Assembly (NCBI GenBank): GCA_951406725.2
Contig: OX597814.1
Coordinates: 216,256,001 to 216,320,000 of the forward strand
Length of the DNA stretch: 64,000 nt
DNA from: Octopus vulgaris
Taxonomy: Eukaryota
Reading direction: 5' to 3'
In this document: piece by piece, positions 1 through 64,000 of the stretch
Layout: each line of letters begins with the position of its first letter
How positions within the stretch are numbered: the stretch's first letter is position 1
Position numbers and translations under genes: made by a program
Notes under the pieces: generated by a model
The model's database searches: none
Told to the model about the DNA's origin: nothing
Seen by the model: only the letters and a program-made list of their open reading frames with translations

Positions 1-1
1 T

Positions 2-670
2 AGGAAAATCATCTGGTTTACACCCTCTTACTCATCCGAGGTAACCTTCAATATAGGTAAATATTTCTTAACACTGATAGATAGACATTTTCCAGTTAAC
101 CATACTTATAGGAAACTCTTCAATAAACACAATTTAAAAATTAGTTTTAGTTCAACTACCAATTTTAAAAATATAATCACACATAACACACAAAAACCAC
201 AATAAAACAGCTGCTCATGCAGGAATAAAAAATTGTGCCCACTAAATGGAGCTTGCATGTCAGAGACCATCATCTATGAAGCTACCGTGGACTCTATAAC
301 CAATAAAGACACCGTTTCGATGAAGAAATACGTGGGCTTTACAGAGGGTAATTTCAAGGCCAGGTTCAATAACCACACTTTGAATTTTAGGCACTGGAAC
401 AAAAGAAAAGCGACAAATTTATCTAATCATATTTGGTCTTTAGAAGATAAAGGTGTCAATTATAACATCTATTGGAAGATTTTGGCCAAATGTAAGCCCT
501 ACACCAACGGCAACGGAAAGTGCGGTCTATGCGACATGGAGAGATGGCTTATCTGGAAAAGCAGCTTAGACCCTACTACATGTCTAAACTCAAGGACAGA
601 ACTTTTCGGATCATGCCCATATGTGACAAAATTTTTGTTACGTTTTTGGTCCCCTAAAGAAAACAAATAG
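2..670 (+). mobile_element. Penelope-like element 3' coding end (linker + GIY-YIG endonuclease), Hydra-clade-like, degenerate
   Basis: Frame 2 reads RKIIWFTPSY...NLKISFS, then an in-frame TAA (~203), then CSCRNKKLCPLNGAC (CxCx5C linker), IIYEATV...KYVGFTEGNFKARFNNH and C-terminal CGLCDMER...LNSRTE. A second copy of this 3' end lies at ~49780-50060. Confidence 0.8.
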
Positions 671-1871
671 AACTTGCTTTCTATATTATGTCCAAAAAAG
701 TTTTTTATCTCATTATACCTTTTATTATTTCATATATTTTTATATTTTCACACATAATAATTTTTTCTGTACTCTTCCATCCTGCATTTTTTCCTGTGCC
801 TATATACACGTGTATATAGATTCATTTGTACACACGTGTGAATATGTATGAGTGGGCAGTTTTTGATGGGTGCGTGTGTGCGAGCATAAGAATAAATATA
901 TATATATATATATATAGACGTTTTTATTTAGTATTTTTACAATTTTTTAAGGTTTTTTGGGGCATATGTATATTCATTTTTTGTGTGTGCGTGTGTGTGT
1001 ATGTGTATATAAACATGTGCGGGTATGTACATATATGGGCGTGTGTGTGTATGAGTGCATAAGGGCATGTCCGTATATGAATGTGGTTTTTATGCTTTGT
1101 ATACTTCCTTATGTTTTTTCTGTTACCTTTAACCATGTTTTTTCTTGTGCATATATAGACGTATGTATGAACTTTTATGGTACGCGGGTGTGTATATGAG
1201 TTTGTATATATATGCGTATACATTTGGCGAAAAATGCGAGTGAAGATGTGTACGTTTTCATAGTGATGTATAAGACGCACGTGGGTCCGCAAGCGCACAT
1301 GTGAGCGTATGAGTAGCCATGTTTACGTGTTTACTATGAACTTTTAATCTAAGGGGCAGAATTATAACACAGTAATTTTCCCTTTATATAACGGTATTTT
1401 TTCATAGCGTTTTTCAGATGGCCAGATAACCGAAGAGATGGTGTTGTGGATTTCCACTTCGGCATCTGAAACCCAGAGTTTTATTTTGACTATTGAGTAA
1501 TTGTAACATATTATTTTATTTATAGATATATATATATATATATGTATGTGTGTGTATACATATATATATATATATACCCATATACATACACATATACTTA
1601 CCCTTAGACATGCATATCCATATATACATATATATATACATGGACCATACATACATATACATACATATATACATATACACACACACATAAGCAACATTGG
1701 AACCCACACACAAGGTACAGGAAGCCTGTATAGATATACACCATTCTGCTTGAATACTGGAACTGTAGATACAATATCTTTATGTATCTCACGTCTGTTT
1801 TCATCCCTCAACTTCAATCTGTATTTCATATCTTCTCTATAATAACTATTGCTTAACTATTTTCTCGCACT

Positions 1872-1919
1872 GTCTCTAATGAAGGAATATATAAAATATC
1901 CCGGAAACAGCTGTAAGAC
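1872..1919 (+). ncRNA. Minimal type I hammerhead ribozyme motif, probably from the PLE pseudo-LTR; G5A core variant
   Basis: gtct-CTAATGA-stem II (ggaatat/atatcc)-GAA-acagctgt (palindromic stem III)-A-agac; stem I gtct/agac closes. Lies 1.2 kb downstream of the PLE ORF end. Confidence 0.65.
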
Positions 1920-2299
1920 CTTCTCTTTATAACTGTTCTGAAATCTTTCACAGGCTTGGATTTCTTATCTCATTCTGTTAATTTTTATATATATGCATGC
2001 TAATATATGACCTACATTGGACCCCTCATTCATATCATCATACATATATACATAAATACACACGGCCTTATATATATAAATATACGTACTCATACACAGC
2101 TACCTATAGCACTTACCTGACACCTTTAGGTTTTCTTGACACCATTACCTCTCATATACACATACACATATACAAATGGGTATACATAGTAATGCAACCA
2201 CATAGCTGCCCATAATGTGTACATACAAATAGATATAGCGTATTTATCATGTATAATTGGTATTTGGGCTTGATGTTTGCATTTGGGGCATTTATATTG

Positions 2300-5200
2300 A
2301 TATTCCAGGCGAAGAATGTACTCCCCAACATAGATTAGTAGTTAGCGACTTCAGGATCAGAGCTAAATGGTTGCCCAGAAGAAGACCAGCTTGGAGGAGA
2401 AGGGTCTGGAAGCTTAAAGATCCTGCAAATGGACAGAGATTTAGGGACATACTACTCGAAGCCTTTGACGAAATAGAAGGGGATATAGCTTCACTTAATG
2501 TGGAAGACAACTGGAGATTCCTACGGGACAATCTGCTGACAGCCACTGACCAGATCTGTGGATGGAGCAAAGTACCATCTCGACCCAGAGTAACATGGTG
2601 GTGGAACACTGTGGTTGACAGGGCTATTAGACAGGCTTGGAAGGACTGGAAGACCGGTGGTAGCAGGGAATTGTATCAGACAGCCAGAAGGGAAGCTAGG
2701 AGACAGGTTTATTTAGCCAGAGGGGAAGCGGATAAGAAAAAATTTGCCAATGTTCTGAGCCGTGAGGACGAAAGACTTGAGGTATTTTGTGTTGCAAGAC
2801 AGCGTGTGAGAGAGAATCGTGATGTGGTAGGAGAGAAGTGTGTTCGCATGGATGATGGTTCACTTGTGCTAAATGAGGATGCAAAGAGAGAGGTTTGGAG
2901 ATGCCACTATGAAAGGTTGCTGAATAAAGAAAATGAATGGGATAAAGAGAGTCTGCCGAATGTTGACCCAACAGAGGGACCAGATATCCAAGTTGATGGT
3001 TCCGTGGTAGCTAAGGCAATTAGAAGCATGAAGACAGGGAAAGCCCCAGGCCCATCAGGAATTACTGGAGAGATGCTCAAAATATCTGGCAGTGTCAGCT
3101 ATAACCTAGTCACCCGTATAGTCAACCAGGTGATACACGAAGGAGTCATACCCAATGACTGGTGTAGCAGCATACTAGTCAACTGCTACAAAGGTAAAGG
3201 TGATGCCCTAGATACAAATAATTACAGAGGTATCAAGCTGTTGGATCAGGTAATGAAGGTTACGGAGAGGGTCATAGCCCAACTAATTAGAGAGAGAGTT
3301 AGTTTAGATGAGATGCAGTTTGGGTTCGTGCCAGGGAAAAGCACCACTGATGCTATATTCCTGGTAAGGCAGCTGCAGGAGAAATACCTAGCAAAAGATA
3401 AGCCCCTGAACCTGGCTTTCGTTGACATGGAGAAAGCCTTTGATAGGGTCCCCCGATACCTCATCTGGTGGTCAATGAGGAAACTAGGGATAGACGAATG
3501 GCTGGTGAGGGCTGTGCAAGCCATGTACAGAGATGCCATAAGTAAGGTTAGGGTTGGCAACATGTACACAGAAGAATTCAAAGTAGAGGTTGGGGTTCCA
3601 CCAGGGTTCAGTACTCAGCCCCCTCCTATTTATCATAGTCCTCCAGGCAATTGTGGAGGAATTCAAGACAGGATGCCCCTGGGAGCTCCTCTATGCTGAC
3701 GACCTCGCTCTAATTGCTGAGTCACTATCAGAACTGGAGCAGAAGTTCCAGGTGTGGAAGGAGGGTTTAGAATCGAGGGGCCTTAGAGTCAACCTAGCTA
3801 AAACCAAAGTACTAATAAGTAGAAAGGTAGACAATCCACAAATATCCTCGGGAAGATGGCCTTGCTCGATCTGTAGAAAAGGTGTAGGTAGAAAGTCTAT
3901 AAGATGTACCCAGTGTAAGCTATGGACACATAAGAGGTGCAGCAATATCAAAGGTAGGCTAACTGGGAAGATAGTTTTTGTATGTGACAGATGCTCGGGA
4001 GCATTAACCTCTGAAAATCTGCAGAAAACAACTTCCGTCACTTTCCAGGGGGAAAAACTAGAAGTAGTTGATAGCTTCCGTTATCTAGGTGACCAAGTCA
4101 GTAGTGGGGGTGGGTGCGCTGAAAGTGTAACTGCTAGAATAAGAATAGCCTGGGCAAAGTTTAGGGAGCTCTTACCTCTGCTGGTGACTAAAGGCCTCTC
4201 GCTCAGAGTAAAAGGCAGACTGTATGATGCATGTGTACGAACAGCTATGCTACATGGCAGTGAAACATGGGCCGTGACCGCTGAGGACATGCGTAAGCTC
4301 ATGAGGAATGAAGCCAGTATGCTCCGATGGTTGTGTAATGTCAGTGTACTTACTGGACAGAGCGTTAGTACCTTGAGAGAAATGTTGTACCTAAGAAGCA
4401 TCAGTTGTGGTGTGCAAGAGAGACGATTGCGCTGGTATGGTCATGTGGCGAGAATGGATGAAGATAGGTGTGTGAGAAAGTGCCAATCCCTAGCAGTTGA
4501 GGGAACCCGTGGAAGAGGTAGACCCAGGAAAACCTGGGACGAGGTGGTGAAGCACGACCTTCGAACGTTAAGTCTCACCATGGAAATGACTAGAGCCCGA
4601 GACCTATGGAAGTATGCTGTGCGTGAGAAGACCCGGCAAGACTAGTGAAGCCATAACCCGTGGCCCCTACCTGGGACGTAGTCAGTCCACCTGTGCATAC
4701 CTTCCTTCTTGTGACACTTGTGAAGACCTGTTGAGGCAAGTGAAAATCAAAATCAAATCAAATCAAATCAAATCAAACCAAAATAGATGAACATCAATGG
4801 AATTTGTATCCTTGTGGTACCAGTGCCGGTGGCACATAAGAAAACCATCCGAACGTGACCGTAGCCAGTACCGCATCGACTGGCCTCCGTGCTGAGGGCA
4901 CGTAACAAACACCATCCGAGCGTAGCCGTTCGCCAGCCTCGTCTGGCACCTGTGTCAGTGACACATAAGAAAACACCATCCGAGCGTGGCCGTCTGCCAG
5001 CCTCGTCTGGCACCTGTGTCAGTGGCACATAAAAAACACCATCCGAGCGTGGCCGTCTGCCAGCCTCGTCTGGCACCTGTGTCAGTGGCACATAAAAAAC
5101 ACCATCCGAGCGTGGCCGTCTGCCAGCCTCGTCTGGCACCTGTGTCATAAAATTACATAAAATTACCCACTACACTCTCGGAGTGGTTGGCGTTAGGAAG

Positions 5201-5329
5201 GGCATCCAGCTGTAGAAACACTGCCAGATCTGACTGGCCTGGTGCAGCCTTCGAGCTTGCCAGACCCCAGTTGAACCGTCCAACCCATGCTAGCATGGAA
5301 AGCGGACGTTAAACGATGATGATGATGAT
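2300..5329 (+). mobile_element. RTE-clade LINE, 5'-truncated, with one RT frameshift near 3595-3600
   Basis: ORFs 2257-3699 and 3590-4645 give the EN tail (PQHRLVVSDF), KAPGPSG, YRGIKLL, QFGF, FVDMEKAFDRV, HQGSVLSPLLF, LYADD, a PHD-like CxxC...HxxC insert and RLRWYGHV...RGRPRKTW. The 3' UTR ends in (GAT)n. Confidence 0.92.
4820..5147 (+). repeat. ~63-bp tandem repeat within the RTE 3' UTR
   Basis: ccatccgag recurs at 4912, 4976, 5039 and 5102. Related units occur at 8240-8400, 29610-29860 and 44510-44770 (-). Confidence 0.9.
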
Positions 5330-5425
5330 TCCTTTGATTTAAAGTGTCTGTAGACTTCATTTTCTTATGGCTATATAGAGTTGGCTTCGTTTTCCATTTT
5401 GTTTATATGTATCGATATGTATATA

Positions 5426-6239
5426 TTAGCTGACGTACCCGGGAATCCCCAGGAAAGCGGGGCTTATTCCTTGGTTCCGTTATCATAACTGTTTCGCTAA
5501 TCCAATAACAACAATACAAAGTACGTAGCCCTTAAAACAATTTTTGTGCATTTACAGAGAATACCGAGCTGTCTTATACAGGATCTTGTTTTTAGGAATT
5601 CCCAATAAGTTATGACTACCCAAACTGTGAAATCAATTATGTAATAACATGAAATTAGTTACCCAATAGTAAGAATTCAAATAAAGTAGCCCCGAAAATG
5701 GCTTTATTGCATTCCCAGAGTATACAGAATACTAATGAGGTATGTATACTAAAATTGTGAAGCATGTTACATAATAACAGGCTAATCAGATATGAGATAA
5801 TAACACTTCAAAGTAAATAAATCATTAACCGAAATAAGTGGATTTATTGTTTAGGAAAATACTATTTACTTGTTTAAGGGTTGTACTGGATAAATTGCGA
5901 AAATTACTCTAACAGTTCAAATACTAAGAAATACACATACTCAATTTGATTTACATGAAATGGTTTAGGAAAATGATGGGGTTATTACCCTTGGCTGTTA
6001 AAATCTGAGCAAATGGATTATTTCCCTTGACTGTAAAAATGAAATATATTAGATATATATAAGGATTCCTTCCAGGGGCGCTATTATCGATTTTTTCAAC
6101 CGAGTATACCATGCAGTTTCCAGACATGTGTTCTACTCACGTGTCACGTTTCATCAAAATCAATAAAACCATGAAGGAGCAGTTAGCTAACAATTCCACA
6201 AACACATCCACAGACAGAAGTTCCCATATATGTAGTAGA
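5426..6239 (-). mobile_element. Non-autonomous Helitron-like element
   Basis: The minus strand starts A|TCTACTAC at 6239 and ends with a GC hairpin (ccgggaatccccagg) followed by CTAA|T at 5426. No TSD. Confidence 0.6.
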
Positions 6240-6325
6240 TATCTGAGTGAATGAATAATGTGCTACATATGAGGATCTAACGTATTTATACATTATTTAC
6301 AATTGATGGATATTTGTCCTCGTCT

Positions 6326-6444
6326 TGTTTGTTGTTAACACAACATTTCAGCTGATATACCACCCAGCCTTCATCATGTATCTTGGGAAAACACAGGCCA
6401 GGCTGGAGGGTATATCAGCTGAAATGTTGTGTTAACAACAAACA
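6326..6444. repeat. 45-bp inverted repeat with a hammerhead-like core (probable inverted PLE pLTR remnant)
   Basis: Arms 6326-6370 and 6400-6444 with 2 mismatches and a 29-bp spacer. The minus strand reads aTGATGA-ggctg..cagct-GAAA. Confidence 0.75.
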
Positions 6445-6659
6445 TAGAACTGTGCTAACAACAAATATAGAACTGTATAACACATTTATCTCATTTGAAA
6501 TATATAAATGTGTATATAAGTATATATGTATGTCTGTGTGTATGGCTATGTATATGTATGTGCATGTTTATGTATATCATCATCATCATCATTTAATGTC
6601 CGTTTTCCATGCTGGCAAGAGTTGGATGGTTTGACTGAAGTCTGGAGAGCCAGTGTCAT

Positions 6660-7920
6660 TGTCTATAAGCAGCTCATCCACGGGGTCTCATCTTAAGAAT
6701 ATCCCATTCAGTATTCTTGTGATTTTCTCCAGTCTCCATCTTCATCTCCCTCTATATGGCCAAGCGCTGTGGTCTGCAGTCGACCATTGAGAGGTGTGTC
6801 CCTTGCCGGTAGTGCATCACGTCCACTGCCAGTCGTTTCCAGTTGTGTTCCACTGAAATGCTTCCTGCTTCATGCACACCCAGAATGGGGTCAATGGACT
6901 GGTACTTGTCGCAGCTCCCAACTATTCTTTGCACACTCTGCCTGGTCACGTCAGAGTCAACTTTCCTGGCTAGGAACAGGGTCCTGTACACCCCCATGTG
7001 ATGCATGGTATGCAGTCTCCTCAGCTTTGGGTCACTCAGTCAACACACCACAGCCACTCCTTGCTCCAGATCCTCTGGCACCTGCAACCAGGCTTTCTTT
7101 ACTCTGGTCAGGACGTCTGCTCTATTCCTCTCAGAGGGTACAAAAACCACACTCAGCCTCAGGTCAAACTTGGCAGCTACCTCGCCCAGAACTCCCAAAT
7201 GGCATTTTATCAGCATCTTTGTGCTCCTTTGCTTTGCACCTTCTGCTCGCCGGTGAACACTGATCCCACTCATCTAAGTACAGTGGCTGAATTGGTCCAG
7301 ATTTCGATGGTACACCCCACCACCTCAGGGCCAGGTTTAGCCCCTTTAACACAGCATCCAGATCCACCACGTTGATGTGGTTGCAGTTGTCCTTCTTCCT
7401 AAACTAGGCCGCATCCTCCACCATGACACCTCCAATTTCCAGGACAACTCCCATTGCTATGCTGCTGGCATCACAGCACATGATCCCCTTTAATTTGGGC
7501 ACATACCAGTTCCCTCCAACTGTGTCCTCTGCAATCACCCTCTCCAAGACTTCTTGCATTAAGGTGGTTGTCTTCTCGCGCATGTTATCACTCCACCTCA
7601 CTCCTTCAGCTCGCCTCTTGATGAAGCAGCATGCCATCCAGAGCAATCCTGCGATCAGGTAGTGTCCCAGCAGCTTCCCACACAAAGAAAAATGTTCTCA
7701 CCTACTCATCTTGGATGCCTAGTTCTGGGATCTCATTCCCTCTTTGAAATACCATAGCTTGAGTCCCAGTGCAGCTCCTCCTTCCATTGCCTCTGGTGGT
7801 TTGGCAGTTAACCCCAAACTCTTCAGGTGGCTCATGACCCCCTTTGCCAGCACTATGCTCTCGCCCACCAGGATGTCATCAATATAGGAATTGATGGCTC
7901 TTTTCACTTTGTCTGCCTCT
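6660..7920 (-). mobile_element. Degenerate Gypsy-like LTR retrotransposon pol fragment (RT, RNase H, integrase)
   Basis: Broken minus-strand ORFs contain YIDDILV (RT), CDASSIAMGVVL and NRADVLTR (RNase H), and HHMGVYRTL...CDKYQSIDP and WKRLAVDVMHY (integrase), in Gypsy domain order. Confidence 0.8.
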
Positions 7921-8062
7921 GAGTAACACTTTTTGTGATATTTCTGCTGCTTTTAAATAAAGCACATTACTCTACTTCTGGTATTTGAGTACTCTTTTTT
8001 TGACCTTGTTTCACATTTATGTGCTTACTCTGGTATATGTATGTATGTATGTACCTATGTAC

Positions 8063-8113
<51 letters not shown>

Positions 8114-8131
8114 TATATGAATGTATGTATG

Positions 8132-8205
<74 letters not shown>

Positions 8206-8239
8206 TAAATATATATGAATGTATGTATAAATATATATG

Positions 8240-8555
8240 TCTGGCACCTGTGTCGGTGGCACATAAGAAAACACCATCCGAGCATGGCCATCTGCCAGCC
8301 TCGTCTGGCACCTGTGTCGGTGGCACATAAAAAACACCATCCGAGCGTGGCCGTCTGCCAGCCTCGTCTAGCACCTGTGTCGGTGGCACATAAAATCACC
8401 CACTACACTCTCGGAGTGGTTGGCGTTAGGAAGGGCATCCAGCTGTAGAAACACTGCCAGATCTGACTGGCCTGGTGCAGCCTTCAGGCTTGCCAGACCC
8501 CAGTTGAACCGTCCAACCCATGCTAGCATGGAAAGCGGACGTTAAACGATGATGA

Positions 8556-8558
<3 letters not shown>
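8240..8558 (+). mobile_element. Short copy of the RTE 3' UTR (63-bp units + tail), inserted in microsatellite
   Basis: Near-identical to 4940-5329 and ends in (GAT)n. Confidence 0.85.
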
Positions 8559-9965
<1,407 letters not shown>

Positions 9966-9969
<4 letters not shown>

Positions 9970-10770
9970 GACCATTGATTGTTGCATTAGGTGGTAACAA
10001 TTCAAAGTGAATTACTCCTTTGCAATCCCACCAGATAGAGAGAAGAAACTTTTTCCATGAAGTTGCCTTCTCGGTTGTGGTTGAGCTTTTTCCCTTTTAC
10101 CAAGCCACTGTTTACGACGTTTAACATTTCGATAGAAGATCCATTTTCGTCACCAGTCAAAGTCTATCCAAAAAGGCTGGAATGAGTTCATGAGAATGGA
10201 GAGAAGAGCAGATGTCAACTCGGGATTTGCGGCTGCTTTCAGACAGTTCATTTTCCAAATTTAGGAACCTTTCCAAGTTGTTGAAGATGACGATGAGCTA
10301 AATTTGAACTAAGCTTTATTGCCAATTCTTCAACTGATAATGCAGGATTTTCTTCAAGTAATGCTTCAAGGAGCTTATCATCAAACTCAACTGCATGTCC
10401 TATTTGATCTTCATCTTCAAGGCTGAAATCTCCACTTCTGAATTTTGCAAGCCATCCTCTGCAAGTTCTTTCATTCAAGCATTCTTTCCCATAAACTGAC
10501 TATGTTTTCAGTTGCTTCAGCTGCAGAGTTTCCTTTTTTGTACTCATAAAACATTATGTGCATCAAATGCTCTTTGTGTACTTCCATGTTGGGGTTTTAA
10601 TCAAAGAAATTTTAATTCTATTAATGTGTAAAAAAAATATCTAATTAGTTTAAATGTACACAAATGCATAAAAATAATTTTCAATTCCATTAGACATTCT
10701 AATATACTATTAAATTTCATTCAATTTTAAAAAAGGCAAAATTGGACAGAATTGATGGGATGACCTGATA
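9966..10770 (-). mobile_element. Mariner transposase remnant with one TIR
   Basis: The minus strand encodes ERTCRGWLAKFRSGDFSLEDE (HTH region), NVKRRKQW and [24 protein letters not shown]-like end tatcaggtcatcccatcaatt sits at 10750-10770. Confidence 0.85.
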
Positions 10771-11229
10771 CATACTAGTAGTATAGCCTGGCAGTGCCCA
10801 GGATTAAGTTAGGATTATTAAGCTAATCAAACAAAACTAGGTAATCCTGATGTCATATTTGAGCAAAATCCAGTGAAATTGGTAAACGTTTGGCTGAAAA
10901 TGGGTTGCAGACAATTTGATTGGGAAATCCCATAAGGAATCAGCTTATTGATTTTTCTATTTATCGATTGTTTTTTCAATATGGCTAACCACTAGGGATG
11001 GGTGTTATTGTAGCTTTATAGCCCCAGGAGATCATCGTCTCCAGCTGGCTTTAGACACAATTTCTGTGCCATTATGATATTTGCAAAGGGAGGTCATCTC
11101 CTCTCGTAAACCTAAGTGATATGCATGGATTGCAGTTTCGAGATTATTGTCTCTTGTCAACACATGGTAATCACCGGTTTTCGATAAGAAGAGACCTGTT
11201 TGCAAATATCTATTTAATGTTTTTCCCAG

Positions 11230-13625
11230 TAACCACTGTCACTGATTTCGAAAAACGGTCTGAAAGCAATACCATGTGTTGACAAGAGACAATAATGGCA
11301 ACGATCTTTGGGACATCGTAAAGAATATTAAATTTCATAAATCACCCCTCAGGAATAAGCACCTCAGATACCTCGATAACGTCTCTAGAGATATAAACAG
11401 CATAGATTCTATCCTGGTCCAATCGGATAAAACCGGCAACATGTATAAGCTTACCAAGAGCCATTATTTGGAACTGCTCGAAAAGGAATTACATACGAAT
11501 TACAGGACCACCAGTAGGAATACTCTCAGGTAGGCCAACTTAGAAACTAAGCAGATTATGGAGACTTACGAATTACAGATGAAGACGGAACCATTGAAAC
11601 CTAGGCAACCCAGATTCATCTTAAAGGACCACAAACAGAACTTTCATACTAACCCAGCATTGCGGCTCATATGCCCTTCCAGTTCAGACATCGGTACCCT
11701 TAGTAAATACATATTAGATAAGTATATCCCTATATTAATTAATAAATTAAAACTTAGCTTATGGTCCAATTCTGTTCAAGTCGTAGATTGGTTTACTTCT
11801 ATTACTGATAAGGCCAACACTAAATTTATCCAATTCGATATATCTAGTTTCTATTCTTCAATCAACCCTATTATACTTAATAAGGCCCTATGGCACGCAC
11901 ACAATAAGGCAGACCTCTCCAGGGAGGTAATTAGTGTGATATTGACTGCTAGGAAATCTTTCATCCAGTTCGATAGCAAGTTGTGGGTCCGTAGAGATAC
12001 CCCTAATGCGTTTGATGTACTAATGGGAAGTACAGACAGCGCCCAGATAGCCGATTTGGTCGGAATTTATATTCTTTATGAAATGGCCGACCAATTCCCG
12101 GACATCTGTGGAGGTCTTTATCGCGACGATTATCTGCTTTACCTCCAAAACGTTTCGAACCAAAAAATACAGAAGGTTAAGAACAGATTAGTTAGGTTTT
12201 TTAGTAGAATGGGCTTGCGCATAGTTTTTGACGATGAATTAACTAAAGCCAACTTCTTAGACATTACCCTCAATTTGCAGAATAACTCATACTTCCCTTA
12301 TCATAAACCTTCCACAAATCTTAAGTATATTAGCATTTTCAGTAATCATGCCAGGCCAATTACCAATAATTTAGTTAAAAACATATCTCTGAGACTGTCC
12401 AAATTATCTTCTAATGTCGACATCTTTAACCAAAAGGCAGACTTCTATAACGCCGCCTTGTTAAGAGCCGGTTATAAGGAGAAAGTGTCATACATCGACT
12501 CAGCTCATTCTAAACCAACATCTGCTTCTCCAGATAGTAAAGTTACTCGTAATAGGAATAATGATTTCAATTCTAATAGTGCCAGCAACCCTGTACATAA
12601 AATAAATTCTTTACGGAATTTATTGCAACCCCAAATTTCCAACCCAGAAATTTTCCCCTTACTATCACAAATAACACTAAGAACAATTCAAAGGCCACAA
12701 AAAACTGTATCTGGTTCGTAATACCTTTCGGAAAACAAATTAAATTGAACCTTCCCTTACAGTTCCGTGAAGCCGTTGCTAGGAACTTTCCCAGAAATTC
12801 TAGATATCATTCTATTATCAATTCATATAAGGTCAGAATCGCTTTCTCTAACACCAGGAATCTTTCACAAATTATATCTTCCCACAATACCAAGCTGCTA
12901 AACAAAGATTCTTCACCCGGGAGTTCCAACACTAATCTTGCTAATTCCAACCCATCATACAATCATAATAATAGGAATAGTATTAATAGTAACAGCATTA
13001 GTAGCAGCGAAAGTGTTAACAATGATAATATTAGTAATAGTATTAGTCGTGTTAATAACAATGGTAGTGTTGATGGTAACAGCAATAACGGAATTATTGT
13101 CAGTGGTATTACTGGTTGTAGTACCATTAATAATACTAATAATAATAGAAATAGTGTAGTTGTTAGCACTAATAATAATAGTAACAACAATCATAACAAT
13201 AAAAACTTCGTTTCGATCTCGGAGGACAACTCCAACAGAATTAAATTTTTGTCTGGTAATTCTAAGAATAAGAATTCTATTTACCAGTGTAGAATTTCTT
13301 CCGGTATCGATGTCTTCTTCTATATAGGAGCGTCCACTTCCCAGTTATCCAAGAGAATTTCAAACCACTATTCAACATTCAGGGATAGTAAAAAACGACA
13401 TAGTACAGGGCTAAGTAAATTAGTTTGGCGTCTTAAAGACAACAATATAATTTTCAAGTTAGATTGGTTCATACAGTCTGTATCCTTTCCTTTTGATAAG
13501 GGCAGGAGATTTTGTAACATTTGTAACTCTGAACTCTTCCATATTCTTCTCTCTAAGGTTCCCATAGTAATCACACTCATAGAAAAATCATACAAATGTA
13601 AACACTAGCAGAAACACACTTTCTA
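11230..13625 (+). mobile_element. Near-complete Penelope-like element ORF (RT + C-terminal GIY-YIG), with an in-frame TAG at 11531 and a frameshift near 12650-12700
   Basis: SDKTGNMYKL, ILKDHK, QFDISSFYSSI, MGSTDSAQIADLVG, GLYRDD, NFLDITL, YHKP, SNH; then an Asn/Ser-rich linker, IYQC...FYIGAS...RISNH and CNICNSE. Confidence 0.9.
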
Positions 13626-13669
13626 CTCATATAAATGATAACGATATTTTTATTTTTATTCTATTTTTA

Positions 13670-13932
13670 TTCGGAAGTCCTACAGTGAAGGGAAGGTGGT
13701 GAAGCAAGCAGACCTTACAGGTTGGAAGCATGTAGTCAGTGACCTGCACGTAGGCAGCCCATGCTAGATATAAAATCATCTCCCTGCTGCCCAAGAAATT
13801 GGAAAAATTCAGTTGCTGCATGGGTGTCTGACCAGTTCCATTTGAGAGGGCACCACTCACCTGGGAGGTTGTAGAAAAGGTGAACCAAAAATTGCCTGTC
13901 TTTCTATATCTGGTCAGATTAGCATGACTGAA
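13670..13932 (+). mobile_element. Isolated 5' UTR of the BovB-like RTE family seen at 59740-62420
   Basis: Colinear but diverged match to 59738-60030 (cggaagt...ccttacaggttggaagcatgtagtcagtgacc...tttctatatctggtcag). Confidence 0.65.
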
Positions 13933-13959
13933 ACAAAATCTATGCTATTTTAGTCCAGA

Positions 13960-15385
13960 GGCTGCTTGTACACAAAATCAATTTGAATGCTGGATCAGGA
14001 ATGAACCCAACAGAAGGGGATTCTGACAAAGAATGAGAGCCAAATGGAATGAGATAGGACTCTTCAAAACAAGTGAGCAATTGTTAGCCGACCAGGCAAG
14101 AGCAATTAGAGAAAAAAGGTGGTTAACGGACATGGAAATTGAAGAGATAAAAAGAAAAGTAGAAAGGAGAAATAATCCTTCACCAACAGATAATGTGCCC
14201 AGTGAGAACAGAGAAATAAATAAGGGCAGTGAAGATGTAGAGCAAAGTGTAAATGTAAATGCATTCTCCACAAATTAAGCAGAAGTAATAGGAAGAGCTG
14301 TATCCCAATAATACGGTGATGCCCAACAAGACATAGAGAGGATATATTTGAGAAGACCAGGATCAAGACCCTTCCCCCCATAATCTGAGGTACATTGACC
14401 AATGCAAGATCAAGGTTGAAACCATAAAGATAGATTCAGTTCTTGGGCTGTTCCATACGAGAAATATCACTGAAACTCACAAGATTATTTGGGGTGCAGC
14501 AACTGTTGCTGCAGATAGAATTGGATAGAAAAGGAAAGAACAAACAGAACGTAAAGAACCGTTCTGGTGTAGAGGAATTCGTAAGGAACAAAGACATTTA
14601 GGACAAGTTGATAGATTGAGAAGAGGGGAATTGCAGAATGAAAGTATAAGAATGATGCTGGAAAGGACAGATGGAATAAGAGATAAATTGTATGATGAGA
14701 TATTGGAAGAAATGAAACAAAGAGTTGGAGCAATCAAAGCAAAACAGGAAAGATATGACAATAGAAGAAAATAATTCAAGCAGAATAGATTGTTAGAAGC
14801 ATATCAGAAGTAGCTGTTTCAGGAACTGGATGGGCAATTACACATAACAATGATACCAGAAGCAGAGGAAAGTAGGGCATTTTGGAGAGAGATCTGGTAC
14901 CAATCTGCAGATGATAATAATGAAGCAGAGTGGCTGTATGAAATCCAAGATAGGTTAAGAAATATAGAAGGCAAAAAAGACATAAAAATAACTACAGAAA
15001 TGATAAAAAAAAGCAGTTAAGAAAATTCCCAAATTGGAAGAGCCCAGGACTGGATGGGGTCCCAGATTATTGGATGAAGAAGCTGAGAGGGATCCATCAA
15101 AGGAGAGTGCAACAGCTAGATGAGTGCTTGCAGGAAGGTGCAGTACCCAGCTGGAAGACAAAGGGAAAGACATTGTTATGTGCCAAGGATCCTGGAAAGG
15201 GAAATGTTACATCCAACTTTAGAACAATAATATGCTTTCTGCTCACATAGAAACTAATGTCAGGTCATTTGGCTGCTGAACTGTACAGATGCTTGGGAAA
15301 AAGTGGGCTGCTACCCATTAAACAGAAAGGGTACAGTAAAAGGAGCCAGGAAACGAAGGATCAGTTCTTGATTGCTAATATAATT
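13960..15385 (+). mobile_element. Decayed R4/Dong-like non-LTR element fragment (duplication unit 1 copy)
   Basis: [12 protein letters not shown]...[11 protein letters not shown] and PNWKSPGLDGV...VPSWKTKGKTLLCAKDPGKG...QKG...KDQ motifs, with many stops. Near-identical to 38980-40400. Confidence 0.7.
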
Positions 15386-15387
15386 AC

Positions 15388-15957
15388 CAATAAAATAAGT
15401 ACCAGTTGTGCACTGGGGTCGATGTAATTGACTTAGTCATTCTCCTGAAATTACTGGCCTTCTGCCAAAACTTGAAACCAAAATTCCAGTGATGTTTATG
15501 GTCATTAAAATAAGTAGCAGTTGAGCACTGGGGTTGATGTAATTGACTTAGCCACTCTCCTGAAATTGCTGGCCTTCTGCCAAAATTTGAAACAAAAATT
15601 CCAGTGATGTTTATGGTCAATAAAATAAGTACCAGTTGTGCACTGGGGTTGATGTAATTGACTTAGCCACTCTCCTGAAATTGCTGGCCTTATGCCAAAA
15701 TTTGAAACCAGCATTCCAGTGATGTTTATGGTCAATAAAATAAGTACCAGTTGAGCAATGGGGTCGATGTAATTGACTTAGTCATTCTCCTGAAATTACT
15801 GGCCTTGTGCCAAAATTTGAAACCAGCATTCCAGTGATGTTTATGGTCAATAAAATAAGTACCAGTTGTGCACTGGGGTTGATGTAACTGACTTAGCCAT
15901 TCTCCTGAAATTGCTGGCCTTATGCCAAAATTTGAAACCAGCATTCCAGTGATGTTT
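15388..15957 (+). repeat. 5 x 115-bp tandem array derived from a SINE 3' half
   Basis: The unit caataaaataagtaccagttg...tttatggt starts at 15388, 15503, 15618, 15733 and 15848. Confidence 0.93.
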
Positions 15958-16185
15958 CTTGTATTTATTATAATTAATATTTGTATTTATTATAATTAAT
16001 AGAGATAGTGTTTACTTAGTATCTGTTAAGTGTTGATTATATTTTTCTGTTTGCTAATGTATTATACTAATAACATATTACTTTGTCTTCAAATACTTTT
16101 CTGTCTTTACCCACTGAACTCCCCATCTCACCCCTACTCCCTCACCAACGAAATGATTTTGTCTTTTTACCTTTTCCTAATTCAG

Positions 16186-17713
16186 TTGTTCTGGACGTTT
16201 GTAGAAGACGACATCAACTGGAAGGTGTGAAGTTAGATGTTCAACCATTGAGGGAACCATCAGAAGAAAATACCATTTCAAGACAGCAAGTCCATGACTA
16301 TTTACTACCTTCCAAGTTCCATCTGACTTTCTTAAAGAGACATAAAATCAAAGTTAATGACCAATTAAAGAAATGGGCTGAAGTAATATGGAAAGATTCC
16401 AAGTTTAATAAACTGAAATTAAAATATTCCAAAGAAAATTTTGAGGAAATTGAACAATGTTTGGAAGAGTTATTAAATTCCATTACTGTTGAAATCATTG
16501 ATGTTCCAACTGATATTTTTGAAGACATTGTTAGAACATTTAAAAGTGAAGATGATAAGAAATATTTTTATTTTGATATCCAAAATTCCCAAGTTCGTAT
16601 TTTGGGAATTAATAAAAGTAACATAATTGAAATGAAAAAGAGACTTTTGGATAATCTTAGAAGGATATGTGAGTATGATTTAAATATTCATGAAAGACGT
16701 ATTCTATCCGGTCTCAGATTTTTTGAGCAGGCAGAAAGACAAGCTGAAGATCTACAAGTCAGGATTCATGGTAACAAAGTTATTTTTGAAGGCCAGTATT
16801 CCGAATTAGCTACTTGTCTCAAGAATATGTATAAAATTCTTCAGTCAATTGTTAAATCTGAATTGTGTTTGCCTTTAAATACTGGAATGATCATAAATAA
16901 AAAACCAGTGAAAGAATATCTTGATGAAGAACTGAGAAACAAGAAATGTATTGGTTCATGGGAAACGGGTGATGGTGATTCAGTATTACTTTATGCAAGT
17001 GATAAAACACATCTTTCACTTTTGGAAGAAATTATGAAAGAAACTTTTGTCGCCAATACCCTGGATTTTGTAGACAAAATTAAGGATACTCCAAATTATG
17101 GAAAGTGGATGACATTTGTTGAAAGTCTAAAAGAAGAGTTTCCAGATTCCCATTTTATTGGAGAAAATTCTATTGTTGCTGTTGATGCTGTAGTTAATGA
17201 TATAAAAAGCAAATTTGATAACTTTAAGCAATCTTTAACTGATGAATCTTATATATCGATGACTCATGCACATTTCCTCTTTCTTAAAGAGTTCAAAGAA
17301 CAAGAAATCAATGACTTTGGTGCGAAAAATAAAATTAAGAATGTGTGTCTCAAAGATAATAAGTTACACCTGGAAGGAACACAAGAGCAAATTAAGAAAA
17401 TGGAAATATTTATAGAAAAATTTAAGAAAAGATATCAGCTTAAAAGATCGAACATTTAGATCTCAAGAAACCCAGAAAAGTGAAGAAGGAAAAAATTTCT
17501 TATGGGAAAAGCAGAAGAAATCTGAGAGTATAATATCATTAAATTCAGATTTAGAAAGTGAAACAGAAGAAATACTTAATTTTGTGTATAAGAACTGTGA
17601 AATAGTGTTGAGGGAATGTGACATCACGACTCTGGACACAGATGTTATTGTTAATGCTGCAAATGGTAGACTGGAACATATGGGAGGTGTTGCAGCAGCC
17701 ATTGTGCAGAAAG
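16186..17713 (+). CDS. PARP14-like: Exon A, copy 1, of a PARP14/9/15-like macrodomain gene (RRM tail, putative KH-repeat region, macrodomain N-terminus); +1 A at 17416-17420
   Basis: Acceptor cttttcctaattcag|, donor aag|gttggt. Length 1528 nt = 509 codons + 1. Removing one A restores an open frame ending IVLRECDITTLDTDVIVNAANGRLEHMGGVAAAIVQK. The KH/RRM assignment is inferred from PARP14 architecture. Confidence 0.85.
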
Positions 17714-18069
17714 GTTGGTAATACCATTTGTTACAGTTAATGTTTCTTTTTAGATCCAAGTGTGGTTGAGAAGCTAATTTCCTGATCACGTGGTTTCAGG
17801 TTCAATTCCACTCACAGCATTTTAGACAGGTGTCTTCTGTTATAGGTCAGTGGTTGGCCAAAGCCTTGAGAGTGGATTTCGTTGATAGAAACTGAAAGAA
17901 GCTCATCATGTATGTATGCATGAACATGTTAATTTTCTTTTAAAAAACCGTTACTTGTGCAAATGCATTTTCTTTTTATAATTATTATTTTAATCTTATT
18001 TGTGTGCATGTGTGTGTTAATATATTTGAAAAACAACATAACCATTAGATTTATATAGACAATGCTTTC

Positions 18070-21000
18070 AATACAGTTAGCGGTAAGTAAATTAATCTAT
18101 TCTTAAAATTTCATTATTACTAGTGAGAGTATGATATGCTAAGATGTTTATGTGTAGAAGTTAAAATTTGAAAAATTTTATCAATACAAAAATTGCAATG
18201 AGAATATCCAGTTTTATAGGATTTCGCATGTCTTATGATTTCCCACTTTAGGTTATGATTTTTATTATTGTCCTTTAATTCCCAAATAGACTTCTTTAGA
18301 CTAGTATAAGATAATTTACTTCTGTTTATAATTGTGCACTCATGGTTTGCAATATACATTTTTATGTAATTTTCCATAGATCCTATGTAAAAGTAGTTTT
18401 TACCCTCAGCTTCCACTTTACTTCAATATACCACATCTTTTTTATTTGTCAAAATTTTTAAACAAACAGTTATGCTTAAATTTGCAGTGACAATACATAT
18501 TTTTATTTGCTCTTATAGACTTGCAATCAGTATTATCATTGCTCAAAGCTTTAGTATTCTGGTTACAATAGGATACAACATTCATTGTTTCCCTTCACAT
18601 TTTAGAAGATTTCTTTTTTTGTATATTCACTATAATCAGAATTATTTTTGTTGTCAAGTAATGCATCATTACTAAATCTAACTGTACTATTATAGAAATT
18701 AGTTAACTGTTTATTGTTATGTGAAAATATAATCTGGGAAACCTTGGTTGGGACATAATATCCAACACTTCATTTCTTTAGAAAAGTGATTTGTAAATAG
18801 TTTATAAAGAGATTTAACTAAGTTACTCTTAATTTACTTGGCAAATGGAATAATTAACCAAATAATATTATGCTTATTATAAGTTTTATTATAATTATGT
18901 AACTGTTAATCAATTTTCTTTATATATGGGGTATGTCATTTAATAACATTTTTACTTTTATGAATATCGTTAGCGGAATTAAGCAATGAATCAGTTTTTA
19001 ATTTTCTGTCATTATCAATTATATTTAAATTATGCATATCACTGGAGTTTATGTTCGGTGCACAATATTTTATCTTCTGCTTATGTCCTGCCCTCCCAAG
19101 TGCCATGCTGTAAAAGTCCACATTTTAGTTGAAAATCTTCTCATTTGGCCATAAAGTTGAGATTCTTCTAGATACATTGTAAATCAAAGAATTTATGATA
19201 GATCTAGGATGATTACTTCCAATATTTGTATATCTAAGGTTTGTGTTAGATTTATGTAATGGGTTTGTGGTTGCCAGTAACGAGGTTAAGGTTAACATGT
19301 AAAAAGGTTACTGACGCATGCTTATTTTCGATAGTTATGGAGAGTCCAAAGTTTTTTTTAATCTATAAAATTCCTTCTTGTACATTTCTAATTTACTATT
19401 AGAAAAGTTTCTAGGAGTAAAAGTTGTATCATCCCCTTACAAACCTCCCCTAAATTCAGGAAAAATCTCTACTTAAATTAAATAGAATATATATACCTAC
19501 TAGATCAGTGACTTGTGCAAACTCCTCAGATCCCATTGTTATATGAAAGCCATCATTATTGACTTTTTCAATCCAATATTTGTTGTGAAATTCAATAACT
19601 ATTTTCCTGACAGTTAAACTTATGTTAATTTCTTCCATAGTTAGTTTAGAATATTTCTCACGAACAAAAGAGCCTTATTTAATAATATATGGTTAATAGA
19701 AGAATAATAATTATCTGTATGAATTTGTAAAAATTTCTTTCTTTTTTTATTGTCAATTCCATTAAACCAATCAGTTACTTTTTACGTATAGACCAAAGCT
19801 TTAATTTTATTGTGTTCTTAACTGCAGGTATATACCTATCTATAATGGCGTAGTTTAGCTTACCTAAGTCTGATTTACCTGGGCAAATTAATCTTACTTT
19901 AGGGTTGTCATAGAAATTCTCCTTATGGTTTTCTGGCATAATCCTAGGTTTCTTTGGAACAAAAGGTTTAGTCCTATCATCCAATTTGTAATCGGTCATT
20001 ATCTGTATAGATATTAGGTTAAAAGTTCTCAATATATTTTTATTAGCTATTCTGTAACTGCTAGTAATTTCCTTTTTTTAATAGTTCATGATAGTAATAT
20101 ATATTTCAGACTAGCAGTATTGCCCGGCGTTGCTTGGGTTTGCTTCAACCCTTTGGAATTGTAATTTTTGAAAATTAAAAATTTTGCATTGTAAATTTGA
20201 ATGAAGTTGGTTGTGTAGTTCTCAAGTTTTAGGGATTCACACAGACAGATAAGCCCGGTTTCACCCGATTTGTTTGAATGATGTGACTGTGATCGTTTTC
20301 GGTTAGGCATAATCTATAACAGCATTTCTCAACCTCATTTCGGGTCCCCTGTTTCGATTGGAGCCTCCAGCTGTATGAAAATTTCTCCCCAAGCCCCATT
20401 AAAAAACACCTTCAGGGGTTGTGAAGAAAGAATTTGTACATAGTCTGTTTCTGAGAGCTATTGTATTGGACCCCTGTCTAATCATTAAAACATTTATTTA
20501 ATTATGAACATAGAAAGAAATTACACATTAATCCCTATTTTTGTAAGTAGTTGTATCCATAAGAATTTTATTTGCAGATGGCAGAAATTGAAAGAAGATA
20601 TGTGAAATGGACATGTGGGTGTGTGTATATGTGTGTGCTTGTGGCGTGCATGCTTGCACGTATGTATGTGAGAGAGAAAGAGGGTGAGAGAGAGAGAGAG
20701 AGAGATAGAGTGAGTGAAGTGAAAATATCTTCGCAGAAAACAGCCTCAGGAGTTGTGAAGAAAGAATTTGTATGTAGTCTGTTTCTGAGAACTATTCTAT
20801 TAGACCTCTGTCTAATCATGTCTTTTAAGGTATACACACATACATAGAAAATGTGAGGTCATAGTAGAAAATTTTTACGATAGACATTGTTTAAATTTTT
20901 TTTGTCTAATGTAGAAGTTGGTGTTCTATGTATGTGTGTGTATGTGAGTGTGTGTATGTGTGTGTATGTGTGTGTGTGTGTGTGTGAGTGCTTTGTGTTG

Positions 21001-22250
21001 GCTATTTTATGATCAGATTCATAGATATTGTTTTAATTCTTTTTGTCTAATGTAGGAGTTGGCATTCCGCGTGTGTATATGTGTGTGTGTCTCGCACACC
21101 TCATCAAAAACACACTCTCACACACTCTCTCTTTCACACACATACACATACACGCACATCAAATCTTCCGATCAAGATCAAAAGATCCCATTTTCCCCCC
21201 AACCCCATTATGTAAAGATATATATGTATACACATTATTTATATATATTTATATACACACATATATAAATTAACACAATATCTATCTGATTAATAATATC
21301 TGTTATGATTGTATGATGGTGGTGGGCGAGAATATGTCAGCGTTCTAAAAGATGGGAATATTTAAACTGTTGCGACTGTCACGGTTTCTCTCTCTATAGA
21401 TAGAGGCAGAAGTACAGTGAGAAATGTGGTGGGAGAGTGACAGAGACGGCAAAGCTGTGAAACGTCGTTATAGAGAGAAAGTGCAGATAAACGTAGAGAG
21501 AGAGAGAGAGAGAGAAAGTGAGAGAGGAGAGAGTGACCGCACTGGGAAAGGCGGCAAGGGAAAGATAGTGGAAACTTCAAACGCCATTATAGAGAGAAAT
21601 TGAAGAGAAGGGAGGCAAGAAAGAGATGGAAGAAGAAAGGGTGATAACCATGAGAGAGGAAAAACAAACACTTGTCAATTTTCACTCTCTTTGCCATAGC
21701 AACCACATCTTTATTGCTTGCAAATTTTAACCATCGCAGGTCGAATCATCACCACGCATTTAATACCCCTGCCAATTTTCAGCTCAATCCTAGCATGTCT
21801 AGTGCCAATGAATCCTGACCAAAACCAAAGTGTGCAAGCTTTTTCCCTCTTTTATATAAGTAGATTATATATATTCCTAGTCTTGTCCAAGTGTACAGTA
21901 ATACCATCCTTTCTCTTAAGTTCCAAAATTATTGTTTTAATCTTTCTCAAATGCGTATCTCCTCTGTGGGGGGTATTTTTAAGATTTAACAATTTTTAGT
22001 ATTTTCCATGACTCATCTTCAAAGTTTGCTTGGTGAATATTTGGTGGTGGGTATCTTTCTGTTGTAAACTTATTCAACAATGGTACTCCTTTGTCACTTT
22101 TGGTCCTTCCCTGCTTTCCCATTTTCTTGTCAATAAGTCTAGGGATGAACTCTATTGTCTTTTTTTTCTAAATCAAATCCTTGATTCGAATAAATTGATC
22201 TACTTACCACTAACTGAAGCGAAACCATTGATTATACAAATCTAATGGTT
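18070..22250 (-). mobile_element. Decayed Penelope-like element in intron A1-B1, interrupted by a Helitron
   Basis: Minus-strand fragments in order: DKTRNIY|NLK, ENHKENFYDNPKVRLICP, MGSEEFAQVTDLVGIYIL, FYSMALGRAGHK, FYIGS...CNFCIDK. Homologous to 11230-13625. Confidence 0.82.
20111..21864 (-). mobile_element. Non-autonomous Helitron
   Basis: The minus strand starts A|TCTACTTATAT at 21864 and ends with hairpin cccggcgttgcttggg followed by CTAG|T at 20111. Removing it restores the PLE reading DKTRNIY-N-LK with no TSD. Confidence 0.85.
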
Positions 22251-23786
22251 ATGTTGTTTTGCAGTTATATTAACACACACATGCACATAAATAAGATAAT
22301 AATAACAACAACAACAATAATAATAATAAAAACAATGCATCAACACAAGTAAGGGTTTATTTAAAAAACATTACCATGTGCATAACTGTGGGATGGTATA
22401 TACATACACACACATATATATGTGTGTGTGCGTGTGGGTGAGTAGCCAGGTCTTGACAACACACATTGGTTGTAAATGAACATAAAAATCACTCAAGTGA
22501 TGTCCAAAATGATTCTGAATGTTTCAATTGAAAAACATATCTGAATGTGTTAGACAGTTTTTGTTTAAAAGGCAAAAATATTTCTGAAATACTTGCCCAA
22601 TACGCAAGTACACGTTCCCTAGGATATGGTAATTAATTATATTGTAGGAAAGCAAAAAGTAAAGGGAAAAAATACAATCAAAATTTTTGATTTTGTTTGG
22701 CTCCATGAATTCAATGTTTTTTAAAATGCTTTTACCAATTGCTTGATACAAGAAAAAAGAAATTTGAAACTCCTGACCAAAACAGAGAAATTCTAACTTA
22801 ACAAGAAATATAGGAAGAGAAAGTTGTGTTTATTTCCACCACGCGTCACTTATTTTCGCACACACACAGATACACACTTACATTGATATGTGTGTGTGTG
22901 TGTGTATTTTAGTTTTTGTTTACTTATATACATCAACAAATGAACCAATTGAATAACTGTGTGGTTGTTCAATTTGCTAGAAATAACAACCATATCTCTC
23001 TCATACTATAAGGAAAAAATAGAATATTATTGAACTTCTTCGGCTCCATGATTTTAATTTTATTTTTAAAGGTTTACTTGATAGCAAAAAAAAAAAAAAT
23101 TGGAAACATCCTGATTAAAACAGAGAAATTCTAACTTAACAAAAAATATAGAAAGAGAAAGAAAAGTTTGTATGTGAAAGCCAAAAGATGTTTTTGAGCT
23201 GAGGTGTAATTTTATGGTTAAAACAAATTTAAAATTTAAATCTTGGAACATAAGACTTACCATGTCATCTGGTGTATGGCCGAATTCAAATGGGTAGAAG
23301 ACCTAAAAGACGTGTGTGTGTGTGAGCTTGGGTATTTAATAGCCAGGGGTCAATTTCAGTTTAATCCTAGAAAGGAATTCAAATAATCAGCCACTCTGAA
23401 AAGACAGCTTCATACTATCATCTCTCTCTACCCCTCTCTCTTTTTCACTCTCTTTCTCTCTCACTTTCTCTCTCCCTTATGTGACACCCAGTATTAAATT
23501 TAAGTATCTTAATTTTCTCATTAAGACCGTTGTTGCTTCAGTAGCCCAGAAGACATGGGTATGGAGAAGTAGTAATACAAAACATAGGTGGTGGTTTCAA
23601 ATCTCTCCCAGAAATTACAAGAGACCGACTTAAAAAATTTTATTTAAGCAACAAAACTTCTTTCAACAATTTCTTTCTCTTAAGTGTTGCACACGTGTCA
23701 GGTGTGGCATATTAATATTATTGATATATATTAACATATATTAACATGTATTAAACAGGAACATAAGAAAGCAAATATCTTTGCAG

Positions 23787-24035
23787 GTGGGTTTGGAATT
23801 CAAATTGAATCCAACAAAATTATGAAAGAAAGAAAGAGTGAACTGAAACCTGGAGAAGTAGTGTCAACTAAAGCTGGTAAACTCAAATGCAAGGCTATCA
23901 TTCATGCTGTTGGACCCATTTGGAATAATGGAAGGGATCAGGAAATGGATTACCTTTCAAGAGCTGTTCAAAATTGTTTGGCAGTTCTTGAAGAAAAGTC
24001 TTATACATCAATTGCAATTCCTGCCATCAGTACAG
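23787..24035 (+). CDS. PARP14-like: Exon B, copy 1: macrodomain core
   Basis: ttgcag|GT...ACAG|gtaag, 249 nt, phase 1-1. Encodes GGFGIQIESNKIMKERKSELKPGEVVSTKAGKLKCKAIIHAVGPIW...SIAIPAISTG. Confidence 0.92.
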
Positions 24036-24879
24036 GTAAGAATTTACCATTTTAATTCTGTTCAAATTATTTGGTATAGAAATAAGAATTACAATATTCA
24101 AATATCTTCAGTTTGTTTCATCGCTACTCTCTGTCCATGCTGGAGCAGCACTGCCTTGAAGAATTTCTAGTCAAGTGAATCAGTCTTAGTGTCCTTTGGC
24201 CTGCGCTAGGGAGTTTTAAGGTGAAGTGCAGTGCGTGCAAACTGGCCCCACCCTTTAAGCACGAGGTTCATCTACCATGGCCTAGCGAGCTGGGACCGTG
24301 ACAGCGAGATCCTCAGACCGTAGGTTTAAAGTCGGAGTTATCCTCTCCTAGGAGGGTTGCCAACGATGGCTAACGAGCCCCTCCTGCCTGTGCCATCCAA
24401 ACCAAGGTGAAAGAGAGAAAAGGATTCATGGTTTTCAGTAGGCATATACTACCTGGTTGCCTAGGCTGGAGTTGGGGGTTAGCTAAGGAGACCCCCACCT
24501 GGAGCCTTTGATTAAAAGGTCTATCTACAAGGCAGCAAAGCGAGATCAGGGAGTCACACCCATTGATAGACAATGACAAGTAGACTAGTTCATACGCCTT
24601 TGCTTGGTCATTAACCAAACCGGGGTCCTAATGATCACAAAATTTCATTTGAGCCATTGACCAAATGGTTCTTTCGCCTCTTCTGGGATACAATGCCTCG
24701 GCTGAGACAAGGGACAGTGAGAATACAATATGTACATTTTATATACACACACAGAGTTTAAAATGCAATATATACACCATATACAGTGTTTAAAATGTTT
24801 TTTTTTTTAAATGCAATACATACAATACACACACACACAGACACACATGCACAAAGCACTCCACACACACATGTTGTTG

Positions 24880-25500
24880 GATGGCCGTTGACTATGCTGT
24901 AGTTCTTCCGTTCTTTGAGAAGTCTTATGTTTTGTGCTGCAGGGTGTCCACGTTTCAATAGCATCTTTCTTGAAATTTTGGTCAAAAGCCTTTTCTACTT
25001 AGTTGTATAGTTTTCCTTGTAAGAAATCCATAATGAGGTTAGCATATGAGGGTGCAAATTTCGTCCCCATTAAGAATATAAATGATGAGTCAGCATTTAG
25101 AAATAAATCTTACTTCACCCCTTACATGTAGGGGGTGTGACAAACATTTAGATACATATATAGACACCAATTTCCAAATTCACTCTCAGAGCCTGTAAAT
25201 GCAAACAGAACGTTTGCTAAGAAGCAAAGGAAGCTTCACTAACACTAACTGAAGAATGCCAATTGAATCATTCTCAAAGATGCCAATAAGGATGGGGTGA
25301 TAGTGATTATAGAGAGGGGCGATTACAAAGACAAAATATTGGAATATCTAACCAACCAAAACTACTATAAGAAAGACAGAACATTAATTGACCAATACCC
25401 AGACTTCTTTACAGGTAAGGAAATAAAATACTTATGTAAATCAGAAACTTAAGACTAATTTTTACAGATTACTCAAGATCCACAGAAACTTTTGTTTGAA
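24880..25500. mobile_element. Rearranged Penelope-like RT fragments in opposite orientations
   Basis: The minus strand at ~25070 reads MGTKFAPSYANL. The plus strand at ~25270-25490 has ILKDANKDGVIVI...YKDKILEYL and RLLKIH. Confidence 0.55.
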
Positions 25501-25825
25501 ATCTCAATTTTCATAGAATTCCCATTTTTGTGAGGTGCCTCATTCTTGTTAGAAGACCCAATTTGGTATTATTCTGGGGGAAAGAAAATGATGTAAAACA
25601 ATGTGATATTCTCAGCGGGGGAAAAAGAGGAACAAAACACATCAATAAGCCATTTTAACTCTCTCTCTCTCTCCTTATCGACTGTCACTGTCTATATCTC
25701 ACTTTCTCTCGATTCCACCCACCTAGCCAATACGCCCAGCTTCCTACTCACCCTCTCTGCAACCCCAACCCCTCCCCTATAAAAACCAATCCACGTGGCC
25801 TGACCCTTTCTATTCTTACTTCCAT

Positions 25826-28800
25826 ACCCTGGCTGTAACACACGGAACATGTACCTCAGGATGAAAAATAGCAACTAAGATATTTTTAAGATTTCGACTT
25901 GCTCCTCCTTTCATTGTTTTTTGCGAGTATTATCACCATAAAATATTATTTTCTCCTTCTTACTGTTGATGTCTTTCGTCTCAAACGCTAGCTCAAGCAT
26001 TTCCTCACAACATATACCTTTCACTCATAGAAACTTATTCACACGACCACAAAGCATTTCGTCTCAAATCTTGTCTTTCACCCTCATCTATCGGTCATCA
26101 CGCTGTCTATTCAATTCCTACACCATTTGCCTATCTATCGGTCTTTTCTGTCACTTAAATTCCTACCCCATCGTTCCCAGTTCGCGGTGCCACCCGCTCT
26201 CCCTCCCCCTCAACCCGTACCGGAAGTCCTTCTCTCATCTCGTCTTCCTTTAAGGCCTTAAGCCAATACCACCCCTACTATATAAGGTAGTGACCATACG
26301 GTGCAAAACATGATAGTGTAGTTTAAGCAGGTTGAACTTAAGATCATTGCTTTGCTTATGAATTCTGCCAAATGCGAGCTTTCTTTTCAGGTACATGACG
26401 TCACTGCTTCCCGTCCCAGGGTCTCTAGGGCCCATACCTCCCACACCCTCAGGGTTGGCACTCTCAACGTTGGCACACTGAAAGGTAGGTCTGGTGAGAT
26501 TGTTGAGATGCTTGAACGGAGACGTGTTGATATATGTTACATCCAAGAAGTAAGGTGGAGAGGAGGTTCTGCTAGGTTCCTCACAGGCAAAGATCACAGG
26601 TACAAGATCTTCTGGGCAGGAAACACTGACGGGGTTGGAGGCGTGGGTATACTTCTTGCTGAAAAAAGGGTAGATAAGGTAATTGAGGTAATCAGAGTAT
26701 GTGACAGAATACTTAAGATTAAAATAGTGCTTCATCATGGATTAGGAACCATTATATCAGCCTATGCCCCTCAGCCGGGGCCACCCGATGGACAGAAAGA
26801 CCGATTCTATGACGCCTTACTGCAGATTACCTCTTTCACGAACGACAGAGACCTTCTCTTTGTGGCTGGTGATTTCAATGGACATGTTGGAAAACATACT
26901 GGGGGCTTCCATGGTATACATGGAGGCTATGGCTATGGTTCCTGCAACAAGGAGGGAACCAGGCTCCTGGAGTTCTTCAAAGCAAATGATCTCATGGTTT
27001 GCAACACTAACTTCAGGAAACCTACCAGCCACCTAGTCACCTACCGATCGAGTCGACATACCAGCCAAATTGACTACATCCTTGCCAGGAAAAGGGAAAG
27101 ATGGCTGCTTATAAATGCCAAAACCTTCCCAGGCGAAGAATGTACCCCACAACATAGACTGGTAGTTAGTGACTTTAGGATCAGGACTAAGAGGACGACC
27201 AGAAGATGACCAACATGGAGAAGAAGGATCTGGAAGCTTAAAGATCCTGCAAATGGACAGAGATTTAGGGACATATTACTTCAAGCATTTGACAAAGTAG
27301 AAGGGGATATAGCTTCACATGGGGTAGAAGACAACTCGAGGATTCTAAGGGACAACCTGCTGACAGCCACTGACCAGATCTGTGGCTGGTGCAAAGTCCC
27401 CTCTCAACCTAAAATAATGTGGTAGTGGAACAATGTTGTAGACAGGGCTATTAGAGAAAAGAGACAGGCTTGGAAGGACTGGAAAAATGGGGGTAGCAGG
27501 GAATTGTATCAGACTGCCAAAAGAGAAGCTAGGAGACAGGTTTATTTAGCCAGAGGGGAAGCAGATAACAAAAAATTTGCCAATGTTCTGCGCATCGAGG
27601 ACCTAAGACTTGAGATATTTCACGTTGCAAGACAGTGTGTGAGAGAGAATCATGATGTGGTAGGAGAGAAATGTGTTCGCATGGATGATGGTTCACTTGC
27701 GCTAAATGAGGATGCAAAGAGAGGTTGGGAGACGCCACTATGAAAGGTTGCTGAATAAAGAAAATGAATGGGAAAAAGAGAGTCTGCCGAATGTCGACCC
27801 AACAGAGGGACCGGCTATCTGAGTTGACAGTTCCTTGGGAGTTAAGGCAATTAGAAGCATGAAGACAGGGAAAGCCCCCGGCCCATCAGGAATCACTGCA
27901 GAGATGCTCAAAATATCTGGTAGTGTCAGCTATAGCCTAGCCACCCGTATAGTTAACCAGGTGATACACGAAGGAGTCATACCCAATGACTGGTGTAGCA
28001 GCATAATTGTCAACTGCTACAAAGGTAAAGGTGACGCCCTAGATATAAATAATTACAGAGGTATCAAGCTGTTAGGTCAGGTAATGAAGGTTACGGAGAG
28101 GGTCATAGCCCAACTAATTAGAGATGAGATGCAGTTTGGATTCATGCCAGTGAAAAGCACCACTGATGCCATATTCCTGGTAAGACAGCTGCAGGAGAAA
28201 TACCTAGCCAAAGATAAGCCCCTGTACCTGGCTTTTGTTGACATGGAGAAAGCCTTCGACAGGGTCCCCCGATCCCTTATTTGGTGGTCAATGAGGAAAC
28301 TAGGGATAGATGAATGGTTAGTGAGAGCTGTGCAAGCCATGTACAGAGACGCTGCTAGTAAGGTGAGGGTTGGCAACGAATACAGTGAAGCATTCCAGGT
28401 AGAGATAGGGGTCCACCAAGGTTCAGTCCTCAGCCCCCTCCTATTTATCGTAGTCCTCCAGGCAATAACGGAGGAATTCAAGACAGGATGCCCCTGGGAG
28501 CTCCTCTATGCAGATGACCTTGCTCTAATTGCTGAGTCACTATCAGAACTGGAGGAAAAATTTCAGGTGTGGAAGCAAGGATTAGAATCGAAGAGCTTTA
28601 GAGTCAACCTAGCTAAAACCAAAGTCCTAATAAGTAGGAAGGTAGACAAGTCACAAACGCCTTCAGGTAGATGGCCTTGCTCGATCTGTAGGAAAGGCGT
28701 AGGTAGAAACTCTATAAGATGCACCAAGTGTAAGCTATGGACACATAAGAGGTGCAGCAACGTCAAGGGAAGGCTAACTAGGAAGATAGTTTTTGTATGT

Positions 28801-30020
28801 GGCAGATGCTCAGGAGCAATAAACACTGAAAATCTGCAGAAAACAACTTCCGTCACTTTCCAGGGAGAAAAACTAGAAATAGTTGATAGCTTCCGTTACC
28901 TAGGTGACCAAGTCAGTAGCGGGGGCGGGTGTGTTGAAAGTGTAACTGCTAGAGTAAGAATAGCCTGGGCAAATTTCAGAGAGCTCTTACCTCTGCTAGG
29001 GACAAAAGGCCTCTCGCTCAGAGTAAAAGGCAGACTGTATGATGCATGTGTACGAACAGCCAGTGAGTGAAACATGGGCCGTGTCTGTTGAGGATATGCG
29101 TAAGCTCGCAAGAAATGAAGCCAGTATGCTCCGATAGATGTGTAATGTCAGAGTTCATACTCGACAGAGTATAAGTACCTTGAGAGAGATGTTGGACCTA
29201 AGAAGCATCAGTTGTGGTGCGCAAGAGAGACGTTTGTGCTGGTATGGCCATGTGGCGAGAAAGGATGAAGATAGTTGTGTGAAAAAGTGTCACACCCTAG
29301 CTGTTGAGGGAACCTGTGGAAGAGGCAGACCCAGGGAAACCTGGGATGAGGTGGTGAAGCACGACCTTCGAACTTTAGGTCTCACTGAGGAAATGACTAG
29401 AGACCAATACCTTTGGAAGTATGCTGTGCATGAGAAGACCCGGCAGGACAAGTGAGACCATAACCCGGCCTCAGTCCACTTATGCATAACTTTCCTTCTT
29501 GGGACACAATACTCTACTTGTGAAGACCTGTTGAGGCAAGTGAAAATCAAAATCAAAATCAAAGATCAAAATCGATCAACATGAATGGAAATTGTAGGTG
29601 TGATACCAGTGCCGGTGGCACATAAGAGAACCATCCAAACGTGGCCGTTACCAGCGCTGCCCCGACTGGCTTCGGTGCCACATAAAAAGCACCATCCAAT
29701 CATGGCCATTGCCAGCCTCGCCTGGCCTCCATGCCGGTGGCACATAAAGAGCACCATTCAATTGTGGCCGTTTGCCAGCCTCGTCTGGCCTCTGTGCCGG
29801 TGGTACGTAAAGTGCACAATCCGATCGTGGCCGTTTGCCAGCCTCGTCTGGCATGTAAAAGCACCCACTACACTCATGGAGTGGTTGGCGTTAGGAAGGG
29901 CATCCAGCCGTAGAAACAGACTGGGCCTGGTGCAGCCTTCTGGCTTCCCAGACCCCAGTTGCACCGTCCAACCCATGCCAGCATGGAAAGCGGACGCTAA
30001 ACGATGATGATGATGATGAT
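25826..30020 (+). mobile_element. Near full-length RTE-clade LINE (APE + RT) with several stops and frameshifts, in intron B1-C1
   Basis: APE motifs TLNVGTL, QEVRW, SAYAPQ, GDFNGHVG and SQIDY; RT ORF 27835-29070; 3' UTR with (GAT)n tail. The 5' UTR is shared with 56613-57190. Confidence 0.93.
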
Positions 30021-30855
30021 GTGAATACTGCGTATATGATGAAGGAAACACTGGCAAGTTACTTTTTTTTTTAAATCGTTAATAGGTTTAACGTGAAAGG
30101 TAATTTAGAGAAAGAGAAGGAGGAGAAAGAAAGAAATTAGCAGAAAACTAAGAGAAATATAGTGTGATAGGTGAATGGGAATAAAACTTAAAGGCATGGA
30201 AATAGATATATGTACTGGAAATGAAATGTAAGAAGACAGAGGTTGTATTTTATGGATTGGTAGTAATTACTTATAGGAACTAAAGGTATGTTTTTGCCAA
30301 TGTTTGCAATGCTAAATACGTTCTGTAGACATATTTACAAGAGAATTCTCCAAGAACAGAATGAGATATAGTTCTTCGTTACAGAGCGGAAGACAAAATT
30401 AGAGACAAATGACTGTGTGATAAACTTTCATAGATGAATGAATGAATATGTTGCAGTTAAGAAAATGTGTGAGCTAAGGTTATCTTAGGCAACAACATCA
30501 TTCAATTTCCATGATTATCATTATTATTATTATTATTATTATGTAACAGAACGAACAACAAAGAAAAGAAAATGTGTTCAACACGAGAGAGAGGGAGACA
30601 AACATATATCTTATTAAATACCATTGTATATTAATCGGGACTAAAGACCCTCCCCCTCGGTCATGAATGGCCATGGTATTGCACCTAGAAATTTGCCCCC
30701 TGTCTATTAAAGAATCTTCTTCTAAATGATGGAATTGTATTGTTTCTTGGCATTGCAGCTGATAAATTACTGAAATTATATCACAGGTTAATTATATATA
30801 TTTTGAGTAAGAACAATTGTTGGATTAAATATGTTGTATACTTTATTTATTACAG

Positions 30856-31035
30856 GTATTTGTGGTATACCCATAGAAGAAGGAACCAAATGTACAGTAA
30901 CAGCTATAAAGGAATATCTTGATACTCACTCAAATTCTAAAATAAAACATATTTGTTTGATTGATGTACGGAAGGAAGTAATCAGAGCTTTTAAGCTTCA
31001 TCTAGAAACGGTGTTTGGAATCAGTAAAAGCAGAG
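30856..31035 (+). CDS. PARP14-like: Exon C, copy 1: macrodomain C-terminus
   Basis: ttattacag|GT...AGAG|gtagga, 180 nt, phase 1-1. Completes ISTG-ICGIP...IKHICLID...AFKLHLETVF. Confidence 0.9.
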
Positions 31036-31207
31036 GTAGGACTTGTTATTTGCTTGATATTTTAGTGAAAACTTAAATGATTTATTTCAGTGGTTAATTA
31101 AGATTTTTCCTCCTTCAGTCAACTTTTATCTGATTCCTATTATTGGTTTATGGGCACAGCCATGGATTTGTGGTTAAAAAGCTTCATTTCGAACCATGTT
31201 GAATCCC

Positions 31208-34200
31208 TAAAGGTTCAACCCCTCCTCAAAGCGGTAGGGTGGTGTAAAAGAGCAGTGTCAGAGCTATGCCGTTGGGAACTTTGGTTCCTGGTTGATTGGT
31301 TTGGCACCAAGTGGTATTAGGGCTGCAGACTGGCAAACGGGACTCTGGTGAAAATTCCAAGAGGCGTCTGATTGGCAACTGGCGGCTTTGAGGTCGTTCG
31401 GTCCCTGCATCTGTGGAGACTCCACAGCAAACAACGCATCCCGTCTCTCAGGATATGCATGCAGGATATCGGGGACCACTTGTGAATTCAATATTCCCAT
31501 GAAACTTCTTCTATGAATCCTACTACTACCATGGCAATAAATACGAATACGAATTATCTACCTATGCAACCAATCAACAACCCTCAAACTGGTATGGCTC
31601 TTCAAACTACTCCTGGAGTAGTCCTGCTCTTTAAATGTAAGACAGAACTGAAGGTACCGTGCTGGAACATCAGAACCCTTCGCGACAACGGTGTCCAGTC
31701 GCTAACAATGAAGGCTTCGCACAAGTATTATGTGAATGTTGCTTGCCTTTCAGAGGTCCAACTCGCTGATGTTGGCCATCTTCCTATTAAGGTGCCGGGC
31801 GAGGATGTCAGTTATCACCTATGTCATAGTGGCGTGACCGACAACAGTGGTCTTCATAGGGTTGCTGTGGCGTTCAGCCCTGACGCGCAAGCGGCTCTGC
31901 TGGCATGGCAACCGATCTCACACTGACTTGCGCTGGTTCGATTGAGGTGTCAAATCGCCAATCTCGTGAGATTGCTGTCTACATGCCCACTCTCCATGCA
32001 GACGATGTAGACGAGGTGCAGTTCTATACTGATGTCCAGGCTGCCGTGGTTGGTGTCCCATCCAGTGATGTTCTCATTGTTGCTGGGGACTGGAATGCAC
32101 GAACAGGGCCGGCTGATGATACAATGTGACATATTCTGGGACGCCATGCTGCTGAGAATAGCCAATCAGATCGACTACATACTGGTTTAGGTCCGGCTCA
32201 GCTAGCTCAGTGGTGGACGCTCGTGCATATCGCGGGGATGATACGGGCAGCGAGCATGGGTCAGACCATACTCTTGTTTGGGCAACCCTTCGTGTGTGGA
32301 TGCAGGCAAAACCTCCTCCTAACCATAAGAAGAGAATTGACATCTTGCAACTCAAACTCAATGCTGGCAATGGTTTCCAGTTGGAGTTGTGGAGCGAATT
32401 CCAGTTGCTTGGTGACGTGGTGGAACAGCAGCTGGAGGAGGAGTGGCACACGTTCAAGGAGGTGAGGTGACAGTTGAGGTGGCCTGAAAACACCTCTGGC
32501 CTACTCGCCGCTGTCATAGGGACTGTATCTCCGGCGACACTCTTGAACTCATGGAGAGGGCTAGGGTGGCTCGGCATGAGGGGGCACCAAATCTGCGAGA
32601 TCTCCAACGTCAAGCCTCTCGGGCCATCTGGACCAATCGAAATGCAGACTGGCATGCATAACCAGGTTAGATGGAGAGAGCAGCCGCATGCGACCATGAA
32701 AGCTTTACAGACTAGAGAAGCAGACCAGCTGTAGCAATCTGGGTGTCAGTGAGACGATCCGTGATCGGAACAGTGTGGTCATTACCAACCTCAATGAATG
32801 GCTGCGCCACCTGCCTCCATCTACGACAACCGACGCGCAGCCGCCTGGAGAAGAGTACGGGTGCAACTCTGCCCCTTCAATCACTGAGGAGATGTGCGGT
32901 ATCCTGAAAAATCTCCAGAACAACAAGGCCCTTGGTGAGGACGGTGTCCCAGCCGAGATCTACTAGGCCAAGCCTGATGTCTTTGCAGCCTGGCTCCATC
33001 GTGTCTTCTGTGCTGTGTGGGTGATGGAGCGTTTTCCTGATGACTGGAGTGAGGCAACTCCTTTACCTTTCTTCAAAAAAGGTGATAGAAAGCTGCCTCC
33101 AACTATAGAGGCATCAGCTTGATTGATGTGGCTGCCAACATGTTTGCAATCCTTCTTCTGAAGAGGATCCAGGCCATCCGTAATGTCTGTACTCCTCCTT
33201 CTCAGGGTGGCTTCCATCGCAGGAGAGGGTGTGTTGATCAAATCTTCTGTCTCCGGCGAGTCCTGGGACAGTGGTGGGTGCACCAACAACCTACCGTTCT
33301 CTGGTTCATTGATTCTGCGGCTGCCTTCGACTCGGTGGATTGGGAAGCCCTCTGGCGTATTATGCAGGCGGATGTTATCTCTGTGAAGCTGCTAAATCTC
33401 ATACAGGGCTACTAACATTCAACGAGGGCTCGTGTGAGGGTCTATGGTGGGGTGACGGAGTCGTTTTATGTCACTACCAGTGTTCGACAGGGTTGTGCGC
33501 ACTCGCCATCGATTACATTCAATTACGCCATCGATTACATTCTCAACACTGTGCTTCGGGACTACCCAGGCATAGAGGCTGGGAGAGGAGTCGTGGTAAC
33601 GGACATGGCCTATGCAGATGACATTGCACTCTGGGGCACTAACCGGGCAGATGTCCAAGTTGCTCTCAAAAGGGTGCATGTATCAGCTGTTGGTCTTCGG
33701 ATCAATACTGGCAAAACCAAAGTGATGAGGTCTCTGGTCACAGCAGATGAATGGCAGCCAGTCGTTCTCAAGGGCATGGAGCTGGATGTGGATTCCTTCG
33801 TCTACCTGGGTTCAACGATGATTCCAACGGGCCAAATTCGAGCATCACATAGGAGCTGCCAGATCTGCATTCATGCACCTCCAGCGGTGCCTGTGGGACA
33901 GAAGAGAGATCTCCTTGGTGACCAAAGGGCGAATCTACCAGGCTGTTGTTCATACTGTCCTCCATTATGGTTGTGAAACATGGCCTATGAGGGCAGTCGA
34001 TCAGCAAAGGCTGGAGGTGCTCGACAGTGATTGTCTCCGTTGCATTCTTCACTACCGACACATTGATCGGTTTCCTACAGCCGGTCTTCGTCATCGCCTG
34101 ATTCTCCCACCCCTCCCTTCGGTGCATCTACAATGGCGATGAAGGTGATTCAGTCATGCGGCCCAGTCTCCAGAGAGTGAGCTGATTCACGATGTCTGCC

Positions 34201-34468
34201 TCCCACCACCACTACTCAGCTGGCACAAATGCATGGGCGGGCACGTGAAGACCTGGGCAACAACGTTAAAGGAGGACCTCTCTGAACTGTCAGGTACGCA
34301 GGTCAGGTGATTGGTCTGTGCAGATGGAACCATGAATGGCTCGCTATTTCCAGTGACCTCGCACAGGACTGTCAAGTATGGCCCGCCATGGTTCGTGATG
34401 CAGTTAGGACCAGAGAAGAAGCCGGCTCAACCCGCCCTGGGTGAATGCCGTCACAAGTACAAGTAAGT
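31208..34468 (+). mobile_element. GC-rich RTE-clade LINE of a second family, with 12-bp TSD; pseudogenised
   Basis: TSD atgttgaatccc at 31196-31207 and 34469-34480; (CAAGTA)n tail; motifs WNIRTL, AGDWNA, GSDH, KALGEDG, RQGC, MAYADD and YGCETW. The empty site in unit 2 is at ~54016-54030. Confidence 0.92.
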
Positions 34469-35029
34469 ATGTTGAATCCCAATGTAAGGCAACTCAAGCA
34501 AATATCTTCTAGTATGGCCCTGAGCCAACCAAAGCCGTGTCAACTGGTTTGGGAGATAGAAACTGATACAAGGGACCCTCATATATGTACTGTGTGTGTG
34601 TGTGTGTGTGTGTGTGTTTGTACTCTTGTCTTGACATCATGTGATGGCTGTAAACGAGCATCCCCAGCATACAAGTGAGGTTGTTTGTTTCCTGTCTTCT
34701 GTGGAAACCACGTCTGGCCAGGGGGAATATTACTTGCTTGGAAACAGGCGAGGGTCAGCATCAGGAAGAGCATCAAGCTATAGAAAGTCTGCCTGAATAA
34801 ACTAATCTGACCCATGCAAGCAGGGAACAATGGATGTGAAAACAAGGATGATGATGATGATGTTTAATTTATGGCTGTTAATAAAATATTCTTGTCTCAC
34901 TCTGTGATTCCCTAATACAGGATAATTATAATTATTTATTTGATACATTGTAAACATGACTATTGTTCATATTCTAATTAATATGAAGGTATAAAGTGTC
35001 CCCACACCCCACAAAAAAAACAGACCTTG

Positions 35030-35755
35030 GAGAGTTATCAAATAGTTGGATCAGGTGATGAAAGTCATGGAGAGGGTCATAGCCCAACTAATTAGGGAGA
35101 GAGTTAGTTTAGACAAGATGCAGTTTGGGTTTGTGCCAGAGAGTAGCACCACTGACGTTATATTTCTGGTAAGACAGCTGCGGGAAATAAACCTCTGTAC
35201 CTAGCCAAAGATAAACCTCTGTACTTGGCCTTCATTGACATAAAGAAAGCTTTTGACAGAGTCCCCCAATCCCTTATCTGGAATGGTGCACAAGAGGCAT
35301 CAGATGTGGTGTGCAAGAGAGAAGACTGCACTGTGGAGGGGACATGTGGAAGAGATAGACCCAAGATAAACAAGGGATGAGGTGGTGAAGCATGATCCTC
35401 GAACATTGAGCTTCATGGAGGCTATGACTAGTGACTAAGACCTTTGGCAATATTCTGTGCTTAAGAAGACCCATCAAGCCAAGTGAAATTGTAGTTGTGG
35501 CTGATGCCAGTGTTACACAAAAAGTACCTTACAAGACTCATCAAACCAAATGAAATCGTAGACGATGCTGGTGTCACATAAAAAGCACCCATTTCACTCT
35601 TGGAGTGGTTGGCATATGGAAAGGCATCCAGCTGTAGAAACTGTGTCAAATCTGACTGGAACCTGGTGCAGCTCTCCAGCCTATCACTTTCAGTCAAACC
35701 ATCCAACCCATGCCAGCATGGAAAGTGGATGTTAAATGACGATGATTATGATGAT
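35030..35755 (+). mobile_element. Internally deleted RTE fragment (unit 1 counterpart of 54555-56235)
   Basis: Shares the 5' truncation point and the local duplication aaacctctgtacctagccaaagataaa with unit 2; about 0.9 kb is missing at 35281. Confidence 0.85.
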
Positions 35756-35889
35756 TTACATTTTCTACTAATCATTCTTTAAAGAGAAATTTCTTGAAAT
35801 AAGTGTTTTATTTTCTTATGTCCAATAATGTCGAACCAAGAGTTATAGCATTGGCTGGCTCTAAAGTATTTACGAGAGGCCATTTAGCA

Positions 35890-36267
35890 CACAGGTCATG
35901 AGGACAGTTGATATCTTGAGTATTGAGGCAATGGTACACAAGCAGCAGGTTATGTTGGACTGGACACCTTATTAGAATGAAGGATTGCAGGATCCCTAAG
36001 CAGATGCTATATGAGGAACTTGTGAATGGAAAGAGACCTCGGTAGAAACCAAGGCTGCAATTTAAGGACTGTGTAAAGTCCTCATTAAAAACCTGTGATA
36101 AATAGGAGACTGACTGAGAGAGCAATGCCTGTTATCACCACAGATGGAGGAAGCAGGTTAAGGAGGGGGGTCAACACTTTTGAGAGAGCATGTATTCAGC
36201 ATGAAGAAATTAAGCATGCTGTTTAAAAGTGTACTGCTGGTGTAGTGAATGGGGACTCTTTGGTTTG

Positions 36268-36268
<1 letters not shown>
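35890..36268 (+). mobile_element. 3' end of the BovB-like RTE (unit 1 counterpart of 62057-62435)
   Basis: LCWTGHLIRMKDCRIPKQMLYEEL motif; near-identical to unit 2. Confidence 0.85.
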
Positions 36269-36315
<47 letters not shown>

Positions 36316-36689
36316 GTGTGTGTGTGTGTGTGTGCGTGTGTGTACTTGCATATATCATGGCCTCAGGCCAATGAAGCCTTGCGAGTGGATTTTGCACATG
36401 GAAACTGAAAGAAGACTGTCGTATAGATATGTATATTTGTGTGTATGTCTGTGTTTGTACCACCACCATTGCTTGAAAATTATGTTGCTGTGTTCAGGTC
36501 CCTGTAACTTAGCAGTTCGGCAAAAGACAGCAACAGAATAAGTACTATGCTTAGAAAGAATAAATCCTTGGGTCTGTTTGTTTGAATAAAGGTGGTGCTA
36601 CAGCATGGCCATTCACATGACTGAAACAAGTAAAACAGCAAAAACTATGCCATTTTAATCCCGAGCAATACCAAGTATCGCTGCTTGTA

Positions 36690-37640
36690 TGTTATAAAAA
36701 AACATTCCTTCAGCTTGTGACAGTGGATAGCCCTTGAGCTGGATTTTATTCTTGTCAAAATTCTTAGTCTTTGGGCAGAAACTAAATCCTAGCACCAAGA
36801 CAAGGACATCGTCTGGTGAAAGGTTTAGTTTAGATAAATTTATTCACTCGTATGATGGATTTTCTTGGGAGAGTGCTTTTCAGAGTTTCACTTTCATTAG
36901 ATCTGTGACTACTTTTTGGGTTTTGCTCAAATTCTTCACTTAAAATATGGAACCTATTCGGTGATAAAAATGGTTTAGAATGTTCATGTGAGGATCTCAT
37001 AACTTTTAGTCATCTTTCTAGGAGTAAACCATTTCTGGGTGGGTGATAGAAAATGAATGACTTCTGTGGTTTACGCAGGCAATTGAAAAGCCTTTCCTTT
37101 CGGGAAAGGAACAAATTTATTAAGAATATAAGATAAATATTAACCACTAGCTTTAACTCCAAGAATTCTTAACACTGGACTTTCTGAACATCATATCTTG
37201 AAAAACAGTCGCGAGAGAGTTAAGACCTGTTCATTGTGCAACAACATGAGTCAAGTGAATTCCATCAGGAATCATAACAGAAATGTTATGATTTATTCAG
37301 AAGGTGGGACATGTAGAGATCCAAATTTGGTGTACGTGGCAGAATGCATGAAACACAACTTAATTTATGTTGGTTGCACAACAGAACAATTAAACAAAAG
37401 ATTTAATGGGCACAGATATGATGTCAAGCATGATAAAAATTCAACAGAACTTGCTCAACATTTTGCATCAAATGGCTGCAATTTTCAAAAAAAAATTTGA
37501 AAGTGCATATTCTCAGAAAATATTCTGAATCTGCTACACTTTCAGTCCTCAAAATGCACAGGGACAGATATGTTTTGAGAATTATCAACATCTACACCAT
37601 GAAGGGATGAATAAAATGACAGAGGAATTTCATAATATTC
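36690..37640. mobile_element. Penelope-like fragments: N-terminal piece on the minus strand, GIY-YIG piece on the plus strand
   Basis: ORF 37198-37500 has CSLC...NLVYVAEC...IYVGCT...RFNGHRYD. The minus strand at ~36800 reads VLVLGFSFC. Confidence 0.7.
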
Positions 37641-38979
37641 ACACAAAACTGACTATATATTCTTCTCCTTTTTCTTTTTTCTCTTGTTGTTTTTCTTTCT
37701 TTTAGCCAGTTATACAATTGAAAATTGAAGACTGATGACATCATTTTGTCAAACTGGGAATGCAGGATCTCCTTGTTCCAACTTTTGAATTTGAATTTCT
37801 ACAATTTTTAAATTTCTATTCATCACGTTTTCATTAGAACTTGACAAAGAGAAGCAAACAGTTGAAATATTGATCAATCTAATAAAATCATCATCATTGT
37901 TTGACATCCATGTTCCATGCTAGAATGGTTGGGACGGTTTGACAGGAGCTGGCCAGGCACTTCTGTGTCTGTTTTGGCAGGATTTTTACAGCCTAATGCC
38001 CTTCCTAATATCAACCACTCAGCAGAGTGGACTTAGTGATTTGTACGTGGCACAAGCACAGGTGAGGTTAATTTTGGCAAGGTTTTTAAATCTGGGTGCC
38101 CTTCTGCACACCAACAACTTTACAGCATGGACTGGGTGCTTTTAAGCGGCACCTGCACTGACACGGACACTAGGTACTTGCAAGACAAAAAATACTTTCA
38201 AGAGGGGTGAGGGAATTGTAGGATATGATCTTGTGTCAGATGATGAAAGGTCAGAGAGAGAGAGAGAGAGCAAGAAAGAGAAATAGGGGTCTTGCTGTAA
38301 TGGAAGTACAAGGTTACTCCACCTGAGAAAGAGAGATTAGGGATGAGGAAAGAAACAGGCACATTACTGCAAAGGAAATACATGGTTACGCAACTTGAGA
38401 GAAATGAAGGAGAATGCGAGAGTGTGGGAGATAGCAGGATAGATATGGAGTAAAATGTCAGGGATACTCATAAGGAATGGGGATCAGAATATAGATGGGA
38501 TGGTTGAGTAAAGGAAGAGAGAGATACAGATAGTGGCAAGTGCCAGGGTATACCCTTGAGGTTCGACGCATTCTTCATTTTGTCTGATAATAATAATAAT
38601 AGTGTTGACCGGCCCAATGCTTGGGATGAAGGTGAATGAACTGCAAATCAGTACTTAATTCTGGAGCAATATTTTGATAAAGATACTGAACCAACTGATG
38701 CTCACGTGTCTCAAGAATCATGATCATGGTCCCCAATACACAGAGATACAAAGGGAACAGGCCCAACATATGTGTAATAATGTCTCTGCAGTCTTGGTTG
38801 ACAATCTTACTAGAGATGGTGTCTTGATAAAAAATACCAGTTGGTGGCTAATTTTAGAACACAAACCTCAATATTGAATGAAAATGCTTAATACAAGTGT
38901 ATCAAATAATGTGTCAATGAGTCTGGAACCAACAGTCCACTGATGTTGAGCAGTGTAGGATCAGTCATTACCCAGAGAC

Positions 38980-40460
38980 TGCTTGTGCACGAAATCAAAT
39001 TGAATGCTGGATCAGGAATGAACCCAACAGAAGGGGATTCTGACAATGAATGAGAGCCAAATGGAATGAGATAGGACTCTTCGAAACAAGTGAGCAATTG
39101 TTAGCCGACCAGGCAAGAGCAATTAGAGCAAAAAGGTGGTTAACGGACATGGAAATTGAAGAGATAAAAAGAAAAGTAGAAAGGAGAAATAATCCTTCAC
39201 CAACAGATAACGTGCCCAGTGAGAACAGAGAAATAAATAAGGGCAGTGAAGATGTAGAGCAAAGTGTAAATGTAAATGCATTCTCCACAAATTAAGCAGA
39301 AGTAATAGGAAGAGCTGTATCCCAATAATACGGTGATGCCCAACAAGACGTAGAGAGGATATATTTGAGAAGACCAGGATCAAGACCCTTCCCCCCATAA
39401 TCTGAGGTACATTGACCAATGCAAGATCAAGGTTGAAACCATAAAGATAGATTCAGTTCTTGGGCTGTTCCATACGAGAAATATCACTGAAACTCACAAG
39501 ATTATTTGGGGTGCAGCAACTGTTGCTGCAGATAGAATTGGATAGAAAAGGAAAGAACAAATAGAACGTAAAGAACCGTTCTGGTGTAGAGGAATTTGTA
39601 AGGAACAAAGACATTTAGGACAAGTTGATAGATTGAGAAGAGGGGAATTGCAGAATGAAAGTATAAGAATGATGCTGGAAAGGACAGATGGAATAAGAGA
39701 TAAATTGTATGATGAGATATTGGAAGAAATGAAACAAAGAGTTGGAGCAATCAAAGCAAAACAGGAAAGATATGTCAATAGAAGAAAATAATTCAAGCAG
39801 AACAGATTGTTAGAAGCATATTAGAAGTAACTGTTTCAGGAACTGGATGGGCAATTACACATAACAATGATACCAGAAGCAGAGGTAAGTAGGGCATTTT
39901 GGAGAGAGATCTGGTACCAATCTGCAGATGATAATAATGAAGCAGAGTGGCTGCATGAAATCCAAGATAGGTTAAGAAATATAGAAGGCAAAAAAGACAT
40001 AAAAATAACTACAGAAATGATAAAAAAAAGCAGTTAAGAAAATTCCCAAATTGGAAGAGCCCAGGACTGGATGGGGTCCCAGATTATTGGATGAAGAAGC
40101 TGAGAGGGATCCATCAAAGGAGAGTGCAACAGCTAGATGAGTGCTTGCAGGAAGGTGCAGTACCCAGATGGAAGACAAAGGGAAAGACATTGTTATGTGC
40201 CAAGGATCCTGGAAAGGGAAATGTTGCATCCAACTTTAGAACAATAACATGCTTTCTGCTCACATGGAAACTAATGTCAGGTAATTTGGCTGCTGAACTG
40301 TACAGATACTTGGGAAAAAGTAGGTTGCTACCCATTAAACAAAAAGGGTACAGTAAAAGGAGCCAGGATACGAAGGATCAGCTCTTGATTGCTAATCTAA
40401 TTATCAGGAAATGCAAGAGAAGACATACAAACTCAGCATGGCATGGGTCGACGATCGCAA
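38980..40460 (+). mobile_element. Decayed R4/Dong-like non-LTR fragment (unit 2 copy)
   Basis: Near-identical to 13960-15385; ORF 40091 contains NFRTITC...WKL...QKG...KDQLLI. Confidence 0.7.
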
Positions 40461-40614
40461 AGTATCCAGGCATAGAAAACCACTCCAAACCAGACTGGCA
40501 TTTGTTGCAGTCTCCCACATTACTAGCCCTGGTCAAACCGTCCAACCCATATCACCAGGGACAACAGATGCTAAATAATGATGTTTCTTATAATTTCAGT
40601 GATAATGGTGATGG

Positions 40615-41030
40615 GCGGGCATGTCGGATGAAATGGCTAGCGGTATTTCATCCATCTTCACACTCAATGTTCAAATTCTGACAGGGATGACTATGTCTTT
40701 CATCCTCTTGCATTTGCAATGTGATCGATGTAATCTATTTAGCCACTCTCCTGAAATTGCTGGCCTTGTGCTAAAATTTGAAAACAAAATTTCAGTGATG
40801 TTTATGGTCAATAAAATAAGTACCTGTTGATCACTGGGGTTGATGTAATTGACTTAGCCACTCTCCTGAAATTGCAGGCCTTGTGCCAAAATTTGAAACC
40901 AAAATTCCAGTGATGTTTATGGTCAATAAAATAAGTACCAGTTGAGCACTGGGGTTGATGTAATTGACTTAGCCACTCTCCTGAAATTGCTGGCCTTGTG
41001 CCAAAATTTGAAACCAACATTCCATGATGT
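40615..41030 (+). repeat. SINE remnant (B-box-like gttcaaattc) followed by ~2.7 x 115-bp units
   Basis: Full units start at 40809 and 40924, with a partial unit from ~40724; same unit as 15388-15957. Confidence 0.85.
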
Positions 41031-41236
41031 TTCTAGTATTTATTATAATTAATAGAGATAGTGTCTACTTAGTGTCTGTGAAATGTTGGTTATATTTTTC
41101 TGTTTGCTAATGCATTATACTAATAACATTACTTTGTCTTCAAATACTTTTCTGTCTTTACCCACTAAACTCCCCATCTCACCCCTACTCCCTCACCAAC
41201 GAAATGATTTTGTCTTTTTACCTTTTCCTAATTCAG

Positions 41237-42773
41237 TTGTTCTGGACGTTTGTAGAAGACGACATCAACTGGAAGGTGTGAAGTCAGATGTTCAACCATT
41301 CTGGGAACCATCTGAAGAAAATACCATTTCAAGACAGCAAGTCCATGACTATTTACTACCTTCCAAGTTCCATCTGACTTTCTTAAAGAAACATAAAATC
41401 ATAGTTAATGACCAATTAAAGAAATGGGCTGAAGTAATATGGAAAGATTCCAAGTTTAATAAACTGAAATTAAGTTATTCTGAAGGAAATTTGAAGCAAA
41501 TTGAACAATGTTTGGAAGAGTTACTAAATTCCATTACTGTTGAAATCATTGATGTTCCAACCAATATTTTTGAAGATGTTGCTAGAACATTGAAAAGTGA
41601 AGATGATGAGATGTATTTTTATTTTGATATCCAATATCATAAAGTTCATATTTTTGGATTTGATAAAAGTAATGTAATTAAAATGAAAAACAGACTTTTG
41701 GATAATCTTAGAACGATATATGAGGATGATTTAAGTATTCATGGAAGGCGTATTCTATCTGGTCTCAGATTTTTTGAGCAGGCAGAAAGACAATCTGAAG
41801 ATCTACAAGTCAGGATTCATGGTAACAAAGTTATTTTTGAAGGCCAGTATTCCGAATTAGCTACTTGTCTCAAGAATATGTATAAAATTCTTCAGTCAAT
41901 TGTTAAATCTGAATTGTGTTTGCCTTTAAATACTGGAATGATCATAAATAAAAAAACCAGTGAAAGAATATCTTGATGAAGAACTGAGAAACAAGAAATG
42001 TATTGGTTCATGGGAAACGGGTGATGGTGATTCAGTATTACTTTATGCAAGTGATAAAACACATCTTTCACTTTTGGAAGAAATTATGAAAGAAACTTTT
42101 GTTGCCAACACACTGGATTTTGTAGACAAAATTAAGGATACTCCACATTATGGAAAGTGGCTGACATTTGTTGAAAGTCTAAAAGAAGAGTTTCCAGATT
42201 CCCATTTTATTGGAGAAAATTCTCTTGTTGCTGTTGATGCTGTAGTTAATGATATAAAAAGCAAAATTGATAACTTTAAGCAATCTTTAACTGATGAATC
42301 TTATATATCGATGACTCATGCACATTTCCTCTTTCTTAAAGAGTTCAAAGAACAAGAAATCAATGACTTTGGTGCAAAAAATAAAATTAAGAATGTGTGT
42401 CTCAAAGATAATAAGTTACACCTGAAAGGAACACGAGAGCAAATTAGGAAAAAGGAAATATTTATAGAAAATTTAAGAAAGGATACCAGATCCCAAGAAG
42501 AAAACTTTGAAATGTTTAGATTTCAAAAAACCCAGAAAAGTGAAGAAGGAAAGAGTTTCTTGAGTGAAATGCAGAAGGAATATGAGAGTATAATATCTTT
42601 AAATTCAGATTTAGAAAGTGAAACAGAAGAAATACTTAATTTTGTGTATAAGAACTGTGAAATAGTGTTGAGGGAAGGTGACATCACGACTCTGGACACA
42701 GATGCTATTGTTAATGCTACAAATGGCAGACTGAATCTTATGGAAGGAGTTGCAGCAGCCATTGTGCAGAAAG
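41237..42773 (+). CDS. PARP14-like: Exon A, copy 2, of the PARP14-like gene; +1 A at 41950-41956
   Basis: Same acceptor as copy 1, donor aag|gttagt. Length 1537 nt = 512 codons + 1. ORFs 41083 and 41960 join if one A is removed; the exon ends IVLREGDITTLDTDAIVNATNGRLNLMEGVAAAIVQK. Confidence 0.85.
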
Positions 42774-44344
42774 GTTAGTAATACCATTTTTTATAGTTAA
42801 TGTTTCTTTTTAGATCCAAGTGTGGTTGAGAAGCTAACTTCCTGATCACGTGGTTTCAGGTTCAATTCCACTCACAGCATTTTGGACAAGTGTCTTCTGT
42901 TATAGGTCAGTGGTTGGCCAAAGCCTTGGGAGTGGATTTCGTTGATAGAAACTGAAAGAAGCTCATCATTTATACATACATATATACTTTTTTATAAAAG
43001 GTGTATACAGCTCATTGGAGCACTTCTATTTCCAGTCCGTTGTATATCTTGAGTGTTGTTTGTCACTCAAGATATAACTTTATATTTTGTAATACATACA
43101 TATATATATGTGTGTGTGTGTGTGAGGGTGAGTAGCCAGGTGTTGACAGCACACGATGGTTGTAAATGAACATCACCATCACACAAGTGATGTTGTGTCA
43201 TTTCCAGTCCTCCATGAAAAACATGTCTGACCGTGGAGAAATATTCCCTCATTTGGAAACATGTGGCACTTGGCTACAGGAAGGACACCCAGCCATGGAC
43301 ACTAAATTATGGTGCACAGACACACACACACACACATATACATACACATGTACGTACCAACACGCATGAACACACACACACAGTATACATGCACACAATA
43401 GCTTTATATACATCCACTTGCTTGCACACACAGTTACATCGCATAGCCTTATACACACACACATAAACCAAAAGCATGGACATACATACACACATGCATA
43501 GATACTTATACACAGTAGTCTCATACACATGAGTGCTCACATACACGTGCCAAGTTCATAGTTGTCTCCATGTCACTCATACCTCAAGTCAGCTCTCATA
43601 GATGTCTCCCTTGGTTGCCAGAGCCACTGACACCTTCAGCAACCTCTTCCTCCTCCAATCATTTCAGCTTCTAGTGACACTCTCACACGGGTTTTTTTCT
43701 TTTCTCTCTCTCTTCTTCTATTCTTTCTGTCAAAGAGTAGGCTCAAAATGTTAAACACTTCCTAATTTCACTAAGCATAAAGTTGATACACTTCTGCTGT
43801 GGAGGTCAGGTCTTCTTGAGAACAGCAAGGCACCAGATATCTCAGTCCTTTGTCATCTCATCCACAAGGTTCACCGTTCGGAGGTTCTCCTTCAGAACTT
43901 CGTCCTCTGTTTTACTGGGTCTCCCTCTTACACAAGTTCCATCCACTTTGAATGTACGGCACTTCTTTGTTGAGCTGTCAGCAACCCTTCACATCACATG
44001 ACCAAACCATACTGTCTTCTCTCACAGACTGCATCCAATTCTTCTTCTGCCAAACTTCTCTCTCAATACACTAACAGTCTGTTGCATATATGTGTTTCTT
44101 TATTGGCCACACAAGGCTGAATACAGAAGGGACAAAATACAAAGTAGAGCTTTTCTTTTTGGAAGGAAGAAGAGAATAAACGAAAAAAAAGAAGTGGGTC
44201 GAATTCCAATCAAAAGGGTTTGTGAAGAAAAAAATTATATACATATACGTGTGTGTGTGTGTGTATACAAGTAAAATAGAATAAAAATGTAATATATATA
44301 TTGATATATATAACAAAATATATTTATAATAGAAAATAATAATA

Positions 44345-47113
44345 ATCATCGTTTAAGATCCGCATTCCATGCTAGCATGGGTTGGACAATTTGACTGAGG
44401 ACTGGCAAACCAAATGGCTGCACCAGGCTCCAATCTTCATCTTGCAGAGGTTCTACAGCTGGAACCCTTCCTAACGCCAACCGCTCTGAGAGTGTAGTGG
44501 GTGCTTTTATATGCCACCGACATGGAACTCAGTTAGATTCAGGTGGTACTGGCAACAGCCACGCTCAAATGGTGTTTGTTACGTGCCAATCCAGTGGCAC
44601 TCGCAACGACCTCACTCAAATGTTTTTTCACATGCCACCAGCACAAGTGCCACTAAGACGACACTGGTAACAATCAATGGTGCTTTTTATGTGCCACTGC
44701 CATGGAAGCCAGTTAGCTGCTCTGGCAATGATCACTCTCGGATGGTGCTCATAGTGCTCCACTAGCATAGATGCCAGTCATCAAATCTGATTTCGATTTC
44801 ACTTGCCTCAACAGGTCTTTGCAAGCAGAGTTTAGTGTCCGAAGAAGGAAAGGTACACATAAGTGGGCTGGTTACACCCCTGGCATAGGACGCAAAGTTA
44901 TGGTCTCATTTGGCTTGCTAGGTCTTCTCAAGCACACCATATTTCCAAAAATCTCAGTCACCAGTCATTGCCTCGGTGATGCCTAATGTTCGAAGGTCGT
45001 GCTTCACCACTTCGAACCAGGTCTTCCTGGGTCTACCTCTTCCACAGGTTCCCTCAACTGCTAGAGTGTGGCACTTTTTTCACACTGCTGTCCTCATCCA
45101 TTCTCGCCACATGACTATACCAGTACTGTCATCTCTCTTGCACCCCAATCTGATGCTTCTTAGGTCCAACTTTTTTCTCAAGGTACTTACACTCTGTCGA
45201 GTATGCACACTGACATTACACATTCAGCGGATCATACTGGCTTTATTCCTTGTGAGCCTACGCATATCGTGAGCAGTCATAGCCTATGTTTCACTGCCAA
45301 GTAGCATGGCTGTTGATACACATGCGTCATACAATCTACCTTTTACTCACCAGCAGAGGTAAGAGTTCTCTGAACTTTGCCCAGGCTATTCTTATTCTAG
45401 CAGCTACACTTTCAGTGCACCCCCACCCCCCAGCTTCTGAATTGGTCACCTAGGTAATGGAAGCTATCAACTACTTCTAGTTTTTCTCCCTGGAATGTGG
45501 CAGAAGTTCTTCTCTGCACATTTTCAGTGTTTATTGCTCCTGAGCATCTGCCACATACAAAAACTATCTTCCCAGTTAGCCTTCTTTCGATATTGTTGCA
45601 CCTTTTATGTGTCCATAGCTTATGCTGGGTACATCTTATAGAGTTTCTACCTACGCCATTTCTACAGATCGAGCAGGGCCATCTACCTGAAGGGATTTGT
45701 GGTTTGCCTGCCTCCCTACTTATTAGGACGTTGGTTTTAGCTAGGTTGACTGAGGCCCGTCGATTCTAATCCTTGTTTCCACACATGAAACTTCTCCTCA
45801 AATTCTGATACTGACTCAGCAATTAAAGCAAGGTCGTCAGCATAGAGGATCTCCCAGAGGCATCGTGCCTTGAATTTCTCTGTTATTTCCTGGAGGACTA
45901 TGATAAATAGGAGAGCCTGAGGACTAAACCTTGGTGGACCCCTACCTCCACCCAGAATCCTTCACTGTACTCATTGCCAACCCTCACCTTACTGACAGCG
46001 TCCTTGTACATGGCTTGCACAACTCTCACTAAGCATTCATTTATCCCTAGGTTACTCATTGACCACCAGATAAGGTGTCGGGGGACCCTGTCAAAGGCTT
46101 TCTCAACAAAAGCCAGGTACAGAGGTTTATCTTTGGCTAGGTATTTCTTCTGCAGCTGTCTTACCAGAAATATAGCATCAGTGGTGCTTTTCCCTGGCAT
46201 GAACCCAAACTGCATCTCATCTAAACTGATTTTCTCTCTAATTAGTTGGGCTATTACCCTCTCCATGACCTTCATTACCTGATCGAACAGCTTGATACCT
46301 CTGTAATTATTTGTGTCTAAAGCGTCACCTTTACCTTTGTAGCAGTTGACTATGGTACTGCAACACTAGTAATTGGGTATGACTCCTTTGTGTATCACCT
46401 AGGTAACTATAAGTGTGACTAGGCCATAGCCGACACTGCCAGATATTTTGAGCATCTCTGCAGTGATTCCTGATGGGCCAGTGGCTTTCCCGGTCTTCAT
46501 ACTCTTAATTGCTTTATCTACCAAGGTACTGTCAACTCGGATAGCTGGTCGCTCTATGAGGTCAACATTCAGCAGACCCTCTTTCTCCCATTCATTTTCT
46601 TTATTCAGCAACCTTTCATTGTGGCATCTACAAATCTCTCTCTTTGCAGCCTCATTTAGTGCAAGTGAACCATCATCCATGCGAACACATTTCTCTCCTA
46701 CATCACGATTCTCTCTCACACACTGTCTTGCAACATGAAATACCTCAAGTCTTTGATCCTCACGGCGCAGAACATTGGCAAATTTTTCCTTATCTGCTTC
46801 CCTTCTGACTAAATAAACCTGCCTCCTAGCTTCCCTTCTGGGAGTCTGATACACTTCCCTGCTACCACCGTTCTTCCAGTCTTTCCAAGCCTGTTTCTTT
46901 TCTCTAATAGCCCTGTCAACAACATTGTTCCACCACCATGTTATTTTGGGTCAAGAGGGGACTTTGCAACATCCACAGATCTGGTCAGTGGCCCTCAGCA
47001 ATTTGTCCTGTAGAAACCTCCAGTTGTCTTCTACAACGTGTGGGGCTATATCCCCTTCTATTTTGTCAAAGGCTTTGAGTAATATGTCTCAAAATCTCTG
47101 TCCATTCGCAAAC
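44345..47113 (-). mobile_element. RTE-clade LINE, 5'-truncated and degenerate, antisense in intron A2-B2
   Basis: Minus ORFs 46399-46854 and 45898-46275 match the RT of 2300-5329; the 3' UTR ends near 44345. Confidence 0.9.
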
Positions 47114-47666
47114 TAGCAAATTTGGACGAGAGCATCTTCTGGATACTTATTCTTTCGGCAGTGGTATTAAAAATTGAGTAGGGAATCCAAGTGCGTGCAC
47201 TAGTATATATAGGGTGGTGGTGTTGGTGGAAGAGGAGGAAGTCTTGGCGAGGTGAGTGGTAATCGAAAAAGAGAGAAACACACAGCCAGAGTGAGAGCGA
47301 GACAAAGACAGGGAGAGAGGATGGGTAGAGATGTTCAGAACACGAGGTAGAAAAATAAGGAATTGCTTGAGCTAAGGTTATCTTAAAGGCAAAAACAGGG
47401 AAGACGAAACTATTGAAACTATATTTACACGTCTACATGGTAATGAAATAGGCAGAATAATGAAAAGAACTAACAAGGGGTTTATGATTTGTGCAGAAAT
47501 AGAAGAGTAAGTGACGAGGTTGAAAAGACAAAACTTCTTATCTGAGCATCTTCTGCGATTCATATTTTTTCGCTGAGGTATTGAAATAATATATTAATAT
47601 ATTACACATATTAACATATATTAACATGTATTAAACAGGAACATAAGAATGCAAATATTATTGCAG

Positions 47667-47915
47667 GTGGGTTTGGAATTCAAGCTGAATGTAACAGAAT
47701 TATGAAAGAAAGAAAGAGTGAACTGACACCTGGAGAAGTAGTGTCAACTAAAGCTGGTAAACTCAAATGCAAGGCTATCCTTCATGTTGTTGGACCTGTT
47801 TGGAATGATGGACAAACTGAGGAAATTTTTCACCTTTCAAGAGCTGTTCGAAATTGTTTGGCAGGTCTTGAAGAAAAGTCTTATACATCAATTGCAATTC
47901 CTGCCATCAGTACAG
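47667..47915 (+). CDS. PARP14-like: Exon B, copy 2: macrodomain core
   Basis: ttgcag|GT...ACAG|gtaag, 249 nt. Encodes GGFGIQAECNRIMKERKSELTPGEVVSTKAGKLKCKAILHVVGPVW...SIAIPAISTG. Confidence 0.92.
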
Positions 47916-48828
47916 GTAAGAATTTACCATTTTTGTTCTGTTCAAATTAATTGGCACAGAAATAGTAATTACACTATTTAGTGTATAGCAAGGCAACTAT
48001 CCTGTCCCTCTCTCATGCTCTAACCTCTCCTCTGGCATCCATCCACTTCCCTTGGTTTCACTCCTCGTCTCAACTAAAAGCCTTTGTCTTGCAAGTAACT
48101 TGGCAACCCCACTTTTTACGTGACACCAAACCTGTGATGGTGTCACATAAAAAGCACCCAGTGCATTCTTTAAAATGGTTGGCATTCTGTAAAGGAAGGG
48201 CATCCAGCCATAGAAACTATACCAAAAAAGAAAATTGGTACTTGGACAGCTCTCCGGCCTTGCCAGCATCAAAAACAGAGGTGAAATGATGACAATGATG
48301 ATATTATATATATATATATATATTATTGTAGAAGATGTGGTTGGTTATGGTTAAAAGGTTGATGTTCCACATGATTTCTGGTTCAGTTCCCTGGCAAGGT
48401 ATTTTGGGCAAGTCGTTCATTATAGACCTGGGTTTGGCCAAAACCTTCTCAGTGGATTTGGTGGACGGGAATTGAAAAGAGGCCTGTTGTGGCACAGCTG
48501 ACATTCTAGAAGAACAGTATTTGTTGTTGTTGTGTGAGGGTGTGGCAGTCCTAGCACCCAAGCAGACGAGTCTTGTCTGCCAACAATATATGAGTGCTTT
48601 GATGCACCAGACATCCATATGAGACATCCTCTCATGGTAAATAACGCAGTATTTGGTGCTCAAACACAACATCCACATTTAGTTGGATATAAAAATTGCC
48701 TGTTGGTATTACTATTGCTTCTGTTGCTGTTAATTACCTTTTTCATAGACTTGCTGGCTATTTGCAAAATCAGTGCCTTAACAGATACTGAAATTCTATA
48801 TATGGTCAATAGATTTGGCTGTTAAGTA

Positions 48829-48888
48829 ACTACTAGATGTCTCCTACTGAAGAATCCAGGCAGGATGAAATCATGTCATCTGGCAGTA
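48829..48888 (+). ncRNA. Candidate type I hammerhead ribozyme motif
   Basis: CTGAAGA (48847)-atcc/aggca/ggat-GAAA-tcatg-TC; the flanks actactagat and atctggcagt can pair. Stem III is imperfect. Confidence 0.45.
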
Positions 48889-49365
48889 ATAGTGATTGTA
48901 GCAGATGGTTCTCGTCTGTTAAAAATATAAATATGAGTAATTTTATGCACCCAAGGCCCTGTGGGAGGTCCTCTTGAGGTAAATAATGGAGTACTCTCTG
49001 TTCTAACATGACCTCTACATTAAGTTGGAAGTAAAGATTGCATATGTATATATATATATATATGGCTGTCCACTCATGACTGAGGAAGCGAGGAAGACCA
49101 TTACAGACCTTCAGGAATATTCAGCACTCTAGGCATAACGTATATTTTGCATTTGTGGCCCCAGTGGTGGCTAATGAGCCCTGCTCTTGACATGCATACA
49201 TGACTGCAAACATTGCAAACCAAGGTGTCCCCATTCACTACACCAGCAGTACACTTTCAACCAGCATGCTTAAATTCTTCATGCTGAATACATGCTCTCT
49301 CAAAAGTGTTGACTCCCCATCCTTAACCCGCTTCCTCAATATGTGGTGATGACAGGCACTGCTCT

Positions 49366-49780
49366 GAGGAAAACTAATCGCATTCCTTGAAAAAAATAAC
49401 TTGCTAAGTGATACCCAACATGGTTTGCAACCAGGTAGGAGCTGCCTGACCCAGCTCTTACAACATTATGACTGGGTGTTGAGGCAGTTACTCAACAAAT
49501 CAAATGTGGACGTAATATACCTTGATTTTGCAAAAGCTTTTGCCAAGGTGGATAATGGTATGATATGCCACAAACTGCGTGAGCTCGGCATAGCTGGAAA
49601 AAACCTGGAGAGTGGTTACATGACTTCCTGAAAGATAGGAGTCAGGCAGTAGTGGCTAATGGAGCCACCTCTATGAACACACAAATAGTGAGTGGTGTTC
49701 CACAGGGCACTGTCTTGGGACCACTGCTTTTAATAGTGGCCCTCTCAGTTATGCCCTCATACGCCCGGATAGCCACTCTG
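49366..49780 (+). mobile_element. CR1-like LINE RT fragment
   Basis: QHGLQPGRSCLTQLL, VDVIYLDFAKAF and SGVPQGTVLGPLL. Confidence 0.8.
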
Positions 49781-50070
49781 ACAATCACACCTTAAGCTTC
49801 AGACACTGGGATAAAAAGAAAGCAACCAAATAATCCAGTTATATATGGCCCTTAAAAGAAAAAGGTGTCAGTTAGAAAATCCACTGGAAGATCTTGGCCA
49901 AATGTAAGCCTTACACTAACGGCAGTGGAAAGTGCAGTCTTTGCGATATGGAAAGATGGCTTGTCTGGAAAAGTTCTTTAGACCCTACTACATGTCTAAA
50001 TTCAAGAACTGAACTTTTTGGGTCATGTCCAAATATAGCGAAACATTTGTTATGTTTTTGCCCCCCGTCT
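49781..50070 (+). mobile_element. 3' GIY-YIG fragment of the same PLE family as 2-670
   Basis: AKCKPYTNGSGKCSLCDMERWLVWKSSLDPTTCLNSRTELFGSCP is nearly identical to ORF 233-670. Confidence 0.85.
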
Positions 50071-50263
50071 CCCCAGATCACAGATAAATCCTGTTTTTTA
50101 TATTATGTCCACATGCAAGCGTTTCATGTCTTGCCATTTCTTATATTTTTCTTATATATATTTTATTGCTTTATATATTTTTTCTGTATATTATTTTTCA
50201 CTCTTTATATTGGAATAATATGTGTGTGTATGCATATTTTATATGTATTTATGTTAACATAAG

Positions 50264-50300
<37 letters not shown>

Positions 50301-50334
50301 TTGTATGTATATGTACACGCGTGTGTGAGTATGT

Positions 50335-51440
50335 ATATGGGAACGCGAATGGGCCCCAACAATGTGAACCTATTTGTTGGAACTTTGAGGACCAAATATT
50401 CTCAAGATGCACTGGTCCCACTCCCAAACTATATGGTCGATATTTTGATGACTGTATTGGTGCAACTTCACTCTACCACGAATACCTAGACGCCTTACTC
50501 TCTTTTGTCAAATCTTCCCATCTTCCTCCCACTTCTCCTGCACTATTTCCATGGTCAGCATTCATCACACCACTCTCAGCACCTCCATCCAATATAAACA
50601 TAGACTCACACTCATACCTCAACTTCTCCTCCTCCCACCCTACACACACCAAGATCTCCATCCCCTATTCTCAATTCCTTCATCTACACAGGTTCTGCAG
50701 TGACGACCATGAGATTGAGACTGAGTCTCAACTCATGGCTTCCCACTTCTTCCTACGTAGATATCCGCTCACCACTATCCACACTGCCCTTGCCAGACCA
50801 CGTTTGGTGGACTGTGCTTCTGCTCTCTCCCCCGCCGTCTCCTGTTTACCCTCACCTACCACCCCACCACTCTATCCAACACACCATTCTACGAGCCTTC
50901 TGGCGACTCCAGTCTGACCCCTACCCTTTGCACATCTTCCTTAATGGACCTCTCCCCTCCTTCAAAAGAACCCACAACCTACGAGACCTCTTGGTCGACA
51001 GCCCTAACTCAACCTTCCAACCCAGCTCATTCTCCTGCTCCTTCCCATACTGCTGCACTTGCCCTTACCTCTCCAACATCCCCCTCACAGGCATCCATCA
51101 TCAACCCTAATATATCACTGACTCCTTCACCTGCACTTTTAGCAACATCATCTACTGCATATCCTTCCCTCTTTGTCCTTCTCTGTACATCAGTCAAATG
51201 GGAAGCCGCTTGGCTGACCAGTTCACGAAACACCTCCGAGACATCAGACTTTGCAACAACACTCCAGTCTCATGCCATTTGCGCTCTACCGGTCATTCTT
51301 TACAACACCTGTCTGTGTTCAGAATGTCCTTGCACAGGGGCCATCCAGGCTCCCGTTTTCCTGTGAACAGGGATTAACCTTCTCTCTTCGCTCCTTTGCA
51401 CCACATGGGCTCAACTCTCTTTCCCTCTTCATGAAACCCT
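50335..51440 (+). mobile_element. Decayed C-rich Penelope-like element of a different family (RT to GIY-YIG)
   Basis: Across frames: MGTRMGP..NLFVG, YGRYFDD, SHSYLNFSSSHP, SIPYSQF, FKRTHNLRDLLV, CCTCPY and IIYCI...LYISQMG. Confidence 0.8.
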
Positions 51441-52760
51441 CCTTTCTTCCTCTCACATCTATTTCCTCCCACGCACCTCTCCTCTTGCTCTGACACCTAC
51501 TTCCTCTCTTCTCTCCAACCCACCTTCTCCCTTCGCTGTAACCCCCACCCCTACACAATCCAACCCCACCCTCCCTGTTCATCCAATCCCATCCCACTCC
51601 CACATACCCCCTCAACACCACATCATACCACCCTGCACACACTAGCACTAACCACTTCCCAGAACCCACACCATCATCCATACATCTACACATGCACACA
51701 CATGTGTCAAGGTCACCAACCCTCATCCACATGCACATACACATTCTCACACGTATGAGCACATTCGTTTTGGGATCACAACTACTTTATTATTTCCCAT
51801 TCTTCCTAGCTTTCCTGTGTGACTCCTCTGTCTAGCATTTGCCATGATAGATCGCTAGTCAACATTCTTTATTTTCTCTTCCTGTTTATTTCTGTGTTTC
51901 TTTCTGCGCGTAGGCTCAAAACGTTAAAGACTTTCTCACTTCCCGAGTGTTAAACTAATACATCTGCTTGTTGTTTACAGACCTGTCTTCATCTTTTATT
52001 TTTTGTAAATTCTGACTATATATATATGTAACGGATTTAGTTTGGTTGATATTGAAATTGTCAGAGTCAGCAGTTGCGACGATGATTATTTGTTGTTATG
52101 ACAGCATACTGTAGGTTGTGAAAGATAGACACTGCATGAAGTTTAGAGGAAATGTTTATTTACCGTTACGTTAAAATAACTTGCCTCGACGGGCATGTTG
52201 TGATAGATCCAAAATCATGCAAAGTAAAGTTTGTCTATGTGTCCTCTTCATTGTTTAGTAGTAGTAATTACAGAGAGATAGAATGACATTGTAAGGGACA
52301 GAATTAGAGCTAGAGAGAATTGTAGGGTGTTGTCTCACAGTTGCTTTCTCCCTCTGACCAACGTTGAATCGTCACCAACCGTGACTAACTCCGTTAAGTC
52401 GTCATGACTGTGATGAACTCACTTTTGCTTGGGGTATGCTTGCTTTATAAAGATCCAGAAGGATAGATATATCATTGAGAACAACAGATTCAGTTGGTGG
52501 TCTTGTTATCTCTATTCTAGCTTTTGCTGAAGTAGAAGAGGTTAGAAAGGGTCAAGCGGTGAAGACATTATTTCGGCCTAGCTAAAGGCATCTGAAAAAT
52601 GTAAAACTGCTGTCAGAGAAACACCATTGTTCCATCGTGGGAAGAGTTCTGTAATAGTGTTAATTTAAATTTGGCTATGGTGGATCAAATCTACTTCATG
52701 CATGCAAGATTCACTACATATATATATACACAAATGTGTTCGTGTGTGTGTGCACAACTG

Positions 52761-52804
<44 letters not shown>

Positions 52805-52992
52805 GTGTGCATATGCAGATTCTGAGAAAAAAGTTTTACTTTCCCTATGCTTATTAGAGTAATTTTCCTTTCTTCAACAGTTTTTTTCATAGCATTTTTG
52901 TTTTGTCTTAATAACTGATGAGATACCAGAGCAGATTTAAGCCCTGACATCCAGAACTCTGAGTTTTATTATGACAACCAACTAATTGTTAC

Positions 52993-53051
<59 letters not shown>

Positions 53052-53296
53052 GTGGGTGGGTGTATGTGTGACTGTGTTAGTACCTGTTTGTCTTTTAATC
53101 ACATGATATTTGTAAACAATGATCACCATCATACAAGCAGTGTCATCCATTTGCAGTCTGCAATGAAAACATGTCTGGCTATGGGGATATATTAGCTTCC
53201 TTGGTGTGGGGGTGGGTGATAGGAATGTCACCTAGACATACAAAAATTTGCCTCAACCAATTCCACCTGAAACATGGAAAAGGAAATGTTAAAACG

Positions 53297-53349
<53 letters not shown>

Positions 53350-53676
53350 CATCATGATTATTATTATTTTACTGAACAAACAAGAAAGAAAAGAAATGTG
53401 TTCAACAAGAGAGAAACAAAGTTCTTCTTAAATACCATTGTATATTAATGCGGGCTAAAGACCACCACCTCCACCCCACCTCGGTCATGAAATGCCATGG
53501 TATTGCACCTAGAAATTTGCCCCCTGTCTATTAAAGAATCTTCTAAATGATGGAATTGTATTGTTTCTTGGCATTGCAGCTGATAAATTACTGAAATTAT
53601 ATCACAGGTTAATTATATATATTTTGAGTAAGAACAATTGTTGGATTAAATATGTTGTATACTTTATTTATTACAG

Positions 53677-53856
53677 GTACTTTTGGTATACCCATAGAAA
53701 AGGGAACCGAATGTATAGTAACAACTATAAAGATTTATCTTGATGCTTACTCAAATTCTAAAATAAAACATATTTGTTTGATTGATGAACAGAAGGATGT
53801 AATCAGAGCTTTTAGGCATCATCTAGAAACGGTGTTTGGAATCAGTAAAAGCAGAG
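53677..53856 (+). CDS. PARP14-like: Exon C, copy 2: macrodomain C-terminus
   Basis: ttattacag|GT...AGAG|gtagga, 180 nt. Completes ISTG-TFGIP...IKHICLID...AFRHHLETVF. Confidence 0.9.
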
Positions 53857-54554
53857 GTAGGACTTGTTATTTGTTTGATATTTTAGTGAAAACTTAAATG
53901 ATTTATTTCAGGTGTTAATTAAGATTTTTCCTCCTTCAGTCAACTTTTATCTGATTCCTATTATTGGTTTATGGGCACAGCCATGGATTTGTGGTTAAAA
54001 AGATTCATTTCTAACCATGGTGATTCCTAATGTAAGGCAACTCAAGAAAATATCTTCTAATATGGCCCTGAGGTGACCAAAGTCTTGTCAACTGGTTTAG
54101 AAGATAGAAACTGATACAAGAGCCCCTCATATATGTATTGCGTGTGTGTGTGTGTTTGTACTCTTGTCTTCACATCATGTGATGGCTGTAAACAAGCATC
54201 CCCAGCATACAAGTGAGGTTGTTTGTTTCCTGTCTTCTGTGGAAACCTCGTGTGGCCAGGGGAAAACAGGCGAGGGTCAGCATCAGGAAGAGCATCAAGC
54301 TATAGAAAGTCTACCTCAATAAACTAATCTGACCCATGCAAGCAGGGAACAATAGATGTGAAAACAAGGATGATGATGATGATGATGTTTAATTTATGGC
54401 TGTTGATAAAATATTCTTGTCTCACTCTGTGATTCCCTAACAAAGGATAATTATAATTATTTATCTGATACATTGTAAACATGACTATTGTTCATATTCT
54501 AATTAATATGAAGGTATAAAGTGTCCCGACCCCCACAAAAAAAACCCAGACATT

Positions 54555-56235
54555 GGAGAGTTATCAAATTGTTGGATCAGGTGATGAAAGTCATGGAGAG
54601 GGTCATAGCCCAACTAATTAGGGAGAGAGTTAGTTTAGACGAGATGCAGTTTGGGTTTGTGCCAGGGAGTAGCACCACAGACGTTATATTTCTGGTAAGA
54701 CAGCTGCGGGAAATAAACCTCTGTACCTAGCCAAAGATAAACTTCTGTACTTGGCCTTCATTAACATAAAGAAAGCTTTTGACAGAGTCCCCCAATCCCT
54801 TATCTGGAGGTCACTGCAGAAACTAGGGATAAATGAGTAGTTGGTGAGAGCTGTTCAAGCCATGTACAGGGATGCTGTCAGCAAGTTAAAGGTTGGCAAC
54901 AAGTATAGTGAAAAATTCCAGGTAGGAGTAGAGGTTCACCTCAGGCCCCTCTTATTCATCATAGTCCTCCAGGCAGTAACTGAGGAATTCAAGATAGGCT
55001 GTCCCTAGGAGCTCCTCTAAGCTGATGACTTTCCTCTAATAGCTGATTGACTACCAGAACTAAAGAAGTTTCAGTCATGGAAGCAAGATCTAGAATCGAA
55101 GGGCCTTAGAGTTGATCTAGAAAAAACCAAAGTTTTAGCAAGTAGGAAGGTTGACAAATCACGAATCCCTTCAGGTAAATGGCCCTGCTTGATCTGCAGA
55201 AAAGGGTGTAGGTAGAAACTCCATAAGATGAACCCAGTGCAAGCTATGGACACATAAAAGGTGCAGCAATATCAAAGGAAGGTTAACCAGGAAGATTGTT
55301 GTTGTTTGTAGGTACAATAAGCACTAGAAATGTACAGAAAATAAACTCCATCAAATGCCTGTGAGGGAGGCCTAGAAGTAGTTGACAGCTTCTGCTATCT
55401 AGGTGAACAAATTAGTAGTGGAAGTGGAAGCTCCAAGTGCAAAGCTGTAAGAATAAGATTAGGTTGGGCAAAGTTCAGAGAGCTTTTACCTTTGTTGGTA
55501 ATGATGGGCCTCTCCCTCAGAGTGAAAGGTAGACTGTATGATACCTGTGTGCAAACAGCCATGCTATATAGCAGTGAAACATGGGCTGTGGCTGCAGAGG
55601 ACATGTAAATGCTTGAAAGAAATAAAGGCAGTCTGCTTCACTGGATGTGCAATGTCAGTGTGCATGTATGGCAGAGTGTAAGCATTTGGAAAGAAAAATG
55701 GTGCACAAGAGGCATCAGATGTGGTGTGCAAGAGAGAAGACTGCACTTTGGAGGGGACATGTGGAAGAGATAGACCCAAGATAGACAAGGGACGAGGTAG
55801 TGAAGCATGATCCTCGAACAGTGAGCTTCATGGAGGCTATGACTATTGACTGAGACCTTTGGCAATATTCTGTGCTTAAGAAGAGCCATCAAGCCAAGTG
55901 AAATTGTAGTTGTGGCTGATGCCAGTGTTACACAAAATGTACCTTACAAACTTTCGTCCACACAGAGATGATAAGTTCCTGAGACCTCTGGCAATTTACC
56001 ATGCTTGAGAAGACTCATCAAACCAAATGAAATCGTAGACGATGCTGGTGTCACATAAAAAGCACCCATTAAACTCTTGGAGTGGTTGGCATATGGAAAG
56101 GCATCCAGCTGTGTCAAATCTGTGTCAAATCTGACTGGAACCTGGTGCAGCTCTCCAGCCTATCACTTTCAGTCAAGCCGTCCAACCCATGCCAGCATGG
56201 AAAGTGGATGTTAAATGATGATGATGATGATGATT
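54555..56235 (+). mobile_element. 5'-truncated degenerate RTE LINE (RT 3' half + UTR)
   Basis: IKLLDQVMKV...QFGFVPG, many stops and a (GAT)n tail. Confidence 0.88.
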
Positions 56236-56416
56236 TACATTTTCTACTAATCATTCTTTAAGAGATAAATTTCTTGAAATAAGTGTTTTATTTTCTTACG
56301 TCCAATAATGTTGAGCCATGAGTTATAGCGTTGGCTGACTCTAAAGTATTTACGAGAGGCCATTTAGCTCTGGAAGCCTTCTTCAACTGAAAAACCAAGT
56401 TTCTTTCCTTGAACAG

Positions 56417-56472
56417 GTTACCCTGTTAGAAATTACTTCTCACATGACCATCAGCCTGAGTCATGTGATGTG
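56417..56472 (+). CDS. Candidate 56-nt exon D (post-macrodomain linker), present only in unit 2
   Basis: tttctttccttgaacag| ... GTG|gtaagc in non-repeat sequence; open in phase 1 (GYPVRNYFSHDHQPESCDV) and exits in phase 0. Supported by splice signals only. Confidence 0.4.
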
Positions 56473-56612
56473 GTAAGCAGGTAAATTGTGTGAAGCAGAC
56501 AACACTGCCATATGAGTGATATATACATGAAACAAAAATTACAAGAAAGGTTTTAAAATGCACCATATATACATACATATTTATATATATATATACATAT
56601 ATATATTGATTA

Positions 56613-58236
56613 ACCCTGGCTGTAAACACGATTCTCAGAGGATGAAAAATTTCAGATAAGAGATTTTAAGCTTTCAACTTGCTCCTCGTTTCATTGTATT
56701 TTTGCGAGTATTATCATCATAGACCCTTATTATTTTCTCCCTATTCTGTCTTTCCGTCTTACTGTCGATGTCTTTTCGTCTTAAACCCTAGGTCACGCAC
56801 TTCCGTAATTTGCAACATAGTCTTTCACTCATGAAAATTTATCACACAATCACACAGTCTTTCGTCTCTAATTTTGTCGCTCATCTTGTCTTTCTCCCTC
56901 ACTTATCGGCTATCATTCTGTCTATTTAATTCCTACCCTATTTGCCTATCTACCTGTCGGCCTTTTCTGTCTCTTAATTCCTAGCCCATGGTTGCCAGTT
57001 CCTGGAGGTACCTAAGCCCTCCCACCCTTTCCACCTGTACCGAAAGTCCCTATCTCGTCTTCCTTTGCTTGTCTCCCATGAACTCCTAAAGGCCGTACGC
57101 CAACACCACCCCTACTATATAAGGTAGTGATAATACAGTGCAAAACATGATAGTTTAGTGTAAGCAGGTTGAACTTATTAAGATCATTGTTTGCTTATGA
57201 ATTCTGCCAAATGCGAGCTCTCTTTTCAGGTACATGACGCCACTAACCCCCGTCCCAGGGTCTCTAGGGCCCATACCTCCCACACCCTCAGGGTTGGCAC
57301 TCTCAACGTCTGCACACTGAAAGGTAGGTCTGGTGAGATTGTTGAGATGCTTGAATGGAGATGTGTCGATATCTGCTGCATGCAAGAAGTAAGGTGGAGA
57401 GGAGGTTCTGCTAGGTTCCTCACAGGCAAAGAACACAGGTACAAGATTTTCTGGGCAAGGAACACTGACGGGGTTGGGGGTGTGGGTAAACTTCTTGCGG
57501 AGAAATGGGTAGATAAAGTAACTGAGGTAGTCAGAGGATGCGACAGAATACTTAAGATTAGATTAATGCTTCATCATGGGTTAGCAACCATTATCTCAGC
57601 CTATGCCCCTCAGTCAGGGCTACCCGATGGACAGAAAGACCGATTTTATGACACCCTCTTGCAGATTACCGCATTGACGAATGACAGGAACCTTCTCTTT
57701 GTGGCTGGCGACTTCAATGGACATGTTGGACAACATGTCAGGAGCTTCCATGGTATACGTGGAGGCTACGGTTTTGGCTCCTGCAATGAGGAGGGAACCA
57801 GGCTGCTGGAGTTCTGTGATGAAAATGATCTTATGGTTTGCAATACTAACTTCAGAAAACCTGCCAGCCACCTAGTCACCTACCGCTCTGGCAGACACAC
57901 TAGTCAGATCGACTACATCCTCACCAGAAAAAGTGAAAGATGGCTGCTTATAAATGCCAAAACCTTCCCGGGTGAAGAAAGTACTCACAATATAGACTAG
58001 TAGTTAGTGAATTCAGGATCAGGGCTAAATGGATGCCCAGAAGGCGACTAGCAAAGAGAAGAAGGGTCTGGAGACTTAAAGATCCTGCAAATGGACAGAG
58101 ATTTAGAGACATATTACTCGAAGCCTTTGACTAAATAGAAGGGGATGTAGCTTCACATGATATAGAAGACAACTGGAGGTTCCTACAGGACAACCTGCTA
58201 AGGGCCACCAACCAGATCTGTGGATGGTGCAAAGTC
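56613..58236 (+). mobile_element. 5' part of an RTE LINE (5' UTR + APE endonuclease), 3'-truncated
   Basis: ORF 57191-58000 is homologous to 26352-27209. Confidence 0.9.
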
Positions 58237-59604
58237 TAAGATTTTCATTAATTTTATGGAATGGTTGGGTTTCACCCGTTACAAAATTAATGTTGACATC
58301 TAAATAATTAACATTATAGTTCACATTATATATAGTAGTACTTAAAACATTTCTTTTGAAGAAATTATAAAGTTTCTTTTTATATAATTCTAATTTTCTA
58401 TTAGTACAATTTTTTTAAATATACTAGTTTTTATTTTAATATAATATCTATGTTTAACTTTTTATCGTGTGGTATATTAAATCTATAGATTTTATACATG
58501 GATATTCATATAACGAGTTTATATAATGGATTTTAGTGTATTTGTACTTTTTCAAAGTTTTGATTGTATTTTCATGAATAAAATTAACTGAGTTGATTAA
58601 TTAGATGTTTATCCTTTTAAAATCTAGATAGATTAACCAGAATCGTTGAACTTAGTAATTTAGTTTGCTTATCAATATTAGTTAGTTCTTGCTATGATTT
58701 TGACTTTGATCGTTTTTATTATTGTTAATGTAATTGACTGGTTTGGAAGAGGACTGGTGATTGTGATTGTACATCTTCATAGTGTATTGTTGTTTGGTTT
58801 GAATATTTTAGCACCTTTCTTTTATTTGGGGTTGATAGGTTTTTTACTTTCCATTAACATATTATTCTTGCTATTATATATATATATATATGTCATACAA
58901 TATATTATATTATTTATTGATATATAGAGGAATTTGTATTTGTAATACTAAATTGAAGTTAATTAGGTATTATATTATTTGATATTTAGTCTATTTTGTT
59001 ATAGTTTGTAATATGAAATCTATAGATACTACACATGTATATTTATTATATGGTTAGCTTATGTAAGGAGTTTGTCTATATTTGAAACACTTCTTATTTT
59101 GATTACAATTTAATGACTTGTAATAGCTTTGTGTCTTTTATTTAGTTTTATAGTATTTAATTATTGAAGTATTATTTTATTTAAAGTATATTTATTAATT
59201 AATTATTTTACTGTTCTTTTATATTTTTATCCTGATGAGCGACTATATTTATATGCAAGTGATTTCTCTACTACTGTAATCATTTCTTAAATATAGCAGT
59301 GAAACACGTGTTGTTTTTCTACCTATTATATACATTATATTATTTTTGTAATTTACTTAATCTTTACTTTTTAATTGTTATTTTAATTTTAACTTTGCTA
59401 TTATATGTAATTTTCTAGATGGTTTAATTTAATTATTAATTTTGTATTGATAAAAGGTGTTTTTTTTCTATTATATATATATATATATGAACTTAGACTT
59501 AGAGTTTATACATATATATATATAGAGAAAAAAAACACCTTTTATCAATACAAAATGAATAATTAAATTACACCATCTAGAAAATTACATATAATAGAAC
59601 AGTT

Positions 59605-59637
<33 letters not shown>

Positions 59638-59720
59638 ATATATATGTATTTTATTTTATTTTCAATATATATGTATCATTATTTTTAGTATATACTCACA
59701 TATTTAGTTATTTTGAGTAT
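58237..59720. mobile_element. Very AT-rich PLE remnants with a hammerhead core and an 89-bp inverted repeat
   Basis: Minus strand reads VNYLDVNINF...PFHKINENLR (PLE RT thumb-like). CTGATGA at 59232 and GAAACACGTGT at 59301. Inverted arms at 59381-59469 and 59526-59614. Confidence 0.6.
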
Positions 59721-59739
59721 ATATTTATTTTCTTTTTAT

Positions 59740-62420
59740 TCGGAAGTACTGTGGTGATGGGAAGTTGGTGAAGCAAGGAGGCCTTACAGGTTGGAAGCAT
59801 GTAGTCAGTGACCAGCACATAGGTGGCCCATGTTAGATATAAAGTTGTCGCCTTTTCTCCCAAGACATCAGTGGGATTTGGGTGCTGCACAGGTGTCTGA
59901 GGAACTCTATTTAGAGAGGGCACTGCTCACCCAGAGGCTGAGAAGATTCTAGAAAGGGTGAACAAAAAATTGACTGTCTTTCTATAAAAAATTGGTACTT
60001 TCTATATCTGGTCAGTTTAGTGTGACTGACGGATGTCCACCCTGTGCTCGAAAAACAAAGAAACTTTTATTTACAAAATCTGGTTGGAATTTGAACATTT
60101 CATGTTGGAATGTGTGCATTCTGTTGGATAACAAGAGTGATTGGAGGCCTGAAAATATGCACTACACTTGTAATGCCACGTCCTTTCATTAATTGGAATG
60201 CTGGACAGATCACAGTCTGGTGTGAACAAAGTTTTGGATGATGATTAAAGTGAAAGGGAGAAGAGGACCATTCAGCATTCCTTGGCATCTGAATGTCCAC
60301 AAGATATATAATGGTGTGATGTTGAGGAAAAAGCTTCAGACTCGCTTGTTCCAGCATTGAAAATACTGCAGCATGGGAAGGTTTTCGAGACCATATTCTT
60401 CAATGTGCTGCTGAAACACTGGAATATTCTACTGCCTGACACAGAGACTGGTTTCATGAAAATGATGCTGAAGTTCAGCGACTATTGGTGGTAAAGTGCC
60501 ATACCTACAATGTATTGTTACGCAGAGGACTTCCAGATGTTCAGTAAAATCTAGCACTTGCCCACTATAGCAGTGTAAAATCACTACTGCAGCAGTCTCT
60601 CAGGAAGATGCAGAACACTTGGTGGGAGGATCTTGCTCGTCATGTTCAGGCTGCTGCTGATGCAAATGACAGCAAGAAGCTTTACCATCTTATGAAGCAT
60701 GTTTATGGGCCTAAGAGCTCCACATCATCCCCTATGCTTTCCAAGGAGTCTTCCACTCTATTTACTAAATCAACAGAAATCACAGGTTGCTGGATCAAAC
60801 ACTTCTCTGAACTCCTAAACCATGAGTCAGTTGTGGATGAAACAGTGATTGATACTATGCAAGAAAGACCCATCATTGGCTCCTTAAATTCCACACCCTC
60901 AATAGTTGAAGTAATGACATCAATAAGTAAACTGAATCTTGGTAGGGCACTTGGAAAGGATGGAATTTGTGCTGAGGTCTTGCGATTTGGTGGTGATTAC
61001 ATCACACAGTCCCTTCATGAACTTATTAGTGCAGTCTGGAGGGATGGTGCAATGCCTAAGGACTGGAAGGCATGCGATTATTCTTCCTCTCTATATAGTA
61101 AAAGGAACCAGAACAATGTGTGGTTACTACAGAGGTATTGCTCTGCTATGAGCTGCTGGCAAGGTTCTGGCAAATATTCTTCTTACCTGCCTAAAAGGGT
61201 GTCTCGTAAATGATGTCCTATCTGAATCTCAATGTGGCTTCTGATCTGGTAGAGGGACAATGGATATGATTTTCACAGCACTACAGATGCAGGAGAAGTG
61301 CTATGAGCAGAATATGGATCTTCTCCAGGTATCCATTGATTCAACAAAGGCCTTTGATACTGTGAATAGGGCTTTTCTATTGAAAATACTTGGCAAACTT
61401 GGATGTCTAGATCACTTTGTATCTATAATTAAATAATTTCATGATGGGATGAAGGCTTGGGTCAATGTTGGTGCTGACATGGTAGGACCCCTTCCTGTAG
61501 AGAATGGTGTCAAGCAGGGTGACATCCTTGCCCCAACTGAAACGTTTTCCTGTCTCTTATTCATGACCTCCTTTATGCAAATGACTGTGACTTAGTCACT
61601 CATACAGTGGATGACATTCAAATACTTATGAATCGTAATTCTGCTTGTTGCAAGGCACTTGGATTTAGCATTAGACTGGACAAGGTTGTTGTAATGTTGC
61701 AGCCTGCACCAGGTAATGCATGTGTGGAAGCAGCTATATTGGTTGAAGGAACAATTCTGAAAGAGGTAAACAAGTTTGTCTGCCTGGGCAGCACATTCAG
61801 CCGTCTTTGCTCCCTGGATGATGAAATATCTTTTAGGCTGCAGAGACCAACTGATTCCTTCTGGTCTCCTCAGTCCTGTGTCTGGTCCCAGCATGGAATT
61901 ACAAGGCATGTGTACCATGCATGTGTACTGACATTACTGCTTTACTCATGAGACATGGACTCTGTACAAACGTCATGTAAGGGTCCTTGAACACTTTCAT
62001 CAGATATATCTCAAACATATTCTGAATGTTGGCTGGACCTTAAAAACTACAGACACCCAGGTCATGAGGACAGTTGATATCTTGAGTATTGAGGCAATGG
62101 TACACAAGCAGCGGTTATGTTGGACTGGACACCTTATTAGAATGAAGGATTGCAGGATCCCTAAGCAGATGCTATATGGGGAACTTGTGAATGGAAAGAG
62201 ACCTCGGTAGAAACCAAGGCTACAATTTAAGGACTGTGTAAAGTCCTCGTTAAAAACCTGTAATAAATAGGAGACTGACTGAGAGAGCAATGACTGTTAT
62301 CACCACAGATGGAGGAAGCAGGTTAAGGATGGGGATCAACACTTTTGAGAGAGCATGTATTCAGCATGAAGAACTTAAGCATGTTGTTTGAAAGTGCACT
62401 GCTGGTGTAGTGAATGGGGA
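59740..62420 (+). mobile_element. BovB-like RTE LINE, internally deleted and degenerate
   Basis: NISCWNV, MQNTWWEDLA..VQAAADAND, ALGKDGI, YRGIALL, QCGF, KAFDTVNR, GVKQG, LYANDC and WTGHLIRM. Confidence 0.85.
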
Positions 62421-62459
62421 ATCTTTGGTTTGCAATATATATATATATATGTATATATA

Positions 62460-63055
62460 TCACTTGATCACTTTGACCGACCAGTCCGTCAGGCGTCCAT
62501 TTGACACCGCTGGTCACAGCACGCTGTCCACTCCTCTCTGGATCACGCCTTTCTCATCCACGTGATCCCAATCGTCCTCTTGAAATCGTCACCCCACCGT
62601 CGTGGAGGTCTTCCGGGTGGTCTTTTCCGCTCACGCGGGTACCACTCGATACCTGCATGCGTCCACCGATTATCGGTAAACCGGGCGACGTGTCCAGCCC
62701 ATCTATACTTGCTGCGAGTATACTCTGCGATGACATCTCTCACACCGGACTTCTTTCTGATGATCTTGTTATTTATGTGCTCTCTCAACGAGATACCAAG
62801 CATTGACCTTTCCATGGCTCTTTGAGCCGTTACCAGTCTTTGCTCTTCTCTCTTTGTTGTAGCCCATGTTTCACTACCATATAACATTGCAGGCAGAACT
62901 GCACTGTTAATGAGGTTGGCGCGGGTGGTCCTGTCCAACCTTCTCTTGAGCATATCCCTTATGCCATTGAACGCCTTCCATCTGGCCCTTACTCTCCGTG
63001 AGATCTCCTTTTTGATATCCCGGCACATATTTACTTTCTGTCCCAGGTAGACATA
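62460..63055 (-). mobile_element. 5'-truncated RTE-clade LINE of another family, specific to unit 2
   Basis: YVYLGQ...YGSETW...RWAGHVAR...WYPR.RKRPPGRPPRRW, with a (CAAGTGAT)-type tail. Absent from the homologous (TA)n at 36270. Confidence 0.85.
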
Positions 63056-63072
63056 TGTATATATGTATTGAA

Positions 63073-63420
63073 GGCGCATGGCTCAGTGGTTAGAGCGTCG
63101 AGCTTACGATCATGAGGTTGTGAGCTCAAATCCCGGACCGGGCTGCGTGTTGTGTTCTTGAGCAAGGCACTTTATTTCACGTTGCTCCAGTTCACTAACC
63201 TGTAGAAATGAGTTGCGACGTCACTGGTGCCAAGCTGTATCGACCTTTGTCTTTCCCTTGGATAACACTGGTGGCGTGGAGAGGGGAGGCTGGTATGCAT
63301 GGGCGACTGCTGGTCTTCCATAAAAAAAATCAACCTTGCCCGGACTTGTGTCTAGGAGGGCAACTTTCTGGGTGCAATCCCATGGTCATTCATGACCGAA
63401 GGGGGTCTTTACCCTTTACC
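63073..63420 (+). mobile_element. tRNA-derived CORE-type SINE
   Basis: A box TGGCTCAGTGG, B-box-like GCTCAAATCC and CORE-like tgtgttcttgagcaaggcacttt. The tail also occurs inverted at 30640-30700 and 53455-53525. Confidence 0.8.
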
Positions 63421-64000
63421 CATATATATACATATATATATATATATATATGGGTGTGTGTGTGTGTGTGTGTGTGTGTGTAAGGAAACTATGCAAGTGG
63501 ATTTTGCACACGGAAACTGAAAGAAGACTGTCGTATAGATATGTATATTTGTGTGTATATCTGTGTTTGTACCACCACCATTGCTTGACAAATGATGTTG
63601 CTGTGTTCAGGTCCCTGTAACTTAGCAGTTCAGCAAAAGACAGCAACAGAATAAGTACTATGCTTAGAAATAATAAATCCTTGGGTCTGTTTGTTTGTTT
63701 AAAGGTGGTGCTACAGCACGGCCATTCACATGACTGAAACAAGTAAAACAGCAAAAACTATGCCATTTTAATCCCGAGCAATACCAAGTATCGCTGCTTG
63801 TATGTTATAAAAAAACATTCCTTCAGCTTGTGACAGTGGATAGCCCTTGAGCTGGATTTTATTCTTGTCAAAATTCTTAGTCTTTGGGCAGAAACTCAAT
63901 CCCAGCACCAAGACAGGGACATCGTCTGGTGAAAGGTTTAGTTTAGATAAATTTATTCACTCGTATGATGGATTTTCTTGGGAGAGTGCTTTTCAGAGTT

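Follow-up and report, generated by a model that had tools for sequence, protein, structure and literature searches.

The window analysed here, a stretch of 64,000 nt of DNA from Octopus vulgaris, contains exons that form part of one PARP14-like gene, whose relatives in the databases also bear the name Octopus vulgaris. Two units of three exons, A-B-C, lie within the window and a third lies just beyond its 3' end. The features are listed below, in window coordinates for units 1 and 2 and in extended window coordinates for unit 3.

15388..15957, no strand: 115-bp minisatellite, 5 copies, just 5' of exon A1
16186..17713, + strand: exon A1, RRM3 tail, KH-like domains 1-6 and start of macrodomain 1; 1528 nt, phase 1-1, NAAN..HMGG loop intact
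17416..17420, + strand: A5 run, +1 frameshift in A1; A4 in the other 20 copies covering the site; the assembled frame stops at codon 565
23787..24035, + strand: exon B1, middle of macrodomain 1; Pfam Macro E 2e-20; B-to-C splice in contigs of 4/4 runs
30856..31035, + strand: exon C1, end of macrodomain 1; loop 2 GICG
31209..34468, + strand: LINE-like insertion, ~175 nt past exon C1; ORF fragments; same-position copies in paralogs
36286..37665, no strand: 1.4-kb junction-intron block, full length solely in C-to-A junction introns
40727..41032, no strand: 115-bp minisatellite 5' of exon A2
41237..42773, + strand: exon A2, 1537 nt; conversion tract; macro loop NATN..LMEG
41950..41956, + strand: A7 run, +1 frameshift in A2; at most A6 in the 22 remaining copies
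47667..47915, + strand: exon B2, middle of unit-2 macrodomain 1; AG/GT ends, phase 1-1
53677..53856, + strand: exon C2, end of unit-2 macrodomain 1; loop 2 GTFG
54031..56606, no strand: inferred crossover zone after C2; opens as a LINE-free intron of terminal (C-to-D) type and goes on as junction-type intron to A3
66135-67673, beyond the window: exon A3, third unit
71708-71956, beyond the window: exon B3, third unit
83135-83314, beyond the window: exon C3, third unit

The six exons A1 to C2 had been predicted at these positions and in phase 1-1; all of them were verified, with AG/GT ends. Both of the predicted units are real (identity A 93.6%, B 90.8%, C 90.6%, far above chance); the third had not been foreseen. 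In the 264 kb read, the gene runs from one ATG exon through two RRM exons, the three A-B-C units and two four-exon macrodomain modules (D-E-F-L) downstream of C3 to five 3' exons that end in the ART domain. It has 25 exons with canonical splice sites, and no second ATG exon or ART end was found. The original prediction had pointed to the flanks for RRM, WWE and ART exons and for further units; two RRM exons are indeed found upstream, and the third unit, two more macrodomains and the ART end downstream. For the WWE the outcome is mixed, in that exons G-H occupy the place expected for WWE/KH7-8 and match the corresponding region of mollusc PARP14 weakly, and Pfam WWE has no match on 15 octopus proteins. 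Exon A begins in the middle of a domain, as had been suggested, and carries the last helix, hairpin and strand of RRM3. It also holds that the stretch between C1 and A2 is free of exons for a start, an RRM, a second macrodomain, a WWE or an ART domain, since none was found there by tblastn with 15 PARP14-like proteins. An RRM1 exon is present in a paralog, Z, and was not found in the 100 kb upstream of the window gene. The repeated block comprises 655 aa and consists of KH1-6 and the putatively hydrolase-type macro 1. The window gene has three such blocks in tandem, while the canonical PARP14 architecture has a single one.

The domain assignments draw on sequence profiles and on structure models, and the profile searches and structure predictions proposed for the spliced protein gave Pfam Macro on the B exons, six KH-like folds and a close fit of macro 1 to human PARP14. 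Pfam RRM_PARP14_3 matches model P0001 with E 1.2e-13. The structure model of exon A (pLDDT 85.8) has six beta-alpha-alpha-beta-beta-alpha KH-like units, and in VIA it matches KH domains best (Z 9.1, 4.2 Å over 75 aligned residues; Z 9.0, 1.7 Å over 64). The vertebrate Pfam domains KH1-KH6 line up with exon A along its whole length, although Pfam by itself barely detects them. The GxxG motif is absent from the KH region of unit 1, and Foldseek returned no match to the KH model at E 0.001 or below. Macro 1 matches human PARP14 macrodomain 1 (PDB 3Q6Z) both by sequence (E 6.7e-29) and by fold (TM 0.94, 1.3 Å). At the other end of the protein, Pfam PARP matches the close paralog model P0004 (E 1.8e-17), the best PDB matches of the C-terminal domain of P0002 are PARP14/15 ART chains, and exons I-K are open and carry HGT and YFA motifs. 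We take the ART triad to be H-Y-I, the mono-ART type.

The macro-1 pockets of the units are not alike. Unit 1 has NAAN, HMGG and the loop 2 GICG, which departs at the aromatic site from the F or Y of the other 14 intact C exons. Units 2 and 3 have NATN, LMEG and GTFG, and the Glu of LMEG aligns with the first glycine of the human HYGG loop, of which G832 is presumably the second. The human PARP14 macro-1 site is blocked by G832E, according to PMC10499325. Judging from their NATN..LMEG motifs, units 2 and 3 are likely to bind or hydrolyse ADP-ribose poorly.

As assembled, the window gene has three disabling lesions, the +1 homopolymer frameshifts in A1 and A2 and a TAA stop at contig position 216,342,913 in exon D1, directly after C3. 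The lengths of A1 and A2 had been given earlier after "homopolymer correction"; the surplus bases at A5 and A7 do exist and are private to each copy, but that the gene carries three disabling lesions was overlooked. Each frameshift consists of one surplus A within an A-run and is seen in its own copy only, among 23 exon-A copies of which 21 cover the A5 site and 23 the A7 site. A contig lacking the surplus base spans 41950 in 4/4 runs, and these contigs may derive from paralogs. The D1 stop is a substitution, TCA in paralog X being TAA in the window gene, and skipping of the 648-nt D1-E1-F1-L1 module would bypass it in frame. The other multi-module genes are also damaged: X has lost 1 nt in exon R2 (both modules and all downstream exons are open), Z has a truncated A1 and a frameshifted R3, and V has a frameshifted C1, so that none of the four is fully open in the assembly. 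The window copy may be decaying.

Nonsense changes are scarce in exon A. Among 596 changes over 20 exon-A copies there are 2 nonsense changes where 31.9 are expected. Multi-module genes have 129 private changes and non-first modules 65, with no nonsense change in either set, against expectations of 6.9 (P about 0.001) and 3.5 (P 0.03); for the window gene alone the test is uninformative (0/20, P 0.33). The remaining indels in full-length exon-A copies are all frame-preserving. When units are compared in pairs, dN/dS is about 1 (0.68-1.16 for entire modules), with no value significantly different from 1, which alone is compatible with neutral drift. These substitution patterns suggest that stop codons are kept out of the exon-A frames, whose amino acids nevertheless drift freely. 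Stops may also be masked by gene conversion from intact copies.

At least 16-17 recent PARP14-like paralogs lie on one chromosome, where the counts come from exon DNA searches and are lower bounds; the Pfam PARP genome search missed these genes. No description of an octopus PARP14 expansion on one chromosome was found in the literature searched. The A-B-C unit is repeated in three of the paralogs, X (2 units), Z (3 units) and V (2 units), of which V is 211 Mb away and has 89% identity. In Z no 3' exons were found from B3 to 216.80 Mb, a range with one assembly gap. All four multi-module genes have 115-bp minisatellite arrays 5' of exon A. A LINE-like insertion occurs at one position after 5/6 non-terminal C exons, V included, and after 0/10 other C exons. 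Since this insertion is common to all four genes at one intron position, we infer that they inherited a single ancestral module duplication. The 1.4-kb block is full length at both junctions of the window gene and at one junction each of X, Z and V, and both junction introns of the window gene are copies of the sole junction intron of X. In the exon-A tree V1 and V2 group together, as would follow from an independent module duplication in V; this was ruled out by the junction-specific insertion and the block that V has in common with the others.

Of the three units, 2 and 3 resemble each other most (A 97.3%; B 97.6%, 243/249; C 98.3%, 177/180), with 622/652 protein residues identical, and their introns are 94.5-96.7% alike and differ in large insertions. 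In A2 the first ~170 nt match unit 1 and the remainder matches unit 3, which marks a conversion tract, and two other exon-A copies in the assembly are 100% identical. The KH1-6 and macro-1 block was probably duplicated once, about 10% sequence divergence ago, a duplication that was permitted by the symmetric phase 1-1 ends of the block. Unit 3 would then have been gained by unequal crossing-over within the intron after C2, and gene conversion probably continues to reshuffle the units.

A B-to-C GT..AG joint is present in contigs of 4/4 runs from 3 studies, with the caveat that the runs are presumed RNA and that the contigs may be from paralogs. C-to-A and cross-unit joints are absent among the 15 joints listed, a further 288 being masked by transposon joints, so that for C-to-A this is no evidence either way; nor do contigs phase the units. 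The C-to-A junction peptide has no match among 69-223 aa proteins, which is uninformative since ordinary octopus fragments are likewise unmatched. The public models CAI9716760.1 and CAI9716761.1, which are predictions, join C1 to A2 and C2 to A3; they divide the locus in two at the A2 frameshift and both cross a C-to-A joint. Two KH blocks are found in no octopus model among 1783-5000 aa proteins and in 0/5 O. sinensis and 0/2 O. bimaculoides models examined. Database models of relatives without B-C (P0010, P0016) or without the macro-2/3 modules (P0077) indicate that family members can skip or lose exons. P0017, with two PARP stretches, was not counted as a module repeat as it looks like two fused gene models, and nor were P0048 and P0067, in which partial hits overlap. 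The splice sites are near-identical across units, with nothing in them to force exclusion.

We consider it probable, though far from certain, that this is one PARP14-like gene in which the KH1-6 and macro-1 block is present three times, and whose splicing likely runs from each C exon to the following A exon, giving a single long ADP-ribosyltransferase of several modules where the frame is intact. In favour of this reading, among other things, a single 5' end and a single ART end flank the three units, and the layout recurs in paralogs X, Z and V. A long protein with repeated KH region-macro modules was one of the two possibilities raised by the original prediction; it fits the anatomy of one N-terminus, three modules and one ART end, and its C-to-A joints occur in the predicted public models. 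The product would be ~2,900 aa if the lesions were absent, the extra KH arrays would provide more scaffold or more surface for RNA contact, and macro-1 activity would differ between units. That each unit is instead a gene of its own in a tandem array, with a first exon that escaped recognition, is scarcely credible: the public annotation does have two models at the locus, but their break is at the A2 frameshift and each spans a C-to-A joint, the stretches between the units hold no start, RRM or 3' exon, and a single ATG exon and a single ART end were found in the 264 kb. Very improbable, too, is an assembly artefact that fused both haplotypes of a two-module gene in tandem via the 2.5-kb repeat common to the C-to-A and C-to-D introns, giving a spurious unit 3 (or 2). 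The closeness of units 2 and 3, a switch point inside the shared repeat and the identical exon-A copies elsewhere would all accord with this, whereas the intron divergence, the differing insertions and the three units of paralog Z would not; even if it were true, a two-module ancestor stands.

A more serious alternative, which we nevertheless think unlikely, is that the architecture is real and the lesions are true mutations of a decaying or truncated copy, which makes no full-length protein (stop at codon 565), any multi-module product being due to X or other paralogs. The presence of three independent lesions, of which the TCA to TAA change is atypical of homopolymer error, dN/dS about 1 between units and broken neighbours in the same cluster all suggest this, and birth and loss of PARP14/15 are frequent in vertebrates according to PMC4038475. 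Against it, both frameshifts are single surplus A's in A-runs, the contigs without the surplus base at 41950 occur in all four runs (though possibly from paralogs), splice sites are kept at 25/25 exons and the D1 stop could be bypassed by a module skip. The other possibility of the original prediction was that A, B and C exons serve as alternative cassettes. Splicing would then take one of each or skip modules and yield chimeric pockets or macro-1 switching in a small Dscam-like system. This is not supported, and we regard it as having a low probability. Every exon is in phase 1-1, so any such skip would be frame-neutral and could evade the frameshifted A1 and A2, the pockets of unit 1 and units 2-3 differ, and family models lack whole modules; but phase symmetry was already required for the duplication to survive, the exons are ordered ABC-ABC-ABC and not grouped by type, there are at most 10 single-module combinations with units 2 and 3 97-98% alike, the splice sites barely differ and no cross-unit joint is among the 15 listed. 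The mixing of units that is visible sits in the DNA, via gene conversion. A wider speculation, to which we likewise give little credence, is that serial KH-macro1 units have differently tuned pockets (active, dead, decoy) and that cassette splicing sets the eraser/writer ratio, making up an intracellular immune repertoire driven by splicing and conversion. On the preferred reading of one long protein, diversity is likely generated at the DNA level, like in other fast-evolving antiviral PARP14 expansions, and not by splice choice.

In arthropod Dscam1 many variants of one exon type are clustered and one is picked, as mutually exclusive arrays. The octopus gene is similar in its duplicated in-frame exons, invertebrate host and likely immune role, but in it whole modules alternate, in three copies. 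PARP14 is both a writer and an eraser of ADP-ribose, and it is caught up in the conflict between viruses and their hosts. An eraser and KH block that is multiplied inside the gene, retained across several paralogs and altered at the pocket in some copies is a natural series for the roles of the poorly understood KH array and macro 1, and bears on the evolution of the writer/eraser balance; if the lesions are real, what the locus clearly shows is instead how an immune gene cluster turns over.

Human PARP14 has three RRM, eight KH and three macrodomains, a WWE and an ART domain, as given in PMC13224862 and PMC10499325, and its domain order is, on that description, the same as that of the window gene. 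The octopus gene differs in having KH1-6 and macro 1 three times, with internal copies that open with an orphan RRM3 tail, in having no RRM1 exon in the 100 kb upstream, in the Glu at the first HxGG glycine of units 2-3 and in being one of so many recent paralogs on one chromosome. Birth-and-death duplications of PARP14/PARP15 in vertebrates, lancelet and sponge are described in sections of PMC4038475 and PMC13224862, and the octopus genes resemble the cases given there in their clustered and partial duplicates, rapid protein change and frequent loss. Those cases are whole or 3'-partial gene duplications, while in octopus an internal KH-macro1 repeat is kept across several paralogs. In our view the window gene is a variant with a new architecture that belongs to a PARP14 expansion of the birth-and-death type. 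Octopus genes with multiplied macro-2/3 (five in O. sinensis P0016, three in paralog V) belong to the same family and have the same mechanism, a tandem in-frame phase 1-1 module, but repeat a reader-type macrodomain of 216-225 aa in place of the 655-aa block. Two database predictions from Mercenaria mercenaria, P0022 and P0043, have the KH block and macro 1 twice per protein as in octopus, but their repeat is about 893 aa, includes the RRMs and has copies 40-55% identical, and so is older, has other boundaries and was separately derived.

The PARP14-like gene that spans the window belongs to a known family, and its architecture, which is real, is a new variant: a block of KH1-6 and macrodomain 1 has undergone an old internal duplication, kept in four paralogs and present here as three units, each made of exons A, B and C. 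The six exons of the original prediction were borne out at their stated positions, with AG/GT ends and phase 1 on both sides, as was the twofold repeat that they form (unit 1 versus unit 2 identity: A 93.6%, B 90.8%, C 90.6%). The proposed homopolymer corrections were also upheld: A1 and A2 each have one additional base at an A-run (A5 at 17416-17420 and A7 at 41950-41956), private to that exon among 23 aligned exon-A copies. In a tblastn search with 15 homologous proteins the interval from C1 to A2 has, as had been said, no start, RRM, second-macrodomain, WWE or ART exon. Unit 2 indeed does not look like a stand-alone gene. The 100 kb read on each side of the window, which is G000:C1:216256001-216320000, adds a third unit and yields one gene of 25 exons. 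The third unit, counted from the window start, is:

66135-67673, exon A3, just past the window end
71708-71956, exon B3
83135-83314, exon C3

The gene opens with an ATG exon at -21574, followed by two RRM exons, the three A-B-C units, two D-E-F-L modules (later macrodomains) and five 3' exons that close with the ART domain at 125742. Splice sites are canonical in 25/25 exons, which sum to 8739 nt, or ~2,900 aa, without the two extra bases. The nearest proteins are labelled PARP14-like, Octopus vulgaris. Two public predictions, CAI9716760.1 and CAI9716761.1, break the gene at the A2 frameshift and connect C1 to A2 and C2 to A3. This gene and its paralog X both begin with a MAEK exon of 4 codons, followed by a shortened RRM exon R2 (here G000:C1:216234426-216239245, upstream of the window); neither yielded an RRM1 exon, and one is present in paralog Z.

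Exon A begins mid-domain, as predicted: the vertebrate Pfam RRM3 overlaps its first 30 codons, and KH1-KH6 cover it end to end. Because exon A opens within RRM3, the internal modules begin with an orphan RRM3 tail, which would serve as a linker. AlphaFold models the A3 region as six KH-like units (pLDDT 85.8); the closest structural matches of the KH-like model are KH domains (Z 9.0-9.1), and Foldseek gave no match to it at E 0.001. Macrodomain 1, built from the end of A with B and C, superposes on human PARP14 macrodomain 1 (TM 0.94, 1.3 A). One study (PMC11080071) assigns protein contacts to the KH-like domains of PARP14 and DTX3L, which suggests by analogy that extra KH arrays could add such contacts.

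At least 16-17 recent PARP14-like loci lie on this one chromosome, where exon A copies are 86-100% alike and public models annotate the loci as fragments or fusions. Copy counts are lower bounds: at least 23 for exon A, 16 for exon C, 16 for the RRM3 exon and 17 for the last ART exon. The clusters, and the paralogs with repeated A-B-C units, are:

G000:C1 5.3-9.5 Mb, 206-207 Mb and 215.8-216.6 Mb, PARP14-like clusters
G000:C1:215816585-215966024, minus strand, paralog X, two A-B-C units, inverted near-twin of this gene
Paralog Z, three A and three B exons, 3' end not found
5.36-5.52 Mb, paralog V, two A-B-C units

Paralog Z stops after its third B exon (G000:C1:216636357), close to an assembly gap, with no more exons found up to 216.80 Mb. 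The D-E-F-L module has two copies here, two in X, three in V and five in one O. sinensis model. Two exon-A copies 373 kb apart (G000:C1:8755325-8756821 and 8382233-8383729) are 100% identical over 1497 nt, so that the duplication is either very recent or an assembly error.

A LINE-like element occupies one and the same site, ~175 nt past exon C, after 5/6 C exons that are followed by another A (C1 here, X1, Z1, Z2, V1) and after 0/10 remaining C exons, and a 1.4-kb block is full length in C-to-A introns only. Because this element and block are common to the paralogs, including V, whose copies are 89-90% alike to those of this gene, we infer that the module was duplicated once, before this gene, X, Z and V separated. 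Independent duplication in V, where the exon tree pairs V1 with V2, was rejected, since that grouping most plausibly reflects later homogenisation. The two junction introns here are both copies of the single one in X; the second starts out like a C-to-D intron that lacks the LINE and changes over to the junction type within ~2.7 kb, which fits unequal crossing-over. Exon A2 matches unit 1 at 27/29 of its first informative sites (to ~+170) and beyond that mostly unit 3; by this site pattern it holds a conversion tract. A 115-bp minisatellite ~200 nt 5' of exon A (window 15388-15957 and 40727-41032) has 2-5 copies here and arrays of >12 kb in Z; it could facilitate unequal exchange among the modules.

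With modest confidence, we favour a long protein made by serial splicing as the reading of this gene. The main rival, decay of this copy, seems to us rather doubtful. The assembled frame ends at codon 565, and exon D1 has TAA where X has TCA. No multi-module gene of the four (this gene, X, Z, V) is open from end to end in this assembly: 1 nt is lost from exon R2 in X, A1 is truncated and R3 frameshifted in Z, and C1 is frameshifted in V. Both modules and all downstream exons of X are intact, which makes it the strongest candidate for an intact product with several modules. Contigs without the extra base at 41950 occur in 4/4 runs guessed to be RNA, possibly from paralogs. Over 20 exon-A copies, with two truncated and one identical copy left out, 2 of 596 changes are nonsense versus 31.9 expected; the figures are 0/129 for changes private to multi-module genes (6.9 expected), 0/65 for those private to modules other than the first (3.5 expected, P 0.03) and 0/20 for those private to this gene, too few to inform (P 0.33). 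Whole-module dN/dS is 1.05 for units 1/2, 1.16 for 1/3 and 0.68 for 2/3, none significant. Such protected frames with free amino-acid change would fit a translated, fast-evolving family, and conversion from intact copies could add to the depletion of stops. Two papers report positive selection and turnover of vertebrate macro-PARPs (PMC4038475) and macro-PARP clusters in lancelet and sponge (PMC13224862).

The original prediction also offered Dscam-like mixing of units, which we regard as distinctly improbable. Unlike Dscam, this gene has its exons in the order ABC-ABC-ABC and allows no more than 10 single-module combinations; units 2 and 3 are identical at 622/652 residues and splice sites are near-identical among units. 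Limited cassette use may occur, since skips that preserve the frame are possible and B-C or D-E-F-L is missing from the models of some relatives. Contigs from the same four runs (three studies), again possibly paralog-derived, join B to C across GT..AG ends in 4/4, and a C-to-A joint is absent from the 15 joints listed (288 others lie outside that list).

The ADP-ribose pockets differ among units. Unit 1 keeps NAAN and HMGG, and its loop 2 has a Cys at a place occupied by Phe or Tyr in the other 14 intact C exons. NATN..LMEG occurs in units 2 and 3 and in Z3, Z2 has HMGD, and X1 and X2 keep HMGG. The octopus Glu of LMEG aligns to the first glycine of human HYGG, the second of which we take to be G832 of human PARP14. 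By analogy, this Glu is likely to affect predicted pocket function as does G832E in the same loop, which is reported to block binding and hydrolysis (PMC10499325).

The KH-region profile matches 126/143 proteins compared, and separate double KH copies occur in two models of this locus, two of Mercenaria mercenaria and one, probably fused, of Pomacea; 0/5 O. sinensis and 0/2 O. bimaculoides models examined have the double block. The Mercenaria database models P0022 and P0043 likewise have a double KH array with macrodomain 1, but their 893-aa internal repeat also takes in the RRMs; judging from these models, the similar architecture arose separately in this clam. No paper on octopus PARP14 expansion or a KH-macro repeat was found in a literature search of main texts, thin on subscription journals, and a term search of a bioRxiv paper on DTX3L-PARP9 evolution (10.64898/2026.04.23.720386) gave no mention of molluscs.

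Two LINE-like copies in the introns (window 27248-30017 and 44336-47110) match at 80% over 2.8 kb and flank C1 and A2 face to face. If they paired, both exons could be looped out; copies of this element are very abundant. Intron open frames at window 206-667, 11534-13605 and 37144-37497 resemble reverse transcriptase and GIY-YIG-like endonuclease and are presumably Penelope-type retroelements.

Follow-up and report, generated by a model that had tools for sequence, protein, structure and literature searches.

Copies of a three-exon, phase-1 module encoding a long linker and Macrodomain 1 (Macro1) stand in tandem, ~25 kb apart, in an immune-type, PARP14-like locus of Octopus vulgaris. A first-pass annotation of a 64,000-nucleotide stretch of this locus (the window, in whose coordinates all positions are given here) proposed that two such copies had altered their ADP-ribose pockets reciprocally, with a functional split between them (reader, eraser, decoy or new ligand). 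The question that the locus raises is which copies, if any, can still be expected to remove ADP-ribose rather than bind it.

Architecture of the tandem modules

Self-BLAST delimited two duplication units whose homology starts abruptly on the left (13955-15389 versus 38972-40406, 97.9% identity) and runs on in collinear blocks to 36284-36887 versus 63422-64000. Module exon junctions are all phase 1 (Table 1), so that module-wise splicing or skipping would stay in frame, and the module copies are 81-95% identical. A six-frame search recovered every motif of the first-pass annotation in both copies, and the macrodomain-coding exon pieces are 100% identical to the public proteins P0011 and P0001, with which the spliced motifs also agree. 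These two models have consecutive accessions, together tile the window and both reach into exon A2 (the end of P0011 lies in its 5′ part, the start of P0001 in its 3′ part). Best matches are Octopus PARP14-like proteins. P0001 extends to a third module beyond the window, with the loop 1 of copy 2 and GTFG, which raises the two modules of the annotation to at least three; this module and the sister locus P0003/P0002 are known from public protein models alone.

Table 1. Features of the tandem modules in the window, with motif start positions.
Feature	Position	Strand	Description
Duplication unit 1	13955..38971	+	~25 kb; begins where homology with unit 2 begins
Duplication unit 2	38972..64000	+	continues past window end
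Exon A1	16186..17713	+	1528 nt, phase 1-1; encodes the long linker and the first part of Macro1 copy 1; CDIT 17617, NAANGRLEHMGGV 17653
Exon A1, support	16186..17713	+	six-frame search, P0011; Pfam Macro 1-21 at E 0.0066, sub-cut-off
A5 run	17416..17420	+	one base more than the copy 2 run; exon A1 frameshift; stop 17457-17459 in upstream frame
Exon B1	23787..24035	+	249 nt; Macro1 core, HAVGP (23903) and PAIST (ISTG 24026); Pfam Macro E 2e-20; AG/GT ends
Exon C1	30856..31035	+	180 nt; loop 2 GICG (30855; TGT Cys at aromatic site) and C-terminal helices; 100% to P0011
Exon A2	41237..42773	+	1537 nt; encodes the linker and the first part of Macro1 copy 2; GDIT 42677, NATNGRLNLMEGV 42713
A7 run	41950..41956	+	one base longer than in copy 1; exon A2 frameshift; stop 41974-41976
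Exon B2	47667..47915	+	249 nt; Macro1 core, HVVGP (47783) and PAIST (ISTG 47906); Pfam Macro E 8e-20
Exon C2	53677..53856	+	180 nt; loop 2 GTFG (53676) and C-terminal helices; 100% to P0001

The RRM matches of P0011 (PF23085 and PF23222) lie beyond the window, upstream of exon A1, and for paralogs there are RNA-type contigs in which exon A is joined to one further upstream. Exon A2 gave a sub-threshold KH match in a profile search (PF24641, E 0.028). Exon A1 gave none; its linker may be KH-like, judging by its position in PARP14. The ART domain also lies outside the window: P0001 runs from module 2 through Macro2-type remnants to a truncated ART start, and PF00644 is carried by the paralogs P0002, P0007 and P0014. 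The modules would be separate genes if Macro2-type exons, or others of the family, were hidden in the C1-A2 interval. A search with 36 Octopus-set proteins found none, and the off-exon matches were just intron pieces taken into gene models. The arrangement is consistent with one long PARP14-like gene, with RRM exons upstream, the linker and Macro1 repeated at least three times, and Macro2-type remnants and a WWE-like/ART end downstream; its modules would have arisen by intronic tandem duplication of a symmetric phase-1 three-exon block.

Pocket motifs of the Macro1 copies

Both copies are Macro1-class by sequence and fold, with the P-x-x-S-x-G form of loop 2. They share 36-38% identity with human PARP14 Macro1, against which copy 2 scores 108.7 bits, versus 59.8 bits against 3q71, which we take to be PARP14 Macro2. 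Structural modelling of both copies, as the annotation had proposed, gave pLDDT 97 and TM 0.91-0.96 to 3q6z, 3vfq and 4d86, and all modules are predicted to fold.

Each copy fails a published hydrolase motif. N(6x)GG[VLI] of loop 1 is present in copy 1 (NGRLEHMGGV) and absent in copies 2 and 3 (NGRLNLMEGV), while for G[VIA][YF]G of loop 2, copy 1 has GICG without the aromatic residue and copies 2 and 3 have GTFG, with the aromatic kept and a Thr that is accepted in PMC10221186 and outside the motif of PMC10470015, as far as the available text of each goes. The NAAN-x(4)-H-x-G-G loop of copy 1 does align with those of Af1521 and coronavirus domains, as annotated; its His is not a MacroD feature, since MacroD-type YmdB has Gly there. 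Among the known catalytic sets (coronavirus-type His, MacroD xDx(4)H dyad and alphavirus Cys, the last as described in the accessible part of PMC7729036), copy 1 has the coronavirus-type His, and copy 2 has no His, no dyad and no alphavirus Cys; a literature search on the His mutant H45A found no paper. The Af1521 numbering of the annotation was right (H-M-G-G-V is H39-G40-G41-G42-V43, which puts the copy 2 Glu at G41), but the Glu is hardly a near-miss of the blocking G42E mutation, since G42 itself is unchanged and an active, binding domain of CHIKV carries Asp at the site corresponding to the Glu (PMC7822648 with PMC8319303). Copy 2 may still rank as active by the rule in the consulted part of PMC10221186, which asks for four residues (Asn/Ser, Gly, a hydrophobic one, with Thr allowed, and an aromatic).

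Conservation was assessed in 91 Macro1-type domains not named Octopus, where the loop-2 aromatic is present in 85, the His in 81, G41 in 79 and Ala/Ser at NAxN in 89; four of the motif differences between copies 1 and 2 are at well-conserved positions. The CDI change in copy 1 is at a tolerant site and deserves less weight than it was given, with Gly in just 56 of the 91 domains and Asp in the active PARP9 Macro1. Copy 1 loses its standing as the kept eraser on another ground, the missing loop-2 aromatic, which human PARP14 needs for hydrolysis: in the available part of PMC10470015, F926A keeps binding and strongly lowers hydrolysis, with barely any left. Copy 1 would therefore be expected to bind with weak hydrolysis. 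Nor would an A1+C2 splice chimera be the most canonical domain, as it would keep the CDI Cys and a Thr found in 1 of the 91 domains, and there is little need for one when paralog P0002 already has GDIT/NAAN/HMGG/GTFG and other paralogs have GIFG. Most sister paralogs are canonical Macro1 erasers by sequence; the family evolves fast, and loop 1 is non-canonical in 7 of 26 Octopus instances.

Three of the four loop-1 changes in copies 2 and 3 are toward residues typical of the reader domains Macro2/3, the T, N and L of copy 2 being found in 117, 68 and 196 of the 255 Macro2/3-type domains compared, and in 5, 7 and 7 of the 106 Macro1-type ones. The resulting gain toward the Macro2/3 profile, 5.5 bits, was reached in 0.14-0.31% of 20,000 random-mutation draws per setting (p ~0.002-0.003) in a post hoc test that takes copy 1 codons as the ancestor and that selection merely keeping the fold would pass too. 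The Glu moves off this profile (−2.9 bits; 7 of 255 Macro2/3-type domains), and copy 2 scores −3.4 bits over loop 1, between the classes (Macro1 median +18.9, 5th percentile +2.5; Macro2/3 median −18.5, 95th percentile −4.4). The reader form of loop 2, P-x-x-G-x-G, is absent. In its place stands PAISTG in both copies, which group with Macro1, and loop 2 of copies 2 and 3 is still Macro1-like. The copies are not members of Macro2/3, and by sequence they may work in a reader-like way. Gene conversion of the copy 2 loop from a Macro2 exon was considered and rejected, the neighbouring A, G, R and M staying Macro1-like. In the tree, modules 2 and 3 are sisters (100/98) beside canonical P0002 (100/99), which points to a recent loop change of single origin.

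The explanation to which we incline, by a modest degree, is that all the PARP14-like modules have been blunted by different routes, which would leave a gene that lacks any effective eraser of its own and holds additional reader-like domains, through the recurrent Macro1 inactivation already described for mammalian PARP14, joined in octopus to module amplification. The module copies would probably bind ADP-ribose rather than remove it: copy 1, having lost the loop-2 aromatic, would keep binding with weak hydrolysis, and copies 2 and 3, having lost the His and gained Thr/Asn/Leu as in the loops of reader Macro2/3, would be non-catalytic binders. A bolder proposal, which we regard as possible though doubtful, is a recent natural eraser-to-reader conversion, in which selection drove loop 1 of modules 2 and 3 to converge with the Macro2/3 reader loop (A>T, E>N, H>L) and the module 1 aromatic was lost or is polymorphic, giving a multivalent eraser-free PARP14 that holds its own ADP-ribose marks. 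If true, the ancient divergence of Macro1 from Macro2/3 would have been replayed in a few steps, with the canonical P0002 domain about a dozen residues away.

Frameshifts, read contigs and rival explanations

Each exon A contains a one-base homopolymer frameshift upstream of the pocket motifs, absent from the first-pass annotation. Both extra bases are missing from contigs wherever readable: run X1 has only the shorter run at the exon A1 site, including a contig that matches copy 1 at 5/5 sites separating copies 1 and 2, and no inserted base at the copy 1 place matching the A7 run was found among the entries listed for four runs. We infer that the frameshifts are probably consensus errors of the assembly and that the gene is open; they could also be true alleles of the sequenced animal. 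A ~110-nt intron by which P0011 seems to bridge the copy-1 frameshift was rejected, no such joint being seen in two RNA-type runs (X13 and X17, whose type is a guess); the joint listed at this frameshift comes from a DNA-type run alone, and contigs show presence, not absence.

Neutral decay would make the modules redundant or pseudogenising members of a birth-and-death array, with frameshifts that are genuine in the sequenced haplotype and changes in the pockets that carry no meaning. A frameshift in each exon A, split public models with the truncated ART end of P0001, and the fragmentary state of many of the 18 retrieved O. vulgaris models all agree with it, as do differences between copies 1 and 2 that are not enriched in motifs (differing positions: 8/29 inside motifs, 28/148 elsewhere; p = 0.32) and a dN/dS of 1.00 over 634 codons; values above 1 are not significant for any block (macrodomain 1.78, p = 0.21), which still allows relaxed selection. 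We nevertheless hold decay to be unlikely. The 117 substitutions in aligned codons include no in-frame stop and no splice-site loss, both breaks are a single extra A in runs of A, and the copy-1-specific contig of X1 is free of the extra base. Moreover, the macrodomain has diverged faster than the linker at amino-acid sites (pN 0.100 versus 0.047, p = 3e-4) and not at synonymous ones (pS equal), and the loop-1 changes are skewed to residues found in homologous domains.

Read contigs also bear on the Cys residues of copy 1. At the CDI codon, Gly is read in nearly all the depth of four runs and Cys in none of that of X1, X13 and X17; the NLMEG and GICG alleles are known from the assembly and its models. 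Consensus errors or private alleles might account for the Cys substitutions, and possibly for further copy-specific letters. Copy 1 would then normally be a canonical eraser, with copies 2 and 3 alone altered, and the population-level gene would have one eraser and two reader-like copies, near the split first proposed. Both Cys codons are one base from canonical, the same exons seem to hold homopolymer errors, and X1, although it holds the copy-1-specific contig, reads Gly at 17617 throughout its depth (118.6 of 118.6). Set against this, up to 8.9 of 65.6 depth in X2 is not G at 17617, about the depth of one contig and most simply a T allele, and we judge such an origin of the Cys residues very unlikely. 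The selected reciprocal split itself, with copy 1 as eraser, copy 2 as reader or decoy and A1+C2 shuffling rebuilding the best enzyme, we judge quite unlikely. Part of it survives: the pockets do differ at conserved sites, the phase-1 exons permit in-frame skipping, loop 1 is intact in copy 1 and reader-like in copy 2, and retention of 42% activity by a Sindbis aromatic-to-Ala mutant suggests that copy 1 may retain some. What does not is copy 1 as eraser, given the strong effect of F926A, and the reciprocity, which is mostly a product of comparing just two modules, where there are three or more, in a family with recurring pocket variants: the pocket of copy 2 is repeated in the third module, and at the sister locus P0003/P0002 the module-1-like and module-2-like domains both have NAAN/HMGG and the aromatic, so duplication did not need a split.

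Comparison with known macrodomain systems

The locus shows diversification of the octopus PARP14 family through exon-module amplification. It touches on questions raised in the available part of PMC10221186, namely by which residues an eraser becomes a reader and whether PARP14 gains an adaptive benefit from losing Macro1 activity, and it offers a compact test set, P0002 and modules 2/3 being natural domains ~90% identical and four loop-1 residues apart. A search of the literature on octopus or cephalopod PARP14 expansion and macrodomains listed a mucus proteome and found no description of module amplification. The principle is established already, in that reader and eraser roles are divided among tandem macrodomains and activity has been lost repeatedly, and the octopus case is interesting more than surprising.

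Among more distant macrodomains, the loop of copy 1 matches that of Af1521 and coronavirus Mac1, and copy 2 shares with CHIKV nsP3 (D31) an acid before the last Gly, though it has none of the three catalytic sets named above. Human PARP14, a macroPARP with an eraser Macro1 and reader Macro2/3 (PMC10499325 and PMC10470015, in the parts available), resembles the octopus proteins in Macro1-class sequence and fold (values above), in the RRM - linker - Macro1 - Macro2-type - ART order of Octopus paralogs and in the reader/eraser division among tandem macrodomains. The difference is that the octopus gene has three or more copies of Macro1, each with the linker exon upstream of it and none with both hydrolase motifs. 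Closest in outcome are the PARP14 Macro1 domains of cow, polar bear and the little brown bat, whose loss of hydrolase activity was shown by assay and, according to the accessible text of PMC10221186, involves recurrent loss of loop 1 or loop 2 catalytic residues, proposed to leave a reader. Those domains are single-copy and assayed, whereas the octopus loss is predicted, is in young intragenic duplicates and occurs in a genome that still has canonical paralogs. Of 144 other proteins, 4 likewise have Macro1-like domains in tandem, as does O. vulgaris P0177. Finally, the 18 O. vulgaris PARP14-like models form two accession clusters on one 225.7-Mb contig, a local expansion like that of PARP14-like genes in lancelet and sponge, which, in the part of PMC13224862 consulted, are clusters of whole genes and not intragenic Macro1 repeats.

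Exon modules and gene identity

A six-frame search recovered all eight motif pieces reported in the first-pass annotation, each where it had been placed and on the + strand. Both motif sets fall within a ~25 kb tandem duplication among the self-BLAST matches listed for the window, and each is carried by three exons (A, B and C) with AG/GT ends and phase-1 junctions. The best-matching relatives are Octopus PARP14-like proteins, and the window is tiled by two O. vulgaris protein models whose accessions follow one another. In P0011, RRM exons that lie outside the window precede A1-B1-C1 and an initial piece of A2; P0001 carries the remainder of A2 with B2 and C2, followed by a complete third module, remnants of Macro2 type and an ART end that is truncated. 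Because a search of the C1-A2 interval found no further family exon, the modules are most simply intragenic repeats of one gene. Both domains are Macro1-class (copy 2 against human PARP14 Macro1: 108.7 bits), and the pocket of module 2, NATN/NLMEG/GTFG, recurs in module 3. The folds of both copies were confidently predicted (pLDDT 96.9 and 97.2; TM 0.91-0.96 to PARP14 Macro1 entries), AlphaFold confidence here measuring fold compatibility only and saying nothing on pocket function. The PARP14-like family is expanded: its 18 O. vulgaris models form two clusters by accession, and one model, P0177, likewise has two Macro1 modules. Two or three Macro1-like domains each also occur in the unnamed proteins P0112, P0135, P0037 and P0099, the three motif sets of P0112 being identical.

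Features of the duplicated locus
Feature	Position	Strand	Remarks
Exon A	copy 1 16186-17713; copy 2 41237-42773	+	AG/GT ends, phase-1 junctions
Exon B	copy 1 23787-24035; copy 2 47667-47915	+	AG/GT ends, phase-1 junctions
Exon C	copy 1 30856-31035; copy 2 53677-53856	+	AG/GT ends, phase-1 junctions
Extra-A runs	copy 1 17416-17420; copy 2 41950-41956	+	exon A comparison
Exon A donors	copy 1 17714-17719; copy 2 42774-42779		GTTGGT (copy 1), GTTAGT (copy 2)
Duplication unit 2	38972 to beyond window end		self-BLAST, among the matches listed
115-bp tandem repeat	unit 1 15388-15957; unit 2 40727-41032		5.0 and 2.7 copies; shortly upstream of exon A
LINE-type element	2257-5330; 25826-30020; 44336-47110; 54557-58236		copies or fragments, 75-86% identity
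Frameshifted ORFs	11264-13608	+	weak RVT_1 match (E 0.003), Asn-rich linker
GIY-YIG fragment	37144-37500	+	E 2e-4, just under cut-off; close to unit 1 end
AT microsatellite	8558-9965		1.4 kb; source of long low-complexity ORFs
GC skew	50001-52000		strongly negative (-0.45) across 2 kb; B2-C2 intron

The exon A donors differ, that of copy 1 being more distant from the usual consensus than that of copy 2. Several of the public paralog models terminate at the exon A donor. Copies of the LINE-type element, with endonuclease and RT ORFs and some terminating in a 63-bp repeat, are inserted at differing places in units 1 and 2. Directly upstream of the start of inter-unit homology lie the frameshifted ORFs, which we take to be a Penelope-like retroelement.

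Frameshifts in exon A and transcription

In each copy the length of exon A is a multiple of three plus one base, since one A run in it holds an additional base. Contigs from four public sequencing runs (X1, X2, X13 and X17; 24 listed) were set against exon A1. At 17416, the shorter run accounts for the entire depth of X1 (12.5 + 30.4 of 42.9), including a contig that matches copy 1 at 5/5 sites separating copies 1 and 2 and whose peptide stretch is absent from all 18 other paralog segments compared. The shorter run explains only 8.8 of 27.2 of the depth plus one loose-end contig in X2, and only 72.7 of 267.9 in X13, while X17 yields no reading at this site. At the site of copy 2's A run, none of the four sequencing runs lists an inserted base, although the contigs listed as spanning it may come from paralogs. 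Both extra bases are probably consensus errors of the assembly, but they may instead be private alleles. The PARP14-like family is transcribed, since in X13 and X17, the runs guessed to be RNA, paralog contigs, though not contigs of the window modules, carry splice ends leading into exon A and on from A to B.

Pockets of copies 1 and 2

The comparison set for the pocket residues was 91 Macro1-type domains, obtained from the best domains of 144 non-Octopus-named proteins by dropping the 53 without P-x-x-S-x-G. The Gly of GDI, Cys in copy 1, is Gly in only 56 (Asp in 15, Ala in 13), and the active PARP9 Macro1 has Asp there, so that CDI would be a minor change; at this position (17617) Gly takes up the full contig depth in X1, X13 and X17, against 56.7/65.6 in X2. 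The loop-2 aromatic is kept in 85/91 domains and replaced by Cys in one. According to PMC10470015, human PARP14 F926A keeps ADP-ribose binding with strongly reduced hydrolysis, and PMC7018654 gives improved binding and 42% retained activity for Sindbis Y114A; with its aromatic lost, copy 1 is predicted by analogy to be either a binder or an eraser of reduced activity.

Copy 2 has an altered His site (His in 81/91), Glu where 79/91 have Gly and none has Glu, Thr for the second Ala of NAAN (Ala or Ser in 89/91) and a loop-2 Thr found in 1/91. In coronavirus-type domains the His aids placement of the distal ribose, as described in PMC7729036, and the Octopus Macro1 domains lack the alternative catalytic dyad of that source. 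Alignment to Af1521 bore out the earlier placement of the Glu at G41, one before G42. Since G42, which corresponds to CHIKV G32 (PMC8319303), is intact and an acid, D31, touches the distal ribose in the active CHIKV domain (PMC7822648), the Glu need not prevent ADP-ribose binding; O. sinensis P0021/P0022 have Asp at this site. Copy 2 still has the Asn, the final Gly, the Thr and the Phe and may thereby comply with the four-residue rule of PMC10221186; this counts against reading it as non-catalytic.

The two copies had been proposed to carry reciprocally altered motifs, yet their differences are not concentrated there (8/29 vs 28/148; p = 0.32). The proposed pairing of a copy 1 eraser with a copy 2 reader or decoy is the less likely arrangement; both copies look de-catalysed, by prediction from their residues. 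Nor would an A1+C2 splice chimera be the most canonical set: it would retain the CDI Cys, and P0002 and P0014 are more canonical. Paralog P0003 is close to module 1 (95% in exons B and C) and includes a B1-C1 intron piece at 96%; P0002 is close to module 2 (94% in exon B), and its start lies in LINE sequence similar to 32688-33080. NAAN/HMGG and an aromatic are found in both paralogs, and these protein models suggest that a sister locus shares the two-module layout, with its pockets intact. Loop 1 is non-canonical in 7/26 Octopus instances and 3/15 in O. vulgaris, totals inflated by isoforms. Independent loop-1 lesions (HIDG, HWCG, His-to-Tyr and a three-residue deletion) occur in Octopus paralogs P0021/P0022, P0010, P0005 and P0009.

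Selection and an apparent shift of loop 1

Between copies 1 and 2, dN/dS is 1.00 over 634 codons, with 0.73 in the linker and 1.78 (not significant) in the macrodomain. Macrodomain pN (0.100) exceeds that of the linker (0.047; p = 3e-4) at equal pS, and also that of alignable non-coding flanks (0.033, biased low because these were picked for alignability). Such rates fit either diversifying selection on the macrodomain or a relaxation of selection there, and fast evolution of PARP14 macrodomains is already described (PMC13224862).

An unexpected shift of copy 2 towards reader-type loops, as against pure decay, was apparent from 416 domains (106 Macro1-type and 255 Macro2/3-type; 22 unclassified and 33 gapped dropped). 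Its Thr, Asn and Leu are found in 117, 68 and 196 of the 255 Macro2/3-type domains vs 5, 7 and 7 of the 106 Macro1-type, and rank among the commonest reader-type loop residues. The 5.5-bit gain towards the reader profile was matched by 0.14-0.31% of random non-synonymous draws, in a post hoc test where selection for fold alone could yield equal bias. Opposing this pattern, the Glu moves away from the reader profile and loop 2 is unchanged. Nonetheless, the loop-1 bias, whether from selection on function or on fold, argues against pure decay. In the tree, modules 2 and 3 are grouped (100/98) next to P0002 (100/99), whose loop 1 is canonical, so that the change was a single, recent event; the placement of module 1 is not settled.

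The locus is a real, largely expected case of an expanded invertebrate PARP14 family with module duplication via symmetric exons and a loss of Macro1 catalytic residues. New here are a Macro1 module present at least three times and what looks like a shift of modules 2 and 3 towards a reader loop, directly testable against P0002. In several mammals, as described in PMC10221186 and PMC10499325, Macro1 catalytic residues have been lost, like those of the octopus copies here.

Follow-up and report, generated by a model that had tools for sequence, protein, structure and literature searches.

Gene conversion and candidate diversifying positions in a repeated macrodomain module of an octopus PARP14-like gene

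Primate PARP9, PARP14 and PARP15 are reported to be under recurrent positive selection (Daugherty et al. 2014, PMC4038475), and gene birth and loss is described there for PARP14/15. Human PARP14 macrodomain 1 is an ADP-ribosyl hydrolase according to PMC10499325, an activity which, by the account in PMC10221186, has been lost recurrently in mammals. Local clusters of PARP14-like genes are listed for lancelet and sponges in a review (PMC13224862). A pattern of paralogue exons exceeding their introns in divergence has been described for the gibbon L/M opsins, where it was attributed to intron conversion combined with selection against exon homogenisation (PMC3213168).

Here, we consider a PARP14-like gene of Octopus vulgaris, part of which lies in a 64-kb stretch of DNA (the window). 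A first-pass annotation of the window had compared two pairs of macrodomain exons, herein exons B and C, and proposed an arms race from their excess of amino acid replacements. We favour, with a probability of roughly 0.6, a reading in which the family copies are mosaics exchanging DNA by gene conversion, with selection keeping a minority of positions diverse, on a three-exon module repeated three times.

A three-exon module repeated within one gene

Together with exon A, exons B and C make up a three-exon module (a KH-like region plus macrodomain 1) that occurs three times within a single PARP14-like gene. The pair compared in the window belongs to modules 1 and 2 of the three tandem units, and module 3 starts about 2 kb past the end of the window. 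The features, in window coordinates, are as follows:

13955..15385, + strand: degraded retroelement-like DNA preceding exon A, sharing 98% identity with 38972-40402 and lacking before module 3
16186..17713, + strand: exon A of module 1, about 470 codons of KH-like region plus macrodomain 1 codons 1-40, both ends in phase 1
16744..17050, + strand: exon A coding stretch in which modules 1 and 2 are equal except for module 2's extra A
23787..24035, + strand: exon B of module 1, mid macrodomain 1 (Pfam Macro, E 2e-20)
23927..23953, + strand: hypervariable tract of exon B, module 1, codons 47-55 (module 2 counterpart 47807-47833)
30718..30858, + strand: 141-nt run matching module 2 exactly (53539-53679) and reaching 3 nt into exon C
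30856..31035, + strand: exon C of module 1, macrodomain 1 end
41237..42773, + strand: exon A of module 2, with altered first pocket loop
47667..47915, + strand: exon B of module 2 (Pfam Macro, E 8e-20)
53677..53856, + strand: exon C of module 2

We rejected the possibility that modules 1 and 2 are two separate genes, as the DNA between them contains no RRM, type-2 macrodomain or catalytic exon. The RRM exons of the gene lie 12 and 17 kb upstream of the window, and an N-terminal RRM is recognised in P0002 (Pfam RRM_PARP14_3, E 1e-13). Exon A has no Pfam match; its first Atlas match (0.93) is a cluster with KH_PARP14_2 on 36% of its members, and the region gives weak matches only, to the corresponding region of other long macro-PARP-like proteins. 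The macrodomains are arranged in tandem, type 1 then type 2, with two type-2 units after module 3. The model of macrodomain 1 matches PARP14 macrodomain 1, its closest folds being those of the human domain (PDB 3VFQ, 4D86 and 3Q6Z; TM 0.91, rmsd 1.2-1.3, 39% identity), and it holds an equal place in the domain order as in human PARP14. In the structure model, read for secondary structure only, the hypervariable tract of exon B corresponds to the loop after VGP and the start of the following helix. No match to Pfam WWE was obtained in the six proteins scanned, the exon labelled WWE being so called by position only. A C-terminal PARP catalytic domain is present in the paralogue model P0003 (PF00644, E 2e-17), and open catalytic exons, the best PDB matches of which are PARP14, lie 57-62 kb past the window end.

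The pocket loops differ among the modules. The second loop of module 1 starts with Ile-Cys, whereas the other 14 of the 15 exon C copies have a hydrophobic residue followed by Phe or Tyr; the hydrophobic plus aromatic pattern described for loop 2 in PMC10221186 is thus lacking in module 1 and is matched in modules 2 and 3 by Thr-Phe. The Asn and Gly flanking loop 1, as described in the same source (PMC10221186), are present in module 1. The first pocket loop of module 2 reads NATN...LMEGV, compared to NAAN...HMGGV. In modules 2 and 3, loop 1 keeps the Asn and the last Gly, which we take to be the counterpart of human PARP14 G832, and carries Glu at the preceding Gly.

The family comprises about 17 PARP14-like genes on one chromosome, with 0 to 3 modules each and a DNA identity of about 90-95%; 4 of 23 exon A copies have no exons B and C after them. 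About 50 stop variants would be expected at the intron rate, and 3 were observed in those exon sets. About 7 of the approximately 17 genes carry a lesion in the examined exons. In the window's gene, two frameshifts and one stop were found, and no open reading frame runs through the gene. The frameshifts are each an extra A in an A-run of exon A (at 17416 in module 1 and at 41950 in module 2), and contigs from other sequencing runs do not have the extra base; the stop lies, at about position 216342914 of the contig, in the linker exon after module 3, where it is seen in 1 of 28 copies, most of the others being open. Among the matches listed from sequencing runs, none joins exon C to exon A, which carries no weight in either direction. 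The window's gene is probably a disabled allele or a recent pseudogene, the differences within which would mostly be older family variants.

Divergence, conversion and mosaic copies

The counts of the first-pass annotation were reproduced. Exon B (23787-24035 vs. 47667-47915) shows 16 replacement codons and 1 silent codon, with 23 of 249 nt differing, and exon C (30856-31035 vs. 53677-53856) shows 14 and 0, with 17 of 180 nt differing; the replacements cluster after VGP as described, the 135 nt upstream of exon C are identical, and 6 of the 165 nt downstream differ. However, while codon counts agree with the statement that the differences are almost all replacements, multiply hit codons hide silent steps, and pathway counting yields 35 replacement and 5 silent. 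By this counting, pN/pS of the pair is 2.1-2.7 (binomial P 0.047-0.17), and with intron-derived mutation rates dN/dS is 2.27 (P 0.05-0.11). On its own, the pair does not show dN/dS significantly above 1 (about 2.3, P 0.05-0.17), an outcome that had been named as speaking against the proposed arms race and that is thus seen in part; pair-only dN/dS was discarded as proof of selection. The module 1/2 pair is a favourable draw from the family, in which 73 of 105 pairs have at least 25 differences, with a median of 25 replacement and 4 silent codons; at most 1 silent codon is found in 5 of these 73.

The exons had also been described as more divergent than their introns, which holds for exon C (17/180 vs. 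6/300, P 0.0005) but fails for exon B (23/249 vs. 13/125, P 0.71). Jointly, B and C are more divergent than the sequence flanking them (40/429 vs. 19/425, P 0.007), and their divergence is also above that of all collinear non-coding DNA (159/4687). Family-wide, exons exceeded flanking introns at exon C (P 0.053) and at a macrodomain 2 exon (P 4e-10), and this was not seen for exon B, exon A, the RRM or the second catalytic exon.

The 141-nt run preceding exon C is likely a conversion tract, and the retroelement-like DNA upstream of exon A was likely included in a recent exchange of DNA between module 1 and module 2. Retroelement-like ORFs are plentiful in the window. The identity of modules 1 and 2 over 16744-17050 shows that homogenised tracts also occur within exons, and identical runs span exon edges at 30998-31052 and 23986-24053. 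Conversion tracts ending at exon edges had been named as an explanation of the intron identity that would undo the proposed arms race; this holds in part, conversion being real and strong, but tracts do not generally end at exon edges, and we rejected such a rule because the most extended homogenised region of the gene itself lies within exon A.

The copies are mosaics. Both states of 26 of the 31 differing codons are present in other genes, and incompatible pairs make up 50% of informative site pairs in exon B and 43% in exon C (neighbour test P < 0.01), while in exon A the nearest relative switches along its length. Of the exon B patches, the EIFH type occurs in O. bimaculoides proteins and the EMDY type in O. 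sinensis proteins, both being present in O. vulgaris. Shuffling is much stronger at the replacement sites of B and C than at flank and silent sites, amounting to 0.77 and 0.38, respectively, of the free-shuffling expectation, a gap reached in 8 of 1167 simulations.

Selection tests on exons B and C and along the protein

Selection was tested on paralogues of one assembly (19 copies of exon B and 15 of exon C) using our own code rather than codeml. The site models proposed in the first-pass annotation (M1a/M2a, M7/M8 and M8a/M8, in our own implementation) were nominally significant, with 2dL of 14.8-34.9 for exon B and 11.1-14.3 for exon C. However, simulations with conversion only also passed the nominal cut-off (about 35/52 and 17/40), and we therefore rejected these tests as proof; the exon B statistic of 24.3 was matched in 4/52 and at most 1/40 such simulations. 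A frequency-spectrum test was suggestive (P 0.065 for exon B, 0.083 for exon C), and the excess of mid-frequency replacement variants was not significant once the window's gene was removed (P 0.11).

A tree-free null for exon B was matched for silent variants and invariant codons and included doublets up to 10%. Six of the 82 codons carry at least 4 residues (P = 0.002 under the model without positive selection), and the Bayes factor is 5.5-21, the fitted class covering about 23% of codons with omega about 4. This excess persists when the window's gene is left out (P 0.001) and among 10 copies whose genes showed no lesion (P < 0.002, 813 matched runs). These results favour a diversifying codon class in exon B, whose Bayes factor drops to about 2 under strong codon-to-codon variation of mutation rate. 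For exon C taken by itself, the Bayes factor is close to 1.

Averaged over distinct variants, omega is 1.08 for exon B, 0.90 for exon C and 1.05-1.08 for all exons, and with 17 outgroups it is 1.03-1.10 for macrodomain 1. AT-biased mutation was rejected as the source of the high omega, which changed little with intron-derived rates. When codons of B and C were divided by conservation among 146 non-octopus macrodomains at a 0.4 cut-off, omega was 1.66 for unconserved (P 0.015) and 0.51 for conserved codons (P 0.017); the partition was not significant at a 0.5 cut-off (P 0.085), nor at any cut-off over the whole of macrodomain 1 (P 0.08-0.31). Among the parts tested, constraint is strongest at codons 1-42 of macrodomain 1 (omega 0.5).

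The strongest signal comes from the catalytic exons, which likewise show an excess of hypervariable codons, with a Bayes factor of 53-77 and omega 2.3 at non-conserved codons (P 3e-6); this signal also withstands a more severe null (Bayes factor about 5, P 0.012). Selection specific to the macrodomain is thus ruled out, the catalytic exons being stronger than macrodomain 1, and selection likely maintains diversity at a minority of positions spread over the whole protein.

Competing explanations and comparison with known systems

Under the favoured reading, conversion and unequal crossing-over would homogenise flanks and neutral sites, and alternative residue patches would persist and recombine; together these would produce divergence peaks, e.g., exon C, between near-identical flanks. 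It is unlikely, in our judgement, that relaxed constraint in a redundant birth-and-death family, together with gene conversion, explains the data, with the core held, the surface drifting at an omega close to 1, and chance picking the 30:1 pair from a mosaic family. The overall omega, the P of the pair, the 11 of 73 family pairs equally poor in silent steps, the passing of the nominal site test by about two thirds of conversion-only simulations in the first set, the Bayes factor of exon C and the lesions in many genes, three of them in the window's gene, are all as expected from it; however, it leaves unaccounted for the six exon B codons with at least 4 residues, the omega at non-conserved catalytic codons and the shuffling confined to replacement sites. 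Clustered replacements from local mutation hotspots or multi-base mutations, without selection, are very unlikely: adjacent doublets do exceed background (0.107 vs. 0.040 in exons, 0.26 vs. 0.16 in introns), and the low exon B Bayes factor was obtained with a codon-rate gamma shape of 2 and up to 20% doublets, but the variance/mean of intron triplets is 0.5-1.4 and mostly near 1, the exon B null already had its doublets, and the catalytic signal survives.

Exchange limited to exons and templated by reverse-transcribed mRNA, which would shuffle exons between distant copies and leave introns untouched, would suit the agreement between left and right flanks of B and C (0.21 and 0.34 of free shuffling) around shuffled inside sites, as well as the abundance of retroelement-like ORFs. 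We consider it highly improbable, as silent sites within B and C are unshuffled (3 vs. 12.6 expected), whereas a blind RNA template would have shuffled them too, and the identical runs noted above cross exon edges. That the modules are an assembly artefact, i.e., a false duplication of haplotypes, can be given hardly any credence; the A-run frameshifts missing from other contigs point that way, but the three units contain different inserted repeats and differ by 3-10% in sequence, and repeated modules recur in 4 genes of two distant clusters.

Returning to conversion with selection on a minority of positions, the selective agent is possibly a pathogen, by analogy with that proposed for primate PARP9/14/15. 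A wider proposal, which we hold tentatively and regard as doubtful, is that octopus PARP14 forms an MHC- or NLR-like diversified immune array of about 17 genes, in which diversifying selection would act on writer and reader/eraser surfaces and conversion would recombine them, the KH-like region plus macrodomain 1 would be an eraser module deleted, doubled or tripled from gene to gene, and pocket-altered repeats would act as readers without catalysis or as decoys against pathogen antagonists.

Our searches of the open-access literature turned up neither a large, diversifying PARP14 family in cephalopods nor a repeated KH-like plus macrodomain 1 module. If the favoured reading is true, molluscs too have ADP-ribosylation conflict, and have it on a multigene-family scale. 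The natural variants, with 0 to 3 eraser domains, changed pocket loops and variable catalytic surfaces, would allow direct tests of what macro-PARP selection alters, and the family is a clear example of site-model tests misleading on converting paralogues.

A codon class with omega above 1, as used to recognise selection in primate macro-PARPs, was found in exon B and the catalytic exons by tree-free tests on paralogues of one assembly. The primate report likewise describes selected sites in macrodomains and in other domains, including the PARP14 catalytic domain (PMC4038475); its signal lies between single-gene orthologues, whereas the octopus signal lies among about 17 heavily exchanging paralogues with an internally repeated KH-like plus macrodomain 1 module. 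Unlike human PARP14 as described in PMC10499325, octopus macrodomain 1 is present in 0 to 3 copies per gene, without the loop 2 aromatic in module 1 and with an altered loop 1 in modules 2 and 3. Pocket-loop changes predicted to lower hydrolase activity, and the exon A copies lacking B and C, resemble the mammalian losses reported in PMC10221186, although in octopus loss and amplification of macrodomain 1 occur within one genome. The lancelet cluster is given as four genes (PMC13224862), compared to the larger and highly similar octopus family. Finally, the gibbon opsins comprise two fixed functional types (PMC3213168), whereas octopus has many patchwork types, and the opsin-like excess of exon over intron divergence is limited here to some exons, namely C and a macrodomain 2 exon.

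A PARP14-like gene with repeated modules

When matching PARP14-like proteins are mapped on the 194 kb around the window, a single gene is found, in which upstream RRM exons are followed by three A-B-C modules ~25 kb apart, then by two type-2 macrodomain units and finally by the catalytic exons. Each module comprises three exons with phase-1 ends, i.e., a large upstream exon A and the shorter B and C. The protein matches of exon A are labelled PARP14-like and come from Octopus vulgaris, O. sinensis and O. bimaculoides; the KH identity of its region is a lead only. The Pfam Macro match lies in exon B, and a predicted model of the spliced macrodomain 1 (pLDDT 94.7) best matches human PARP14 macrodomain 1 (TM 0.91).

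Features of the window (forward-strand positions)
16186-17713 (module 1), 41237-42773 (module 2): exon A, KH-like region and macrodomain start
23787-24035, 47667-47915: exon B of modules 1 and 2
30856-31035, 53677-53856: exon C of modules 1 and 2
15388-15957, 40715-41032: ~115-base tandem repeat just upstream of each exon A
2305-5075, 25826-29853, 44336-47110, 54557-55764: decayed copies of a LINE-like element, 75-86% alike, with endonuclease- and reverse-transcriptase-like ORFs
8030-9970: AT-rich simple repeat, ~1.9 kb (GC 17% in 8001-10000)

The LINE-like copies interrupt collinearity between modules. Relatives of the ~115-base repeat abound elsewhere in the read data, and at two exon A loci (L072, L073) the ~115-base repeat stands in place of the exon's 5′ part.

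In this assembly, the window's gene is broken: exon A of modules 1 and 2 carries one extra A apiece within an A-run, and a stop present in 1 of 28 copies interrupts the linker exon that follows module 3. The public models P0002 and P0001 break the gene in two at the second frameshift. Among the matches listed, the extra base at 41950 is absent from contigs of four other runs and that at 17416 from those of two of four; the extra As may be errors or private alleles, and the other-run contigs may derive from paralogues. Also among the matches listed, contigs from runs guessed to be RNA join, at family level, the RRM exon to A (X14, X18) and A to B (X19), and some stop at the end of C.

The same chromosome holds at least 23 copies of exon A, 19 of B, 16 of C, 16 of one RRM exon and 17 of the last catalytic exon, with family clusters at 5.3-9.5, 206-207 and 215.8-216.6 Mb. 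Assigned by position, the module is repeated in four genes, twice in two and three times in two. Four of the 23 exon A copies, again by position, have no B and C after them and continue into type-2 macrodomains:
G000:C1, 7.55 Mb (L071), 8.52 Mb (L072), 8.92 Mb (L066), 9.25 Mb (L061): exon A without B and C
These genes appear to be without most of macrodomain 1, as do P0006 and P0010, two O. sinensis models. A neighbouring gene at G000:C1:216.48-216.61 Mb (L184, L073, L057, L058) also has three modules. It carries a frameshift in the RRM exon and, in a truncated first exon A, a stop; a search downstream for a catalytic exon found none. Two family type-2 macrodomain units (L147, L150) lie on another chromosome (G000:C29, 31.78-31.81 Mb), where family searches matched neither exon A, B or C nor an RRM or catalytic exon.

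Divergence and exchange among exon copies

The first-pass annotation had reported that B and C of modules 1 and 2 differ almost only by replacements. The duplicated regions align as it stated, and its counts are reproduced: 16 replacement codons and 1 silent in B (23/249 bases differ), 14 and 0 in C (17/180), with 0/135 differences upstream of C and 6/165 downstream. A dN/dS above 1 is not established by this pair alone: some codons carry two or three base differences, and pathway counting gives 35 replacement versus 5 silent steps (pN/pS 2.1-2.7, P 0.047-0.17); the B+C ratio is 2.27 (P 0.05-0.11) with mutation rates derived from introns. The claim that the exons outpace their introns stands for C (P 0.0005) and fails for B, where 13/125 homologous flank bases differ (P 0.71). 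Collinear non-coding DNA differs at 159/4687 sites between the two units. The pairwise observation is real yet overstated.

The copies are mosaic. By the four-gamete test, half of the informative site pairs are incompatible in B and 43% in C, the incompatibility increasing with distance (P below 0.01), and at 26 of the 31 differing codons both states are present in other genes. Module 1's exon C, with 17 differences from that of module 2, shows fewer (5-13) from every other copy, even copies 200 Mb away; the 135 bases upstream of it are identical in module 2 and at most one base from four other copies in the cluster. Homogenised runs also occur within coding DNA (16744-17050) and across exon edges. 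The EIFH-type and EMDY-type patches of exon B are found in other Octopus species, suggesting that the alternatives are likely old.

In the predicted secondary structure, the variable codons 6, 10, 13 and 14 of exon B have one-face helical spacing, codons 47-54 extend over the loop after VGP, which presumably adjoins the pocket, into the beginning of the following helix, and codons 1-2 of exon C lie within loop 2. In an alignment to human PARP14, the first of the two loop 1 glycines, which we take to be the neighbour of human G832, is replaced by Glu in modules 2 and 3. The G832E substitution is reported to block human PARP14 macrodomain 1 (PMC10499325). Module 1 has Ile-Cys in loop 2 and is predicted to be devoid of hydrolase activity by criteria described in PMC10221186.

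Tests for diversifying selection

The tests covered 19/19 copies of B, 15/16 of C, 18/23 of A, 13/16 of the RRM exon, 15/17 of the last catalytic exon, 7/8 of the exon before the catalytic domain, and 29 of at least 40 copies of macrodomain 2; we dropped copies carrying a stop, frameshift or truncation, and one catalytic copy whose boundary was shifted. With our own implementation of codon models, both B and C reached nominal significance whichever of four frequency schemes was used.

Relaxed constraint together with conversion is a rival explanation which we consider rather improbable. When conversion was simulated in the absence of positive selection, the codon-model cut-off was passed in ~35/52 and 17/40 runs, and B's observed value was attained in 4/52 and at most 1/40. 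If every variant is counted a single time, omega comes to 1.08 in B, 0.90 in C, 0.50 at the macrodomain 1 start and 1.3-1.8 in the catalytic exons (1.05-1.08 overall). Some lesion is present in ~7 of ~17 genes; the family is nonetheless constrained against stops, with 3 stop variants seen versus ~50 expected at the intron rate, and hence most variation arose in working genes.

Three further tests do not depend on one single tree. Six exon B codons have four or more residues (P 0.002, Bayes factor 5.5-21), a result which persists when the window's gene is left out and among the genes where no lesion was found. Its Bayes factor drops to about 2 under strong rate variation, a variation that the introns do not show; in exon C, the same test gives about 1. 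When the B+C codons are split by their conservation in 146 outside macrodomains, omega is 1.66 at the non-conserved ones (P 0.015; 0.085 at the strictest cut-off) and 0.5 at the conserved ones. For macrodomain 1 as a whole, no significant excess at non-conserved codons is obtained, nor is one with 17 outgroups. In B+C, shuffling is greater at replacement sites than at silent and flank sites, and 8/1167 simulations attain a gap of this size. These B and C P values are somewhat favourable, because the first-pass annotation picked the two exons for looking extreme.

The catalytic exons, which were not picked in this way, yield the strongest signal (Bayes factor 53-77; omega 2.3, P 3e-6). A positive tendency is also seen in one exon of macrodomain 2 (Bayes factor 3-32) and in the central part of the KH-like region (5-18); for the RRM exon and two further KH segments the signal is weak (0.8-4.5). 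Among 29 copies (L121-L150), the 250-base intron that precedes the first type-2 macrodomain exon has a diversity of 0.031 versus 0.101 in the exon after it (P 4e-10). We note that this exon is a stronger exon-above-intron case than the B/C pair, and that diversifying changes in the catalytic exons (L091-L111, L156-L172) include sites near the histidine and tyrosine motifs.

Proposed mechanism and known systems

In the open-access literature, we found nothing nearer than a PARP14-like protein reported from octopus mucus (PMC11431876), the PARP genes of Aplysia (17, all kinds together; PMC9334734) and small PARP14-like clusters described in invertebrates (PMC13224862). We propose, with a probability of roughly 0.6, that conversion and unequal crossing-over would homogenise the neutral DNA, while diversifying selection would retain and recombine the alternative patches. 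The same kind of mechanism is described for opsin paralogues (PMC3213168). The pathogen arms race suggested by the first-pass annotation may apply by analogy with primates, in whose macro-PARPs selection is reported to span the macrodomains and the catalytic domain (PMC4038475), as the signal does in the octopus family.
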